Origin: a virus | Strand: one strand, 5' to 3' | Length of the DNA: 38,759 bases | IMG/VR virus record: IMGVR_UViG_3300038956_000256 | Location: 1-38,759 of that record | Notes under the pieces: model-generated | The model's input: the letters and a program-made list of their open reading frames with translations, nothing else | Database searches by the model: none | What the model was told of the DNA's origin: nothing | In this document: piece after piece, positions 1 to 38,759 of the stretch | Layout: each line of letters opens with the position of its first letter | Position numbering within the stretch: the stretch's first letter is position 1 | Made by a program: the position numbers and the translations under genes

Positions 1-1
1 C

Positions 2-148
2 GTAGGAAATCTAACTTCTAAGTATCGACAGATAGGAAATGCTGTCCCAGTAAAACTTGCAGAAGTAATAGGTAAGAAATTATATGAAATACTTGAAGAG
101 AAGTTAAATGCAAATGTTAAAGAATTAGAACAAAAAGTTGGTGAATGA
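2..148 (+). CDS. DNA (cytosine-5) methyltransferase, C-terminal end (5' part outside the window)
   Basis: Frame 2 reads VGNLTSKYRQIGNAVPVKLAEVIGKKLYEILEEK...; YRQIGNAVP is C5-MTase motif X; TGA at 146-148. Confidence 0.9.
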   Translation, partial: VGNLTSKYRQIGNAVPVKLAEVIGKKLYEILEEKLNANVKELEQKVGE

Positions 149-149
149 T

Positions 150-248
150 GTGAGTATTCAAACAGAGTTAGGCAAAGCGTTTGAATACGCTTGTTTACAA
201 TCTATTGACCGACCCGAAGGAACGGGGTCTTCTCGCCTTCTTAGATAA
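150..248 (+). pseudogene. 5' stub of a type II restriction endonuclease (HaeIII-like N-terminus), truncated after about 19 codons
   Basis: GTG at 150 after GGTGA RBS, directly downstream of the MTase; MSIQTELGKAFEYACLQSI resembles the G-K/R-A-F/Y-E-Y-A-C-L start of HaeIII-family enzymes; sequence becomes GC-rich and hairpin-like at about 207 and stops at 246-248. Confidence 0.55.
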
Positions 249-255
249 AAGAGTA
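205..255 (-). mobile_element. Probable IS200/IS605-family end remnant
   Basis: Minus strand reads TTATCTAAGAAGGCGAGAAGACCCCGTTCCTTCGGGTCGGTCAA: subterminal hairpin GACCCCG/CGGGTC followed by TCAA, located at the point where the endonuclease stub breaks off. Confidence 0.4.
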
Positions 256-374
256 GGTAGAAAGGTAAGGAAAACGTTACCAGGAGCCGGTTTAATATCG
301 ACGTGTTCCTGGCTATTTCTCGGGCTTCAAGGTATAAGAGCCTTAACAAAAAAGAGTTAGAGGCTTAGAGAGCC

Positions 375-803
375 TCAGAATAAGCCGTTTAAACGAAGCT
401 TCTTTAATATTTTTCGTTTCTGTACTTTATATGCGTGGTCGATTATATCAACGAAAATATGACAGTAAACAGGGAAAACCCCGCCCAGGGTCCACCAGCC
501 GAGATAATTGTAACTCAGGCAAAAATATGCGGCCCAGAATAATGGAGAGTGCCAGGTTTTCCTGTGCGTTGACAGTTTCCTTATTATCAATCCTAATGGT
601 CCCAAACGCTTAGAGGGTATCGAAAGCGTATCTATGTCTGGAGTTATAACGAGGGTGTGCAGCAGCCACCAGACCAGACATAAAATTATAGGCACGATCT
701 CGACGAAGCCTCCGTCGTATGCCATCACTAGAAAGACCAGGACGAGAGGCAGGGGGAGAAGGCAGAGGAATTTATGTGTATCATAATTCGGCATTTCCAC
801 CAC
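375..803 (-). CDS. Membrane metal-dependent hydrolase (DUF2227/YdjM-like); likely start ATG at 794
   Basis: TH...PDID...HR..WHS...H.FVD motif set with several hydrophobic segments. Confidence 0.7.
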   Translation of the reverse strand: MVEMPNYDTHKFLCLLPLPLVLVFLVMAYDGGFVEIVPIILCLVWWLLHTLVITPDIDTLSIPSKRLGPLGLIIRKLSTHRKTWHSPLFWAAYFCLSYNYLGWWTLGGVFPVYCHIFVDIIDHAYKVQKRKILKKLRLNGLF

Positions 804-933
804 GTGGTTCTTTCATTACAAGGCTCCTGTATTTTTTTAGCATGTGATTATTAGAACATTAACTATATAAATTATTACATATTTAAATAATTCATTTTAT
901 TTATTTAGTTGTTTAAAAGTTTACCCTGTTCAG

Positions 934-956
934 TGAAGATAGTAAGTTTTATATAT
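934..956 (+). promoter_or_regulatory. Repeated BRE/TATA promoter, copy 1
   Basis: TGAAGATAGTAAGTTTTATATAT upstream of the 992 ATG; same motif at 1899 and 2288. Confidence 0.85.
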
Positions 957-982
957 GTTGTGTGCCTTGTATATTATAGAGG

Positions 983-1636
983 TTGATTATTATGAAAAAA
1001 TATACTAAACAGTTCGGAACCAATGCAACAGCTAAATCGAGTCTAGAAAATATCTACCTGCAGTACGCAGGACGGTGTCCAGAAACAGGGATGTCATATT
1101 ACAGACTGAGTGGATTTGTTCCCAGAGAAACGTGGGGAATGATAGCAGAACACTTCGAGAGATTTGGCTTTGACGACGCAGATGGAGAGCTTTACGGCTG
1201 GCTCACAGCGCAGCCTGAAACCGTCGAGAAAATCCTCGGTGTAAAAGAGGAGCTTACCCTGGCCTATAGGAGAGAACAGGCAAAGAAGAGGAAAGAAAAG
1301 AAAGAGAAGAGAGCTAAGGAGCTACAGGAAAAAATTGACGACATTAAAAAAGCCTTCACAGAGGCTGAATACCCAGATCCGGAAAAAGAATCAGGATGTG
1401 AAAAAATAAGGGTGGAAGGGGAAAAAATCCAGAACCCCTTAAATCCCGAAAACCCATGGGGCGGCGGCGAATGGTGGGTAATACAGAAGGAGTGGATCTG
1501 GCATGTTCAAAATAACGGCTTCGACGGGGACGACTGGAGCCGTAACAACGTGCAGACAGGAGGAGCCGGCGCCGTTGGCGTAAGAGTTCCATTCAGTGAT
1601 GAGCTCGCCGCACAAATAAGGAGCTTGAAAAAATGA
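983..1636 (+). CDS. Hypothetical viral protein (likely start ATG 992)
   Basis: 217-aa ORF, GAGGT RBS, charged coiled coil and a W/G-rich C-terminal motif NNGFDGDDWSRNNVQTGGAGAVG. Confidence 0.8.
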   Translation: MIIMKKYTKQFGTNATAKSSLENIYLQYAGRCPETGMSYYRLSGFVPRETWGMIAEHFERFGFDDADGELYGWLTAQPETVEKILGVKEELTLAYRREQAKKRKEKKEKRAKELQEKIDDIKKAFTEAEYPDPEKESGCEKIRVEGEKIQNPLNPENPWGGGEWWVIQKEWIWHVQNNGFDGDDWSRNNVQTGGAGAVGVRVPFSDELAAQIRSLKK

Positions 1637-1872
1637 CAGCGCGGAAACAGAACACTCCTAAAAAATGGCCAAATCCAGGCACAGGACAAGGCAAAAACCC
1701 TAGAAAACTATGCCCAGAGTGCCTGAAACAGGGTAAAAAATACTATCTTAAAAAGTCAAGCACTCAATATACTTTAAATAAGAAGCGTAAGACATCTAAC
1801 GTCTTACTGTTCTGCATAAAGTGTAAATATGTAGAAAGAAACGAAGACGAAATTAAAAAGATTCCAGATTAA
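1633..1872 (+). CDS. Small zinc-ribbon protein
   Basis: CPEC...CIKC; ATGA overlap with the upstream stop. Confidence 0.75.
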   Translation: MTARKQNTPKKWPNPGTGQGKNPRKLCPECLKQGKKYYLKKSSTQYTLNKKRKTSNVLLFCIKCKYVERNEDEIKKIPD

Positions 1873-1898
1873 TTATTTTTTTATATTTACTTTCATCA

Positions 1899-1942
1899 CT
1901 GAAGATAGTAAGTTTTAAATACTTTGAAACCTATTACTATAT
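1899..1942 (+). promoter_or_regulatory. Repeated BRE/TATA promoter, copy 2
   Basis: CTGAAGATAGTAAGTTTTAAATACTTTGAAACCTATTACTATAT preceded by a T-rich terminator-like tract. Confidence 0.85.
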
Positions 1943-1986
1943 ACTAAGTAAAGGATTACAAACAAAATACACGGAGCCAAAAGACA

Positions 1987-2241
1987 ATGAAACAATCAAT
2001 GAAACAATCAATATGGAACTGGTATAACCAGAACAAATACGATCTGAAAACCAAAAACGTATTTTGTAACTTCAACGCAGGAACAATAACACTGAAATAC
2101 CCAAATGGGTTCACCTGGGAACTTCGGGCAGAAGATTTCCCGAATCGAAACGGGGAGTACGAGCAGGATGCTATACCTGGACCGTCACATCAGAGGATAC
2201 TAGAAGGGGACAGCCCGACTCATCAGAAGTGGCAGGAATGA
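1987..2241 (+). CDS. Hypothetical protein
   Basis: 84-aa ORF with its own promoter copy and GGAG RBS. Confidence 0.7.
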   Translation: MKQSMKQSIWNWYNQNKYDLKTKNVFCNFNAGTITLKYPNGFTWELRAEDFPNRNGEYEQDAIPGPSHQRILEGDSPTHQKWQE

Positions 2242-2287
2242 GCAGTTAAGTTAATTTCACTACCCTTATTTTTATTTACTATCTTCG

Positions 2288-2331
2288 CTGAAGATAGTAA
2301 GTTATATATACTTTGAAACCTAATAGTATAT
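2288..2331 (+). promoter_or_regulatory. Repeated BRE/TATA promoter, copy 3
   Basis: CTGAAGATAGTAAGTTATATATACTTTGAAACCTAATAGTATAT preceded by a T-rich tract. Confidence 0.85.
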
Positions 2332-2382
2332 TGTACAACCTAAGAGAAAACGATAATAACAAAGTAATTCGGAGGAAAAGAA

Positions 2383-2778
2383 ATGATACTCAATTTGACC
2401 CAACACACAGCTACCCAAGAACAGAAGGCTCAACTCGTTGTTGAGCCTAGAATGTGCAAAGATAAGATAAGGGAACTCCTCACATTTGAGGAGATCCCTA
2501 CGAAGGAAGAAATTGAAGCAAGAGCCTCAGAACTTGCGGAAATCGCAGTGTCTGAGGCAAATCATTATGCGGGCGAAACAGACAATAGAATCTGGATCAC
2601 CCGTGTAATGATTGGTGGCGCTCCGTATCTCATGGGGGCACTTGAGAAAGCACTCCGAGAATGCGGGTTTACCCCCGTGTATGCTTTCTCAAAAAGGGAA
2701 AGCGAGGAAATCCCACAGCCTGATGGGTCGGTGAAAAAAATACAGGTGTTCCGACACATCGGATTCGTGGAGGTCTGA
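2383..2778 (+). CDS. Csx20/Csx15-like Rossmann-fold protein, candidate cyclic-oligoadenylate ring nuclease
   Basis: N-terminal ILNLTQHTATQEQ and C-terminal MIGGAPYLM...G.TPVYAFSKRESEE...DGSVKKIQVFRHIGF resemble the Csx20 consensus as recalled (L.SH.LT.EQ ... PVY...KR.S.E...G.V.K...F.H..F); GGAGG RBS. Confidence 0.55.
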   Translation: MILNLTQHTATQEQKAQLVVEPRMCKDKIRELLTFEEIPTKEEIEARASELAEIAVSEANHYAGETDNRIWITRVMIGGAPYLMGALEKALRECGFTPVYAFSKRESEEIPQPDGSVKKIQVFRHIGFVEV

Positions 2779-2783
2779 TTACA

Positions 2784-2966
2784 GTGATGTCAATATTGCC
2801 CGTTGCAATTTCTACAGTGTACGGTAAGTGCCCATACATCCGCTCATGTGAGCGGATGTATGGAACTATGCGTTGTAACGGGGAAAAAAATAGCATCAAA
2901 AACTGTGGGTTGCTTGAATACTTTGTAAAGTATTCAAGAAAGGATTGTGAAATCTGGGAGGTATGA
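2784..2966 (+). CDS. Small Cys-rich protein
   Basis: CPYIRSC-x8-CN-x8-CG; GGAGGT RBS; coupled to the next ORF. Confidence 0.6.
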   Translation: MMSILPVAISTVYGKCPYIRSCERMYGTMRCNGEKNSIKNCGLLEYFVKYSRKDCEIWEV

Positions 2967-3406
2967 AAATGACCTCAAGACTCAACGCACTGGAGAACAG
3001 TTTTCCTCCAGAGATTCTAAATAACACATACAAAAAAATAGTAAATAAATTATTGTACGCAAGACTTCGTGAAATGGAAATCGAGGGTGCATCTGATAGA
3101 CAGATGTATTCTGAAGTATTCAAATATGTTAGCCCAAAAGAAATCCCCGCGTTTCCGGGGGGGCTGAATTATGTAGAACGTGGAGCATATTGCTTCAGGT
3201 TTGTCGCGAATAGAAAATACTATCGAAGCCCGTGCTTCGTAGTAGAGCCAGTTCCAGATGTAGATCAAGCGCTAAAAGAGATTAATATTAGATTTAATTA
3301 TGATCTCACATCAGAGGAATGTAAAAAAGCCAAACTTCTTGAAATAGAAGGGCTTCCATATGACAAAAAATATTTGCGCCCACCTCGGACAAAATGGACG
3401 TTGTGA
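2963..3406 (+). CDS. Hypothetical protein
   Basis: 147-aa ORF, GGAGGT RBS, ATGA overlap. Confidence 0.75.
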   Translation: MKMTSRLNALENSFPPEILNNTYKKIVNKLLYARLREMEIEGASDRQMYSEVFKYVSPKEIPAFPGGLNYVERGAYCFRFVANRKYYRSPCFVVEPVPDVDQALKEINIRFNYDLTSEECKKAKLLEIEGLPYDKKYLRPPRTKWTL

Positions 3407-3438
3407 ATCGCGCCTTGTGAAGTTAAGGGGGTTGAGTA

Positions 3439-3822
3439 ATGTCTGAAATCGAAATCCTCAACATGCATTATACTCCCTGCGTCCCTGACCTCTGCGTAAG
3501 AATTGACAGAAAATCAAAATGGGGAAATCCTTATAGAATGCGCTCGGAAAGTGAACGCATGCATGTAATCAGGAGATACGCCTACTATATTTTAGATAGT
3601 AAGTTACTAGATGATCTTCACGAACTTAAAGGTAAATGGCTTGCATGTTGGTGCTATCCAAAGCCCTGTCATGGTAACGTCTTGAAGTACCTCGCTGAAC
3701 ATCCTGAACTTGTCGGGATGTATCGAGGCGGGGCGATTTCGAGGGATGAAATAGTAAGGAGAATCTGGCAGGCGAACGGGTGGAAATGTGAGACAGTCGG
3801 GCAACAAATGACGGTATTTTAA
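3439..3822 (+). CDS. DUF4326 family protein
   Basis: IDRKSKWGNPY...LHELKGKWLACWCYPKPCHGNVL signature. Confidence 0.9.
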   Translation: MSEIEILNMHYTPCVPDLCVRIDRKSKWGNPYRMRSESERMHVIRRYAYYILDSKLLDDLHELKGKWLACWCYPKPCHGNVLKYLAEHPELVGMYRGGAISRDEIVRRIWQANGWKCETVGQQMTVF

Positions 3823-3920
3823 GAGGCGACTGGCTAAAGAAGACTTCTCCAACCACTTAAACTTATTTTCTTTTCACGAAAAGTAAAACGGACTTAACAC
3901 AAAGATAGGATGGAAACACA

Positions 3921-4265
3921 ATGACCTATGCAAATCTCCGCTTTGGCATATTTATAATTCTTCTGATTGTATCCACACATATAATATCCGACTCAATTCG
4001 CCCGCCTGAGCCTGAACTCCGTGATGAATTTAACGGAGTGTGTGTAGAGAAACATTCATTTACGCATGGCGGGGCTGAATATTACAGCGTTACGCTGCAA
4101 AATGAGGAGTTTCGCCTTCCGTGGTTAGTTACGGAAGAGCAATACAAAAACGCCGAAGTGGGTAAGAATTATAGATATCAGAGTTACTGGAAAAACGGGG
4201 AAACTGTATCATATCATTTAGACGAGGTAGATTATCCAGGACCGAGAAGAAAATATCAACTTTGA
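3921..4265 (+). CDS. Membrane-anchored hypothetical protein
   Basis: N-terminal hydrophobic helix followed by a small beta-rich domain. Confidence 0.7.
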   Translation: MTYANLRFGIFIILLIVSTHIISDSIRPPEPELRDEFNGVCVEKHSFTHGGAEYYSVTLQNEEFRLPWLVTEEQYKNAEVGKNYRYQSYWKNGETVSYHLDEVDYPGPRRKYQL

Positions 4266-4277
4266 TAAGGTGCTGAT

Positions 4278-4454
4278 ATGCAAGACGTTATGATAAGCGA
4301 ACTTCCTGCCGACGCTGGAGAATGTTACCGTTTAAATTGTTTCAACTGCTCTATTTTTCTAAGAGCTGCCGCCGGGGATTTTACTATCCAATGTTTCGAC
4401 CCATATAAAATGCGAGATCACGCTCTCCAATTTTATGAACAAATGTTTTATTAA
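4278..4454 (+). CDS. Small Cys-containing protein (58 aa, not in the ORF track)
   Basis: AAGGTG RBS, ATG 4278, MQDVMISELPADAGECYRLNCFNCSIFLR..., TAA 4452-4454; fills the gap in the operon. Confidence 0.6.
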   Translation: MQDVMISELPADAGECYRLNCFNCSIFLRAAAGDFTIQCFDPYKMRDHALQFYEQMFY

Positions 4455-4482
4455 ATTTAGTTTTATAGAGGAGGCTTATTAA

Positions 4483-4767
4483 ATGACCATGACAGTAAAA
4501 CAGTCTAACAGTTACGGCAAAAATTATTTAAGTTATGTTAATAAGAGTCTTTTACGATTCGATGTACTTTCCGCCGCCCTTGGGCTGTCTGGCTCTTATT
4601 ACTTATCAGTCGGGAATAACCTTCTAGCGCAGGTGTTTTTCTGCATGGCGAATCCAATATTAGCCGGGTTAGCATTGAAAAATAAATCTTATCCCTCAGC
4701 CCTTCTTTTCTCAGCTTACGAATATTTTGCTTTCGTGGGCGTATTAAAGTGCTTGGGGGTGGTCTAA
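4483..4767 (+). CDS. Small multi-pass membrane protein
   Basis: Three hydrophobic segments; GGAGG RBS. Confidence 0.7.
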   Translation: MTMTVKQSNSYGKNYLSYVNKSLLRFDVLSAALGLSGSYYLSVGNNLLAQVFFCMANPILAGLALKNKSYPSALLFSAYEYFAFVGVLKCLGVV

Positions 4768-4898
4768 GTGGCTTACATCGTTCCAGTGGGCCGAAAATTC
4801 CCTAAAACTGTTAGGGTTAAGCTGAGAATCTGGAGGCCGTGGCTTAAATGTTATTAACTACCGCTCAGAACTGATAACGATTTCAAGGGGTTTAACAT

Positions 4899-5234
4899 AT
4901 GCCTATCGACGAATGGGAAATACTAACAAACAATCCTTTTAAAGTGGGTTCTGATGAATGGTGTGATCGTTCATTTATAAATTCTCGAATTATAACTATA
5001 AACTTCGAGATAGAGCAAATGGAAGACACGATAAAAGATTATATGGAATACATCAATAGAGACATAGAGAAAGGGTGTTTTCCGAATCCCAGATGTAAAT
5101 ACGTTCAAGAAGACATTAACAGTTATCGAAAACAAGTGGCTAAATTAAAAGCGGAATTGAATGTATTAACTGCTGAAGGCCCGGATAAAGAGAAAATAGA
5201 AAGATATTGGGCGATACATAATAGGGGGTTATAA
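4899..5234 (+). CDS. Hypothetical coiled-coil protein
   Basis: 111-aa ORF, helical and charged. Confidence 0.7.
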   Translation: MPIDEWEILTNNPFKVGSDEWCDRSFINSRIITINFEIEQMEDTIKDYMEYINRDIEKGCFPNPRCKYVQEDINSYRKQVAKLKAELNVLTAEGPDKEKIERYWAIHNRGL

Positions 5235-5300
5235 CTTCCAAAAATCCTTATTAAACCCCTACGCAAATTTATAAACATGCAAGAAAAAGAACCTCAATAT

Positions 5301-5717
5301 TCATTTTAATAAATTGTCTCTGTATTTTTCATACTCTGTGAAGTCCGGGTTACTTCTCGCCAGGTAAACGTCTATAATGCTGCTGGCTTCGACTAAAAAA
5401 TCCCTGTATTCTGCGTTAAGCCTCCGGTCCTCCTGGCTCATGCCTGAGTCTCGGCTCGCTGCCAGCCATTTCTCCGTTATATACTGCTGAGTATTCTGGC
5501 ATTCTGCCCGGAAATATCCGACACTTGAATTATTATATGCCAGCTTTAGCGCCTGAATCTCGTTATCTACCTGTATAACGTTTGCTCTGATCTGATCCTC
5601 GAAGCTCTCCGCTTGGTCGACCTGCTGGACCTGTGCTGCTATGTGCTGCCCTCCAATGATCCCGCCTGCTAGGATCATAAGCAAAATAACTTTTAAGGGG
5701 GTAAATTCTAAATTCAT
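5301..5717 (-). CDS. Membrane-anchored or secreted helical protein at the distal end of the VirB4 region
   Basis: N-terminal hydrophobic segment; ATGA overlap with the upstream gene. Confidence 0.7.
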   Translation of the reverse strand: MNLEFTPLKVILLMILAGGIIGGQHIAAQVQQVDQAESFEDQIRANVIQVDNEIQALKLAYNNSSVGYFRAECQNTQQYITEKWLAASRDSGMSQEDRRLNAEYRDFLVEASSIIDVYLARSNPDFTEYEKYRDNLLK

Positions 5718-6121
5718 GCTCTCCTCACAAATACTTTAACATTCATACCTTTTTTATATTTTACGCAAATATCTCCGTTTCCGAAGACATTTAAGAGGTC
5801 TCCTGCGTTTTTCCCTCTCGATTGAAATACCTCTTCCCACTTGTTCGGCCCTGTTTTGGGTAATAATATAAGATTACATTTTTCCCTTATGTCTGCAGAC
5901 TCAGAAATAAAAACCCAGATATCTGAGTCGAGATAACGAAGAGGGAGATGTACCCGCCCTTTGTTGCCTATCGTGAGGATAGGGAAAGGGTCGTCCCATT
6001 CGTCCAGGTCTACGGCATGATACATACCACTTCCAACCCTTTCTTTTTTAGGTACATCTTCTTTCGTCTCTTCTCCATTCATAAAAACACAATCGCAGGA
6101 GACATTTAAAAAGTTATTCAT
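5714..6121 (-). CDS. Possible tandem AbrB-like (DUF2080-like) DNA-binding protein
   Basis: Two segments IGNKGRVHLPLRYLDSDIWVFI and FGNGDICVKYKKGMNVKVFV with an AbrB-like pattern. Confidence 0.45.
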   Translation of the reverse strand: MNNFLNVSCDCVFMNGEETKEDVPKKERVGSGMYHAVDLDEWDDPFPILTIGNKGRVHLPLRYLDSDIWVFISESADIREKCNLILLPKTGPNKWEEVFQSRGKNAGDLLNVFGNGDICVKYKKGMNVKVFVRRA

Positions 6122-6198
6122 CTTGGAAACCCTCGTTATTACAATTCATATCTTCTATAATAATAAGTAACACAATTTTATTTTTATAATCGCGTGGG

Positions 6199-6307
6199 TT
6201 TTAATCGTTCCCGACGGGCTTAAGCCCGGAGGGACTGTCCCGTTAGGGACAGTACCGCAAGGAGTTAAGCCGTCAGAGCGTCGCTTTCGGTAGAATTGAG
6301 GTTAAAA
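6199..6307. other. GC-rich extended hairpin element (structured RNA or ssDNA signal)
   Basis: Nested pairings TTTTAATC/GGTTAAAA, CGTTC/GAGCG, GACGG(G)CTTAA/TTAAGCCGTC, ACTGTCCC-GTTA-GGGACAGT. Confidence 0.7.
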
Positions 6308-6336
6308 TCAGGCGGATTTCCTGAATTCTGGTTTTC

Positions 6337-8976
6337 TCAGTCCTCTAAATTATCGCTATCGGTCGCCCTCTTTCCTGCTTTCACGCAGGCGAGTATTTTA
6401 TCTTTAAGCCTCTTCCCTCTAGGTGCTGAGAAATCTGGTCCGACCGCGTCGCGGAGTGTCGTTTTATAATAATCATGTGTTCCCGTGAAAATCACATGGT
6501 CAAATTCAGGCTTCCCATCGCGTTTTTTCATCAATAACCTGTCTCGTTTTTCCTGAAGTTCCTTTACCGTATGCGATCTTTCGATTTCAACTTCAATCCC
6601 GATTACAGTTTCGTTAGCAGTCCCCTGGTTGAAGACTAGCTTAACGTCTACTTCCTGCCCTGTGCCGTAGTCGTCAGTAGTTGCGACTGCTCCCATTAAT
6701 GAGCATTCGCCTGCTAGAGCGCAGGCGAAGAGGTAATGTTCCTTTGTCTGGTTTTTGATGTGCCCGTCCTCATTTTCGAGCCCGACTTCAACATAAACCG
6801 TCTTTTTTCCAGCCTGGAATGGATGGTCGAATTGCTCCATTTCGTAGCCGGGTACCCGTATAACCTGATTAAGGTTAATACCAACCAGCCAGTCTTTTAA
6901 AAATACTTTATGTTTATCCTTTACCCACTGTACTCTTTTATCCAGGCTGAATCCAGCCGACTGCTCTGTATTCTCAGAATCAACTTTCAACGATTTCCCA
7001 AAGATTACCCTCTCATCATCTGGTGTAAGTGAATTGAAATAGTTTATACGCGTGTCTCCGATGATCAGGAGGCCCTTTCCTTTTCCTTTCGCTTTAAGTC
7101 TCCTTATGTCGTTTCTAGTGAGGTTAAATTCTTTAACTAGGGGTTTGATGTTATAGGCCGACATGTTAGAAAGCAGGAGCACGTAGTCGGAATTTGTTTT
7201 CATCATGTTTATCATCTCTGGGGGCACGCCTGCTAGGTCTTGGAATACTATTTTAAGATGACCTCCAAAACTGCGAAGCTCTCTGAACATCCTTTCGATT
7301 ACGTGTCGCATCCGTGGAATTTTAACCAGGTTTGCGCCCTCGTCCAAGGTAATGAAAATATGTTTTTTAACCTGCCCCTTCGGGACACATTGGATCTTTG
7401 TGTTAATGATCCCTGTTATAAGCAGGATCATCGCGTCCTGGATATGAGGGGTATCAATGAGCTCGGAAAGGTCAACCATTGTAAATCTATTCCTAAGCTT
7501 TAGGATGTTGTTATTTACAAGGAAACCGTAAGGCCCTTTCTTGGTTATCATGGTTGTATTGTTATAGATTGCAGCAAGGACAGAATTCACATGAGGAGCT
7601 TTGTGCTCATCGTCTTGCATCCACTCATATATGAGAGCCCGCCAGTCGTCGAAGTTAGGCCAGAAGTTGCCATCTTCCCATTTGTCAAGGTTGATGACGT
7701 TTCCGTTGTCGTCTATCACTCCTCGCCTGTGGTATAACTCTACCAGCGAGCTATATACCCAATTTCTCTGAGGGTCTGAAAAACTGTCACCAATTAGGAG
7801 CCCGATGACATCAGGCAAAAGAGACATATGTTTAGAAAACGCAAGCTGGTAGGATCCTAATGAGGTATCCATTCTTTCCGGATCAAAGAAGACCTGGAAC
7901 ATGTTAGGGTTAGAGTCAGCATCTTGTGCTCCCGCCCGCTTATGCCCGATCTTAATAAGCTGCCCACCAAGTTCTTTACATACATTAATGTGGTTTGTGT
8001 CTTCGTCAGCTTTCGGGACTATATGGAAAGCCTCGTCTCCCATCTCAAGAACTCTTTTATCGTCCTTAAGAAGCTCAGTCGACTTCCCGGACCCCGACTT
8101 CCCGATTACTATAGCATGACCTGAGACCAGGCTTCCGTCTTTGAAATTCAGGAAAATTGGGTTATTTGTATCCTCATTGATCCCTAGCCAGTGGCCCGAC
8201 TTCGCTAGCCTCGGGTTTTTATTTCTTAACGGGCTGGTCCTGGCGACCATTTCGCCTGTTGTGGTCGAGAGTAACCTTTCTTTTACAAACGGCGTCGGCA
8301 TCATCATATAATATGCATCGACTTGTCCATATTCTATAATTTCATGTATTACCCTCTTACCGTCCAGGAGAGCAATAATCAGGCTCATAAGGTCGTCTAC
8401 GTCTTTTGTAGTCTTCCCCTTTACCGCAACCAGGAGCGAGAATTCAAACATTCTCATACGGCCCTCGAATACTGCCCGGTTATACTCGTTTATTCCCTCA
8501 GCTATGTAATCTATAATTTTATCGTGAATATTTTTAAAGACGCCATCGTTTTCTGATTCCTGCATTGCAGCCGCCAGGATGTTTTCTCGCCTGGCGTTCT
8601 CTAATGCTTCGATCTCGTCTCGTGGAGGCAGGGGTATAGCAGTCTGCGTAATTCCTATGCAGGCATTTTCCCCAGTCGGAATGTCTAGCAGGTCGTCGAT
8701 AAGCCTAAGATCCTTTCTAGGGGGTATTCCCTGCCTATTAGGATTAATTGGACTTGGATCTCCTACGCTTATAATCTGCATATAGCAGCCGTCAGCGTAT
8801 AGATACCGCCCTCCCCATTTTGGCTTAAAAACAGTAGGAGAAAGGGACAGGACGAGCCGCCTGTCGATCTCCTCAAACTGTTTATACCAGTTTTTAACGT
8901 CTAAAAAACATTTGAATTCAGCCCAGCTTCTCTTTATGGACTTTGGAAGGATCTTATGCATTATTTGAATACTCAT
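6337..8976 (-). CDS. virB4: VirB4/TraC-like secretion ATPase with a C-terminal nuclease-like extension
   Basis: 879 aa; Walker A IGKSGSGKS, Walker B ITLDEGAN, FRELRSFGG and FQDLA motifs typical of VirB4/HerA-FtsK; C-terminal EVDVKL...IGIEVEIERS. Confidence 0.85.
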   Translation of the reverse strand: MSIQIMHKILPKSIKRSWAEFKCFLDVKNWYKQFEEIDRRLVLSLSPTVFKPKWGGRYLYADGCYMQIISVGDPSPINPNRQGIPPRKDLRLIDDLLDIPTGENACIGITQTAIPLPPRDEIEALENARRENILAAAMQESENDGVFKNIHDKIIDYIAEGINEYNRAVFEGRMRMFEFSLLVAVKGKTTKDVDDLMSLIIALLDGKRVIHEIIEYGQVDAYYMMMPTPFVKERLLSTTTGEMVARTSPLRNKNPRLAKSGHWLGINEDTNNPIFLNFKDGSLVSGHAIVIGKSGSGKSTELLKDDKRVLEMGDEAFHIVPKADEDTNHINVCKELGGQLIKIGHKRAGAQDADSNPNMFQVFFDPERMDTSLGSYQLAFSKHMSLLPDVIGLLIGDSFSDPQRNWVYSSLVELYHRRGVIDDNGNVINLDKWEDGNFWPNFDDWRALIYEWMQDDEHKAPHVNSVLAAIYNNTTMITKKGPYGFLVNNNILKLRNRFTMVDLSELIDTPHIQDAMILLITGIINTKIQCVPKGQVKKHIFITLDEGANLVKIPRMRHVIERMFRELRSFGGHLKIVFQDLAGVPPEMINMMKTNSDYVLLLSNMSAYNIKPLVKEFNLTRNDIRRLKAKGKGKGLLIIGDTRINYFNSLTPDDERVIFGKSLKVDSENTEQSAGFSLDKRVQWVKDKHKVFLKDWLVGINLNQVIRVPGYEMEQFDHPFQAGKKTVYVEVGLENEDGHIKNQTKEHYLFACALAGECSLMGAVATTDDYGTGQEVDVKLVFNQGTANETVIGIEVEIERSHTVKELQEKRDRLLMKKRDGKPEFDHVIFTGTHDYYKTTLRDAVGPDFSAPRGKRLKDKILACVKAGKRATDSDNLED

Positions 8977-9863
8977 ACAGTAACCACCCCTATATTTTTC
9001 ATGCTCCGCATTTGCTTCGTTATCAATTCGTACTCGTAAGGCGAGGTAATTAGCCTTGACTCAATACCGGAATTTTCGAGAAATAGCTGGTAAGATTTTA
9101 TTACCCTGGATACTTCCAGGTTAGCTTTTTCTTCATCTGTATAATAGCCAGTACCGAGGAAAATAAAATAAGCCCAATTAACCCGCCCAGATAGACTTTG
9201 TAAAAATTGTTTTGTGTAAAAAAGCCCGACTCTCTCGGCAGGTCCCAGCTCCTCTGGTGGTAATTTGAGCCTTTCCTCGTATTGCTCGGCTATGTCGCTC
9301 ATGTCCTGGCTCTGAATCGTGTGGTATTTCTGCAGGATACCAGGCTGCAGGCTGTATAGAAGCAGTGCAGTGTTCTCGTTAAATTCATCGAGGTCCTGTA
9401 CGTTCTGGGGATTGACTACGAAAATAACCCCTGTGTTACACTTGTATCTTTTGTATATTGTCAGGATCTTAAACCAAATTATGCCGAGCTCAGACATTTT
9501 CTTAACTTTTACGTGCTCGTCGATGTCTTTGTCGCTTGTTTTTTTATCATCATGTTTATAAACGAAATCTTTTCTCATTATCCATCTATACAAAAAGTCT
9601 AAGAAATTACCGACTTTATAGAAGACCGCGTCGTCTTTTAAGCAGATCCAAACAGTAGCAGTAACCACCAATCCGAGTCCGATATAAAAATGAAGTAGAT
9701 AATTATCATACCCGTAAACTCGATATATCTCTCTTGCACGGCTCGCGAGCTCCAGGTCTAAAAAAGCAGTCCCAGCTGAAATCAGGAACTTTTTAGATTT
9801 TTCCCTGGTCCCTGAGAGCCCCGTGTAAGCCTTCTTCAACGTCGCTGGGGGTGCGTTGGTCAT
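8973..9863 (-). CDS. Membrane protein upstream of VirB4 (VirB3/PrgI-like by position)
   Basis: N-terminal TM segments then a soluble domain; stop overlaps the virB4 start. Confidence 0.6.
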   Translation of the reverse strand: MTNAPPATLKKAYTGLSGTREKSKKFLISAGTAFLDLELASRAREIYRVYGYDNYLLHFYIGLGLVVTATVWICLKDDAVFYKVGNFLDFLYRWIMRKDFVYKHDDKKTSDKDIDEHVKVKKMSELGIIWFKILTIYKRYKCNTGVIFVVNPQNVQDLDEFNENTALLLYSLQPGILQKYHTIQSQDMSDIAEQYEERLKLPPEELGPAERVGLFYTKQFLQSLSGRVNWAYFIFLGTGYYTDEEKANLEVSRVIKSYQLFLENSGIESRLITSPYEYELITKQMRSMKNIGVVTV

Positions 9864-9876
9864 TTAATAAGCCTCC

Positions 9877-10827
9877 TTATGCGATTTTTGCGAACCCTAC
9901 AACTGACCTTAATGTGTTAGGACTAAACAATTTTATCCATATCGGGCAAGTGAGTGCTATGAAACAAATTAAAAACATTAAGATAGCTAGACCTCCGTAT
10001 ACTACCATATCAACGAGGAACCCGAAGCCTCCGTCTAAGGTATAACCGACAGTTTCAGTTAACAGACTAACTAAAACTGGCTGGACAAATACCTGGACCG
10101 CCACGTATTCTAGAATTAAAATTCCTACCCATCGTGTCTTTTTCCATGCGAGCATTATACCTAGATAATACCAATATCTTGACGCAAAAAGCAGTATAGC
10201 CGTCCTTATCGACATGTAAATTTTAAGGCCCTTAGCAGATAACCCAAAAATTATATAATTAGGGAGGTTATCTGAAGAGACGATCACCTGATCGAGGACA
10301 GAAGTATCCATCCGGCCAACCCAGTTATTACAGAGCCAAAACATACCGATTAAGATCCCTGGGCCGCAAAAGAACCATAAGGCGAGGTTTATTCCCGTTT
10401 TAAACACGTCCTTCGGCTCGTAATATGTCGCTCTGCCGTGGAAAAATTCTGTTATTCCCCCGGCTGCATCCGGGTCTAAAATCTGCACTAATGCAAGCAG
10501 AGCGACAATAATAACCAGGATTTTCGCCAAAATAATAAAAATTTGTATTGTCTCTTTCTGGGTTTTCTGGAAGGTTTCATCCTCTAATATTGTTATTGGA
10601 GAGGCTATGAAATCGAAAACGCCGACTCTCGCTTCATCGCCGGTATTGTTTGAACTTACGAGCTTTGAGTCCTTGACCAGCCCGTCCGCTTGTTTTGTAA
10701 CCCAGTCATCAAAGGCCCCGCTGATTATTCCTTTGAGAGCTGCAGTGTTATCGTCGTCTGCAGCCATGACCGGGACGACTGAAAAAGAAAATAAAAAAAT
10801 AATACCGAAGATGGGAAGCAGTCGCAT
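9877..10827 (-). CDS. Polytopic membrane protein (VirB6-like by topology and position)
   Basis: Signal peptide plus about 6 TM helices; in the virB4 operon. Confidence 0.6.
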   Translation of the reverse strand: MRLLPIFGIIFLFSFSVVPVMAADDDNTAALKGIISGAFDDWVTKQADGLVKDSKLVSSNNTGDEARVGVFDFIASPITILEDETFQKTQKETIQIFIILAKILVIIVALLALVQILDPDAAGGITEFFHGRATYYEPKDVFKTGINLALWFFCGPGILIGMFWLCNNWVGRMDTSVLDQVIVSSDNLPNYIIFGLSAKGLKIYMSIRTAILLFASRYWYYLGIMLAWKKTRWVGILILEYVAVQVFVQPVLVSLLTETVGYTLDGGFGFLVDMVVYGGLAILMFLICFIALTCPIWIKLFSPNTLRSVVGFAKIA

Positions 10828-10843
10828 CGTTTCCGCTCTCCTT

Positions 10844-11230
10844 TTATGTTATGTAGAAGACAAAGTCGATAATCATTAAGGCAACTTTCATATAAACTAT
10901 AATTTTTACGACCTTAACGAGTCCTTCCTGAGCTGATAGCTCGTCCCTTATTGCTCTCGGGTCTCTTTTCCCGTGAACAATGTTGACGATAACAAGCAAG
11001 GTACAATAAAGAGCGACGATAATAGCCGCGATATAAACCAGATAGTTGACTATATCCAAGAAATCTAGGAGATAGCCAAACAAATTAAACTGGGTTAATT
11101 TATTGTACCCGTTCACTGCGTCGGGTTGGATATACACCGACGTGCCATTCTGCGAGACTGCAGCCGAAGCTGTGCTCGCCAAACCTGCCAGGGACAACCA
11201 GGCAGCCGTAAATACTTGTTTAGTTTTCAT
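10844..11230 (-). CDS. VirB2/TrbC-like pilin candidate
   Basis: 128 aa; signal peptide ending ASA-A followed by two TM helices joined by a basic loop; first gene of the operon. Confidence 0.55.
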   Translation of the reverse strand: MKTKQVFTAAWLSLAGLASTASAAVSQNGTSVYIQPDAVNGYNKLTQFNLFGYLLDFLDIVNYLVYIAAIIVALYCTLLVIVNIVHGKRDPRAIRDELSAQEGLVKVVKIIVYMKVALMIIDFVFYIT

Positions 11231-11260
11231 ATAAATCCAATATGTCTCGGAAGTATATAA

Positions 11261-11292
11261 ATTTTAGTGTTCTTTATATACAACACTAAAAT
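11261..11292. promoter_or_regulatory. Palindromic operator around a TATA-like core, upstream of the pilin/VirB4 operon
   Basis: ATTTTAGTGTT-ctttatatac-AACACTAAAAT (perfect 11-bp arms, 10-bp spacer); extra half-sites near 11296 and 11304. Confidence 0.75.
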
Positions 11293-11372
11293 AAGAACAC
11301 TTAAACACTATCAGAAGAAATAATAAAAGAAAAGAGTATGTAATTTATTCGGATAAACTACATACTTAAAAA

Positions 11373-13268
11373 TTAAAAAACGATTTTTAAGAGTTGGTAT
11401 AAAGCAAAGAGAGTCAGGCAGATTTTAAGGATCACAATAATATTCTCGAAGCTTAGGAGCCTCTGAGCTTTGTACTCATGTAGGAAATACTCTGACTCTG
11501 TTGGGATCTCCTCGTATATCGTATATGCTCTGATCTTTAGTTTATCCTGTTCGAATTCTCCTTCAATATACAAGCCGTCTCCGAAGTGGTCGAGATCTCC
11601 GTCCCAATAATTGACCTCTGTTATGTTTGTGTGAATTATACCGTTATCCCCTCTTATGCGTTCTCCGATCTCTAAAACATTCTTTACCGTCTTCCCGTTA
11701 TATTCATACTCTACCCTCTGCAGGCCCTCCGGAACCGAGGGGTAAGGTGCGACCGTGGTATAATTTTTAATTCCTATGTGTTGATCTATTCGGAAATTTA
11801 CTTTATCAGGTCGAGGAAGGACCGCCGGAGCTGGTACCCGCTTCGCCTCGAAGACTTCCTTAGTAGTCTTTAGCTTTTTAACCTTCTCCCCTTTTGAGTT
11901 TTTGCTGCTTACGGTATAGTGCATTGTTACGGTCATTTTCGCGTATGCTTCCCCGTTTTCGATCCCTTTCTCGATCTGCTTTTCTATCCCGTTGACCCCA
12001 GCATTAAAGAAAGTATTGGCTGGTGAAGGCATGGCGATCGCTTTAACGAGTACGCTTTCGTTATCCGGGATGTAAGGCACGCCGTTTTTATAAACGACGT
12101 CGGCGAAGCCTGCGATAGTTATACCTCCTCTTATCTTCCCTTTGTCCCTTTCCTCTACTGGTATTTTGATACTATCCTCGGTTTGGTTATATCTTGCATT
12201 ATCGACGAAATCGATGTTAAGGATCTCAAGAAGACCCCCAAAGACTTTTTCCGTCATTTCGACACTCGGCTGGTTCTCGAAGGATATGTCGCCGACTGGA
12301 ATACCCATAGTTATTAGTTCTTCAGCATTGACAAACTTGTTATCATGTATATACACGTTTTCCCCGCCATGGTACCAAATAGCACGGAGCCCAGGATCAG
12401 AGAAAACGTTGTTAAAAACTTCAATATTTTTTGTTTTGAATGGTTTATTTCTTGCATCGTACCCGTGTGAGACTCCCGCGTTCCCGATCTGCAATCCGTT
12501 GTGCCCGCCCTTATACGCTCCGTAACTGTCCCCTGTGTATGCGAAAAAAATGTTATCGTGTATTTTGCAGTTCTGACAGTTATCGAGCCTGGCGCAGTCG
12601 CTTGTTATACCAGCAATCTTATTTTTATATATTGTACCATTTAGCACACAGGAAAAGAAAATACCTTCATGCTGGCAGTTTGATATGAAATTATTATAAC
12701 ATGCGACTCCCTTAGAAAATCTAATATAAATTCCGTCGCTAAAGGCATTATACAGCTTCATATCATGTATTTTGATATTGCTTCCAAAATTGCTTTGCCA
12801 ACCGCCGAACAAAATAAGTTTTTCGCAGTCGTGTCGCGTGTCGCTTCTTGAATTCGCGTAACTTCGAGGTAGGTTTCCAATGTTGCCGTCAATTTGGAAA
12901 CCTGATATTTCGACATTATGCACAGACTCCCTAGGGTTGCATATTACCCCGATCTGGCCCGTGAACCATTGCGAAGAAGTGGGTGCTACCCTTATAATCG
13001 CGTTTGGGTCTCCGGTAAGATGAATATTTGATTTTATAATTACTGGACCATCTACGAGATAGACACCAGGGTTAAGATAGACAGTACCGCCGCCGTTCTC
13101 GCTTGCTTCTTCAATCGCTTTGTTGATAACGTCCTGGTCGTTTGTAGCTCCCGTCGGGCTTACGATGTAATCACCTGCAGCCGACGCAGTCCCTGTAAAA
13201 AACCCTGAAAAAAATAAAGACGACAAATATAAGAATAAAATAAATGTTTCCCGGAGACTCATAAACAT
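11373..13268 (-). CDS. Secreted, C-terminally anchored right-handed beta-helix protein (disaggregatase/pectate-lyase-like)
   Basis: Signal peptide; DQDVINKAI...TVYLNPGVY start; parallel beta-helix repeats (IHDMKLYNAFSDGIYI, NNFISNCQHEGIFF); C-terminal TM helix. Confidence 0.75.
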   Translation of the reverse strand: MFMSLRETFILFLYLSSLFFSGFFTGTASAAGDYIVSPTGATNDQDVINKAIEEASENGGGTVYLNPGVYLVDGPVIIKSNIHLTGDPNAIIRVAPTSSQWFTGQIGVICNPRESVHNVEISGFQIDGNIGNLPRSYANSRSDTRHDCEKLILFGGWQSNFGSNIKIHDMKLYNAFSDGIYIRFSKGVACYNNFISNCQHEGIFFSCVLNGTIYKNKIAGITSDCARLDNCQNCKIHDNIFFAYTGDSYGAYKGGHNGLQIGNAGVSHGYDARNKPFKTKNIEVFNNVFSDPGLRAIWYHGGENVYIHDNKFVNAEELITMGIPVGDISFENQPSVEMTEKVFGGLLEILNIDFVDNARYNQTEDSIKIPVEERDKGKIRGGITIAGFADVVYKNGVPYIPDNESVLVKAIAMPSPANTFFNAGVNGIEKQIEKGIENGEAYAKMTVTMHYTVSSKNSKGEKVKKLKTTKEVFEAKRVPAPAVLPRPDKVNFRIDQHIGIKNYTTVAPYPSVPEGLQRVEYEYNGKTVKNVLEIGERIRGDNGIIHTNITEVNYWDGDLDHFGDGLYIEGEFEQDKLKIRAYTIYEEIPTESEYFLHEYKAQRLLSFENIIVILKICLTLFALYQLLKIVF

Positions 13269-13290
13269 TTAGACGTCGGAAAGTTATTTA

Positions 13291-13322
13291 AATTTAGTGT
13301 TGTTTAAATATATCATTAAAAT
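13291..13322. promoter_or_regulatory. Second copy of the 11261 operator, in a divergent promoter
   Basis: AATTTAGTGTT-gtttaaatat-ATCATTAAAAT, same 11+10+11 geometry, also preceded by TCGGAA. Confidence 0.65.
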
Positions 13323-13339
13323 GTGGAGGTTCAAATCTC

Positions 13340-13699
13340 TTGAATAGATACATAAAAGCGTTATTGGTTGCGGCCCTCCTTATTTCCCTGGTAGGTGCTG
13401 CGAGTGAAAAGACTGAAACCGGACAGAGTGCAGAGAAGATAAATTATACTGTTAAAAATCCGGTCCGTGATACTGTCGAGATAGTCCAGGATGAGGAGAA
13501 GCTTAAACAGGCCATAAAGGACAAGGTGAAAGAGAAAGCTAATAATATAAGCGTGCCTCGGGAAAGCGGGCAGATTATAAACGCTCGGGCTGCCTGCACT
13601 CAGCTAGTAGATAAGGCGAAGGACTACAGCAGCTCAGGGATAGGAATACCCAAGGGGGCAAATAACAGCACCCAGAAAAATAATACGAGCTCAAAATAG
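13340..13699 (+). CDS. Secreted hypothetical protein
   Basis: Signal peptide MNRYIKALLVAALLISLVGAA; GGAGGT RBS, TTG start. Confidence 0.7.
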   Translation: MNRYIKALLVAALLISLVGAASEKTETGQSAEKINYTVKNPVRDTVEIVQDEEKLKQAIKDKVKEKANNISVPRESGQIINARAACTQLVDKAKDYSSSGIGIPKGANNSTQKNNTSSK

Positions 13700-13797
13700 T
13701 AACGAAATGATGGAATTAAAAAAGTTTACTGGAACTTAATTAATATGACAATTTCCGAGAATGGAGAGATACTTTTTTAACTCTTATTTTCTTTTTG

Positions 13798-13915
13798 AAA
13801 TGACAACCTTTTATTATAAAATGTTGTCTTTTTGCCTTTTCAGATCCCTAAAAAATACCCGAAATGTAGAGGTTTAACCTCGAAAAGACAACCTTTTAAT
13901 ATAATGTTGTCTTTT
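13798..13915. repeat. Two direct copies of a palindromic site upstream of the recombinase gene
   Basis: GACAAC-cttttattataaaat-GTTGTC (13802-13828) and AAAAGACAAC-cttttaatataat-GTTGTCTTTT (13883-13915). Confidence 0.8.
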
Positions 13916-13939
13916 AATATGTATGGAGGTTATGAGGTG

Positions 13940-14563
13940 ATGCGGTCCTTTACATCTTACCGAGAAGAAGAGAGAGAAGCGAGAAGCGGAGCTATGGAAA
14001 ACGGGCTCATTACTGCGGACGGCACGAAGGTCTTAACCGTCGAAGAGTTTGATAAGTTCCTGCAGGCTGTCCCGGAAAAAAAACGGGTAATCTTTGAGCT
14101 AAACACTATTACAGGGCTGCGTTATATTGAACTTCAGCGACTCTATGATAACCCGGAATGGTACTATAAAAGCAGAAATCAGATTATCTTGCCAGCAGCA
14201 GCTCAGAAAAAGGTTAAACAGAAACTCCCAAAAAGGACAGTGGATAGGCTGCCATCTACATTTCATTATATGTTTAAGGATTTTATTGAAGGTCCTAAAC
14301 CGCCAGAACGGATATCATGGTATAGAAGCCTAGAAAGGTGGTCAAAATGGGCAGGGATTAAGCCTAAAGTTGGGCCTAAGACACCGAGGAAAACGATTGA
14401 GAGCTGGATGTTAAAAGCCGGAATCCCTGAAATAGAAATATATTCCAGACAAGGGCATGATCCGGTTACATCTTTAAGGCATTATCAGAGTTTATCGTTT
14501 ACTGATTACGAAATGAGAGACATAAGAAAAAGGCTTACCGAATGGGGAATACTCGGAGGTTAA
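13940..14563 (+). CDS. Tyrosine recombinase (DNA breaking-rejoining fold), essentially catalytic domain only
   Basis: TGLRY (R), KTPRKT (K-x-x-R in place of H-x-x-R), QGHD and RHY catalytic residues; GGAGGT/GAGGTG RBS favours ATG 13940 over the 13832 ORF start. Confidence 0.85.
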   Translation: MRSFTSYREEEREARSGAMENGLITADGTKVLTVEEFDKFLQAVPEKKRVIFELNTITGLRYIELQRLYDNPEWYYKSRNQIILPAAAQKKVKQKLPKRTVDRLPSTFHYMFKDFIEGPKPPERISWYRSLERWSKWAGIKPKVGPKTPRKTIESWMLKAGIPEIEIYSRQGHDPVTSLRHYQSLSFTDYEMRDIRKRLTEWGILGG

Positions 14564-14628
14564 GCCGGATGAGGATAAAAAAGAAATTTCCCCCGCGTAA
14601 ATTAGAAAACGTTAACAGGTGAGACATA

Positions 14629-14883
14629 ATGAGTAAAATTGAAGTTAAATATAAGACCAGATCCTCCGGGCTCGTTGTTATGCCTAAAGAGTCAATGGAA
14701 GAGGCAGAGAACCTAGTTAAATATTTAAAGCAGCTCTCGGGCTTTGAGGTGCTCGGGATCTTTATAAATGATAAGCTCGTCGAGGGATCTAAGCCCGAGA
14801 AAAAAGAAGAGTGGAAGAAACAGAAAAGAACCGCCAGCCTGGACGAGTATAAAATAGAGTTTCCAAAATGGTGCTATCAATGA
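14629..14883 (+). CDS. Hypothetical protein
   Basis: 84-aa ORF with AGGTGA RBS. Confidence 0.7.
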   Translation: MSKIEVKYKTRSSGLVVMPKESMEEAENLVKYLKQLSGFEVLGIFINDKLVEGSKPEKKEEWKKQKRTASLDEYKIEFPKWCYQ

Positions 14884-15029
14884 ACCCCTTTAAAAAAAGG
14901 TGTAATTACTGGAGCGTCTGCTGGCACCGAGACGATGATAGCCCTACATGTAATTGCTACCAGGAAGCCTCGGGATACTGTGGAACCTGTAAAGCCCTAG
15001 ATAAGAATAGATTTAAAAAACGTCGGTGA
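14880..15029 (+). CDS. Small Cys-rich protein (49 aa, not in the ORF track)
   Basis: ATGA overlap; MNPFKKRCNYWSVCWHRDDDSPTCNCYQEASGYCGTCKALDKNRFKKRR. Confidence 0.65.
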   Translation: MNPFKKRCNYWSVCWHRDDDSPTCNCYQEASGYCGTCKALDKNRFKKRR

Positions 15030-15096
15030 TTTCCACCATTTCTTTTTTTCTTCCTCTTTGTTTTCTCCTGGTGCTGTTTTTGGGGAAATCGACCCT

Positions 15097-15981
15097 TTAG
15101 TTTTCGATTCCCAGCTTTAGTTTAAGGAGCCTTTTCTCGATGTCTTCCTGCAGAATAAATTTATCGATTGTATATTTTTCTTTAAACTTCGAGATATCTG
15201 CCAGGCCTTTTATAATAACATCCGGGTCGAGCTCGGTGTCCTGGTCCCTGAGCTTTGAGAAATCCCGGTTTTCGTAGACTAAAGCCTGGTCTATCTCCCT
15301 GGTTATCGGAATAGGCCACATACTAGACCTACAATGAAAATGTAGAGGGGGCCGGTATTGGCCGGAGCTCTCAGAGTCAGTATAAAATATTGTGCCGTGT
15401 AGCATCTGACATTGAATAGTTGTTTTCTCGTCGAGCTTTGCCCGGAATTCCCAGGCCCTTATTTTATGCTGTCTGTATCTGTGAAGGGTTGAGTTATTAG
15501 CGACGTCCGCAGAAAACGTCCTGGCGAATCTTACGGCCCTGTATTTTTCCCCGTCCCATAGTTCCATAATTCTTTTTGCTAGCTGGTTGGGGTGCTCCTG
15601 ATAAATCCCTTCTTCTTTCAATAATATGACAATAGACTCGACTATCTGCTCGGCGAGTTCTACTGACAGCCTGACTAGCTCCTCAGTAAGAGGTAAGACC
15701 TCGGAAGCTGCAGACATATATGAACGGCTGAGTTTTGCCCGTGTAGCTGCCGAGGCTTCGCCGGTTATCTGTTTATCTGCGTAGTCGACGGCTAGGAGGA
15801 CTAGGTCGTCGAGTATCTTGTCGAGCTGTACCCGAAAGGTAGCACTCCTAAACTGATTCTTAACCTTTGCAAGGAGAGCCGGAGCTGCTGCACCCTTAAA
15901 GCCCTTCTTAATTGTCCTATCAAAAAGAGAAACATACCGAGATTCTAGTTTATATATCTCGGGGGAGTGGAGCAGGTTCAT
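15097..15981 (-). CDS. SPP1 gp7/Mu gpF-like head morphogenesis protein
   Basis: RAVRFARTFS...WEFRAKLDEKTTIQCQMLHG...YRPPLHFHCRS motif. Confidence 0.85.
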   Translation of the reverse strand: MNLLHSPEIYKLESRYVSLFDRTIKKGFKGAAAPALLAKVKNQFRSATFRVQLDKILDDLVLLAVDYADKQITGEASAATRAKLSRSYMSAASEVLPLTEELVRLSVELAEQIVESIVILLKEEGIYQEHPNQLAKRIMELWDGEKYRAVRFARTFSADVANNSTLHRYRQHKIRAWEFRAKLDEKTTIQCQMLHGTIFYTDSESSGQYRPPLHFHCRSSMWPIPITREIDQALVYENRDFSKLRDQDTELDPDVIIKGLADISKFKEKYTIDKFILQEDIEKRLLKLKLGIEN

Positions 15982-15985
15982 GGTT

Positions 15986-16960
15986 TTAAGTTTGTATTGT
16001 TACCGTGCCCTCGATTCTGAGTTTTATATAAACCTTTTCTGCTTCTGATGTTCCATTCGACCCCGCTTCGAAAACCGTGATGTATGCCGTTTTCGTTTCA
16101 GTATCGGTTGAAACGGCATTGGTCGCTGTCAGTGTGACTGTGTAAGTGCCAGGAGAAGTGTATCGATGTGTAGGATTTTGCTCTGTTGAAGTTGTTCCAT
16201 CTCCAAAATTCCAGAGCCACGATCTTGGTAACCCTGTCGAAGTGTCTGAAAATGAGAATACCGTATCAGTTGTCCCGCTTCTGACAGGTGCGATGAAATT
16301 CGCATCTATCCGCATGCTGTCGTATTCGAAATTTGAGAATTTTATGGTTATGGGGTTGCCACTCGCTGGACCTTCTCCCTGCGCGAGAACTCCAAAAAAC
16401 ATGCAGATGTACGCGCTTGTATGCGGAATATCGTCTCCTGTATAGTTCCAGTCGAGGATTGTAGTACCATCCGAGGCAACTACTGAATAGTAAACATAGT
16501 CGGGAGTCCATTCTATTGTGTAGACTACCCCGCTATCGTTTATATAGGGGTTGGTGCTCAGGCAACCATAGTAAATATTTTCAGGGTGCGAGTCGATGCT
16601 TGCAGGATGGCAGGAAAACCAGATTCTCTCGTCATACCCAGGCCACTGATTGATTTCAATATCTAGCTCGTTGGGTATGTCTGTGTTGGGATCGTCATAG
16701 TAGGTGTAGAGACCCAGGCACGCGTTTCTCTCGATGTTTAAGGTAGGGGAGCTTGCCGTCCACCTTATACGCCCGTATTTGTAAGGGGTCGGGGTCTCGA
16801 AAAGTACACCTTTGTAGATGCCATCGAACTTCTGCATTCGCAGATTGAGGTCTCCGTTATCGTCTACCCATGCATTCGAGCGATCTACCCTATCTCCCTG
16901 ACACCAAACCCATGAAATACCTTTCCAGGGTAGCCTGTCGTTTTCTATGTACGTTACCAT
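15986..16960 (-). CDS. GH16-like glycoside hydrolase fused to a PKD domain
   Basis: ELDIE (E-x-D-x-E catalytic motif), YTIEWTPDYV; PKD core SWLWNFGDGTTSTEQNPTHRYTSPGTYTVTLT. Confidence 0.8.
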   Translation of the reverse strand: MVTYIENDRLPWKGISWVWCQGDRVDRSNAWVDDNGDLNLRMQKFDGIYKGVLFETPTPYKYGRIRWTASSPTLNIERNACLGLYTYYDDPNTDIPNELDIEINQWPGYDERIWFSCHPASIDSHPENIYYGCLSTNPYINDSGVVYTIEWTPDYVYYSVVASDGTTILDWNYTGDDIPHTSAYICMFFGVLAQGEGPASGNPITIKFSNFEYDSMRIDANFIAPVRSGTTDTVFSFSDTSTGLPRSWLWNFGDGTTSTEQNPTHRYTSPGTYTVTLTATNAVSTDTETKTAYITVFEAGSNGTSEAEKVYIKLRIEGTVTIQT

Positions 16961-16970
16961 GATATCCTCC

Positions 16971-17357
16971 TTATATCAGTTCAACCTCGCCCTCGAAATC
17001 AATACCTACGGTCTGATTCAATTCTTTAATCATCGCCCTCAATATATTCTTGTCTTCAAGATCATTCGCTCGCTTCTGAGCCTGTACTTTTGCAACTTCA
17101 AGTGCCTGATCCTTGAGAGATGTAATTAGTGCCCGCCGTTCTGCTTCTGTTTCAGGAAGATTGTAAGGTATTGCGACAGGTACGGGAAACTCAGGATAGA
17201 GTGGGAGAGGTTTCCCGTTCTGTCCAATTTTATCTGTCAGAATTATATTCCCATCTGGATCTCTCACGGGGTTACCTCGATCTTCCCACGTGATTATTAT
17301 GTTGCGTCCTGTGTCTGGGGCATATGCTCTGAGTCGTCTGAGTTTGATTGTTGCCAT
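16971..17357 (-). CDS. Hypothetical protein in the head module
   Basis: 128-aa ORF, tightly packed in the operon. Confidence 0.7.
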   Translation of the reverse strand: MATIKLRRLRAYAPDTGRNIIITWEDRGNPVRDPDGNIILTDKIGQNGKPLPLYPEFPVPVAIPYNLPETEAERRALITSLKDQALEVAKVQAQKRANDLEDKNILRAMIKELNQTVGIDFEGEVELI

Positions 17358-17358
17358 G

Positions 17359-19536
17359 TTATATCACCATTCCGTAAGACTGTAAGAATTTTGTTATTGA
17401 GCCTTCTATAGATGCCTCTAGGCAATCTGGAATATTATTAGAATCACTATCAAGTGCAGGATTACTATGCGTCACTCGCCCGTGATACAACTGCCCGTTT
17501 CCGGGGAATAATTTCAATTCGTGAATAGTCCCGCTTTCGTCTTTTTTGAATTCGAGTTGTTTAGGGCGGTATGTGTGCAGGAAAAAATCAATTTCTGTTT
17601 TAGCGGGATCATATAGAGCTATCCAGGGTTTTGAGAGGTTTTGTAAGCCGTATGAGGCGTTTGTGGAGTCTGCGAAAACGTATGTTGTGCTGCCCATGTT
17701 GTGAATAGTGGGAGCGTATCTCAGAGTAGGCACTGCTGAAAAAATAGAACCAATCGAAACGGTATGATCAAAATACACGAATTCACGGAGGGTACAATTT
17801 GAATATCCAAGCACCGAAGACGAACCTTGATACGCGCCCAATTTTATTGGGTTCGCGGAATCACCCGCCCATGTACGCGGTGTAGAAAGTGTGTATTGTG
17901 TATCATTGAGATTTACAACTATGTTGTTAGTGCCCGGTTTGCCATCCCAACTCATTTGGAATATATATTCAGTATTGATTGAAAGGACATCAGTAATTGA
18001 TAGACGTGTGACGACTGTCCCATCTGAAATCCATATCTCTATATTACGATTTGATCTGAGATAAATAAATAATCCTCTAGCTCCCGTGTAAGCTGCACCC
18101 GTATCAAAAAGAGACTGATCTATCAATGTTGCACCAGTTTTAAATTTTATGCCAATCGCAAACCCATTTTCAACTGCTATTTTTTTTGTTGTTGAAATGT
18201 ATCCAGTTGATCCGTCAAACCTAAACCCACCATCAAGCTTTACAACGCCACCTACTATAGTTCCAGTATTATTATTCCCGCTCAAATCAGGGACAATATT
18301 TCCGACCGTATCAGTATAATTTATAACTAATTTTAATCGAACTTTATTAAAATTCGTCCGTTCGTTGTCACTCGGAGGCAGGTCTACTTTCAATCCGATT
18401 CTCTTATCAGTCCCTAAATTATTACTATAAGTAATACTCCCCGAAGAACCGTTTACCTTAGCTGCTGCTGATCCCTTGGGGAAAACTGCTCTACCTAATC
18501 CAGTTCCGTAGACATCATCAAGTTTTGTACCGTCCAAAAACGTGCAGTTTGCGCTTGTTTGTGATACCTGAGAATAAGCACCGTCTAAAGAATGTGTAGA
18601 ACAGAGTTGATATGCTGTGCCGTCGTGTGTATAGAGTTGTAGGGATGTCTTGGCGAGGTTGTCAGGGGTTTGAATTTCCAGTGTTGTTTGGCGGGCTACA
18701 TCTGCCTGAATATCATCAAGATAAAACGTAATATCTGATTCGTCTTTTTGGTCTGTGCCTATATATAGCGTAACATCGTTTGACCAGTCGATTGTACCGG
18801 AAACGGTTGACGGGTAAAGCCCCTCAGTTCCAGCAGGAGCGTGTATCGGCAAGACAAAGCTAGTTACAGTATTTGCAGGTATTGGGAATCTAGTGCCTCG
18901 AAATTCGACTCTATTCTCGCCTTGTGCAATCGAAACAAATAAATTTTTAGTCGTATTACACTCGATTTTAAATGTTAGGAACTGTTTACCAGCGAGTGAA
19001 ACGGTTTTAATTATTTTGAACCCTACTGATATCGTGCCTCTACCTACTGCTTTTATTCTGCCGTTTTCAGTAGTAAGAGATGTTAACGCACCCGTGCCTG
19101 CGCTCCATCCTTCAATGGTAGTACCGTCACTAATAACAGTAGGATTATTACTCACTGAAGTATTCGCAACAACAAACTCTTCAGTAATACTATGATTTGT
19201 AGTATCCACACTCAACAAATTTAGCTCTTTCAGCTTCCCCGCCGATAACGTTTTTGAAGAATTCTGACCGTTGACATCATGTAAATATACCCCGTCGCCT
19301 TCGATGATATTGACAGTCCCTACACAATAATCAGGAGAGCCAGACCCTTTCAGACCGCCGAATGGAGATTCAGCGATTGTTAAACGGTTGCTGTTGAGAG
19401 TATATTCATTATTTAGAGGGAGGATGTCAGGATTTCCAGAGGGGAGAACTAAGACTTTGCCCTCTGTCTCGATTGTGATAGACTCCCCCTGGGGATCTAT
19501 TCGCTTGAAGGGGGCCGAAGGGGTACGTAGTTTCAC
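17359..19536 (-). CDS. Virion fibre/adhesin with a LamG/ConA-like domain
   Basis: 725 aa, S/T/G-rich beta protein; VPDLSGNNNTGTIVGG...FRFDGSTGYI LamG signature. Confidence 0.7.
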   Translation of the reverse strand: MKLRTPSAPFKRIDPQGESITIETEGKVLVLPSGNPDILPLNNEYTLNSNRLTIAESPFGGLKGSGSPDYCVGTVNIIEGDGVYLHDVNGQNSSKTLSAGKLKELNLLSVDTTNHSITEEFVVANTSVSNNPTVISDGTTIEGWSAGTGALTSLTTENGRIKAVGRGTISVGFKIIKTVSLAGKQFLTFKIECNTTKNLFVSIAQGENRVEFRGTRFPIPANTVTSFVLPIHAPAGTEGLYPSTVSGTIDWSNDVTLYIGTDQKDESDITFYLDDIQADVARQTTLEIQTPDNLAKTSLQLYTHDGTAYQLCSTHSLDGAYSQVSQTSANCTFLDGTKLDDVYGTGLGRAVFPKGSAAAKVNGSSGSITYSNNLGTDKRIGLKVDLPPSDNERTNFNKVRLKLVINYTDTVGNIVPDLSGNNNTGTIVGGVVKLDGGFRFDGSTGYISTTKKIAVENGFAIGIKFKTGATLIDQSLFDTGAAYTGARGLFIYLRSNRNIEIWISDGTVVTRLSITDVLSINTEYIFQMSWDGKPGTNNIVVNLNDTQYTLSTPRTWAGDSANPIKLGAYQGSSSVLGYSNCTLREFVYFDHTVSIGSIFSAVPTLRYAPTIHNMGSTTYVFADSTNASYGLQNLSKPWIALYDPAKTEIDFFLHTYRPKQLEFKKDESGTIHELKLFPGNGQLYHGRVTHSNPALDSDSNNIPDCLEASIEGSITKFLQSYGMVI

Positions 19537-19537
19537 T

Positions 19538-19867
19538 TTAAGCCCTCTGTGATATTATAACGCTGTATTTTGTCGCGTTTGTGGTGTCATGGTTAGTAGC
19601 CTTAAAGATGAGGTAAGCCGGTACTATATCGACGGGGATCTGAGCGACCCTTAAAGCTGTGCTTAAAGTAACTGGCTGCAGGGGAGCGTTATTAACCCCG
19701 TCAGGGGATGAGCCTACATTTACCGTTAAATTGGTGCTGTCTCCCTCGTTTACCACATAGATAATTATCTGGTTTAAGGTGTCTTCCAGTTTCACGACTA
19801 CCGGATCGTTGGTAGCCCCTGCGCTTACTGCTGCGCTGCTTATTACTTTCACACTGTTAAAGCTCAT
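19538..19867 (-). CDS. Small beta-sandwich virion protein (possible spike or fibre base)
   Basis: 109 aa of alternating beta pattern (LTVNVGSSPDG); immediately upstream of the fibre gene. Confidence 0.5.
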   Translation of the reverse strand: MSFNSVKVISSAAVSAGATNDPVVVKLEDTLNQIIIYVVNEGDSTNLTVNVGSSPDGVNNAPLQPVTLSTALRVAQIPVDIVPAYLIFKATNHDTTNATKYSVIISQRA

Positions 19868-19880
19868 TTAAACCACTTTT

Positions 19881-20477
19881 TTATTCTGGTATAACTGTCC
19901 CTATGCCCTGCATAAGCTGGGCCCGGACTGCGTCTTCTAGTGTTGCCTTTGTGTTATAGAAGGCTGAGATAAGCCGGTCCCTGCACTCGTCGAGCCCTGA
20001 GTTTTTATTCCACTTTACCTTTACCCTTTTAGCCTGTGATCTGTCCTGATCCTTCCCTATCACGGAGGCAGTAACCTCGAAGATCTCCGGGGTTATGGCC
20101 TGTACCTCGATAGAATCTGCGATAATAATTTCGTCCTTGTTAACTCCGACTTTCACGATCTTCTCGTACTTCGACGGATCGCCTGAGAAGATTACCTCCG
20201 GGATAGTTACGTGGCTCATGCCGTAAAGAACCAGCTCACGGTAAGCAATTTTTTCAGCTTCCTTCCTGAAATAATCGATAGCTTCCTCTTTTGCCAGGGT
20301 CAGAGCCTTGTTTAGACCCTGCATCGTTTGCTCTTCCGGAATGACAATAAAATCTTTTTGCGGGTTGCTGCCGTCTGCGTAGGTATTAGCAGTATCCTTT
20401 AAGACAATATGGATAGCTCCCTCGTCGTCCACAGTATAGGCTGGAGTGTTTGCAGGTACTATATTAATAGTTACCAT
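19881..20477 (-). CDS. Hypothetical protein downstream of the portal
   Basis: 198-aa ORF, GAGGT RBS. Confidence 0.7.
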   Translation of the reverse strand: MVTINIVPANTPAYTVDDEGAIHIVLKDTANTYADGSNPQKDFIVIPEEQTMQGLNKALTLAKEEAIDYFRKEAEKIAYRELVLYGMSHVTIPEVIFSGDPSKYEKIVKVGVNKDEIIIADSIEVQAITPEIFEVTASVIGKDQDRSQAKRVKVKWNKNSGLDECRDRLISAFYNTKATLEDAVRAQLMQGIGTVIPE

Positions 20478-20511
20478 TTTTTTAACCTCTTTTAACCTCT
20501 TTATATAATCG

Positions 20512-21750
20512 TTATTCTTCAGCTTCTTCCCCGTTCACTAGATAGAAACCGCTCCATTTTCGGAACTCGTCGCGCTCTATAACTCCCGTATTATACATTT
20601 CCTGGACCTCTGAGGCTGTGAGCTTGACCTTTGAGAGCTCCTCGAATTTTATTTCGATCGAGTCCTCGGGCTTCCCTTTAGATACGAGCCAACGGTTAAC
20701 GAAATCCTGGGTAATATTCTCTGTGATCTTCTGCAGGCCCTCCAGGACGACGAGCCGGTCTTCTTCTACCAGATAGCCGCTCGCGTAGGTTGTCCCGCTA
20801 GCCTTTCCCATGGTTAGGGGGGTCTGGAATAACCCGAGCTGGATTTCGGTTTCTAGCGACTCCTTAAAGCCCATGACGTCTAGGCTGCCTTTTGCGTCGA
20901 TCGGAATAACCTTTAAACCGATTGCAGAGATGTCCTCGTTTTCTGAGAGGTTTTTATTATCTTCGAGCCATTCGTCGTGAAGCTTCCCGGCGTCCTCCGG
21001 GGTTATTATTTCAGCTTCGACGAGCTTTTCGAGCATAACATGATCGTAATGATAACGCCCCATGCCATAGCGTTTCACAAAAGAGACATACCCCTTATTG
21101 ATATTCAGCAAATTTCTTATACTGAGCTCTAGGGGATCGAGTAAGCTGGACCCATAGAGCCCGATTGTTTCACGCTGCTTAATGTCTTCCTGCACGTAGT
21201 CCCAGGGGTTTAAGTTCCCGATTACTAACTCGGAAGGGTCGAAGGTCTTCTGAGATGTAGAGCCCTCGTTTATTACTACAGTGGCGATAGGTGCCTGCAT
21301 CACATCGGTAGGTCTGTCGTTTGGTTTTACTCCTTCCGGTAGGACTGTTGTATAAGGCATTAATAAAGGGTATAGCGTGAAATGGGTTTCATCCCCGGCA
21401 GGCTTTCCGATGATTATGCCGTCTCGACATAGTAACCGCCCGATCGTGGCGACCTGCTCGTTAAGGTTTGCTTTCTTCCTCCAGGTCTCAAACTCTTTAA
21501 TTAGGGTTTTTTTCTTGCTGTCTGCGCTCATCCCCTTAGACAGCATAAGGCCAAGTTTGTTAAGAGGGACTGAGACATAAGGGGAAGCCGTGCTGAGCTG
21601 CTGATAATATCTGAAACGGTTATTAGTGTCAAAATTTGGAATACCGCCTATCGTGCTGGTTTTGTCGTCCCGCTTTGTTACATTAAGGGAGGCACCCAGC
21701 CGGATTTTAGAGCCTGCGGTCTTTGCTGCGGTTGTCGTTTTAGAAACCAT
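20512..21750 (-). CDS. Portal protein
   Basis: 412 aa, helical; GSSLLDPL...LLNI clip region; C-terminal IEIKFEELS...MYNTGVIERDEFRKW; located downstream of the terminase. Confidence 0.75.
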   Translation of the reverse strand: MVSKTTTAAKTAGSKIRLGASLNVTKRDDKTSTIGGIPNFDTNNRFRYYQQLSTASPYVSVPLNKLGLMLSKGMSADSKKKTLIKEFETWRKKANLNEQVATIGRLLCRDGIIIGKPAGDETHFTLYPLLMPYTTVLPEGVKPNDRPTDVMQAPIATVVINEGSTSQKTFDPSELVIGNLNPWDYVQEDIKQRETIGLYGSSLLDPLELSIRNLLNINKGYVSFVKRYGMGRYHYDHVMLEKLVEAEIITPEDAGKLHDEWLEDNKNLSENEDISAIGLKVIPIDAKGSLDVMGFKESLETEIQLGLFQTPLTMGKASGTTYASGYLVEEDRLVVLEGLQKITENITQDFVNRWLVSKGKPEDSIEIKFEELSKVKLTASEVQEMYNTGVIERDEFRKWSGFYLVNGEEAEE

Positions 21751-22123
21751 GTGGGGGTAACCTCGTATTTCATCTGTTCACGCTATTAACCATATTATAT
21801 GTTCGCTTGTATAAAAGAAATTGTATAAAAATATTAAGCTAGATAAAAACTAGAAAATGAGATTAAGATCAGGAAAACGGATATATCAAGATTAACCAGA
21901 GCGTTTAACAGTGAGCCTGAGAAACACAAAAAAGTAAACATAAAAGAAAAGAAAACAGGAGAAAACAAAAAAATGGAAAAAGGAGAAGCAGAAAGCCTGG
22001 GACTGGCTCCAATCAGTCCCGAGGCGTTAGAATCAGGTTAAGTAGACCATTCTAATAATTAGGCTAACCTATTATTTATATCTTTTTGTATCATAGACGG
22101 ATTCCAGAGATGACCATTCCATA

Positions 22124-22217
22124 AAAAAAAAGATATCTCTTATTATCTCTCTAATACTTTATACGAATACGTATTCGTATAATTAATTAATTAATTAATA
22201 AGAGACCTCTTTTTTTT
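22124..22217. repeat. 94-bp dyad-symmetric element with a perfect 24-bp palindromic core
   Basis: Core TTATACGAATACGTATTCGTATAA (22159-22182); outer arms AAAAAAAAGAtaTCTCTTATTA / TAATAAGAGAccTCTTTTTTTT share the same centre; (TAAT)n tract at 22180-22199. Confidence 0.85.
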
Positions 22218-22272
22218 GGTATCTTTTATTTAAACGTTTCTATCAATTTGTTTCGTTTCGTTATCGAGTGCC

Positions 22273-23694
22273 TTATCTCTTTTTCCTGGATTTACTCATA
22301 GATGAGTAATTAAATTTCTTTACTTTCTTTTTGCTTTCGATCATCACTTGGAAAGCGTAGCTTATGTTATCGACCTGGTCGTCGTGTTCTCCGTAAGGGA
22401 AAGCGACGAGCTCGTCTTCGAGATCCTGGACCCAGGGAGCCTCGGCTCTAAAGAATATACGCCCGGCAGCCATTCGAGCGGCTGCAGGTATAGCCCTCGT
22501 TACTTTGTCCCTAGTCCCTGGCTTAAGCTCCTTAACTGGTAGCCCCTCTTTATCAAGAAACTGATAGAGAACTTTACCAGCTCCAACGCTTTCGACCCAT
22601 TGCGAAGAGGGTCTCCATTTACGATACTGCTGCCAGAATAGGTTTACCTGATCCGGGCTTTCGAGCCTGAGCCTTAATAAGTCAAGTAATACCAGGTCGT
22701 TGTCTGGAGTCATCGCCCATGTCGCAAGGACAAAATAATCAGCCTTTGAGCTGGCTGTCGCTGCAGGGTCGCAGGTCTGGAAAATCTCGCAGTCATCATA
22801 CAAGAATTTCCTTTCCCCTAGGTCCACCACTCCGCCCTCTAGGGTAGCATACCGGAAATACTGAGTTTTGAAAATTGCGCCCTCTTCGTCCTGGGGTGCC
22901 TGCTGGTAGAGTGCAGCCCACCAATAAGGCCCGAGGGTTTCTTTAATATTTTTGAGTGCTGCCTCATCGAATCTCTGCCTAAAGAGTGCCTCGCCGGGTT
23001 TCCTGCCTAGCGGATCGTTTGACCCTGCTAGAGCTGGCAGGTTAATAACGGTCCACTTATGCGCCTCATCTTTGAGGAGCTGCCCGGACAAATCGGCATC
23101 ATGCCATCGAGTTTGAATAATGACCACGGACCCGCCAGGCTCCAGTCTCGTAAATGCCGTGCTTTTAAACCAGTCCATGGTCTTGTCTCTGTATCTCTTG
23201 CTCAGTGCCTGCTCTGCGTTTTTAATCGGATCGTCGATTATAAGCAGGTCTGCACCCTTTCCGGTGATTGCTCCCCCTACTCCTGCGGTCATCATCCCGC
23301 CAGCATGTCCTTGTATGTCCCAACGATCCCGAGCCGAGGAGTTAGCAGCGATTTCTATGCCTAGCTTCGTCGGTCCGTGTTCCTGGATCAAGGAGCGGAC
23401 TTTATAGCCCCAAGAGGCTGCAAAATCCGCTTCATAACTTGTCAGGATAACCCTTCTATCTGGATACTTCGAGAGGTACCAGGCAGGAAAGAATTTCGAG
23501 GTCAGTTCGCTCTTTCCGTGTCGCGGGGGCATGAAAATCATCAGGTTTTTAATGACGCCTGCGGCTACCTGGACCAGATAAGAGTCTAATAAAAGCAAGT
23601 GATCGGCAGGGTACCACCTACCACAAGATAACGAATAAGCCAGGCTCGCGGGGGAAACATTCACGGGGGGTGCTGGCAAGCAGCTCATCATCAT
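22273..23694 (-). CDS. terL: Terminase large subunit
   Basis: Walker A MPPRHGKSELTS, Walker B LLIIDDPIK, coupling motif IQTRWH, RNase H-like CDPA and HDDQVD. Confidence 0.95.
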   Translation of the reverse strand: MMMSCLPAPPVNVSPASLAYSLSCGRWYPADHLLLLDSYLVQVAAGVIKNLMIFMPPRHGKSELTSKFFPAWYLSKYPDRRVILTSYEADFAASWGYKVRSLIQEHGPTKLGIEIAANSSARDRWDIQGHAGGMMTAGVGGAITGKGADLLIIDDPIKNAEQALSKRYRDKTMDWFKSTAFTRLEPGGSVVIIQTRWHDADLSGQLLKDEAHKWTVINLPALAGSNDPLGRKPGEALFRQRFDEAALKNIKETLGPYWWAALYQQAPQDEEGAIFKTQYFRYATLEGGVVDLGERKFLYDDCEIFQTCDPAATASSKADYFVLATWAMTPDNDLVLLDLLRLRLESPDQVNLFWQQYRKWRPSSQWVESVGAGKVLYQFLDKEGLPVKELKPGTRDKVTRAIPAAARMAAGRIFFRAEAPWVQDLEDELVAFPYGEHDDQVDNISYAFQVMIESKKKVKKFNYSSMSKSRKKR

Positions 23695-23756
23695 TACTTA
23701 TAGTAACACCGTTAACAAAATAAATATTCGTGTATAGATGTTAAGAGGTGCCTATT

Positions 23757-24002
23757 TTACTTAAAACAAAATTTTATATCGATAGGGTCGTCCTCTGGGT
23801 GTGTAGCGTTCCAGGCTGCCTTTAAAATGTTGTGAACGGTCGCCAGGACTTCCTGGTCTACAACATAGTTAAGGGTTTCTGCAGCTCTGAGCTCGGACTC
23901 TGAGATCCCGCTCTTTTTGATCCTCTTCTCTGCTCTGGCCCTCGCGTGCTCCCATTCTTTCGATGCCCTGATCGTCTCGGGGGTCACCGGTAGATGGATC
24001 AC
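23757..24002 (-). CDS. Hypothetical protein upstream of terL (possible terminase small subunit); may start at an ATC at 24071
   Basis: Helical ORF; frame open 23 more codons upstream to an ATC 7 nt after GGAGG. Confidence 0.6.
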   Translation of the reverse strand: MIHLPVTPETIRASKEWEHARARAEKRIKKSGISESELRAAETLNYVVDQEVLATVHNILKAAWNATHPEDDPIDIKFCFK

Positions 24003-24052
24003 TCGGTCCTCTGTCCTTATGACCGCCTTTTTAATGTCGGCTATTTCTTTCC

Positions 24053-24331
24053 TTAGTGCTGCGATTGTGATTTAATAGCCTCCTTGAGTTCCTGGACCTC
24101 GGCCCGCAACTTGTCGAGTTCTGCGTCCTTGAGGATCGCGTTCTGGACCTGTAAAGCCTGTATCAAGGCTCTTATGTACCCTAGCTTAATCGAGTCTCCT
24201 TCCTGGACCCTAAAGCGTTTTACATTGATTCTTTTCTGCAGGTTGTATATTAATTCGGAGTTGGCCCTTAACAATCTATCCCGCGTCGAAAAATCCTGGT
24301 AATCATCTGTTCTGCTGTTATCGTTTTTCAT
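24053..24331 (-). CDS. Small coiled-coil protein
   Basis: 92 aa; RFRVQEGDSIKLGYIRALIQALQVQNAILKDAEL recalls a family seen in Methanosarcina mobile elements (from memory). Confidence 0.7.
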   Translation of the reverse strand: MKNDNSRTDDYQDFSTRDRLLRANSELIYNLQKRINVKRFRVQEGDSIKLGYIRALIQALQVQNAILKDAELDKLRAEVQELKEAIKSQSQH

Positions 24332-24651
24332 AATATCTCTTCAAATAGTTTTGGCTTTTAACTGACAGTATATTATATTCCTAAATATTTATACATACTT
24401 GTAAATTAAATTCGATAGCTGCAGGCCCTCCATGAGAAAATTTTATAATAAATAGACGCCCTATTTTAAGTTGGTCATTTAAAATATGCCTCCTGGTCCA
24501 GGGGGAAGGGTCGCGCCTCCCTCTCTCCAGGTCTGTTTATTCTCAGGCGTTTTAAGAGCTTTTTTCAAGATGGTTAAAGGGTTATTACCTGGAAGGCCCT
24601 AAAATCCCCAGGAAAAGGACGAGGTGAGCCTTCTGGCTCACAAAAAAGAGT

Positions 24652-26754
24652 TTATTTTACTAATTTTAAGGTGCTCTGCGTCGGGCTCATTATATCGCCT
24701 TTCTGCTTCATCTTCTTAATTAAACCCTCAGGGTCTTTTATGCCAGCCTCCAGGCTCATTTCGATGACTCTGTCGAGCTTTGCTTCCTGATTGACTATAT
24801 CGGCTTTAGAGAGCCTCTCTATAATTTCCCTGATCTTCTTTATGTTTGACCTCTGACTCCCTGACGTCCCAGCCTCGATAATAGTCGCGTCAAGCTCTCC
24901 GGTATCCGGGTCGATTCCTACCTGGCTTAAATTGTCCATTAGGAGCTTGCAGGCAGCGACCGCATCTTTTAGGTCCACGGTAGAGGATAACCTCATTCTT
25001 GCGTGAGCTGTTGCGAGCCTTCGGGCTGCATGTAGAGCTCTAACCGTCACGGGTACGGAGTCCTTTATCTTGCTGCTTGCGTTCCTGGTTGACACGTAGA
25101 ATTTTGCTATGTAGTCCCTAGCCTCTGGCGTCATTACCGGGAAGCAGTGTGTTTTCGCATAAGCTATGTATTTCCTGAGCAATTCAAGATCTATTAAACC
25201 CGGCCCGTTTCCGTCGGTCCTCTCGTCCAGAACGTATAAGGCCAGCTTCTCGTCGAAGGTCTGGTCTGGCACGTCACGGATAACATAAAGTAAATCCATT
25301 CTGGAGAGGAGAGCGTCCCCTAGATTAAATTGAGTTGCTATACTTTCGTATTGATCATACCGCCCATACTTTGGATTTGCAGCTCCAAGGAAAGCGCATT
25401 GAGTCGGCAAGTGTGCAAAGACTCCAGCTTTAGCGATGTCGACGCATTGCTGTTCTAAAGCTCCGTGGATCATAGACCTATCATTTTCTTTCATTTTATC
25501 GACTTCGTCAACGCAGCAGATACCTCCCTCGAAGTCCTCGGACCCGCTTACCATAGTGAGGGCCCCGGCTTCAATCGCCCATCTACCATCGAAATCGTCA
25601 TGTACCGCCGCGCCAGTCAACCCGGCACCGCTCGCAGACTGCCCGGAAACCATTATCGCCCGTGGTGCGAAATCGGCAACAAATTTTAGAATCTGGCTTT
25701 TTGCGATACCTGGGTCGCCTACTAATAGAATATGAATGTCCCCGCGCTGCCACGTCCCGTCGTTAAGCCGCCGCCCGGTCCCTGAAAATAGCTGTAAAGC
25801 GACTCCCTGCTTAACGTTTTCCATCCCGAAGATGGAAGGAGCGATAGAGTTATAAATTATTTTGTCGATGTTCGGCTTCTTCGAAAGCTCGAGGATCTGC
25901 TTTTCCTCCTCCTGGCTTATCGGGATGTTCTCGAAATCCCTGGTACTTTTCATTATCGAGTTAGCCACCAGGATAAAATCTAGAAACCTTGTTTTTTTTC
26001 CGTCTTTCTTTACCCTCGGGCGTCCCTGCAGGACTCCGACGATTACGACTTTATCGCCAGGCTTGCAGGCACCGGCAAGTTCCTCGCTGCAGGCAACGTA
26101 TAGAAACTCGGGTTGTCTGCCTCTGAGCGTGTCTAGTGGTTCCTGGATCTTTAGGATCTGATAGTCGATATATTCGCTTTCATCCTCTTTGATCTTGAAA
26201 GGCCCTTTCTTTCCGCAGGTGTCGTTATCGCAGCCCGCGAAAGGTTCCTGCAGGGCGTCTGTCTCTTCGCTCTGCTCTACTATTGTAACATGTCCGCAGC
26301 GTAGACACTGAAAAGCCGTTTTAGTCCTGACTGGTCTTATCTCCGTGGCTTTAGAGACCACACCGAGGACCGATATCAGCTTATTAAGGTGTTCTTTCCT
26401 GAGCCTGCTTATAGGTATCTGCCATGCGTCAGGCATGGAAGTTATACGGACTTCAATATCTGGCAGGTCTGTAGTCGGAAAAGACATACTAGCGATTGCC
26501 TCTTTAGCTGCGCTAAAAAACGTGTTCGGGTTATTTATTAGATACTCCGCAAGGTCTAAGTCGTAATTTTCGACATGTCTATACTCTACGTATAAGCTTT
26601 TAGTTTCCGGGTACTCATAGCATAATTTCAAAAGTTCTTCCCAGTAGTTACCGGGGACTCTTTTCTCACCAGGTTTCGCGAAGTTGAAAACCTGATCTTT
26701 ACTAAAAAATCTAGGGAGGGTAACCTCCGCTAGGGTTTTAAAATTATATTCCAT
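24652..26754 (-). CDS. mcm: MCM replicative helicase
   Basis: Zinc finger CLRC...CDNDTC, Walker A GDPGIAKSQ, Walker B CVDEVDKM, AANPKYGRY, arginine finger SRMD, TVRAL. Confidence 0.97.
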   Translation of the reverse strand: MEYNFKTLAEVTLPRFFSKDQVFNFAKPGEKRVPGNYWEELLKLCYEYPETKSLYVEYRHVENYDLDLAEYLINNPNTFFSAAKEAIASMSFPTTDLPDIEVRITSMPDAWQIPISRLRKEHLNKLISVLGVVSKATEIRPVRTKTAFQCLRCGHVTIVEQSEETDALQEPFAGCDNDTCGKKGPFKIKEDESEYIDYQILKIQEPLDTLRGRQPEFLYVACSEELAGACKPGDKVVIVGVLQGRPRVKKDGKKTRFLDFILVANSIMKSTRDFENIPISQEEEKQILELSKKPNIDKIIYNSIAPSIFGMENVKQGVALQLFSGTGRRLNDGTWQRGDIHILLVGDPGIAKSQILKFVADFAPRAIMVSGQSASGAGLTGAAVHDDFDGRWAIEAGALTMVSGSEDFEGGICCVDEVDKMKENDRSMIHGALEQQCVDIAKAGVFAHLPTQCAFLGAANPKYGRYDQYESIATQFNLGDALLSRMDLLYVIRDVPDQTFDEKLALYVLDERTDGNGPGLIDLELLRKYIAYAKTHCFPVMTPEARDYIAKFYVSTRNASSKIKDSVPVTVRALHAARRLATAHARMRLSSTVDLKDAVAACKLLMDNLSQVGIDPDTGELDATIIEAGTSGSQRSNIKKIREIIERLSKADIVNQEAKLDRVIEMSLEAGIKDPEGLIKKMKQKGDIMSPTQSTLKLVK

Positions 26755-26768
26755 TGCACCAGCTCCAT

Positions 26769-27332
26769 TTACAGATTATAAAAGAATCTGACCTCCTCTT
26801 CCGAAGGTCTGTACTTGTGTTCAGTGATAAACGCCTTAATATCTTTTGCAGGTATGCCGGTAAGAAGCTCCAGCCTCTTAAAGTGATGAGCTCCCATATT
26901 GCGTCGGTGGAGTTCCAGTATATTCATAGTTTCGACGACTGCCTGTTCCCTGTTGATTTTTGCGAGCTGTGCTTCTTCATGATGCTTACTTGCCTGGGCT
27001 TCGAGCTCCTTTATTCTGTGAAGCTTCGCGGCCCTTTGAGCCTGCAGTATTTCTAACTGCTCGTCTATCTTCCTTATATCGTCTTGAAGCTGGGGAATTT
27101 CGGACTTATAAGCCGTAATTTTGTCTAAAAGAGCATTCCGTATAATAGAGGACCTGCTTTCTGGTAAGTGCTCGGCGGCGTCCCATATCCATTTTTCGAT
27201 TTGGAAAGACCTTTGAATTTTTACCCGGTTCTCTGGTAGTATTGCGTCGACCTCCCCCTCCAGGGTAAAACCCGGCGAGGCGTCCAGATTAGTTATAATT
27301 TCATTTAAGTTTATACCTTTCTTTTCTTTCAT
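26769..27332 (-). CDS. DNA-binding protein (RHH-like segment plus coiled coil), candidate replication initiator or MCM loader
   Basis: RSFQIEKWIWDAAEHLPESRSSIIRNALL RHH pattern; long coiled coil; lies between the palindrome array and mcm. Confidence 0.55.
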   Translation of the reverse strand: MKEKKGINLNEIITNLDASPGFTLEGEVDAILPENRVKIQRSFQIEKWIWDAAEHLPESRSSIIRNALLDKITAYKSEIPQLQDDIRKIDEQLEILQAQRAAKLHRIKELEAQASKHHEEAQLAKINREQAVVETMNILELHRRNMGAHHFKRLELLTGIPAKDIKAFITEHKYRPSEEEVRFFYNL

Positions 27333-27371
27333 TTAAATTGGCTCCATGTCTGGTTTTTAGTTGCTAGTCGG

Positions 27372-27462
27372 TATACGAAGTCGTATAAACGTTAATTATA
27401 CGACTTCGTATAAACTACAATTATACGAGACAGTATAATCATAATCTATACTGCCTAGTATA
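27372..27462. repeat. Array of four TATAC-N6-GTATA palindromes with an exact 25-bp period (candidate replication origin/iterons)
   Basis: Boxes start at 27372, 27397, 27422 and 27447; boxes 1 and 2 form a perfect 17-bp inverted repeat with a 7-bp spacer. Confidence 0.85.
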
Positions 27463-27467
27463 ATCGG

Positions 27468-27626
27468 TTATACTATTTCCTTCTCTGGGAAGTCTCTGGG
27501 AAAATTCTGCTTAAAGAACTTCTCTACGAGCTTGTTAATATGCAAATTGTTTCTATCTGCGATCTGCCGCAGAGATGTATAAAACTCCTCGTCTACTGTT
27601 ATTGTTTTGGTTCCTTTCCTAGACAT
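27468..27626 (-). CDS. Ribbon-helix-helix (CopG-like) regulator, 52 aa, not in the ORF track
   Basis: AGGTGGT RBS; MSRKGTKTITVDEEFYTSLRQIADRNNLHINKLVEKFF. Confidence 0.8.
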   Translation of the reverse strand: MSRKGTKTITVDEEFYTSLRQIADRNNLHINKLVEKFFKQNFPRDFPEKEIV

Positions 27627-27652
27627 TAGTACCACCTTCTTATATTATTACA

Positions 27653-27672
27653 ATACGTACATATGTACGTAT
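27653..27672. promoter_or_regulatory. 20-bp perfect palindromic operator between a TATA box and the RHH gene
   Basis: ATACGTACATATGTACGTAT; minus-strand AGAAAGTTTTATATATG promoter immediately upstream. Confidence 0.8.
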
Positions 27673-27895
27673 CATATATAAAACTTTCTATTTATGTCTG
27701 AAAGTGAAATATTCCAATAAATCGAAACACCTATTCAATATAAAGACATATTATATAATATAGAGGAATTATATTATTCAAAAATCGTTATCTGTTTCCG
27801 TTATTTTTAACCTTTTATTTTTAGAAAAACTTCTATAAATAAAAACGTCATTCACGGAAGTTATAAATAATAAAAAAGGTTATTTTGATATTAAG

Positions 27896-27953
27896 AGCGG
27901 GTTTTATGGTGGTTGCGAAGGGTGGCTCCAGGTCTGGCACCATAAAGCCCGCT
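27896..27953. other. 16-bp stem hairpin in a non-coding region
   Basis: AGCGGGTTTTATGGTG / CACCATAAAGCCCGCT, one G-U pair on the plus strand, 26-nt loop. Confidence 0.65.
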
Positions 27954-28094
27954 AAACTGCCTATTTTTTAAGGTCTTAAACCCTAGAGTGTACGCTCTCT
28001 AAGTTTTCCAGTGTCTCCTATACATCTTTCACGCGGGGGATTATTGAGGCCCTAAGCCTCAAATATAGAACCATCTTACACATATTTATACGTT

Positions 28095-28130
28095 TTTCAG
28101 ATAGTGCTATTATAATAGCACTATCTGAAA
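28095..28130. repeat. 36-bp perfect palindrome
   Basis: TTTCAGATAGTGCTATTA|TAATAGCACTATCTGAAA; half-site ATAGTGCT repeated at 28141. Confidence 0.95.
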
Positions 28131-28187
28131 TAGCCCGCTTATAGTGCTTTTTTCTCAGCATACCGCGGGCGCAGGCCCCCTTCCCCC

Positions 28188-28604
28188 TTATGCGGTCCTC
28201 GCTACCCTGGGAGCTGTCCCCGTGGAAATTGAGATCCTATCAAATAAAGCAGGCCAGGAAACAGTCTTCGCCCCCTGGAATTGAGGAAATAATAAAGAAG
28301 CTTTTATAATCCGAGTCGAGACAACTTTCTCGCCTTCGTGGACCAGGAGAATATAAACCCCGTCGTTTTCGATTAGCTCATCATGTTGAGAGCCTTTGAA
28401 CCAAAAACGCCCGGATCTCTCGCCCGTGTAACTATTTATTGTCCTCTGGCAGCTCTTTACCTCGGCAGGTTTCCCGTTAAAAGTGAGTATACCGTCGATT
28501 TCTTCGCCTAAATATTCGAACTCTGGCAGTTTTTCTTTTAGCATGTTTTCGCATAAAATCCCGTTATGGTATGCGATCGACGCACTTTCAGGGGTTGGGG
28601 TCAT
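28188..28604 (-). CDS. PD-(D/E)xK nuclease-fold protein
   Basis: EEIDGILTFNGKPAEVKSCQ (D...EVK) followed by GRFWF..SQH. Confidence 0.65.
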   Translation of the reverse strand: MTPTPESASIAYHNGILCENMLKEKLPEFEYLGEEIDGILTFNGKPAEVKSCQRTINSYTGERSGRFWFKGSQHDELIENDGVYILLVHEGEKVVSTRIIKASLLFPQFQGAKTVSWPALFDRISISTGTAPRVARTA

Positions 28605-28876
28605 TTTGCGACCCCCTGAGTATAAACCCTTTCCAGGTCCTCGGACAGCTCTAAGAGCTGGAGCCTTTCTTCGATTGATATGTTAGCATCTTTAGCCCGG
28701 TAGATATTCCCGCCTTTCAGGTCAATAACTAGCCAGTCCTGACAGGGAACCGACGGGTCTATATGGACCTCAGTATTTTCTGCCAGTTTCATTTTTGCCG
28801 TGGCTTTTGAAGGACTTATATTAATTTCAGGGTGCAGGCCCTTAAGCTCTTTGAGTGCCTTTTCTTCCTCAAACAT
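28601..28876 (-). CDS. Hypothetical protein
   Basis: 91 aa; GGAGG RBS; overlaps neighbouring genes. Confidence 0.7.
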   Translation of the reverse strand: MFEEEKALKELKGLHPEINISPSKATAKMKLAENTEVHIDPSVPCQDWLVIDLKGGNIYRAKDANISIEERLQLLELSEDLERVYTQGVAK

Positions 28877-28985
28877 TCTCGGACCCCTCCTCGGTATAAT
28901 CTGCCAGGCAGAGGTCGCGTATTTTCAAAGCCTGTTCAAAGCTGTTATTTAGCTGTTCTCTTCCGTTTCTGTTCTCTGCTTCCAT
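28869..28985 (-). CDS. Small hypothetical protein (38 aa, not in the ORF track)
   Basis: GTGGAG RBS; MEAENRNGREQLNNSFEQALKIRDLCLADYTEEGSENV; fills the operon gap. Confidence 0.45.
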   Translation of the reverse strand: MEAENRNGREQLNNSFEQALKIRDLCLADYTEEGSENV

Positions 28986-29005
28986 AGTCTCCACTCTCTG
29001 AGGTT

Positions 29006-29356
29006 TTACAAAATAGTGTCAAAAATCAATGACTCTGACCGGCGAGGAGTTGCGAAACTTAGGGATTTTATATCATCCCATAGCCGCATATTTGCAGCTA
29101 CGCGGGCCCCTAACTCTGTCGGCATGATCCCCATAATGTGAAGATCATAAACGACGTTTTCTTCTGGCTCGCTTTCGGTCCGTAGTACCTGCCCGATAGC
29201 GTCCAGTATGCCGGTCAAATCGGTTTCTCTAAAATAAACTTTTTTATCATCTTCGAACCTGGACCCCACGGAGGCCGGGAGATCCTGGAGCAGATCAAAT
29301 TTAATTTTTTTAACTTTTGGTCTGGTCTGTAGTATATCGCTAACGGGTGGCTTCAT
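29006..29356 (-). CDS. Hypothetical protein
   Basis: 116-aa ORF. Confidence 0.7.
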   Translation of the reverse strand: MKPPVSDILQTRPKVKKIKFDLLQDLPASVGSRFEDDKKVYFRETDLTGILDAIGQVLRTESEPEENVVYDLHIMGIMPTELGARVAANMRLWDDIKSLSFATPRRSESLIFDTIL

Positions 29357-29414
29357 CTGACATCATCTCGTAATTTTTTAAGCACGCGGGGGAAGTGCTA
29401 TAAAGGTTGCTGGA

Positions 29415-29487
29415 TACTCCCGCCCGGATTCGAACCGAGGGTCGAGGGGTCCAAAGCCCCCCAGGCTTGACCGTTACCCACGGGAGT
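29415..29487 (-). tRNA. tRNA-Gln (anticodon UUG), archaeal type, slightly atypical D-arm
   Basis: ACTCCCG/CGGGAGT acceptor stem with A1-U72, anticodon arm GGGGG-CTTTGGA-CCCCT, T-arm CTCGG-TTCGAAT-CCGGG; followed by A-TCCA. Confidence 0.88.
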
Positions 29488-29629
29488 AAGAAGGCCCCCA
29501 GGATCGGGGGCGAGTTTTTACCTTAAAATAAAGAGATATTGCTGACTTATTTTTTTAATGTGGTTGATTTTGTACTGGTGGTTTCGGTTGCTGGTTTTTT
29601 GCGATCCCTCCTGTACTTTTATTATTTTG

Positions 29630-29689
29630 TGCAGCCGCCTGGATTCGAACCGGGCCCTTTTAGGGTGCCTATCGTTTATTAACGGCTAC
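29630..29689 (-). ncRNA. tRNA-like mini-RNA (acceptor stem and T-arm, no canonical D or anticodon arm)
   Basis: GTAGCCG...CCCGG-TTCGAAT-CCAGG-CGGCTGC-A; 7-bp acceptor stem; only 28 nt between the acceptor 5' strand and the T-arm. Confidence 0.65.
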
Positions 29690-29913
29690 ATGGTGGGAGC
29701 CCCGAGGGGCTCCTTATCCTGGTGTTTTGGACTTATGCAAATTTAGGAAGCATTTATCGTTATTTTCTTTAATTTTCGGTTAATCGACAACATTGTCGAT
29801 ACCTTTAAATACATATTCAATTAATATGATATGATTGGTGTCTCATCTGACACACCCGGAGTCTAAAATCGCGGGGGGAACGCTTTTTTAAAACTCCGGG
29901 GTATCATTGTTAT

Positions 29914-30063
29914 TTAGAGACCCTCTTCTTTTCTGATCGCCTGGCAACCTTTGAATATAATATATCTGATTGTCTCGCTCTGGTTTTTGTGGCCGAAGTA
30001 CTTTTTAAATCGCTCTACATCGTCCAAGGTCTCTGGTACTAAATACACGCTGGTTATTGGTAT
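29914..30063 (-). CDS. Ribbon-helix-helix regulator apparently starting at a non-AUG codon (ATA)
   Basis: GGAGG RBS 7 nt before ATA; (M)PITSVYLVPETLDDVERFKKYFGHKNQSETIRYIIFKG; no in-frame ATG/GTG/TTG upstream before the TAA at 30136-30138. Confidence 0.7.
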   Translation of the reverse strand: MPITSVYLVPETLDDVERFKKYFGHKNQSETIRYIIFKGCQAIRKEEGL

Positions 30064-30265
30064 AATAAAGCCTCCTGTTCTGTGTGTACCTCTCAGAGGT
30101 GTATTTACTCTATACGCTGATATCCTATATAAATCTTATTAAATGTGCTTGTAATCTTATACACATCTTAGTAGAAGTTAATAAGATTAACATTATTTTA
30201 GTTTGTTAGAGCAGATCTCATTAAAAACGGATAGGTTCTTATTATAAACCAGTTTTATTTTTCGT

Positions 30266-30321
30266 TATGGAGGAAAGTGTATGGAGGAAAGAGTATGGAG
30301 GAATGTGTATGGAGGAAAGTT
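30266..30321 (+). repeat. Four tandem 14-bp repeats TATGGAGGAAAGTG, each containing ATG and GGAGG
   Basis: Units at 30266, 30280, 30294 and 30308. Confidence 0.95.
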
Positions 30322-30548
30322 TAAAGAAGGCAAAGTTAAGCGCGACCATAAGCCCTTATTTAAAAACCTGGATGCTTGACAGGGTCAATAATAAAGACTT
30401 CGTTTCGACTTCGGAAATAACCGAGTTGGCGATCGCAGAATTTAAAAGAGGATATGAAAGTTACAAGGAAATACAGAAAATGAGAGACGAGATAGAAGAA
30501 TTAAAAGCTCGCCTCGACTCTCTGCAGAAATCTGTAAAAGGAAAATAA
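30309..30548 (+). CDS. Ribbon-helix-helix regulator with C-terminal coiled coil (alternative in-frame start 30267)
   Basis: KLSATISPYLKTWMLDRV...FVSTSEITELAIAEF RHH pattern; divergent from the 30063 RHH gene. Confidence 0.7.
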   Translation: MEESLKKAKLSATISPYLKTWMLDRVNNKDFVSTSEITELAIAEFKRGYESYKEIQKMRDEIEELKARLDSLQKSVKGK

Positions 30549-30569
30549 ATATTATATTTCTTGTTGTCG

Positions 30570-30890
30570 TTAATCTTTTACTGCGTCCAGGACCATTTTT
30601 CCGAGCTCATGGAGCTCTGCCTCTGTATAACCTCCTGCTTTGAGCTCTGCGCCTCTCTTAAGGATCTTCCCAGCCTCATATATTGAAACGTTACCAAGAG
30701 ACTTATATACCTCAGCTTCCAGGCTCTTATAATCACTTATGAGTTTAGCGTTTTCGCATTCAAGCTTTTTGAGCTTATCCTCCAGATCTGCAGGCAGGAC
30801 TTTAAAGCCCTTTGTTTTTAAGAATCCATACAGCGCCAGGATGACGGTAAAACCGCCACCGAGCAACCCATCTAGGAAAGATATTTCCAT
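30570..30890 (-). CDS. Membrane-anchored coiled-coil protein (lysis accessory or holin-like candidate)
   Basis: One N-terminal TM helix and a coiled coil; last gene of the putative lysis operon. Confidence 0.6.
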   Translation of the reverse strand: MEISFLDGLLGGGFTVILALYGFLKTKGFKVLPADLEDKLKKLECENAKLISDYKSLEAEVYKSLGNVSIYEAGKILKRGAELKAGGYTEAELHELGKMVLDAVKD

Positions 30891-30896
30891 TTTTAA

Positions 30897-31115
30897 TCAC
30901 TTCCTGGTTAAACATTCTTTTATATCCGATACCTTTAAGCCCGCTATCAATCCGATTATAAAAGCAACCGGAAGGAGTAAAGTACCATCCTGCCCGGTTA
31001 CTATGAGCTGATACTCCATCGAAGCAATGGCATAGATAGCCCCTAACCTGACGATCTTTTCGACGATCTGGACCGCGTCTTCTGATAATTCTGGTAATGT
31101 TAAACCTAGCCTCAT
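30897..31115 (-). CDS. Small two-TM membrane protein, holin candidate
   Basis: 72 aa, two hydrophobic helices, basic C-terminus; GAGG RBS. Confidence 0.5.
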   Translation of the reverse strand: MRLGLTLPELSEDAVQIVEKIVRLGAIYAIASMEYQLIVTGQDGTLLLPVAFIIGLIAGLKVSDIKECLTRK

Positions 31116-31159
31116 AATGTAGCCTCACTATATCGTTTTTAAAAATAAATCCAAGGGGT

Positions 31160-31714
31160 TTAGCCCATAACCTGACGATCTTTCTTAACGTAAATTTCGA
31201 TTTCTTGAACTGTATTTTTAATTTTATTTTTTATGTTCTCCGCGTCTGTCTCCGAAGCGCAGGGGATAACGAGATAAGCTATAATTTCCGGGTCTCCTGG
31301 GTCTTCTGGCTCCTCCGGGTCTTCGACTGTTTCCATAGAGTAAGTATAAGAAACGTAACGAATCCTAGTTCTTATCTTAGTGTCCGAGGTCGTAAGGTAC
31401 CACCTTAAAACGATACTCTCCCCAGCTTCCGCCTCGAAGTCTACCGCCTTTTTTTGCTCCTCATATTGGAGCTTAGTACCTTCGAAAACTGCGATAGTCG
31501 TTTCCTCTCCTTCTCCAGCCTGGGCCGTTACCGTAGCCGTACAAATTGCCCCGGCTCCGTCTACTGCAATAAAAAGTGAGAGCTCCTCTAATTTTATTTT
31601 CTTCCCGGTCTCGCCTTTGATTGTTTCGGTTTTTTGTAAGCAGTTTCTTTTCACTTTGTCGCATTTTACATATATAGTTGAGTAAACGCGGTTAGTGTCC
31701 GTTATTGTGGGCAT
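31160..31714 (-). CDS. Beta-rich protein with an acidic Pro-linker and small C-terminal domain
   Basis: EDPEEPEDPGDPE linker; co-transcribed with the 31718 beta-helix gene. Confidence 0.7.
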   Translation of the reverse strand: MPTITDTNRVYSTIYVKCDKVKRNCLQKTETIKGETGKKIKLEELSLFIAVDGAGAICTATVTAQAGEGEETTIAVFEGTKLQYEEQKKAVDFEAEAGESIVLRWYLTTSDTKIRTRIRYVSYTYSMETVEDPEEPEDPGDPEIIAYLVIPCASETDAENIKNKIKNTVQEIEIYVKKDRQVMG

Positions 31715-31717
31715 GCT

Positions 31718-32977
31718 TTATTCCCTCCTGAAAATTTGGAACTCTCCAGCAGCCTTTTTTATTGTTGTGAGCTGGTCATCTTTGCATGTAATAAATACCT
31801 TGCAGGGCTTACCGAATCGGTCTCCCTCTCCAGTCACATTATAATAATTTCTGAAATTCCCGTCGAATATGTTGTCAATCGACTTGACCGTATATTTATC
31901 CGGTATCAAATTCGCGATAGCAGCACCGGACCCCGGGCCTACTGTTACGCTTTTCTGAGTATCTTTAAACAGGTTGTTTCTTAGCTCTGCTTTGTAGCCT
32001 TTCCCGGCTGAGACAGCACCAGAAACATAAGGACCGAAAACAACGCCGTAACCTTTGCAGGAATGGAATGTATTATCGAGGATCTGTATGTCGTTCCAGC
32101 CGTCTATCGTAAGACCGCCGACGCCCGAAATATGTTTCATATTTCCACAATTGTAAAACGTATTTTTTCTGATTGTGATTTTAGAAGCTGCATTTACCGA
32201 CGGGTTAAGCCTGCTTATTATCCATATTGCAGGCCCGTAGGTCCCCTCGAAATAGTTATTTTCGACCAGGATGTTAGACGACGTTAACGAGGTATGCGAG
32301 ACTTCAAACTGGAAGCCAGGAGAGGAGGCCAGGCCGCCGACTTTGTTATATGTCTGGTTGCCGTGGACGTGCCCGTTATGAACATGCCTTAGTCTTATCG
32401 CGCTGTTTGTCCTGAGCTCGGTATAATTACCCCAGGCTTCGACGTCCGAGCCTCCATCTACGTAAAGCCCATCGTGCCCGCACTCAATAACCATATTATT
32501 ATAATATCTCACCCCTTTACAATTTGTGAGCCTGGCAGCGTCTCCGAGTGTCTTTTTTACAGAAATCCCGCGAATAGTTATATTTGCACCGTTTTTTAAC
32601 CCTATAAAATTATGATAACCCTGTCCGGTCCTAGTAGGGGAAGCCGTCCCGCTGTGTCCTCGCCAGGTTGGGGTCGCATCTTGGTTCTTGTCATTACCAA
32701 AAAACCCGATATTTTCGATAGTAATGTCTCTTATGGTGCTGTTTTTCTGTCCGAATATGGGGACCATTTTCTTAAACACGTTAGGGTTTACATTATCCTT
32801 TAGAGTAATTAGGACGTTTTTTTCTGCTGTGATTATAGTCCCATCATTCAATTTTATAGGAGTATCCACCGTATACTTGCCCTCAGTAAACAAAACCCTG
32901 TTATATCGTTGACCGCTCCCGATTTTATCGAATGTGCTCTGTCTAAGCGTCCCTTCACTTAAAATTAGTGTCTCCAT
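31718..32977 (-). CDS. Disaggregatase-like beta-helix protein without a signal peptide, candidate endolysin/depolymerase
   Basis: GQGYHNFI, LGDAARL, CGHDGLY, RTNSAIRL, SSPGFQFE and TYGPAIWII match the recalled Methanosarcina disaggregatase-related pattern. Confidence 0.7.
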   Translation of the reverse strand: METLILSEGTLRQSTFDKIGSGQRYNRVLFTEGKYTVDTPIKLNDGTIITAEKNVLITLKDNVNPNVFKKMVPIFGQKNSTIRDITIENIGFFGNDKNQDATPTWRGHSGTASPTRTGQGYHNFIGLKNGANITIRGISVKKTLGDAARLTNCKGVRYYNNMVIECGHDGLYVDGGSDVEAWGNYTELRTNSAIRLRHVHNGHVHGNQTYNKVGGLASSPGFQFEVSHTSLTSSNILVENNYFEGTYGPAIWIISRLNPSVNAASKITIRKNTFYNCGNMKHISGVGGLTIDGWNDIQILDNTFHSCKGYGVVFGPYVSGAVSAGKGYKAELRNNLFKDTQKSVTVGPGSGAAIANLIPDKYTVKSIDNIFDGNFRNYYNVTGEGDRFGKPCKVFITCKDDQLTTIKKAAGEFQIFRRE

Positions 32978-33179
32978 TTTTTCGCGCCTCGGATTCTAAG
33001 GAAGGAAGAAAAAAAACAACCCATTAAACAAAGAGTTATTATAGATCCAATAGTATAATAGGCTTATTATTCATCTATAATTTATAAAAAGAAGAAATAA
33101 AATTACACGTCTATGATATAAAAATCTTGAGTGGGATAGACAACATATAAAAAAAGAAAATAAGCTTAACTTGAAAAAG

Positions 33180-33584
33180 TTAAGCTTTGACAGTTCGGAC
33201 CAGGAAAGAAACTGTGTTCGGTCGAAGTACATACATTTTATTTACTGCTTCGACGATCTCGTACTCCTTCGCGCCTAATGCCTTCATTTCCTTAATTTTT
33301 TCAATCACTTTTGAAGGGACTGTATAATAAGCGCTTACGTCCTTTCTGTGCCCCTGGACATCTCCTTCTATGAGCTCGACCTTTTTGTCTTTCAGGAGCA
33401 GAGTAACCGTCTCGGCTATCGTGTCATAATAGCTTTTCGGTATCTGGATCGCTTCAAGCTTAGGGCACATATCAAGGATATGATGTACATCTTTATAATT
33501 CGGTCTAAAGGCACAATGGACAATACGCTCGTCTGCGCTGAGTTCGCCTATCTCTTCTTTCGTGCTTATTACTCGTATTTGCAT
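33180..33584 (-). CDS. DUF1699 family protein
   Basis: MQIRVISTKEEI...ERIVHCAFRP...CPKLEAIQIPKSY...LIEGDVQGHRKD signature. Confidence 0.9.
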   Translation of the reverse strand: MQIRVISTKEEIGELSADERIVHCAFRPNYKDVHHILDMCPKLEAIQIPKSYYDTIAETVTLLLKDKKVELIEGDVQGHRKDVSAYYTVPSKVIEKIKEMKALGAKEYEIVEAVNKMYVLRPNTVSFLVRTVKA

Positions 33585-33830
33585 TTAGTATCTCATCTCT
33601 ACAAGTCTTTTTTCAATCGGGGGAAAACTCAATTTTTTATTATGTGATTATTATCTTTTTTAACTATAAAAATATTTTCAATAATGGGCAACTTCTTCAT
33701 TTAATTGGTTGGGTTTCGGAGCAATTAAGGGCTAATCCCCGCCATTTCAATGGTGGGATACAGCCCGTCAACTTCCTAACATAATAGCGTTAAATTAATA
33801 TACACATGGTTACCATATGTATATACTAGC

Positions 33831-34244
33831 ATGGTAGGAAAAGAACATTGGATAAGTGCAAGAGGTTGTGTATATAACACAAATTACCATTTCGTATGGT
33901 CTACAAAATATAGAAGAAAAGTCCTTACTGGAAAAATAGCTGAAGACTTGAAAGAGCTTCACGAAAAGATAGCAAAAGAAAAAGGTGTAACTCTTGTCAC
34001 TCAAGAAGTAATGCCTGATCATGTGCATCTTTTTATAATCATGCATCCAAAGTTTGCACCTGCTGATATTGTGAAAATATTCAAAGGAATTACTGCAAAG
34101 AAACTCTTTGAAATACACCCGGAAATCAGAAGTAGATTATGGAATGGGCATCTCTGGAATCCTTCTTATTTTGTTGGAACTTGTGGAGATACAACAAAAG
34201 AAACTGTAAAAATGTATATTGAAACTCAAAAGGTGAAATTGTGA
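33831..34244 (+). CDS. tnpA: IS200/IS605 Y1 HUH transposase
   Basis: YHFVWSTKYRRKVL, MPDHVHLF (HUH), LWNPSYFVGT, MYIETQ (catalytic Tyr). Confidence 0.97.
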   Translation: MVGKEHWISARGCVYNTNYHFVWSTKYRRKVLTGKIAEDLKELHEKIAKEKGVTLVTQEVMPDHVHLFIIMHPKFAPADIVKIFKGITAKKLFEIHPEIRSRLWNGHLWNPSYFVGTCGDTTKETVKMYIETQKVKL

Positions 34245-34390
34245 CTAGATTAGTATGCCGTAGATGTGCCTCTGATATTCTGAATTGGAACGGGGTACAT
34301 TGTCCGTTTTGTGGTAGAAAGTTGGAAAGAATTGATAATGAGGATTATTGGGATAAAATTGGAAAGGTGAAGCAGAGTGTCAGAAATTAA
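34241..34390 (+). CDS. 49-aa zinc-ribbon protein translationally coupled to tnpA (not in the ORF track)
   Basis: AGGTGA RBS, GTGA overlap; MTRLVCRRCASDILNWNGVHCPFCGRKLERIDNEDYW. Confidence 0.7.
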   Translation: MTRLVCRRCASDILNWNGVHCPFCGRKLERIDNEDYWDKIGKVKQSVRN

Positions 34391-34562
34391 TACTTCTGAA
34401 ATTTAATTATTCAATATTTTATTCATTTTAGTAAACATAAATTTTATTCTAAGGCTTTTAGAGCGCATTTCTCGACTAGTCTAAGGCGTTTATACCTGTT
34501 AGCATGAGATCGTTTGATGAGCACGGCGAAAAGTGCCTCTAATCCTACCAGAAAAGGGTCTT

Positions 34563-36050
34563 TTATTTCCCTACTACTCCCCAGTATTGGCCCTTTTTGT
34601 CGTGGACCGCGATAATATGATCGCCGGGTTTAGCGTTCTGTGCAAGCTTAAGCAGGTAATACTTTCTTGAGTGTGCAGGATAAATTAAGCACCGCTCGCC
34701 GACCTCGGGCTTTTTGAAAGGATATAAAATATATTTGTACTTCCCTCCCTCAGAAGGCAGGACCAGGCCCCAGTCTCCAGGCTGCACCCCTTCCGACTCG
34801 GTTGGTTCCAGCTGGTCGATTACGCTGGGAGCTGCTGCATACATCCCCATACGGCTGTATACCCGGATAGCATCAGTATATACGATATTCCCATAGTAAT
34901 CCCCGCTAGCATTGCCATCGAGACCGTTTCCAGTTGCCAGGATCGTCGTATTATACCCGCTCGGGCATACCATCCCGTAACCCGTCCAGGCAGGTTTCGA
35001 GCTATTAAGGGTAATTTTTGTGCCTGTGATTACGTTATCCTTTACATATAGTGTAGTTGGAGCCCCCGCAGAAGTATATACGAGAAATCCGGCGTTATAG
35101 CAATTTTCTATAATGTTCCTTTCAAATGTTGCACCATTCCAGCCGCCGATCGCGATACCTGCGTTATAATTAATTGTAGTAATCCTTCCGCAGCCTCTTA
35201 TAATGTTATCGTGTACGTATAAACCCTTATTTGATTGATTTGAGCCTGTACCATACTCGATTATCCACATCCCTTCCCCCCAGGCGTTAACTATCTCGTT
35301 ACCGTAGACCTCAATATTTGACATATCATACGTATCATCGCTGTGCTCGATTTGTATGCCAGGATTCCCAGCCAGGGAATTTAAAGCGTAAGGCTCCATG
35401 TAATTATTAAAAATCTTGCCATGCCCAGTATTATAAATTCGGTGTGCGCTGTTGGTTCTTATTTTTGTTACATTCCCGAAAATCATAAAGTTTGAGGACC
35501 TTAGAAAGAAACAACCATCGTGACCCATACGCTCTACTCTGTTATTAAAAAAGTATAGATTGTTGCTATTTGACATCCTCATGCCGTCGCTTTGCCCATC
35601 GTGTAGATACATGTCGTGCATAGAAATATTTGTGGCATTCGTGAAAAACATTATAATGTAATTTAGTTTTCCGTGGACGTATCCGGGTTGGTTGTCCTTG
35701 TTTGCGTCAATTTCGAAGTTATGTACCTCGACGTTTCGGATAGGGTTTACTCTCTGTTTAATAAGCGGCTCTGTGCCAGGGTCTTCCGTTGTGTAGATGT
35801 TCGCCCAGCCTGCGTTATTTTTCAGCCTGAGTTTTGCGGTTGGGTCGCCTGTAAGGATTGTATTGTTTCCTACTAGCAGCCATGAAGAAAGCTCATAAGT
35901 AAAAGGCCCTCGAAGATAAACCGTCACCGGGCTGGTATCTGTCCCGTTATTTGCCGCAAATTCGAGAGCCTGGTTAATTTCGATGTCGTCGGCTGTTCCG
36001 TCTACGGTGTATTCATCAGTTCCCAGGCTCGAAACGTAAACCGTAGTCAT
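34563..36050 (-). CDS. Disaggregatase-like beta-helix protein, candidate tailspike/depolymerase
   Basis: TVYV...DGTADDIEINQALEF...VYLRGPFTY...MHDMYLHDGQSDG...MGHDG...RTNSAHRI...AGNPGIQIE; coupled to the tail gene. Confidence 0.8.
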   Translation of the reverse strand: MTTVYVSSLGTDEYTVDGTADDIEINQALEFAANNGTDTSPVTVYLRGPFTYELSSWLLVGNNTILTGDPTAKLRLKNNAGWANIYTTEDPGTEPLIKQRVNPIRNVEVHNFEIDANKDNQPGYVHGKLNYIIMFFTNATNISMHDMYLHDGQSDGMRMSNSNNLYFFNNRVERMGHDGCFFLRSSNFMIFGNVTKIRTNSAHRIYNTGHGKIFNNYMEPYALNSLAGNPGIQIEHSDDTYDMSNIEVYGNEIVNAWGEGMWIIEYGTGSNQSNKGLYVHDNIIRGCGRITTINYNAGIAIGGWNGATFERNIIENCYNAGFLVYTSAGAPTTLYVKDNVITGTKITLNSSKPAWTGYGMVCPSGYNTTILATGNGLDGNASGDYYGNIVYTDAIRVYSRMGMYAAAPSVIDQLEPTESEGVQPGDWGLVLPSEGGKYKYILYPFKKPEVGERCLIYPAHSRKYYLLKLAQNAKPGDHIIAVHDKKGQYWGVVGK

Positions 36051-38758
36051 GCTAGGGACACCGTTACTATTTTTCCGCTTGCTGTTTGCACTACTGCGGT
36101 ATTATTTTCCTCGTTTATGCTCAGGACCGTGCAGCTCTCAGGGGTTAGCTGTTTTTCTAACTTATCCTCTACTATCGACTGTGTTGTATCCACAAGGTCA
36201 TTTATTACAGGTTTATAGTATCCAGGGCTCAGGTACTCGTTATACGGCTCAGGGACTATTGGGTCAACTACAGAATATATATTATCTGTGATTGCAGTGA
36301 CAGTTACCGTTTCTAGTTTATGCTCACTATGATATTTTATGTCAGAAATCCGCAGCCATGCCGGGCGGGGGACCCCCGAGACATCTATAAGGTGAGTAGA
36401 GTTCTCAATGTCTCTAGGATCGCAGGCTGCGACTTGCTGAACCTGTGTTGAGCTGGTAAGCTCTTGCAGCTTGTTTGAAAATCCCGGTCCAAACCGGATT
36501 CTCTGATACAGCTCCAGGTCGAATCGGTCCACAAAAGACATAGTAACCTTTACCCGCTTAGAAAGGAAATAAAGCAGCCATTTTATAGCCTCGCGCTCTG
36601 CTGTGCTGCCTTTTTCAGTGATCGCGTTATCTTCAATAATATATACTTTCGGTTTTTGTTCTCCTGTATAAACTTCATAAGAAAACGCCTGAGCGACTAC
36701 GGTTTCCCCGTTCTCGCTAAGGACTCCATACACTATAACAGAATTATACTTCTCTTCGCTTTCGTTTGTGACCTGTGGATCGCTAATAAGCTTACTAGTA
36801 TCAGCATCAAGGATTAAGGGGGCAGGAAGGTCAAAGCCGTTAACGGGCTCGTCAATCCGTTCTGGAGGCACAAAATAAAACTCGGGTCTTGTGATTATAT
36901 GCCCATCGATTTCTCTTGTTATGAGTTTCGTCTGATACATACATCTCGCATACTCAGCGAGTTTCCGAATAGCCTCTAATCGATTACTTTTTGGATCAAA
37001 AATAAATTGCCTTGGTTCCACATGAACATTAATAATAGTGTTCGGATAAACCCCTGTTTTTTCTGGTTCTAATAACCTGATTATCCAGGTCTGAATAGAA
37101 TCTACTTCGGTGTCTATAACTTGATAGTTCCACGGGATCGGCTGAGTTACTAGGTTTATACTGTCATCCGCCGCGTGCATTTTCACGGTTTGGGAATAAT
37201 GTCCATGTGTCGGGCTGTTGGTTAAAATTTTGCCGTGAAATATCAAATGTGGGTTGCCATGCGAGTCATATGCAATATGTTTTATCGTGCTGCCTTCGGG
37301 CGGTACTGTGAGGTTTTGAAACTCGGTCGAGAGCTGCATATAAGCGTCATTAATGGACCTGTTAACCTCGCAGGATACAATAGCATAATCGCCAAGCTCT
37401 CGACGCTCCTTAAATGTCGGCTCTCCTGGGGCCATCCCCATAAAAGACGAGGGTGTCTTAATGTATTCATAATAAATCTGTGGAGTCTTCCACTGTGGGC
37501 GGTGGGTGATCTGGAGAGGAGGAATAATTTCGATACTTGTTTCGGTCGTGGTCTCGTAATACACTGCTCCTGTTTTCCTTGTCAGCTTCCCGAGAGTCCC
37601 TGTTATGCTGGTAATTTTGCGGACCCTTACCCAATCGACGACTAGATTACCTTTATTTACGGTACTGTAAAACGAAATCGGGATAGATCCAGAAGGGGTT
37701 GTTTCGGTCATGGTTCGACGGTGATTGTCATCCACGAAAAAACCAACACTACCAGCCTCGTAAGATATTCCATATTTGTAGAATGTTGTACCGCCTCTAT
37801 TTATTCCGTCGTCTCTAATTGTAGAGTTAGAACCGTTATGAGTATGTGTATGATCATTGTAATTTGTCCCCGAAGCCCCTAACCAGCAGGCCCGCTGATT
37901 AGATGCAGACCAGAACCCGCAAATGGTCTGGTTTTGGTTCGGGTGGTACATCCTCATTTCTAATATATGCCCTGGTCCAAACGCTGAGGATCCTCGGATT
38001 AAACTATTACGTTCCGTACTTCCTAATATCAGAGTTGAGTTTGCAACTGAGGCCGTCCCTCCTTCTAGAGTCCACTCAGACCCAAGAGTAGACCCTTCGA
38101 AATCATCCCACAGGTCGAAAACATCCGATGCAGAACTTTCAGAGGTAGCAAGACCGTTGCCGAAAACCATTATAATTTTATCGTGACTCGCTGGAAGCTT
38201 GACCCATACCAAAAATGTCGAGGATGTAATGGTTTCTAAGAAGTACGATAGCTTATTCCCTGCCAGGTCATAAAATCTTAAATCTCTGCCGTCTGCTGTC
38301 ATGCCTGGACGGTATGGAATAGAGAGGAGGATCTGCTCGCCTCCGGTAGCCGTAGCCGAGAGGTTTATTTCCTGCTGATATTTCCAGCCTGGGAACTGCC
38401 AGACGTCGTCCTCTCCGCCTATATGGGGGGTTACGGTTACGATCGTTTCTGTATCAGGGACGCCCACAATTCCAGAGTTGCTTTTCGATTCAGCAACCCC
38501 GTTACCGTAATAAAAATCTATTATACGAGTTCCTGCAGGGATCTCGACCCAGCAGTCCAGGAAGTCGAGCCCAGTATCAAAAATATTAAAATTAAGGTCG
38601 TTCCCTGCTCTGTCCGTGAATCTCAGATCTCGCCCGTCGAGGGCCATGCCTGGGAGGATAGGGAGCCGGACCCGTGCCGGGCTCTCCTGTTCTCCAAGTT
38701 CTATTTCTCCTTTGTATTTCCAGCGAGGATAAGGACTTCTGAGCTGGGGGCTATAGAA
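36047..38758 (-). CDS. Tail/baseplate hub-like protein with two DUF2341 domains and a ConA-like domain (5' end outside the window)
   Basis: Frame open to the window edge; WKY..EI.L...PGM..DGRDLRF.D repeated twice; C-terminal VSCEVNRSI...IFHGKIL...YNSVIVYG hub-like region. Confidence 0.7.
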   Translation of the reverse strand, partial: FYSPQLRSPYPRWKYKGEIELGEQESPARVRLPILPGMALDGRDLRFTDRAGNDLNFNIFDTGLDFLDCWVEIPAGTRIIDFYYGNGVAESKSNSGIVGVPDTETIVTVTPHIGGEDDVWQFPGWKYQQEINLSATATGGEQILLSIPYRPGMTADGRDLRFYDLAGNKLSYFLETITSSTFLVWVKLPASHDKIIMVFGNGLATSESSASDVFDLWDDFEGSTLGSEWTLEGGTASVANSTLILGSTERNSLIRGSSAFGPGHILEMRMYHPNQNQTICGFWSASNQRACWLGASGTNYNDHTHTHNGSNSTIRDDGINRGGTTFYKYGISYEAGSVGFFVDDNHRRTMTETTPSGSIPISFYSTVNKGNLVVDWVRVRKITSITGTLGKLTRKTGAVYYETTTETSIEIIPPLQITHRPQWKTPQIYYEYIKTPSSFMGMAPGEPTFKERRELGDYAIVSCEVNRSINDAYMQLSTEFQNLTVPPEGSTIKHIAYDSHGNPHLIFHGKILTNSPTHGHYSQTVKMHAADDSINLVTQPIPWNYQVIDTEVDSIQTWIIRLLEPEKTGVYPNTIINVHVEPRQFIFDPKSNRLEAIRKLAEYARCMYQTKLITREIDGHIITRPEFYFVPPERIDEPVNGFDLPAPLILDADTSKLISDPQVTNESEEKYNSVIVYGVLSENGETVVAQAFSYEVYTGEQKPKVYIIEDNAITEKGSTAEREAIKWLLYFLSKRVKVTMSFVDRFDLELYQRIRFGPGFSNKLQELTSSTQVQQVAACDPRDIENSTHLIDVSGVPRPAWLRISDIKYHSEHKLETVTVTAITDNIYSVVDPIVPEPYNEYLSPGYYKPVINDLVDTTQSIVEDKLEKQLTPESCTVLSINEENNTAVVQTASGKIVTVSLA

Positions 38759-38759
38759 A

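Follow-up and report, generated by a model that had tools for sequence, protein, structure and literature searches.

A virus-encoded Csx20/MJ1673-family protein as a candidate cA4 ring nuclease in a putative head-tail virus of archaea

The DNA analysed here (the window, 38,759 nucleotides) is the whole of the linear IMG/VR record IMGVR_UViG_3300038956_000256, for which CheckV estimates a completeness of 59%. At 2383..2778 on the + strand, the window carries an ORF with an ATG start codon for a 131-aa protein of the Csx20/MJ1673 family, a candidate cA4 ring nuclease that belongs to a viral and mobile-element clade of this family. A ribosome-binding site, GGAGG, was read from the sequence at 2371..2375 (+), 7 nt 5' of the ATG. 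The gene forms part of an accessory cassette that adjoins a DNA methylase. A small Cys-rich ORF of 60 aa (2784..2966, +), whose protein is conserved in a related fragment, begins 5 nt past the Csx20-like stop codon, and its own stop is overlapped by 4 nt by a 147-aa ORF (2963..3406, +). The latter gave no family match in the profile scan of the window ORFs and is found together with the Csx20-like gene in related contigs. The next gene in the same-strand cassette encodes a DUF4326 protein (3439..3822, +). Comparison of the 131-aa protein with eight relatives gave dN/dS values of 0.06-0.09, leaving out the comparison with the L003 relative, in which the N-terminus is out of register; the protein is thus under purifying selection. 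A perfect hairpin with a 15-bp stem (CCATACATCCGCTCA / TGAGCGGATGTATGG) and a 2-nt loop is also present at 2833-2864, inside the Cys-rich ORF directly 3' of the Csx20-like gene.

A 66-nt promoter-like element occurs three times in the window, each time on the + strand: at 911..976 (core 934-955), upstream of ORF 983-1636; at 1877..1942 (core 1900-1921), upstream of ORF 1987-2241; and at 2266..2331 (core 2289-2310), upstream of the Csx20-like gene. The 22-nt core, TGAAGATAGTAAGTTWTAWATA, has exactly three copies (934, 1900 and 2289), where shuffled sequences lead one to expect 0, and each copy terminates in a TTTATATA-like box, the core lying 37-80 nt 5' of a start codon. In the third copy the core is preceded by a T-run and ends in the TATA-box-like sequence TTATATATA, and the motif lies 80 nt upstream of the Csx20-like ATG. 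Syntenic virus contigs of ~50 kb contain a 14-nt core four times, one copy again lying 80 nt before the orthologous gene. The statement in the preliminary description that the gene has its own copy of a repeated promoter therefore holds, with the spacing kept in relatives. Weak PADLOC matches of ORF 983-1636 to Cas4 (E ~1e-3) lie in a region rich in Lys and Glu and were set aside.

The window encodes a large terminase (TerL), a portal, a MuF-like protein, an integrase and an MCM helicase, along with PKD and beta-helix 'disaggregatase-related' proteins and a tRNA-Gln. In the phage collection, the MCM matches archaeal viruses only, and a 90%-identical copy of the 131-aa protein bears the label of a Methanosarcina thermophila MAG. 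On these two grounds the window is read as a Methanosarcina-type head-tail virus: its gene content marks it as a head-tail virus of archaea, and the host is probably Methanosarcina or close kin. Positions 2-148 of the window hold a truncated 5' gene that is intact, as a 334-aa C5 DNA methylase, in two related ~50-kb contigs (L166/L167, 1-7331), where an HK97-type capsid and tail-completion module lies ahead of it. The capsid end of the genome is therefore missing from the window, which is consistent with the completeness estimate. At 6337-8976 (-), this head-tail virus genome encodes a protein of 879 aa whose P-loop domain is of the TraG/VirB4 type, and which is conserved in the syntenic 50-kb contigs L166 and L167 and in L003 and L064.

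The gene was also said to have no cas neighbours. This was borne out, as the profile search of the virus record found no Cas10, the scanned ORFs included no other cas families and the repeat search of the window found no CRISPR array. The gene is thus not next to a type III CRISPR-cas locus, as is expected for a viral copy.

The likeness to the Csx20/Csx15 families put forward in the preliminary description was now computed. The NCBIfam model NF040559 (CAS_Csx20) matches residues 3-129 of the 131-aa protein over model positions 2-122 of 124, with E 2.3e-10 and 40.9 bits. This score lies below the curated equivalog cut-off of 70 bits, whilst cas-linked copies score 132-138 bits, and the protein is therefore best assigned by these profile scores as a member of the family or of a subfamily, and not as an equivalog of the CRISPR-linked enzyme. 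Four Csx20-type models of PADLOC match, among them Csx20 (E 1.9e-10 and 6.4e-8), Csx15/20 (1.1e-7) and the CARF_HEPN_CSX20 fusion model (E 7e-6). Local Pfam gave zero matches to the protein, DUF1874 included, even at E up to 10, in agreement with the earlier view that it is unlike AcrIII-1. Close relatives are assigned to a newer Pfam family, PF27247 ('MJ1673'), and for relatives at 95% identity this assignment is precomputed. When a profile of the protein's own clade (64 sequences) was compared by hhalign with a profile of cas-linked Csx20, the two aligned over 122 columns with 97.8% probability (E 9e-13). The cas-linked profile is a narrow sample of 15 sequences, made up of two genomic seeds scoring 132-138 bits and 13 of their relatives; one of the seeds lies between a 415-aa ORF and a 328-aa ORF, ~6 kb from Cas10.

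The columns that are invariant in the two clades coincide. Numbered as own clade/cas-linked clade, they are H8/H10, Q14/Q16, P39/P42, G79-A80/G75-A76, S103/T96, R105/R98 and H125/H117. At position 18, all of the Methanosarcina-virus group has Leu in place of a near-invariant Gly. The viral protein resembles CRISPR-linked Csx20 in length (~125-131 aa), in its full-length profile match and in the shared invariant residues, and its predicted alpha/beta CARF-like fold and homodimeric state may be further points of likeness. It differs in its sub-cut-off score, in lying on a separate deep branch and in being encoded by a virus away from cas genes, and the motifs have diverged: LNLTQH, MIGGAP, FSxRES and FRHxGF in the viral protein correspond to LMNH, QGDFGAT, ATTxR and FxHxRF in CRISPR-linked Csx20.

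An AlphaFold2 model built from the clade alignment (pLDDT 94.3, pTM 0.84) has a beta-alpha core and a long C-terminal hairpin. The preliminary description had looked to a structural comparison with CARF and Csx20-like folds, and the outcome was divided. Among predicted structures the matches are clear: the nearest ESM Atlas clusters (TM 0.84 and 0.81) consist 100% of PF27247 proteins, with 81-82% viral members, and among the predicted structures of BFVD there was a match at E 2.6e-13 and TM 0.85. Solved structures of CARF, SAVED and Crn1 proteins, on the other side, matched weakly. A sequence search of the PDB gave chance matches only, none of them to Crn1, and Foldseek against the PDB returned nothing at E ≤ 0.001. 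The best Foldseek rows (E 0.04-0.09) included cA4-bound Cam1 and the Crn1 protein Sso2081 (8htw_B, E 0.09, TM 0.35), and in a wide VIA-align search SAVED/CARF sensors scored Z ≤ 6.2 and were interspersed with generic Rossmann folds; these weak PDB matches include Cap5, CalpL and a viral SAVED ring nuclease. Such matches are compatible with a CARF-like fold, as reported for models of Csx20 (PMC12409355), but do not prove CARF membership.

A symmetric homodimer is supported by structure prediction. The predicted pairing gave an ipSAE of 0.60 against 0.00 for the best control, and the runs shared at least 96% of contacts with pLDDT at or above 89. Among proteins of solved structure, 20 of 30 that are pairs of one chain reached this mark, as did 1 of 23 that are single chains. 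The predicted interface is formed by residues 77-88, 126-131 and 35-44 and passes through the conserved IGGAP segment.

The family comprises 1789 clusters at 50% identity (E ≤ 0.001), and relatives were found on at least 199 viral contigs of IMG/VR. Relatives in the cultured-phage collection are those of Rhodothermus phage RM378 (45.8% identity), Pasteurella phage Pm86 and an uncultured Caudoviricetes record. In the tree, a long and fully supported branch separates cas-linked Csx20 from the clade of the window protein, a deep branch of the Csx20/MJ1673 family carried mostly by viruses and mobile elements. Taxonomy within the clade is scrambled, with 24 changes against a mean of 25.3 for shuffled labels. 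The window protein groups with the other Methanosarcina-virus copies, and the group falls, though weakly supported in this position, within sequences of digester bacteria. The tree fits spread by mobile elements better than a recent capture from a host cas locus, given the narrow cas-linked sample.

A convincing Cas10 was found in ~10 of 50 cellular genomes with a relative, these genomes being incomplete MAGs. Many cellular carriers are without Cas10, especially small Patescibacteria genomes, and where Cas10 and the relative could both be placed they lay on separate contigs. An apparent distance of 11 kb between a relative and Cas10 (L052) was rejected, as the contig numbering puts the relative on another contig. 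The neighbours of relatives (144 ORFs) include phage genes (Rha, ERF, Gam), TrmB-type regulators and housekeeping genes, and none of the 25 neighbour families listed is a cas family. TrmB-family regulators were the commonest neighbour family (7 of the 144 ORFs, within 3.5 kb, L008-L057), mostly in Patescibacteria, and these may be Aca-like regulators.

Apparently bacterial surroundings (sigma-70, PTS and conjugation genes) of copies that are 83-84% identical, in GCA_900198705.1, were rejected as an assembly artefact. The two sequences concerned (L002 and L063, 893 kb and 2.17 Mb) were strung together from short stretches of metagenome sequence with spacers of 100 N between them, and their GC jumps from 0.28 to 0.62; Methanosarcina-virus genes have therefore been falsely placed beside bacterial genes.

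From these data, the gene product is best explained as a viral cA4 ring nuclease that acts as an anti-type III CRISPR protein, a reading to which we give a probability of roughly 0.6. It is the best supported because Csx20 is a confirmed cA4 ring nuclease (PMC12409355) and the invariant residues are retained. Csx20 proteins from type III loci degrade cA4 and, at high enzyme concentration, also cA3 (Hoikkala et al. 2025, PMC12409355). According to the proposed mechanism, a TATA-type promoter of its own would drive transcription of the gene, the GGAGG site would serve for its translation, and its product would pair as a symmetric homodimer. The homodimer would bind the cA4 made by Cas10 of a host type III CRISPR system on detection of viral RNA and, in the manner of CRISPR-linked Csx20, would cut it into linear products in a metal-independent reaction. 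Loss of cA4 would keep cA4-dependent CARF effectors off, and the protein would in this way be an anti-CRISPR. The mechanism presupposes a host (probably Methanosarcina) in which cA4 signalling is directed at the virus. Methanosarcina strains have type III systems (PMC7694759), and the Csx3 protein of M. mazei is a cA4 ring nuclease (PMC7371418). The genome of M. acetivorans, used as a control, matches Cas10 models.

Several observations speak against a ring-nuclease function. The NF040559 score is below the cut-off, the branch is long and Gly18 is replaced by Leu. The many carriers without Cas10 and the housekeeping neighbours suggest that the function of the clade may in some settings be a different one. 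No solved structure was matched significantly. On the host side, type III-C is recorded for M. mazei Go1 (PMC7694759), and this subtype has few associated ring nucleases and usually no active cyclase (PMC12409355); a Csx1_HEPN search of the M. acetivorans control genome gave no match. Control searches with Csx3 and Cas_APE2256 had no match anywhere and are uninformative.

These observations can be accommodated in other ways. The viral and mobile-element branch may be a lineage with a function of its own, exchanged between archaeal viruses and bacteriophages that live in the same habitats, with a target perhaps beyond type III cA4, either a broader range of cyclic oligoadenylates (cOA) or a nucleotide signal from outside CRISPR. 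We regard this as unlikely; it would account for the lack of Cas10 in most cellular carriers, many Patescibacteria among them. Another proposal is that the protein neutralizes another nucleotide signal instead of or besides cA4, such as cA3 or another cyclic oligonucleotide, in CBASS-like or other defence. The secondary activity of Csx20 on cA3 (PMC12409355) would allow this, and the deep divergence of the viral clade from cas-linked Csx20, the scarcity of Cas10 among cellular carriers and the presence of CBASS SAVED sensors among the weak structural neighbours point in the same direction. However, the only family members to have been tested prefer cA4, the residues common to cas-linked Csx20 are conserved and none of the contexts examined has a link to CBASS, so that this proposal seems distinctly improbable.

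The protein could also have no counter-defence role, being instead a small CARF-like protein for nucleotide metabolism or regulation in the virus or its host. This is kept alive because many carriers are without Cas10; in Cas10-less Patescibacteria genomes, relatives adjoin housekeeping genes and TrmB-type regulators, and the clade is assigned to the ring nucleases by homology. Membership in the same family as a proven ring nuclease, the strong enrichment in viruses and the location in an accessory cassette beside the DNA methylase argue the other way, and we doubt this alternative strongly. That the protein is a cOA sponge, binding cA4 tightly without cleavage and blocking signalling by sequestration, is very unlikely: phage sponge proteins are known to act by sequestration, an option that has been considered for Csx15 (PMC12409355), and a strong repeated promoter would suit stoichiometric action, but both clades keep two His, an Arg and a Ser/Thr without exception, more than binding alone would be expected to demand, which may point to a catalytic role.

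The anti-type III ring nuclease reading agrees with the preliminary description in its substance, since the family, the invariant residues and the viral setting all support the candidate. The claim that it is new is overstated. Csx20 has been reported in four phage genomes of the Millard database (PMC12409355), and phage csx20 has been proposed as a co-opted counter-defence gene under Aca14 control, in a csx20-aca14 operon of Pasteurella multocida (NAR 2026, PMC13551039). Viral Csx20 as counter-defence has thus already been proposed for phages, and the addition made here is the archaeal-virus member; in the literature we found no report of Csx20 in an archaeal virus and no biochemical test of any member of the viral clade.

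The phage Csx20 homologues fall in the same viral clade as the window protein (45.8% identity to RM378 p002) and have the same proposed counter-defence role. They belong to bacteriophages and prophages, whereas the window gene belongs to what we read as an archaeal tailed virus and has an archaeal TATA-type promoter, and, unlike in the csx20-aca14 operon, no recognizable Aca-type regulator adjoins it. With AcrIII-1/Crn2 (DUF1874) the likeness is confined to the proposed model, that of a small viral homodimer destroying cA4; the two have no sequence similarity and belong to different fold families, and AcrIII-1 is experimentally proven whilst the window protein is a candidate. The resemblance to Crn1 (Sso2081) and to the cOA-binding CARF/SAVED domains is a weak one in the Rossmann-like CARF core, at the Foldseek and Z values given above, with no sequence match.

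If active, the protein would represent a second, unrelated family of ring-nuclease anti-CRISPRs in archaeal viruses, after AcrIII-1, and the first ring-nuclease anti-CRISPR for viruses of methanogens. Activity would also mean that Methanosarcina viruses of anaerobic digesters are under real selection from cA4-based type III immunity. Being abundant in the Methanosarcina-virus group and highly conserved there, the gene is an easy candidate for biochemical tests.

The gene is not confined to genomes of the window's type. A different archaeal virus-like contig of 71 kb (L164, GCA_001577815.1) carries an 82%-identical copy, and the gene is therefore common to distinct virus backbones. This contig also encodes Cdc6/Orc1, Phage_capsid_4, PKD and two IS605 OrfB/TnpB genes. 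Elsewhere in the family, two or three Csx20/MJ1673-like domains are found in tandem in some proteins (P0121, 436 aa; P0124, 483 aa; P0141, 486 aa), and in an Atlas bacterial cluster of 740-aa proteins MJ1673 is present in 88% and MJ1674_2nd in 15% of the members. Such covalently linked MJ1673 repeats are reminiscent of the relation of SAVED to CARF.

Follow-up and report, generated by a model that had tools for sequence, protein, structure and literature searches.

Gene content of the locus

The window, i.e., the whole 38,759-nucleotide stretch of viral DNA that was analyzed, is a linear metagenomic contig with a CheckV completeness of 59%. It is thus a virus genome fragment, which accounts for the lack of a capsid, tail-tube, or tape-measure gene. 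The four transfer-like genes of the original prediction (pilin-like, polytopic membrane, small membrane, and VirB4 genes) were all found in place on the minus strand, near the MuF, portal, and terminase genes, but they belong to a block of seven genes rather than to a four-gene operon. This block (5301–13322) runs from a gene for an anchored beta-helix glycanase down to position 5301, and ends with two genes for small proteins. The main features are the following:

5301–5717, minus strand: protein of 138 aa, hydrophobic helix at the N terminus; last block gene, conserved position
5714–6121, minus strand: 135-aa soluble protein; position held by a 128–188-aa gene in all relatives
6337–8976, minus strand: VirB4-type ATPase, 879 aa; Walker A GKSGSGKS (residues 292–299), Walker B D545-E546
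8973–9863, minus strand: two-helix anchor protein, 296 aa; membrane hairpin and 200-aa cytoplasmic alpha/beta domain
9877–10827, minus strand: polytopic membrane protein, 316 aa; signal peptide, outer segment of ~70 aa, 4–5 helices
10844–11230, minus strand: pilin-like protein, 128 aa; A-x-A cleavable-type signal peptide, two hydrophobic helices, short charged loop
11264–11289: perfect palindrome TTAGTGTT-N10-AACACTAA surrounding a TATA-like core, ~35 nt upstream of the pilin-like gene
11373–13268, minus strand: beta-helix protein, 631 aa; first module gene, signal peptide and C-terminal membrane anchor
13294–13319: second copy of the palindrome, two mismatches, just upstream of the beta-helix gene
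13832–14563, plus strand: small tyrosine recombinase, inside a plus-strand cassette (13340–14883) between the block and MuF
15097–15981, minus strand: MuF-like minor head protein (Pfam 2.7e-10; phrog_115 3e-18)
20512–21750, minus strand: probable portal (Phage_portal 6e-5, below cutoff, a weak family signal)
22273–23694, minus strand: TerL, terminase large subunit (phrog_38 2e-103)
24652–26754, minus strand: MCM replicative helicase (Pfam 2.2e-80)

Among the head-tail virus genes, the portal assignment is weakly supported; the portal gene is 70% identical to a gene sited between TerL and MuF in the relative G004. The genes further along, previously taken for tail genes, encode beta-helix/disaggregatase-like and DUF2341 proteins instead. 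As already noted in the original prediction, neither a VirD4 coupling protein nor a relaxase was found in the window; no defined oriT was found, and no lysis genes were recognized within the window.

The product of the first module gene is a right-handed beta-helix protein of the pectate-lyase/disaggregatase-like kind (Pfam Pect-lyase_RHGA_epim 1.3e-14, Beta_helix 4.6e-9). Its gene was found in all relatives, always first in the block, and hydrophobic N- and C-termini were present in six of seven homologues, the G004 copy being without the N-terminal segment at the threshold used. This protein is a candidate envelope-breaching enzyme. The palindrome recurs just once in the window, as the copy with two mismatches (0.21 expected), and the perfect one at 11264–11289 is a candidate operator overlapping a promoter, in keeping with the proposal that the module has its own operator. 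The relative G003 has a different TATA-centred palindrome at the equivalent position. Together with a terminator-like site after MuF, these operator-like palindromes point to separate control of the module.

The VirB4-type ATPase and its candidate membrane partners

The 879-aa ATPase is of the VirB4 type by sequence and by fold, and not of the HerA or packaging type. Its best NCBIfam matches were all VirB4 models (VirB4_plasma 4.5e-28, conju_CD1110 1.7e-25, VirB4_CagE 1e-15, TraC 1.6e-11); a weak match to CedB was also obtained (4.4e-4, 19 bits), and all scores fell under the curated family cutoffs. Examples from monoderm conjugative systems are the CD1110-family VirB4, of Tn916-like elements, and the ICE ATPase of the Mbov_0397 family. 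The best Foldseek match was VirB4 4ag6 (5.5e-16, TMt 0.76), and the VIA exhaustive structure search placed VirB4 4ag5 first (Z 33.1, rmsd 3.4, 351 aligned residues), above DndH (Z 24.9), HerA (21.1), TrwB (18.8), and STIV2 B204 (16.8). In addition, tblastn with the ATPase recovered VirB4 genes from Firmicutes conjugative plasmids. The protein carries an additional conserved C-terminal domain (residues ~680–870, DNA ~6337–6940), which may work on nucleic acids, to judge from its conserved acidic residues and a predicted order of alpha-beta-beta-beta-alpha-beta.

The stop codon of the 296-aa gene overlaps the ATPase start, and the two genes are translationally coupled. The original label of this product, "VirB3", needs refinement, since the protein looks more like a two-helix anchor fused to a domain that resembles the missing N-terminal part of VirB4: the best five VIA matches of its model were all to TrwK/VirB4 residues 15–279 (Z 7.0–7.2). 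A complex model of the two proteins, in which they pair by a beta-strand, scored 0.80 (a level attained by 58 of the 80 complexes with solved structures, and by 2 of 110 mismatched pairs), when the best of three controls scored 0.00; the runs share at least 54% of contacts, and the partner pLDDT is at least 72. The ATPase may accordingly be described as a candidate split VirB4, with its N-terminal part in the 296-aa protein.

The "VirB6" and "VirB2" labels agree with topology and gene order but found no family match by sequence. For the 316-aa polytopic protein, the top ESM Atlas clusters were TrbL families (score 0.90, an embedding lead), but no Pfam TrbL match was obtained and hhalign against a TrbL_4 protein gave a probability of 0.6%. 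The 128-aa pilin-like protein matched no family, VirB2 included, and shares its design with a 118-aa protein of the bacterial conjugative element L034. Both labels are analogies that draw on topology and gene order together with an embedding lead.

Conservation of the block and its linkage to virion genes

The block was recovered in L001–L006 and G001–G004. Its genes, their order, and the topologies of their products are kept over ATPase identities ranging from 94% to 39%, with dN/dS values of 0.05–0.23. These data support an intact module under purifying selection, as the intact look of the operon had led one to expect. G004, of 53,001 bp and closed by an exact terminal repeat of 82 bp, is collinear with the window and unites on one molecule the block and an HK97-type capsid gene with TerL, portal, MuF, and MCM; the block has portal/MuF on one side and scaffold/capsid on the other. 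The same layout was observed in G003 (71 kb, CheckV 100%), which has an ATPase of 39% identity and a different TerL; besides the module and that TerL, it encodes capsid, tape-measure, and MCM proteins of its own. The virB4, terL, and mcm genes, proposed as a synteny check, thus occur together in both genomes. In L003, capsid, tail-terminator, and tape-measure genes lie 3–9 kb from the ATPase gene. Since one relative is closed by a terminal repeat and a second lineage is deeply diverged, the module and the virion genes are on the same replicon.

An assembly chimera between a virus and a plasmid of the same metagenome would also bring the two gene sets together; the window is a linear contig, and the ends of G001, a close relative, show an inverted duplication that resembles an assembly artefact. 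However, five further contigs (G002, G003, G004, L001, and L003, naming four different sample/assembly ids, with G002 and L001 near-identical in aligned proteins) hold both module and virion genes, and with the closure of G004, a chimera appears extremely improbable.

The block could alternatively be a nested ICE or plasmid remnant, bounded by the recombinase cassette and useless to the virus. The tyrosine recombinase between the block and MuF fits such an origin, as do integrases found at the corresponding site of G003 and close to the block of L002, and related modules on other archaeal-type contigs, one of which adjoins an Orc1/Cdc6 gene (L027), had no virion gene in their 10-kb flanks. However, the cassette is not at the block/MuF junction of G004, G002, and L001, where the place of the block is unchanged and no recombinase is present. 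No flanking direct repeats, IS ends, or att borders, which had been sought as a division between the VirB4 block and the virion genes, were found at the block, nor was a composition step. Its retention in two lineages with different TerL types, at low dN/dS, also makes a useless remnant very unlikely. Our best explanation is that the block is an integral, vertically conserved part of a Methanosarcina-linked head-tail virus lineage, and not a recent insert; that this T4SS-derived machine belongs to the virus is highly probable.

Comparison with known systems and possible function

The block is best described as a T4SS/conjugation-derived, seven-gene membrane machine of the monoderm/archaeal kind (MPF-FATA-like, Ced/Ted-like). 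Monoderm conjugative T4SS (MPF-FATA/FA, of Firmicutes and mycoplasma ICEs) are the source of the best ATPase sequence models, and the best structural match, VirB4 of T. pseudethanolicus, is of this kind. The gene order is shared with element L034, which has a small signal-peptide/two-helix protein, TrbL_4, small proteins, VirB4, and a wall hydrolase; the common pattern is the small two-helix protein, a polytopic protein, a small anchor, and VirB4, next to an enzyme that degrades the wall. In contrast to these systems, the virus block is without VirD4, relaxase, SSB, or a VirB8-like gene, has a beta-helix glycanase in place of an NlpC/P60 or lytic transglycosylase enzyme, encodes a VirB4 that appears to be split and has an extra C-terminal domain, and is carried by the genome of a head-tail virus that also encodes TerL, portal, and capsid proteins.

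Archaeal conjugative elements have no recognizable relaxases (PMC9905601, PMC6563490), and in Sulfolobus plasmids and thaumarchaeal ICEs a VirD4 usually accompanies VirB4 (PMC6563490). Like the block, the Sulfolobus pNOB8/pING group and thaumarchaeal ICEs have VirB4/TrbE and VirB6-like and VirB3-like membrane proteins, but their VirB4 usually comes with VirD4/TraG and they have no virion genes. To our knowledge, no such plasmid or ICE has been reported within a tailed virus.

In the scheme that we tentatively favor, and to which, taken whole, we give not quite an even chance, the 296-aa protein would anchor the ATPase to the membrane and complete its N-terminal domain, and the anchored glycanase would open the methanochondroitin/S-layer envelope. 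The polytopic protein would serve as the channel through the membrane, with the small two-helix protein building a pilus or conduit. Power for assembly and for moving DNA into a touching cell would come from the split VirB4, whose fused C-terminal domain would handle DNA instead of a relaxase or coupling protein, and the virus genome could thus spread particle-free inside cell aggregates, besides virions. Transfer of viral DNA by contact, considered alone, is possible but somewhat doubtful. If true, contact between cells may be a second route of spread for Methanosarcina-linked viruses, next to particles. The integrases of the window, G003, and L002, in line with a carrier state, count in favor of this scheme. 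Points against it are the lack of VirD4, relaxase, and a defined oriT, the polytopic and pilin-like proteins matching no VirB6/TrbL or VirB2 family, the ATPase scores under the curated family cutoffs, and the lack of a capsid gene in the window, a fragment. The block also sits within the morphogenesis genes and shares their strand, as would suit a late lytic-cycle role. Closed genome G004 gave no integrase match, and a stable carrier state is thus not evident in every member.

Such a role could consist in secreting proteins or aiding virion release, with no DNA moved. A late-made glycanase and a VirB4-powered channel or pilus might breach the envelope for egress, or proteins might be delivered to prepare neighboring cells. 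This would agree with the orientation of the block in G004 and G003, which is that of the TerL, portal, MuF, and capsid genes around it, with a disaggregatase-type enzyme as invariable first gene, with the lack of VirD4, relaxase, and oriT, and with the absence of recognized lysis genes from the window. On the other hand, the signs of separate control and the suggested nucleic-acid work of the extra VirB4 domain speak against it, and we know of no role in virion egress for a VirB4 with VirB6-like and pilin-like partners. We consider this fairly unlikely.

The module might instead benefit the lysogen, as a Ced/Ted-like DNA importer or an adhesion/aggregation pilus made from a prophage or plasmid state. 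The Ced (Sulfolobales, Aeropyrum) and Ted (Thermoproteales) systems are chromosomal DNA importers, minimal sets in which a VirB4-like ATPase is joined by a polytopic protein resembling VirB6 and a pilin resembling VirB2, with neither relaxase nor VirD4 (PMC9905601). The weak CedB match, the module's own candidate operator, and the integrases of some members are in agreement with this. However, that match is the only sequence link, none being found to CedA, CedA1, or CedA2; the viral set adds an anchored glycanase, and the best matches of its ATPase are to conjugative VirB4 of monoderm bacteria and mycoplasma ICEs, not to CedB. Moreover, that a costly seven-gene block has been retained in deeply diverged genomes whose size is limited by the capsid speaks for an advantage to the virus itself, and a function for the lysogen is in our judgment distinctly unlikely.

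MetMV is a virus genome of 67.8 kb that was obtained from metagenomes, is associated with Methanosarcina, and has a repeat of 8.7 kb; its description makes no mention of secretion or conjugation genes (PMC7164591). By description only, it resembles the relatives found here (53–58 kb) in presumed host genus and size; no MetMV record was recovered by megablast of window positions 5301–25000 or by ATPase tblastn against the phage collection. Phage-plasmids of the P1, N15, and SSU5 types likewise have virion genes and plasmid-type functions together on a single replicon, and the present lineage differs from them by a conserved mating-apparatus-like module.

The module as an integral part of a head-tail virus lineage

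The window, an IMG/VR virus contig of 38,759 bp that makes up a whole database record, lacks a terminal repeat and is 59% complete according to CheckV; almost all genes between 26.8 kb and 5.3 kb are carried by the minus strand. The following were found among them:

24652-26754, minus strand: MCM (Pfam 2.2e-80)
22273-23694, minus strand: TerL (Pfam Terminase_6N 1.6e-15; phrog_38 2e-103)
20512-21750, minus strand: probable portal (Phage_portal 6e-5, its sole match, under the cutoff)
15097-15981, minus strand: MuF-like minor head protein (Pfam 2.7e-10; phrog_115 3e-18)

The MuF, TerL and MCM genes of the original prediction were recovered, as was its portal gene, but weakly, and the "tail genes" that it also listed proved to be beta-helix/disaggregatase-like and DUF2341 proteins. 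No capsid, tail-tube or tape-measure genes were found in the window, the missing capsid gene being explained by the window being a fragment.

The VirB4 block (5301-13268) comprises seven genes:

11373-13268, minus strand: gene 1, glycanase, a large beta-helix protein with a C-terminal membrane anchor in 7/7 copies and a signal peptide in 6/7
10844-11230, minus strand: gene 2, pilin-like protein (128 aa; ~120-160 aa among relatives) with an A-x-A signal peptide, two hydrophobic helices and a charged loop
9877-10827, minus strand: gene 3, polytopic protein (316 aa; ~310-370 aa among relatives)
8973-9863, minus strand: gene 4, 296-aa protein (homologues of ~280-298 aa), overlapping the ATPase start codon
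6337-8976, minus strand: gene 5, ATPase (879 aa)
following the ATPase gene, minus strand: genes 6 and 7, two small proteins (~125-188 aa among relatives)

The order of these genes was the same in every relative examined, and the one glycanase lacking an N-terminal hydrophobic segment, at the threshold used, was that of the related virus contig G004. When compared to the closest relative (~92% nucleotide identity), dN/dS was 0.12 for VirB4, the polytopic protein, and the glycanase alike, 0.19 for the pilin-like protein, and lowest, at 0.05, for the 296-aa protein. A perfect palindrome with a TATA-like core is located directly upstream of the pilin-like gene, and a second copy, with two mismatches, lies upstream of the glycanase gene, with no other in the window (expected 0.21). 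In the diverged relative G003, a different TATA-centred palindrome occupies the same place. These palindromes support the proposal that the module has its own operator, and may act as such; small DNA-binding proteins encoded in the window are candidates for binding to them.

The G004 contig from IMG/VR (53,001 bp), which runs collinear with the window, is closed by an exact terminal repeat of 82 bp. Its genes follow the order MCM, TerL (62% identical), portal (70%), MuF, glycanase, and module (ATPase 70%), then small genes, a coiled-coil scaffold-like protein, an HK97-type capsid (Linocin_M18, 2.7e-15), and further unannotated genes. According to this order, the module is embedded among the morphogenesis genes and shares their strand, and the presence of TerL, portal, and HK97-type capsid genes together on a closed genome places this virus among the head-tail viruses (Caudoviricetes). 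The same layout was observed in G003 (71 kb, CheckV 100%), with Phage_capsid_4, TerL, tape measure, and MCM; its ATPase is 39% identical, and the window TerL has no match to the G003 TerL. In a third related contig (L003), capsid, tail-terminator, and tape-measure genes are found 3-9 kb from the ATPase. The co-occurrence of virB4, terL, and mcm on single contigs, suggested as a check on the initial reading, was thus observed in both G004, which is closed by its 82-bp repeat, and G003. An assembly chimera joining the module to virion genes is extremely improbable.

No att sites or IS ends were detected among the direct repeats around the block, and there was no GC or composition step, in agreement with a block that is not split from the virion genes by such borders. 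A recombinase cassette (13340-14883) is missing at this junction in G004 and in two other relatives (G002 and L001), while an integrase is found at the matching place in G003 and close to the block in L002. We take it to be a variable lysogeny cassette that belongs to the viruses themselves, rather than the border of a nested element, and it is improbable that the module is itself a nested selfish element. Conserved and under selection, the T4SS-derived membrane module around VirB4 is an integral part of this head-tail virus lineage.

When integrated copies were sought in isolate genomes, this viral VirB4 turned up only on six short MAG contigs, two labelled Methanosarcina and four binned to bacteria. 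The latter (L030-L033, assigned to Desulfosporosinus, Cloacimonas, Acholeplasmataceae, and Proteiniphilum) are probably mis-binned virus contigs from digesters. Methanosarcina is the presumed host, on the basis of disaggregatase-related and DUF1699 domains and of the two MAG contigs bearing this label.

The ATPase and its membrane partners

The Walker A (GKSGSGKS, residues 292-299) and Walker B (D545-E546) motifs of the ATPase are intact and are invariant in 26 homologues. Six NCBIfam models matched the protein: the mycoplasma-ICE VirB4 (VirB4_plasma, 4.5e-28), CD1110-family VirB4 (1.7e-25), and VirB4_CagE (1e-15), followed by TraC (1.6e-11), CedB (4.4e-4), and, marginally, a VirD4-like model (0.009). 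All six scores fell far short of the curated cutoffs (VirB4_plasma, 97.5 bits vs 590; conju_CD1110, 89.4 vs 325; TIGR00929, 57.1 vs 643), and P-loop_TraG was the sole Pfam match, also sub-threshold (23.8 bits vs 25.8). Annotated VirB4 genes of Firmicutes conjugative plasmids matched the ATPase at 23-24% identity in tblastn searches, and phmmer returned no match among PDB sequences. As judged from its sequence, the ATPase is a distant VirB4 branch, outside all curated equivalogs.

An AlphaFold model of the ATPase was built from the 26-sequence alignment (pLDDT 73). Its top Foldseek match was the VirB4 of T. pseudethanolicus (5.5e-16, TMt 0.76), and an exhaustive VIA-align search gave VirB4 4ag5 a Z of 33.1 (rmsd 3.4, 351 residues aligned), with lower values for DndH (24.9), HerA (21.1), TrwB (18.8), the STIV2 packaging ATPase B204 (16.8), and FtsK (13.6). 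The protein is therefore VirB4-type, as first proposed, and does not group with packaging or HerA ATPases. A HerA, FtsK, or packaging identity, prompted by a weak match to phrog_2666 ("terminase"), was ruled out by the NCBIfam, Foldseek, and VIA results.

The ATPase has ~190 conserved extra C-terminal residues (~680-870; 6337-6940 in the window), in which five positions (E757, D777, E797, K810, and R811) never vary and E795 hardly does. A profile search of this domain against PDB sequences gave chance-level matches only, and in the whole-model Foldseek and VIA searches the matches were taken up by the ATPase domain. The predicted secondary-structure order (alpha-beta-beta-beta-alpha-beta) would suit a restriction-endonuclease-like fold, and a nuclease-like fold is plausible.

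On other contigs, distant relatives of the polytopic protein accompany VirB4-like ATPases, and the local gene order is the same. On one of these contigs, L027, the module adjoins an Orc1/Cdc6 gene and no virion gene was seen; its ATPase aligns end to end with that of the window (23% identity, 3e-52), the extra C-terminal domain included, and the domain is therefore older than the viral lineage. The L027 ATPase is part of a sister clade that counts 184 clusters or more, from contigs labelled Methanosarcina, Methanoperedens, ANME-2, and others, some of which carry a disaggregatase-like gene within the block. Near the VirB4 module of another sister-clade contig, Cas6b and RAMP genes were observed (L037:19931-21663).

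The three membrane proteins had been labelled VirB2, VirB3, and VirB6 from topology and gene order, and none of them matched any T4SS or Ced model of NCBIfam at E <= 0.1. For the pilin-like protein ("VirB2"), the topology was upheld: a signal peptide and two hydrophobic helices with a short charged loop are kept in eight homologues and are also found in a 118-aa protein of L034, a bacterial conjugative element. No family match was obtained with Pfam or NCBIfam. The polytopic protein ("VirB6") has a VirB6/TrbL-like topology and gene position, and its top ten matches in the ESM Atlas were all TrbL clusters (score 0.90). A link by sequence was unsupported in three tests: Pfam TrbL matched neither nine members of the family, even at E <= 10, nor the 44 distant relatives that a full HMM search had retrieved, and in hhalign the probability of a match to a genuine TrbL_4 protein was 0.6%.

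The "VirB3" label is here refined. The model of the 296-aa protein (pLDDT 67) shows a hairpin of two helices and, after it, an alpha/beta domain of 200 residues; Foldseek returned nothing below 1e-3, and the ESM Atlas gave no usable match. On a second look with VIA-align, the five best rows for this domain were all the TrwK/VirB4 N-terminal domain (residues 15-279), at Z 7.0-7.2, which is inside the chance-match range. A VirB8-like NTF2 fold was dropped, Foldseek being empty and the VIA ranking being led, at middling Z, by the VirB4 N-terminal domain. The ATPase lacks ~130-230 N-terminal positions of the bacterial VirB4 profiles. When ATPase residues 1-290 and residues 96-296 of the 296-aa protein were modelled as a complex, the score was 0.80, compared to 0.00 for the best of three controls; this mark was attained in 58 of 80 solved complexes and in 2 of 110 mismatched pairs. 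At least 54% of the contacts were common to the runs, the partner pLDDT was at least 72, and the modelled contact is a strand-to-strand pairing of ATPase residues 105-117 with residues 177-183 of the partner. We therefore read the 296-aa protein as a putative split VirB3-plus-VirB4-N anchor, whose binding to the ATPase is backed by the model.

Relation to conjugation systems and possible function

In L034, the genes are arranged as MobL, SSB, VirD4, a small two-helix protein, TrbL_4, two small proteins, VirB4, and an NlpC/P60 hydrolase. By comparison, the membrane core and a wall enzyme are kept in the virus, whereas VirD4, relaxase, and SSB were not found there. Among the 40 main ORFs that were scanned with Pfam in the window, none encoded a VirD4/TraG/TrwB coupling protein, and PF02534 and PF10412 had no six-frame match in the window, G002, G003, or G004. 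Likewise, no relaxase family was found in the Pfam ORF scans, and PF03432, the sole relaxase family searched in six frames, was also missing. These results agree with the first description, in which neither protein was visible in the window. No oriT was defined; the hairpin at 6199-6307 and the palindromes at 11.2 and 13.3 kb are candidate transfer origins. Archaeal conjugative elements have been reported without relaxases, and most pair VirB4 with VirD4 (PMC9905601, PMC6563490).

Several roles may be considered for the module. The glycanase would open the cell envelope, the polytopic and pilin-like proteins would form a conduit, and the ATPase, whose C-terminal domain would act on the DNA, would drive it into a touching cell. 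This function, transfer of viral DNA by contact, is the one that we tentatively favour. A more far-reaching version, which we regard as doubtful, is that these are "conjugative viruses" that would combine packaged virions with a mating channel, free of relaxase and coupling protein, between touching Methanosarcina, in which DNA would be both processed and pumped by a split VirB4 to which a nuclease-like domain is fused. Of the two main alternatives, a role in late egress or protein secretion is rather unlikely and would represent a new use of VirB4 machinery. The CedB model scored 19 bits against a cutoff of 700, and no CedA, CedA1, or CedA2 partner was matched, placing the module outside the Ced/Ted systems. 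The second alternative, a Ced-like import or adhesion role serving the lysogen, is unlikely.

In horizontal gene transfer, viruses and conjugative elements count as two distinct vehicles, and a recent review knows of no conjugative prophage or phage-plasmid. A T4SS-derived machine kept through deep divergence in a tailed archaeal virus lineage challenges this division. If the machine moves DNA, it would allow particle-free spread inside Methanosarcina aggregates, bypassing the thick methanochondroitin matrix, and would offer a model for relaxase-independent archaeal conjugation. Methanosarcina is genetically tractable, and the question is therefore testable. The combination of virions and conjugation has been stated to be absent among known phages, prophages, and phage-plasmids (PMC12282955), and no publication on a tailed virus with a VirB4 module was found. 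No such VirB4-module genes are mentioned in the description of MetMV, a similarly sized virus genome associated with Methanosarcina. In a phage collection, positions 5301-25000 of the window had no megablast match, and the ATPase had only two weak tblastn matches, to unannotated gut records.

Other features of the window and its relatives

In G001 (L023/L024), the closest relative, the order of the small-gene cassette differs from that of the window, and a PKD-gene region is present at both ends in opposite orientation (13-677 vs 22566-24034), which reflects a true inversion or else an artefact of assembly. CRISPR-related parts, namely RAMP-family and TnpB/Cas12f-like genes, were observed in relatives (G003 33716-34534 and 65162-66283, corresponding to L017:14716-15534 and L019:8162-9283).

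The window carries a virus-borne tRNA-Gln(UUG) at 29411-29488 on the minus strand, and an 18-nt copy of its 3' part (29635-29652, 94% identical) lies 215 nt away, which may be what is left of an attP-type site or of a second tRNA that has decayed. The idea that this tRNA-Gln bounds a chromosomal provirus was rejected, as the record is a 38.8-kb IMG/VR virus contig; the recurrence of disaggregatase-like, DUF1699-like, and DUF2341-like genes in related virus contigs also opposes this reading. An IS200/IS605-type TnpA gene (Y1_Tnp, 7e-43; 33831-34244, plus strand) adjoins a DUF1699 gene. It is missing at that place in G002, G003, and G004, and is therefore probably a recent IS insertion.

A 66-nt AT-rich element occurs three times (911-976, 1877-1942, and 2266-2331; 64-86% identical), heads successive plus-strand small-gene cassettes, and looks like a repeated promoter. 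At 30266-30333, a 14-bp unit (TATGGAGGAAAGTG-like) is repeated four times in tandem at the start of a small plus-strand ORF. Finally, the 39-kb window encodes three beta-helix proteins, two of them with a disaggregatase-related domain; besides the glycanase, which has both a signal peptide and a C-terminal anchor, those at 31718-32977 and 34563-36050 are probably virion fibres or spikes.

Follow-up and report, generated by a model that had tools for sequence, protein, structure and literature searches.

The window considered here, a stretch of 38,759 nucleotides, makes up about 59% of the genome of a head-tail virus, and CheckV completeness figures for the window and its relatives gave an expected genome length of about 66-72 kb. 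The host is Methanosarcina, an archaeon producing methane; a 60-kb relative of the window falls in the bin of a Methanosarcina MAG, a DUF1699 gene is present in the window, and homologues of the VirB4 cassette genes described below were found in Methanosarcina genomes. No close record of the virus was present in the phage collection, and a literature search did not find a description of disaggregatase-like genes in Methanosarcina viruses. Three beta-helix reading frames and one putative GH16 gene were reported in a preliminary description of this DNA, and all four frames were confirmed:

P1, 11373-13268, minus strand: 631 aa; predicted signal peptide, beta-helix (about 30-330), stalk (about 330-600) and C-terminal membrane anchor
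GH16 candidate, 15986-16960, minus strand: 324 aa; predicted GH16-like beta-jelly-roll (residues 1-215), then PKD; between the portal and MuF genes
P2, 31718-32977, minus strand: 419 aa; disaggregatase-family beta-helix, first gene of a small operon
P3, 34563-36050, minus strand: 495 aa; disaggregatase-family beta-helix (residues 1-393) and a 100-aa C-terminal region

The three genomic placements described for P1, P2 and P3 are real, and all three genes were kept at the same sites in five diverged virus contigs, among them G001, G002, G003 and G006:C111.

Right-handed beta-helix Pfam models were matched by all three proteins. P2 (67 bits) and P3 (62.5 bits) passed the 22.6-bit cut-off of PF08480 (Disaggr_assoc), but P1 gave no match to this model in the Pfam search, where it was matched by PF12708 (1.3e-14), PF13229 and NosD. 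The PF06848 repeat, which is present in some cellular family members, was absent from all three by Pfam. In BLASTP comparisons P2 and P3 shared 25% identity (E 9e-27), P1 and P3 28% (E 3e-20), and P1 and P2 20% (E 2e-9); judged from these alignments the domains are related, as had been claimed, by a homology that is real but old. A cellular Methanosarcina protein carrying both PF08480 and PF06848 aligned with P3 at 36% over 392 aa (E 1e-67), with P2 at 29% over 319 aa (E 8e-33) and with P1 at 29% over 284 aa (E 4e-22), and each viral protein was at least as near to cellular Methanosarcina disaggregatase-family proteins as to the other two. Homologues were found in 59 of 59 Methanosarcina genomes, 2-22 in each, with 35-41% identity over residues 3-393 of P3. 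In an unrooted tree P1 and P3 formed the sole grouping among the three viral clades (SH-aLRT 95), and the clades were as distant from one another as from the host family, so that "paralogues" is a loose term.

By sequence, then, P1, P2 and P3 are genuinely related to the Methanosarcina disaggregatase family, and are not the generic NosD/CASH scaffolds unrelated to it that the preliminary description had put forward as the opposing case. This link runs through the Pfam family definition and uncharacterised cellular homologues, the sole characterised disaggregatase being that of M. mazei. The family takes its name from a single characterised enzyme whose substrate is methanochondroitin (PMC12369344). 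In an alignment of viral and cellular members H177, R204, N251, W262 and N282 were invariant and D155 nearly so, and the spacings from D155 to H177 and from H177 to R204, 22 and 27 residues, correspond to roughly one coil of the helix. These positions have the appearance of groove-type conserved residues. The Asp of the GHD motif was Ser in the P1 orthologues of G001 and G002 and Glu in P1 itself.

P3 lies in the tail module, next to the following gene:

Large DUF2341 tail protein, 36047-38758, minus strand: PF10102 match (E 4e-20); 5' end beyond the window edge

Within the window this gene is open for 903 aa, versus 1235-1236 aa in the relatives. Its TGA stop (36049-36047) overlaps the ATG start of P3 (36050-36048) as ATGA, and the gene order in the relatives was major tail protein, TMP, three small genes, DUF2341 protein and P3; the coupling of P3 to a tail gene, one lying beyond the tape measure, was borne out. 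P3 orthologues 79-87% identical occupied the same position in four relatives, DUF2341 and Mtd_N occurred together in the tail module of another virus, and in another virus a P3-type domain formed the N-terminus of a 1604-aa protein whose gene starts 3 nt after the TMP gene. The AF2 model of P3 is a confidently predicted beta-helix (pLDDT above 90 for residues 1-393 and below 50 for residues 395-495), and its nearest Foldseek matches were AlgE4 and AlgE6, followed by phage tailspikes and polygalacturonases (GH28). AlgE4 and AlgE6 are uronate-polymer enzymes. Hydropathy gave no hydrophobic segment in P3, and no recognisable virion-attachment domain was seen in it, the last 100 residues not being modelled confidently. 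On gene order and predicted fold, P3 is probably a tail depolymerase and a candidate for the tail tip.

P2 opens a small operon, which continues with three genes:

Acidic partner, 31160-31714, minus strand: 184 aa, 3 nt downstream of P2
72-aa protein, 30897-31115, minus strand: two weakly hydrophobic segments; holin-like by size and position alone
106-aa protein, 30570-30890, minus strand: N-terminal hydrophobic segment and coiled-coil-like region (weak bZIP match)

Orthologues of P2 were present in all five relatives. The protein consists of little more than the beta-helix and has no further domain, and no export signal or hydrophobic segment was detected by hydropathy. It had been described as lacking a signal peptide and lying upstream of holin-like genes; the first part held and small membrane proteins do follow, but none of the small downstream proteins matched a holin family. 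The acidic partner had no Pfam match, a 51% identical counterpart beside the P2 orthologue in G002, and a 140-aa gene in its position in G006:C111. The 72-aa protein had a 63% identical counterpart in G002, its place in G006:C111 being taken by an unrelated 87-aa gene with two TM segments. A homologue of the 106-aa protein followed the P2 block in G002 and stood directly before the portal gene in G001 and G003, the two of the five relatives in which the linkage of P2 to membrane proteins is missing. A block made up of an enzyme, its partner and a pair of small membrane proteins was thus found in the window, G002 and G006:C111, the accessory genes of the last having no detectable similarity to the others, and in G002 opposite-strand genes lie between this block and the tail operon. 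We regard the block as a candidate exit cassette, with P2 as its candidate exit enzyme.

P1 adjoins four genes of a VirB4-type cassette:

128-aa protein, 10844-11230, minus strand: predicted signal peptide and two TM segments
316-aa polytopic membrane protein, 9877-10827, minus strand: about five TM segments; VirB6-like position
296-aa protein, 8973-9863, minus strand: one TM segment; stop overlaps the VirB4 start
VirB4-family ATPase, 6337-8976, minus strand: 879 aa; NCBIfam VirB4 models, weak PF19044 match

Hydropathy placed a hydrophobic stretch at the N-terminus of P1 (residues 8-26, then ASAAG) and a hydrophobic helix at its C-terminal end (609-627), in agreement, together with the gene order, with the earlier description of a secreted, anchored protein beside a VirB4 operon; P1 also matched a PHROG tail-spike family (1.4e-19). 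The ATPase matched NF045975 (4.5e-28), NF045971 (1.7e-25) and TIGR00929 (1e-15), all under the equivalog cut-offs. Homologues of it 41-46% identical occurred in two Methanosarcina genomes, with matches in 9 of 59; homologues of the polytopic protein (28-30% identical) and of the 296-aa protein adjoined VirB4 in Methanosarcina contigs, and small genes with two TM segments resembling the 128-aa protein were found in G006:C111 and in the chromosomal cassettes. The conserved members are accordingly a small 2-TM protein, the beta-helix, a polytopic protein, a protein with one or two TM segments and VirB4. All three chromosomal Methanosarcina contigs that were long enough carried the same cassette, and the position of P1 was constant in these and in the five virus contigs; the order was identical in the window and G006:C111, and P1 adjoined the cassette in G001-G003 too. 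Two chromosomal beta-helices passed PF08480 (80-91 bits), each with a C-terminal anchor, and no match to TerL, portal, MCP or TMP was found within 20-40 kb of these cassettes. The site of the cassette was the same in all five related virus contigs, with MuF/integrase on one side and the capsid genes on the other, also where TerL was no more than about 42% identical. The ATPases of the window and of G001-G003 were just 20-22% identical, versus 81-87% for P3, which suggests module swapping. From its predicted topology, P1 is a candidate surface enzyme of the cassette.

The protein encoded between the portal and MuF genes had been described as a GH16-PKD protein with an intact ExDxE motif. The PKD domain (Pfam, E 1.6e-19) and the motif (ELDIE, residues 98-102) were found, and the predicted fold agreed with GH16, but the N-terminal domain matched neither PF00722 in Pfam nor any PDB sequence. 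Among 11 aligned family members E98 and D100 were invariant and E102 was kept in 10; about 10 homologues were found. The motif falls on a predicted strand (residues 97-104) of an AF2 model with a pLDDT of 76, just 58-66 around the motif, and the best Foldseek matches were nearly all GH16 (1mac, E 7e-9, TM 0.69). They include Rv0315, and certain GH16-fold proteins such as Rv0315 are inactive. No signal peptide was detected.

The interpretation first offered for these genes is supported in part, for the family, the placements and the GH16 fold. Taken as a whole, we lean slightly towards a reading in which the three beta-helix proteins are glycan-cleaving enzymes serving three viral modules; it is grounded in homology, predicted fold and topology, and conserved synteny, and from these the enzymatic activity, its substrate, the place on the virion and when each protein would act are inferred. 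Three diverged beta-helices of the disaggregatase family would have been retained in the lineage for a long time, one per functional module, all acting on the uronic-acid matrix of the host (methanochondroitin) or a related surface glycan. P3 would be made with the tail-tip proteins, carried on the virion as a depolymerase, and cut through the matrix as far as the S-layer. P2 may be a soluble cytoplasmic enzyme, co-expressed with the small partner and the pair of small membrane proteins, and set free at the end of infection, so that virions are released from the aggregate. P1 would be exported and held by its C-terminal anchor on the surface of the infected or lysogenic cell, where, as part of a five-gene transfer cassette of VirB4 type, it would clear the matrix; its functional counterparts would be the VirB1/CwlT-type wall hydrolases of type IV systems in bacteria. 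The GH16-like/PKD protein might be a fourth, separate candidate for glycan binding or cleavage, possibly on the head. If true, these genes offer candidates for the means by which Methanosarcina viruses get through the sugar matrix that surrounds their hosts.

It is also conceivable that the beta-helices are rigid scaffolds of glycan-binding adhesins or receptor-binding proteins, P3 being a tail fibre and P1 a surface adhesin. Adhesins with a beta-helix exist, and the Foldseek matches of P3 include one, pneumococcal PfbA; we know of no catalytic residues established for the disaggregatase family, and those of AlgE4 do not line up individually with the conserved residues of the family. We nevertheless consider this improbable, as the His, Arg, Asp and Asn columns are invariant or nearly so across viral and cellular clades of only 20-36% identity, a pattern more in line with an active site than with a variable binding face; enzymes make up most of the nearest structures, and P2, with no anchor, attachment domain or export signal, would be an odd adhesin. 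Enzymes acting on something other than methanochondroitin, such as S-layer N-glycans, another exopolysaccharide or one glycan per protein, are a less remote but still unlikely alternative. The strong divergence of the three clades and the extra GH16-like protein, which suggests more than one glycan target, would agree with it, as would the finding that MetSV uses the S-layer as its receptor (PMC10791045); cellular copies number up to 22 per genome, also in species said to have no thick matrix (PMC12369344), which suggests varied substrates. Against this stands the cleavage of methanochondroitin by the one characterised enzyme of the family (PMC12369344). The closest solved folds also act on uronic-acid polymers, as methanochondroitin is.

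Two further proposals concern single modules, and to each we give a real though minor chance. P2 might be a second virion-borne tail spike, unrelated to the adjoining small membrane proteins: it is common for a phage to have more than one tailspike, the tail module is within a few kb of P2, and in G001 and G003 the small membrane proteins lie away from the P2 orthologue. The opposite-strand genes that split P2 from the tail operon in G002 argue otherwise, as do the near-bare helix with no attachment domain and the recurrence of the block in three genomes, one with unrelated accessory genes. Similarly, the P1-VirB4 cassette may be a self-serving mobile module of no use to the virus, leaving two viral steps and a hitch-hiker. 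Its occurrence in chromosomes with no virus genes detected nearby, its position beside the integrase and its low ATPase identity relative to the tail genes are in keeping with this, but its presence at one place in all five virus contigs argues for long retention.

Compared with known systems, the window virus resembles MetMV, a predicted, metagenome-derived Methanosarcina virus with a 67.8-kb record, in expected size and in host; the MetMV paper assigned few functions and does not mention disaggregatase (PMC7164591). With the cellular disaggregatase proteins (PF08480, PF06848) the viral proteins share the genus, GDG, GHD and RTNSxxR-type motifs and a beta-helix of catalytic type, 29-36% identical over about 280-390 residues. 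They nonetheless form clades of their own and score 57-70 bits, where cellular members reach 213-263 bits; the secretion signal of the extracellular disaggregatase is missing from P2 and P3, and P1, unmatched by PF08480, has a stalk and a C-terminal anchor in addition. P3 has in common with phage tailspikes (P22, HK620, CBA120 TSPs, phi29 gp12) the predicted fold, a gene placed distally in the tail module whose translation is coupled to that of a tail protein, and, by analogy, a presumed role in cutting surface polysaccharide to reach the cell. It differs from them in its archaeal host and matrix and in that no N-terminal particle-binding domain was seen, and its domain appears related to the host family and not to phage spikes, with no match in 50,697 phage records.

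Like VirB1, CwlT, PrgK and TcpG, P1 is encoded inside a VirB4 cluster with polytopic membrane proteins, and its presumed role, local clearing of the envelope for a transfer apparatus, would be alike, but its beta-helix and the lytic transglycosylase or NlpC/P60 domains of the type IV hydrolases are unrelated folds and the likeness is one of analogy only. The archaeal VirB4 cassette may serve conjugation, secretion or a DNA import like that of Ced/Ted. The putative GH16 domain finds its nearest structures among the lichenases, laminarinases and carrageenases, with which it shares an ExDxE motif on a strand, yet it has few homologues and a low pLDDT at that motif. Finally, P2 would in its presumed role be similar to PeiW, PeiP and PeiR, which are virus-encoded, aimed at a methanogen-specific wall polymer for release, and have no known export route (PMC10791045), although these are cysteine peptidases acting on a different polymer in a different host order, whereas P2 is a glycanase- or lyase-like beta-helix protein.

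Disaggregatases are matrix-dissolving enzymes of Methanosarcina, represented in Pfam by PF08480 (Disaggr_assoc) and PF06848 (Disaggr_repeat), and the preliminary description proposed that three beta-helix proteins of this virus (P1, P2 and P3) are related to them and act in mating, exit and entry, with a PKD-containing GH16 candidate as a fourth glycan-active protein. The PKD protein and all three of the beta-helix ORFs were confirmed at their stated positions, among the following features of the window:

6337-8976, minus strand: VirB4-family ATPase, 879 aa
11373-13268, minus strand: beta-helix protein P1, 631 aa
13832-14563, plus strand: tyrosine integrase
15097-15981, minus strand: MuF-like head protein
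15986-16960, minus strand: GH16 candidate, 324 aa, an N-terminal domain plus PKD
20512-21750, minus strand: portal
22273-23694, minus strand: large terminase
24652-26754, minus strand: MCM helicase
31718-32977, minus strand: beta-helix protein P2, 419 aa
33180-33584, minus strand: DUF1699 gene (PF08004, E 6e-44)
33831-34244, plus strand: IS200-type (Y1) transposase
34563-36050, minus strand: beta-helix protein P3, 495 aa
36047-38758, minus strand: large DUF2341 tail protein, running off the right end of the window

The three beta-helix proteins are related to one another, with 25% identity between P2 and P3 (E 9e-27), 28% between P1 and P3 (E 3e-20) and 20% between P1 and P2 (E 2e-9). In the profile search that had been suggested as a check, P2 (67 bits) and P3 (62.5 bits) exceeded the PF08480 gathering score of 22.6, whereas P1 had no PF08480 match at E<=0.01 and matched PF12708, PF13229 and NosD only. 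Within one Methanosarcina MAG, cellular members scored 213-263 bits on PF08480, some of them also carrying PF06848, and viral genes from the virus contig binned with that MAG scored 57-70 bits. None of P1, P2 and P3 has the PF06848 C-terminal repeat, which is not universal in the disaggregatase family since several cellular members are also without it. Using a 695-aa cellular protein with both PF08480 and PF06848 as reference, P3 was 36% identical over 392 aa (E 1e-67), P2 29% over 319 aa (E 8e-33) and P1 29% over 284 aa (E 4e-22); by these sequence comparisons none of the viral proteins is more distant from the cellular family than from the other two. It could be argued, as the preliminary description itself had allowed, that such domains are generic NosD/CASH scaffolds unrelated to disaggregatase; this is ruled out by the 29-36% identity to the cellular protein together with the PF08480 matches. 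Homologues of P3 were found in all 59 Methanosarcina species genomes searched (2-22 in each, 35-41% identity, covering P3 residues 3-393). A maximum-likelihood phylogeny of the domains resolved cellular, P1, P2 and P3 sequences as four separate clades (SH-aLRT 88-100), with P1 and P3 as sister clades (SH-aLRT 95); the tree is effectively unrooted and therefore names no donor. A cluster look-up returned only members that were unnamed or called 'hypothetical protein'. Proteins of 736-821 aa with 26-33% identity to the P3 beta-helix were also seen in Patescibacteria/Paceibacterota MAG contigs (L032, L033), so that the beta-helix fold family reaches beyond Methanosarcina into the candidate phyla radiation.

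Five residues (H177, R204, N251, W262 and N282, in P3 numbering) do not vary between the viral and cellular proteins compared, and D155 hardly varies. D155, H177 and R204 are spaced approximately one coil apart, as would fit residues lining a single groove. The Asp beside H177 is replaced by Glu in P1 and by Ser in the P1 orthologues of the related viruses G001 and G002. An AF2 model of P3 gave a right-handed parallel beta-helix with pLDDT >90 over residues 1-393, the last 100 aa being unmodelled. In Foldseek its nearest structures were the A-modules of the alginate C5-epimerases AlgE4 and AlgE6, followed by phage tailspikes and GH28 polygalacturonases, with E values of 1e-7 to 2e-6 against HK620, CBA120 TSP3 and phi29 gp12; AlgE4 is matched by sequence as well when the family profile is used (E 3.5e-6). 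A one-for-one mapping onto AlgE4 was rejected, as in the profile alignment the GDG and GHD motifs share coils with the AlgE4 YGFDPHE loop and the residues themselves do not coincide. No useful match came from searching the PDB by sequence with P3, the VirB4-like protein or the GH16-like domain. The nearest solved folds belong to enzymes acting on uronic-acid polymers, in keeping with the published chemistry of methanochondroitin (PMC12369344), a candidate substrate.

The window, a virus record of IMG/VR, is linear and 59% complete by CheckV, and its organization was read together with four longer relatives drawn from IMG/VR or MAG contigs, namely G001 (49.9 kb), G002 (53.8 kb), G003 (51.0 kb) and G006:C111 (60.4 kb), the last of which lies in the bin of a Methanosarcina MAG. 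The five gave a single circular gene order in which MuF and the integrase are followed by P1 with the VirB4 cassette, scaffold, HK97-type capsid and major tail protein, then by a 938-aa tape measure, three small genes, a 1236-aa DUF2341 protein and P3, and then by DUF1699, the P2 block, MCM, terminase and portal; the capsid-to-tape-measure segment is missing from the window. This combined order identifies a siphovirus-type archaeal virus. That the contig is a chimera joining a virus to a separate element is ruled out, because the same gene order occurs in five independent contigs. We infer that the host is Methanosarcina on four grounds, namely the MAG bin, the DUF1699 gene, the presence of cassette-gene homologues in genomes of that genus, and the beta-helix family as such. 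Against a phage collection P3 had no tblastn match, TerL had no match above 39% identity, and the DUF2341 protein had a single weak match, to a Methanomicrobiales virus.

Divergence between the window and its relatives was uneven, the tail-tip genes (34563-38647) being 76-87% identical, MCM and TerL 62-73% identical in G002 and undetected in G001 and G003, and VirB4 about 21% identical, which points to extensive module exchange within this virus group. In every relative checked a conserved DUF1699 gene (46-62% identical) separates the tail module from the P2 block. The IS200-type transposase sits between P3 and DUF1699; its absence from that place in G001 and G002 makes it probable that it entered the virus genome recently. 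The interval between portal and MuF (15986-20477, about 4.5 kb, with genes of 198, 109, 725, 128 and 324 aa) is variable between relatives, and in G002 the two genes lie close together; the 725-aa protein (17359-19536) had no family match in Pfam, PHROGs or NCBIfam.

The gene for P3 is indeed coupled to the tail, as its first codon overlaps the stop codon of the DUF2341 gene (ATGA), and in each of the five genomes it closes the tail operon at the distal end. Hydropathy indicated no signal peptide and no hydrophobic helix in P3, and no N-terminal adaptor for attachment to the particle was evident in it. In a more distant virus (L010, IMG/VR contig 3300014206_000045) a P3-type domain with 61% identity forms the N-terminus of a 1604-aa protein (10001-14815) whose gene starts 3 nt after the tape-measure gene and is followed by a YQBQ-like gene and an Mtd_N+DUF2341 fibre-like gene; in the other 1200 residues of the protein there was no Pfam match. 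This predicted fusion is the best evidence that proteins of the P3 type would be tail components, and P3 itself is probably a tail depolymerase.

P2, in agreement with the earlier reading, is without a signal peptide by hydropathy, and without a hydrophobic helix; it is a bare helix at the head of a small operon. In the window P2 is followed by three accessory genes, whose products are an acidic protein of 184 aa, one of 72 aa in which two segments are weakly hydrophobic, and one of 106 aa that begins with a hydrophobic stretch and also has a coiled-coil-like region. All four genes are retained in G002, where the accessory genes are 51-63% identical, and G006:C111 has an equivalent block (enzyme, 140 aa, 130 aa and an 87-aa protein with two TM segments) whose accessory genes have no BLAST similarity to these. 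The block is missing in G001 and G003, and the 106-aa homologue there sits before the portal gene. This arrangement is compatible with an exit cassette that includes a putative holin, and a role for P2 as the exit enzyme is conceivable at a little short of an even chance.

P1 was described as exported and anchored next to a VirB4 operon, and hydropathy did reveal a hydrophobic N-terminus that ends at an Ala-rich site, together with a hydrophobic helix at the C-terminus; its stalk (residues 330-605) gave sub-threshold leads only in the ESM Atlas. The cassette comprises five genes at 5301-13268, between the MuF/integrase and capsid genes. Its ATPase matched NF045975 (E 4.5e-28), NF045971 (E 1.7e-25) and TIGR00929 (E 1e-15), all below the equivalog cut-offs, and the neighbours of VirB4 had no family match in Pfam or NCBIfam. 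Gene order is the same in the window and G006:C111, P1 coming first, then a small protein bearing a signal peptide and two TM segments, a 5-6-TM protein, a 1-2-TM protein and finally the VirB4-family ATPase, and G001-G003 have the same gene set in a slightly different order. VirB4 homologues were found in 9 of 59 Methanosarcina genomes, and every chromosomal contig long enough to judge (three of three: L066 in G052:C19, L068 in G048:C14 and L070 in G020:C6) carried the cassette with a C-terminally anchored beta-helix protein, two of these P1 counterparts scoring 80-91 bits on PF08480. The G052:C19 and G020:C6 proteins can be aligned to the P1 stalk through their C-terminal part, and the alignment of the G048:C14 copy extends over most of P1. 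The latter gene (L068:6077-7738) is split into two ORFs of 128 and 398 aa and is either a frameshifted pseudogene or the product of a sequencing error. No terminase, portal, capsid or tape-measure gene was found within 20-40 kb of the three chromosomal cassettes. As the same cassette with an anchored beta-helix is present in chromosomes, P1 is the virus-borne form of a constant component of a Methanosarcina VirB4 cassette. By analogy with the VirB1/CwlT-type hydrolases of bacterial type IV systems, P1 would clear the matrix around a transfer apparatus, and we consider the chances evenly balanced that it is the matrix enzyme of the cassette. A much broader proposal, which we regard as unlikely in its entirety, is that Methanosarcina possesses an undescribed VirB4-type DNA-transfer machine with a membrane-anchored, disaggregatase-like depolymerase as its obligatory surface subunit, that tailed viruses captured it, and that their genomes spread between matrix-embedded neighbours both in a conjugation-like manner and by virions, using the same enzyme family in entry and exit.

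The N-terminal 215 residues of the GH16 candidate had no sequence-model match, PF00722 being absent at E<=0.01 and from the precomputed annotation of its homologues, of which there are only about 10. Its AF2 model is an all-beta domain with a mean pLDDT of 76, dropping to 58-66 around the motif, and almost all of the top 50 Foldseek matches were GH16 proteins, laminarinases and carrageenases included (best 1mac, E 7e-9, TM 0.69 by target). The ExDxE motif that had been noticed is there as ELDIE at residues 98-102, with E98 and D100 invariant and E102 retained by 10 of the 11 members. Among the homologues, some carry a signal peptide and one is a fusion with a P1-like beta-helix N-terminus; the G001 version, 1034 aa long and multi-PKD, follows the portal gene. 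On the modelled fold an active enzyme is possible, if rather doubtful. Given the position among head genes and the Ig-like PKD domain, our guess, held with low confidence, is a capsid-displayed protein that binds or cleaves glycans.

Little is known about how archaeal viruses get through the cell envelope on their way in and out. M. mazei cells that form aggregates are resistant to the only Methanosarcina virus studied in any depth (PMC12369344), a 2024 review of entry and egress lists neither a viral enzyme acting on methanochondroitin nor an archaeal holin that has been proven (PMC10791045), and the paper on MetMV did not annotate a disaggregatase-type gene (PMC7164591). Apart from a review on aggregates protecting from MetSV, our search of the full-text literature found no paper tying disaggregatase-type proteins to viruses, and none linking VirB4 with Methanosarcina elements. 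Of the original interpretation, the family membership and the three genomic placements held, and the functions are what we infer. The three proteins provide concrete, expressible candidates for matrix-cutting enzymes acting at entry, at exit and at the cell surface, from viruses of a methanogen that matters to industry and climate, and they could be used to disperse Methanosarcina aggregates as tools for genetics. In viruses and chromosomes alike a disaggregatase-like protein is consistently paired with a VirB4 cassette, which suggests a Methanosarcina transfer system that has yet to be studied. The strategies themselves, tailspike depolymerases, lysis enzymes and wall hydrolases associated with T4SS, are known ones, met here in a new archaeal variant.
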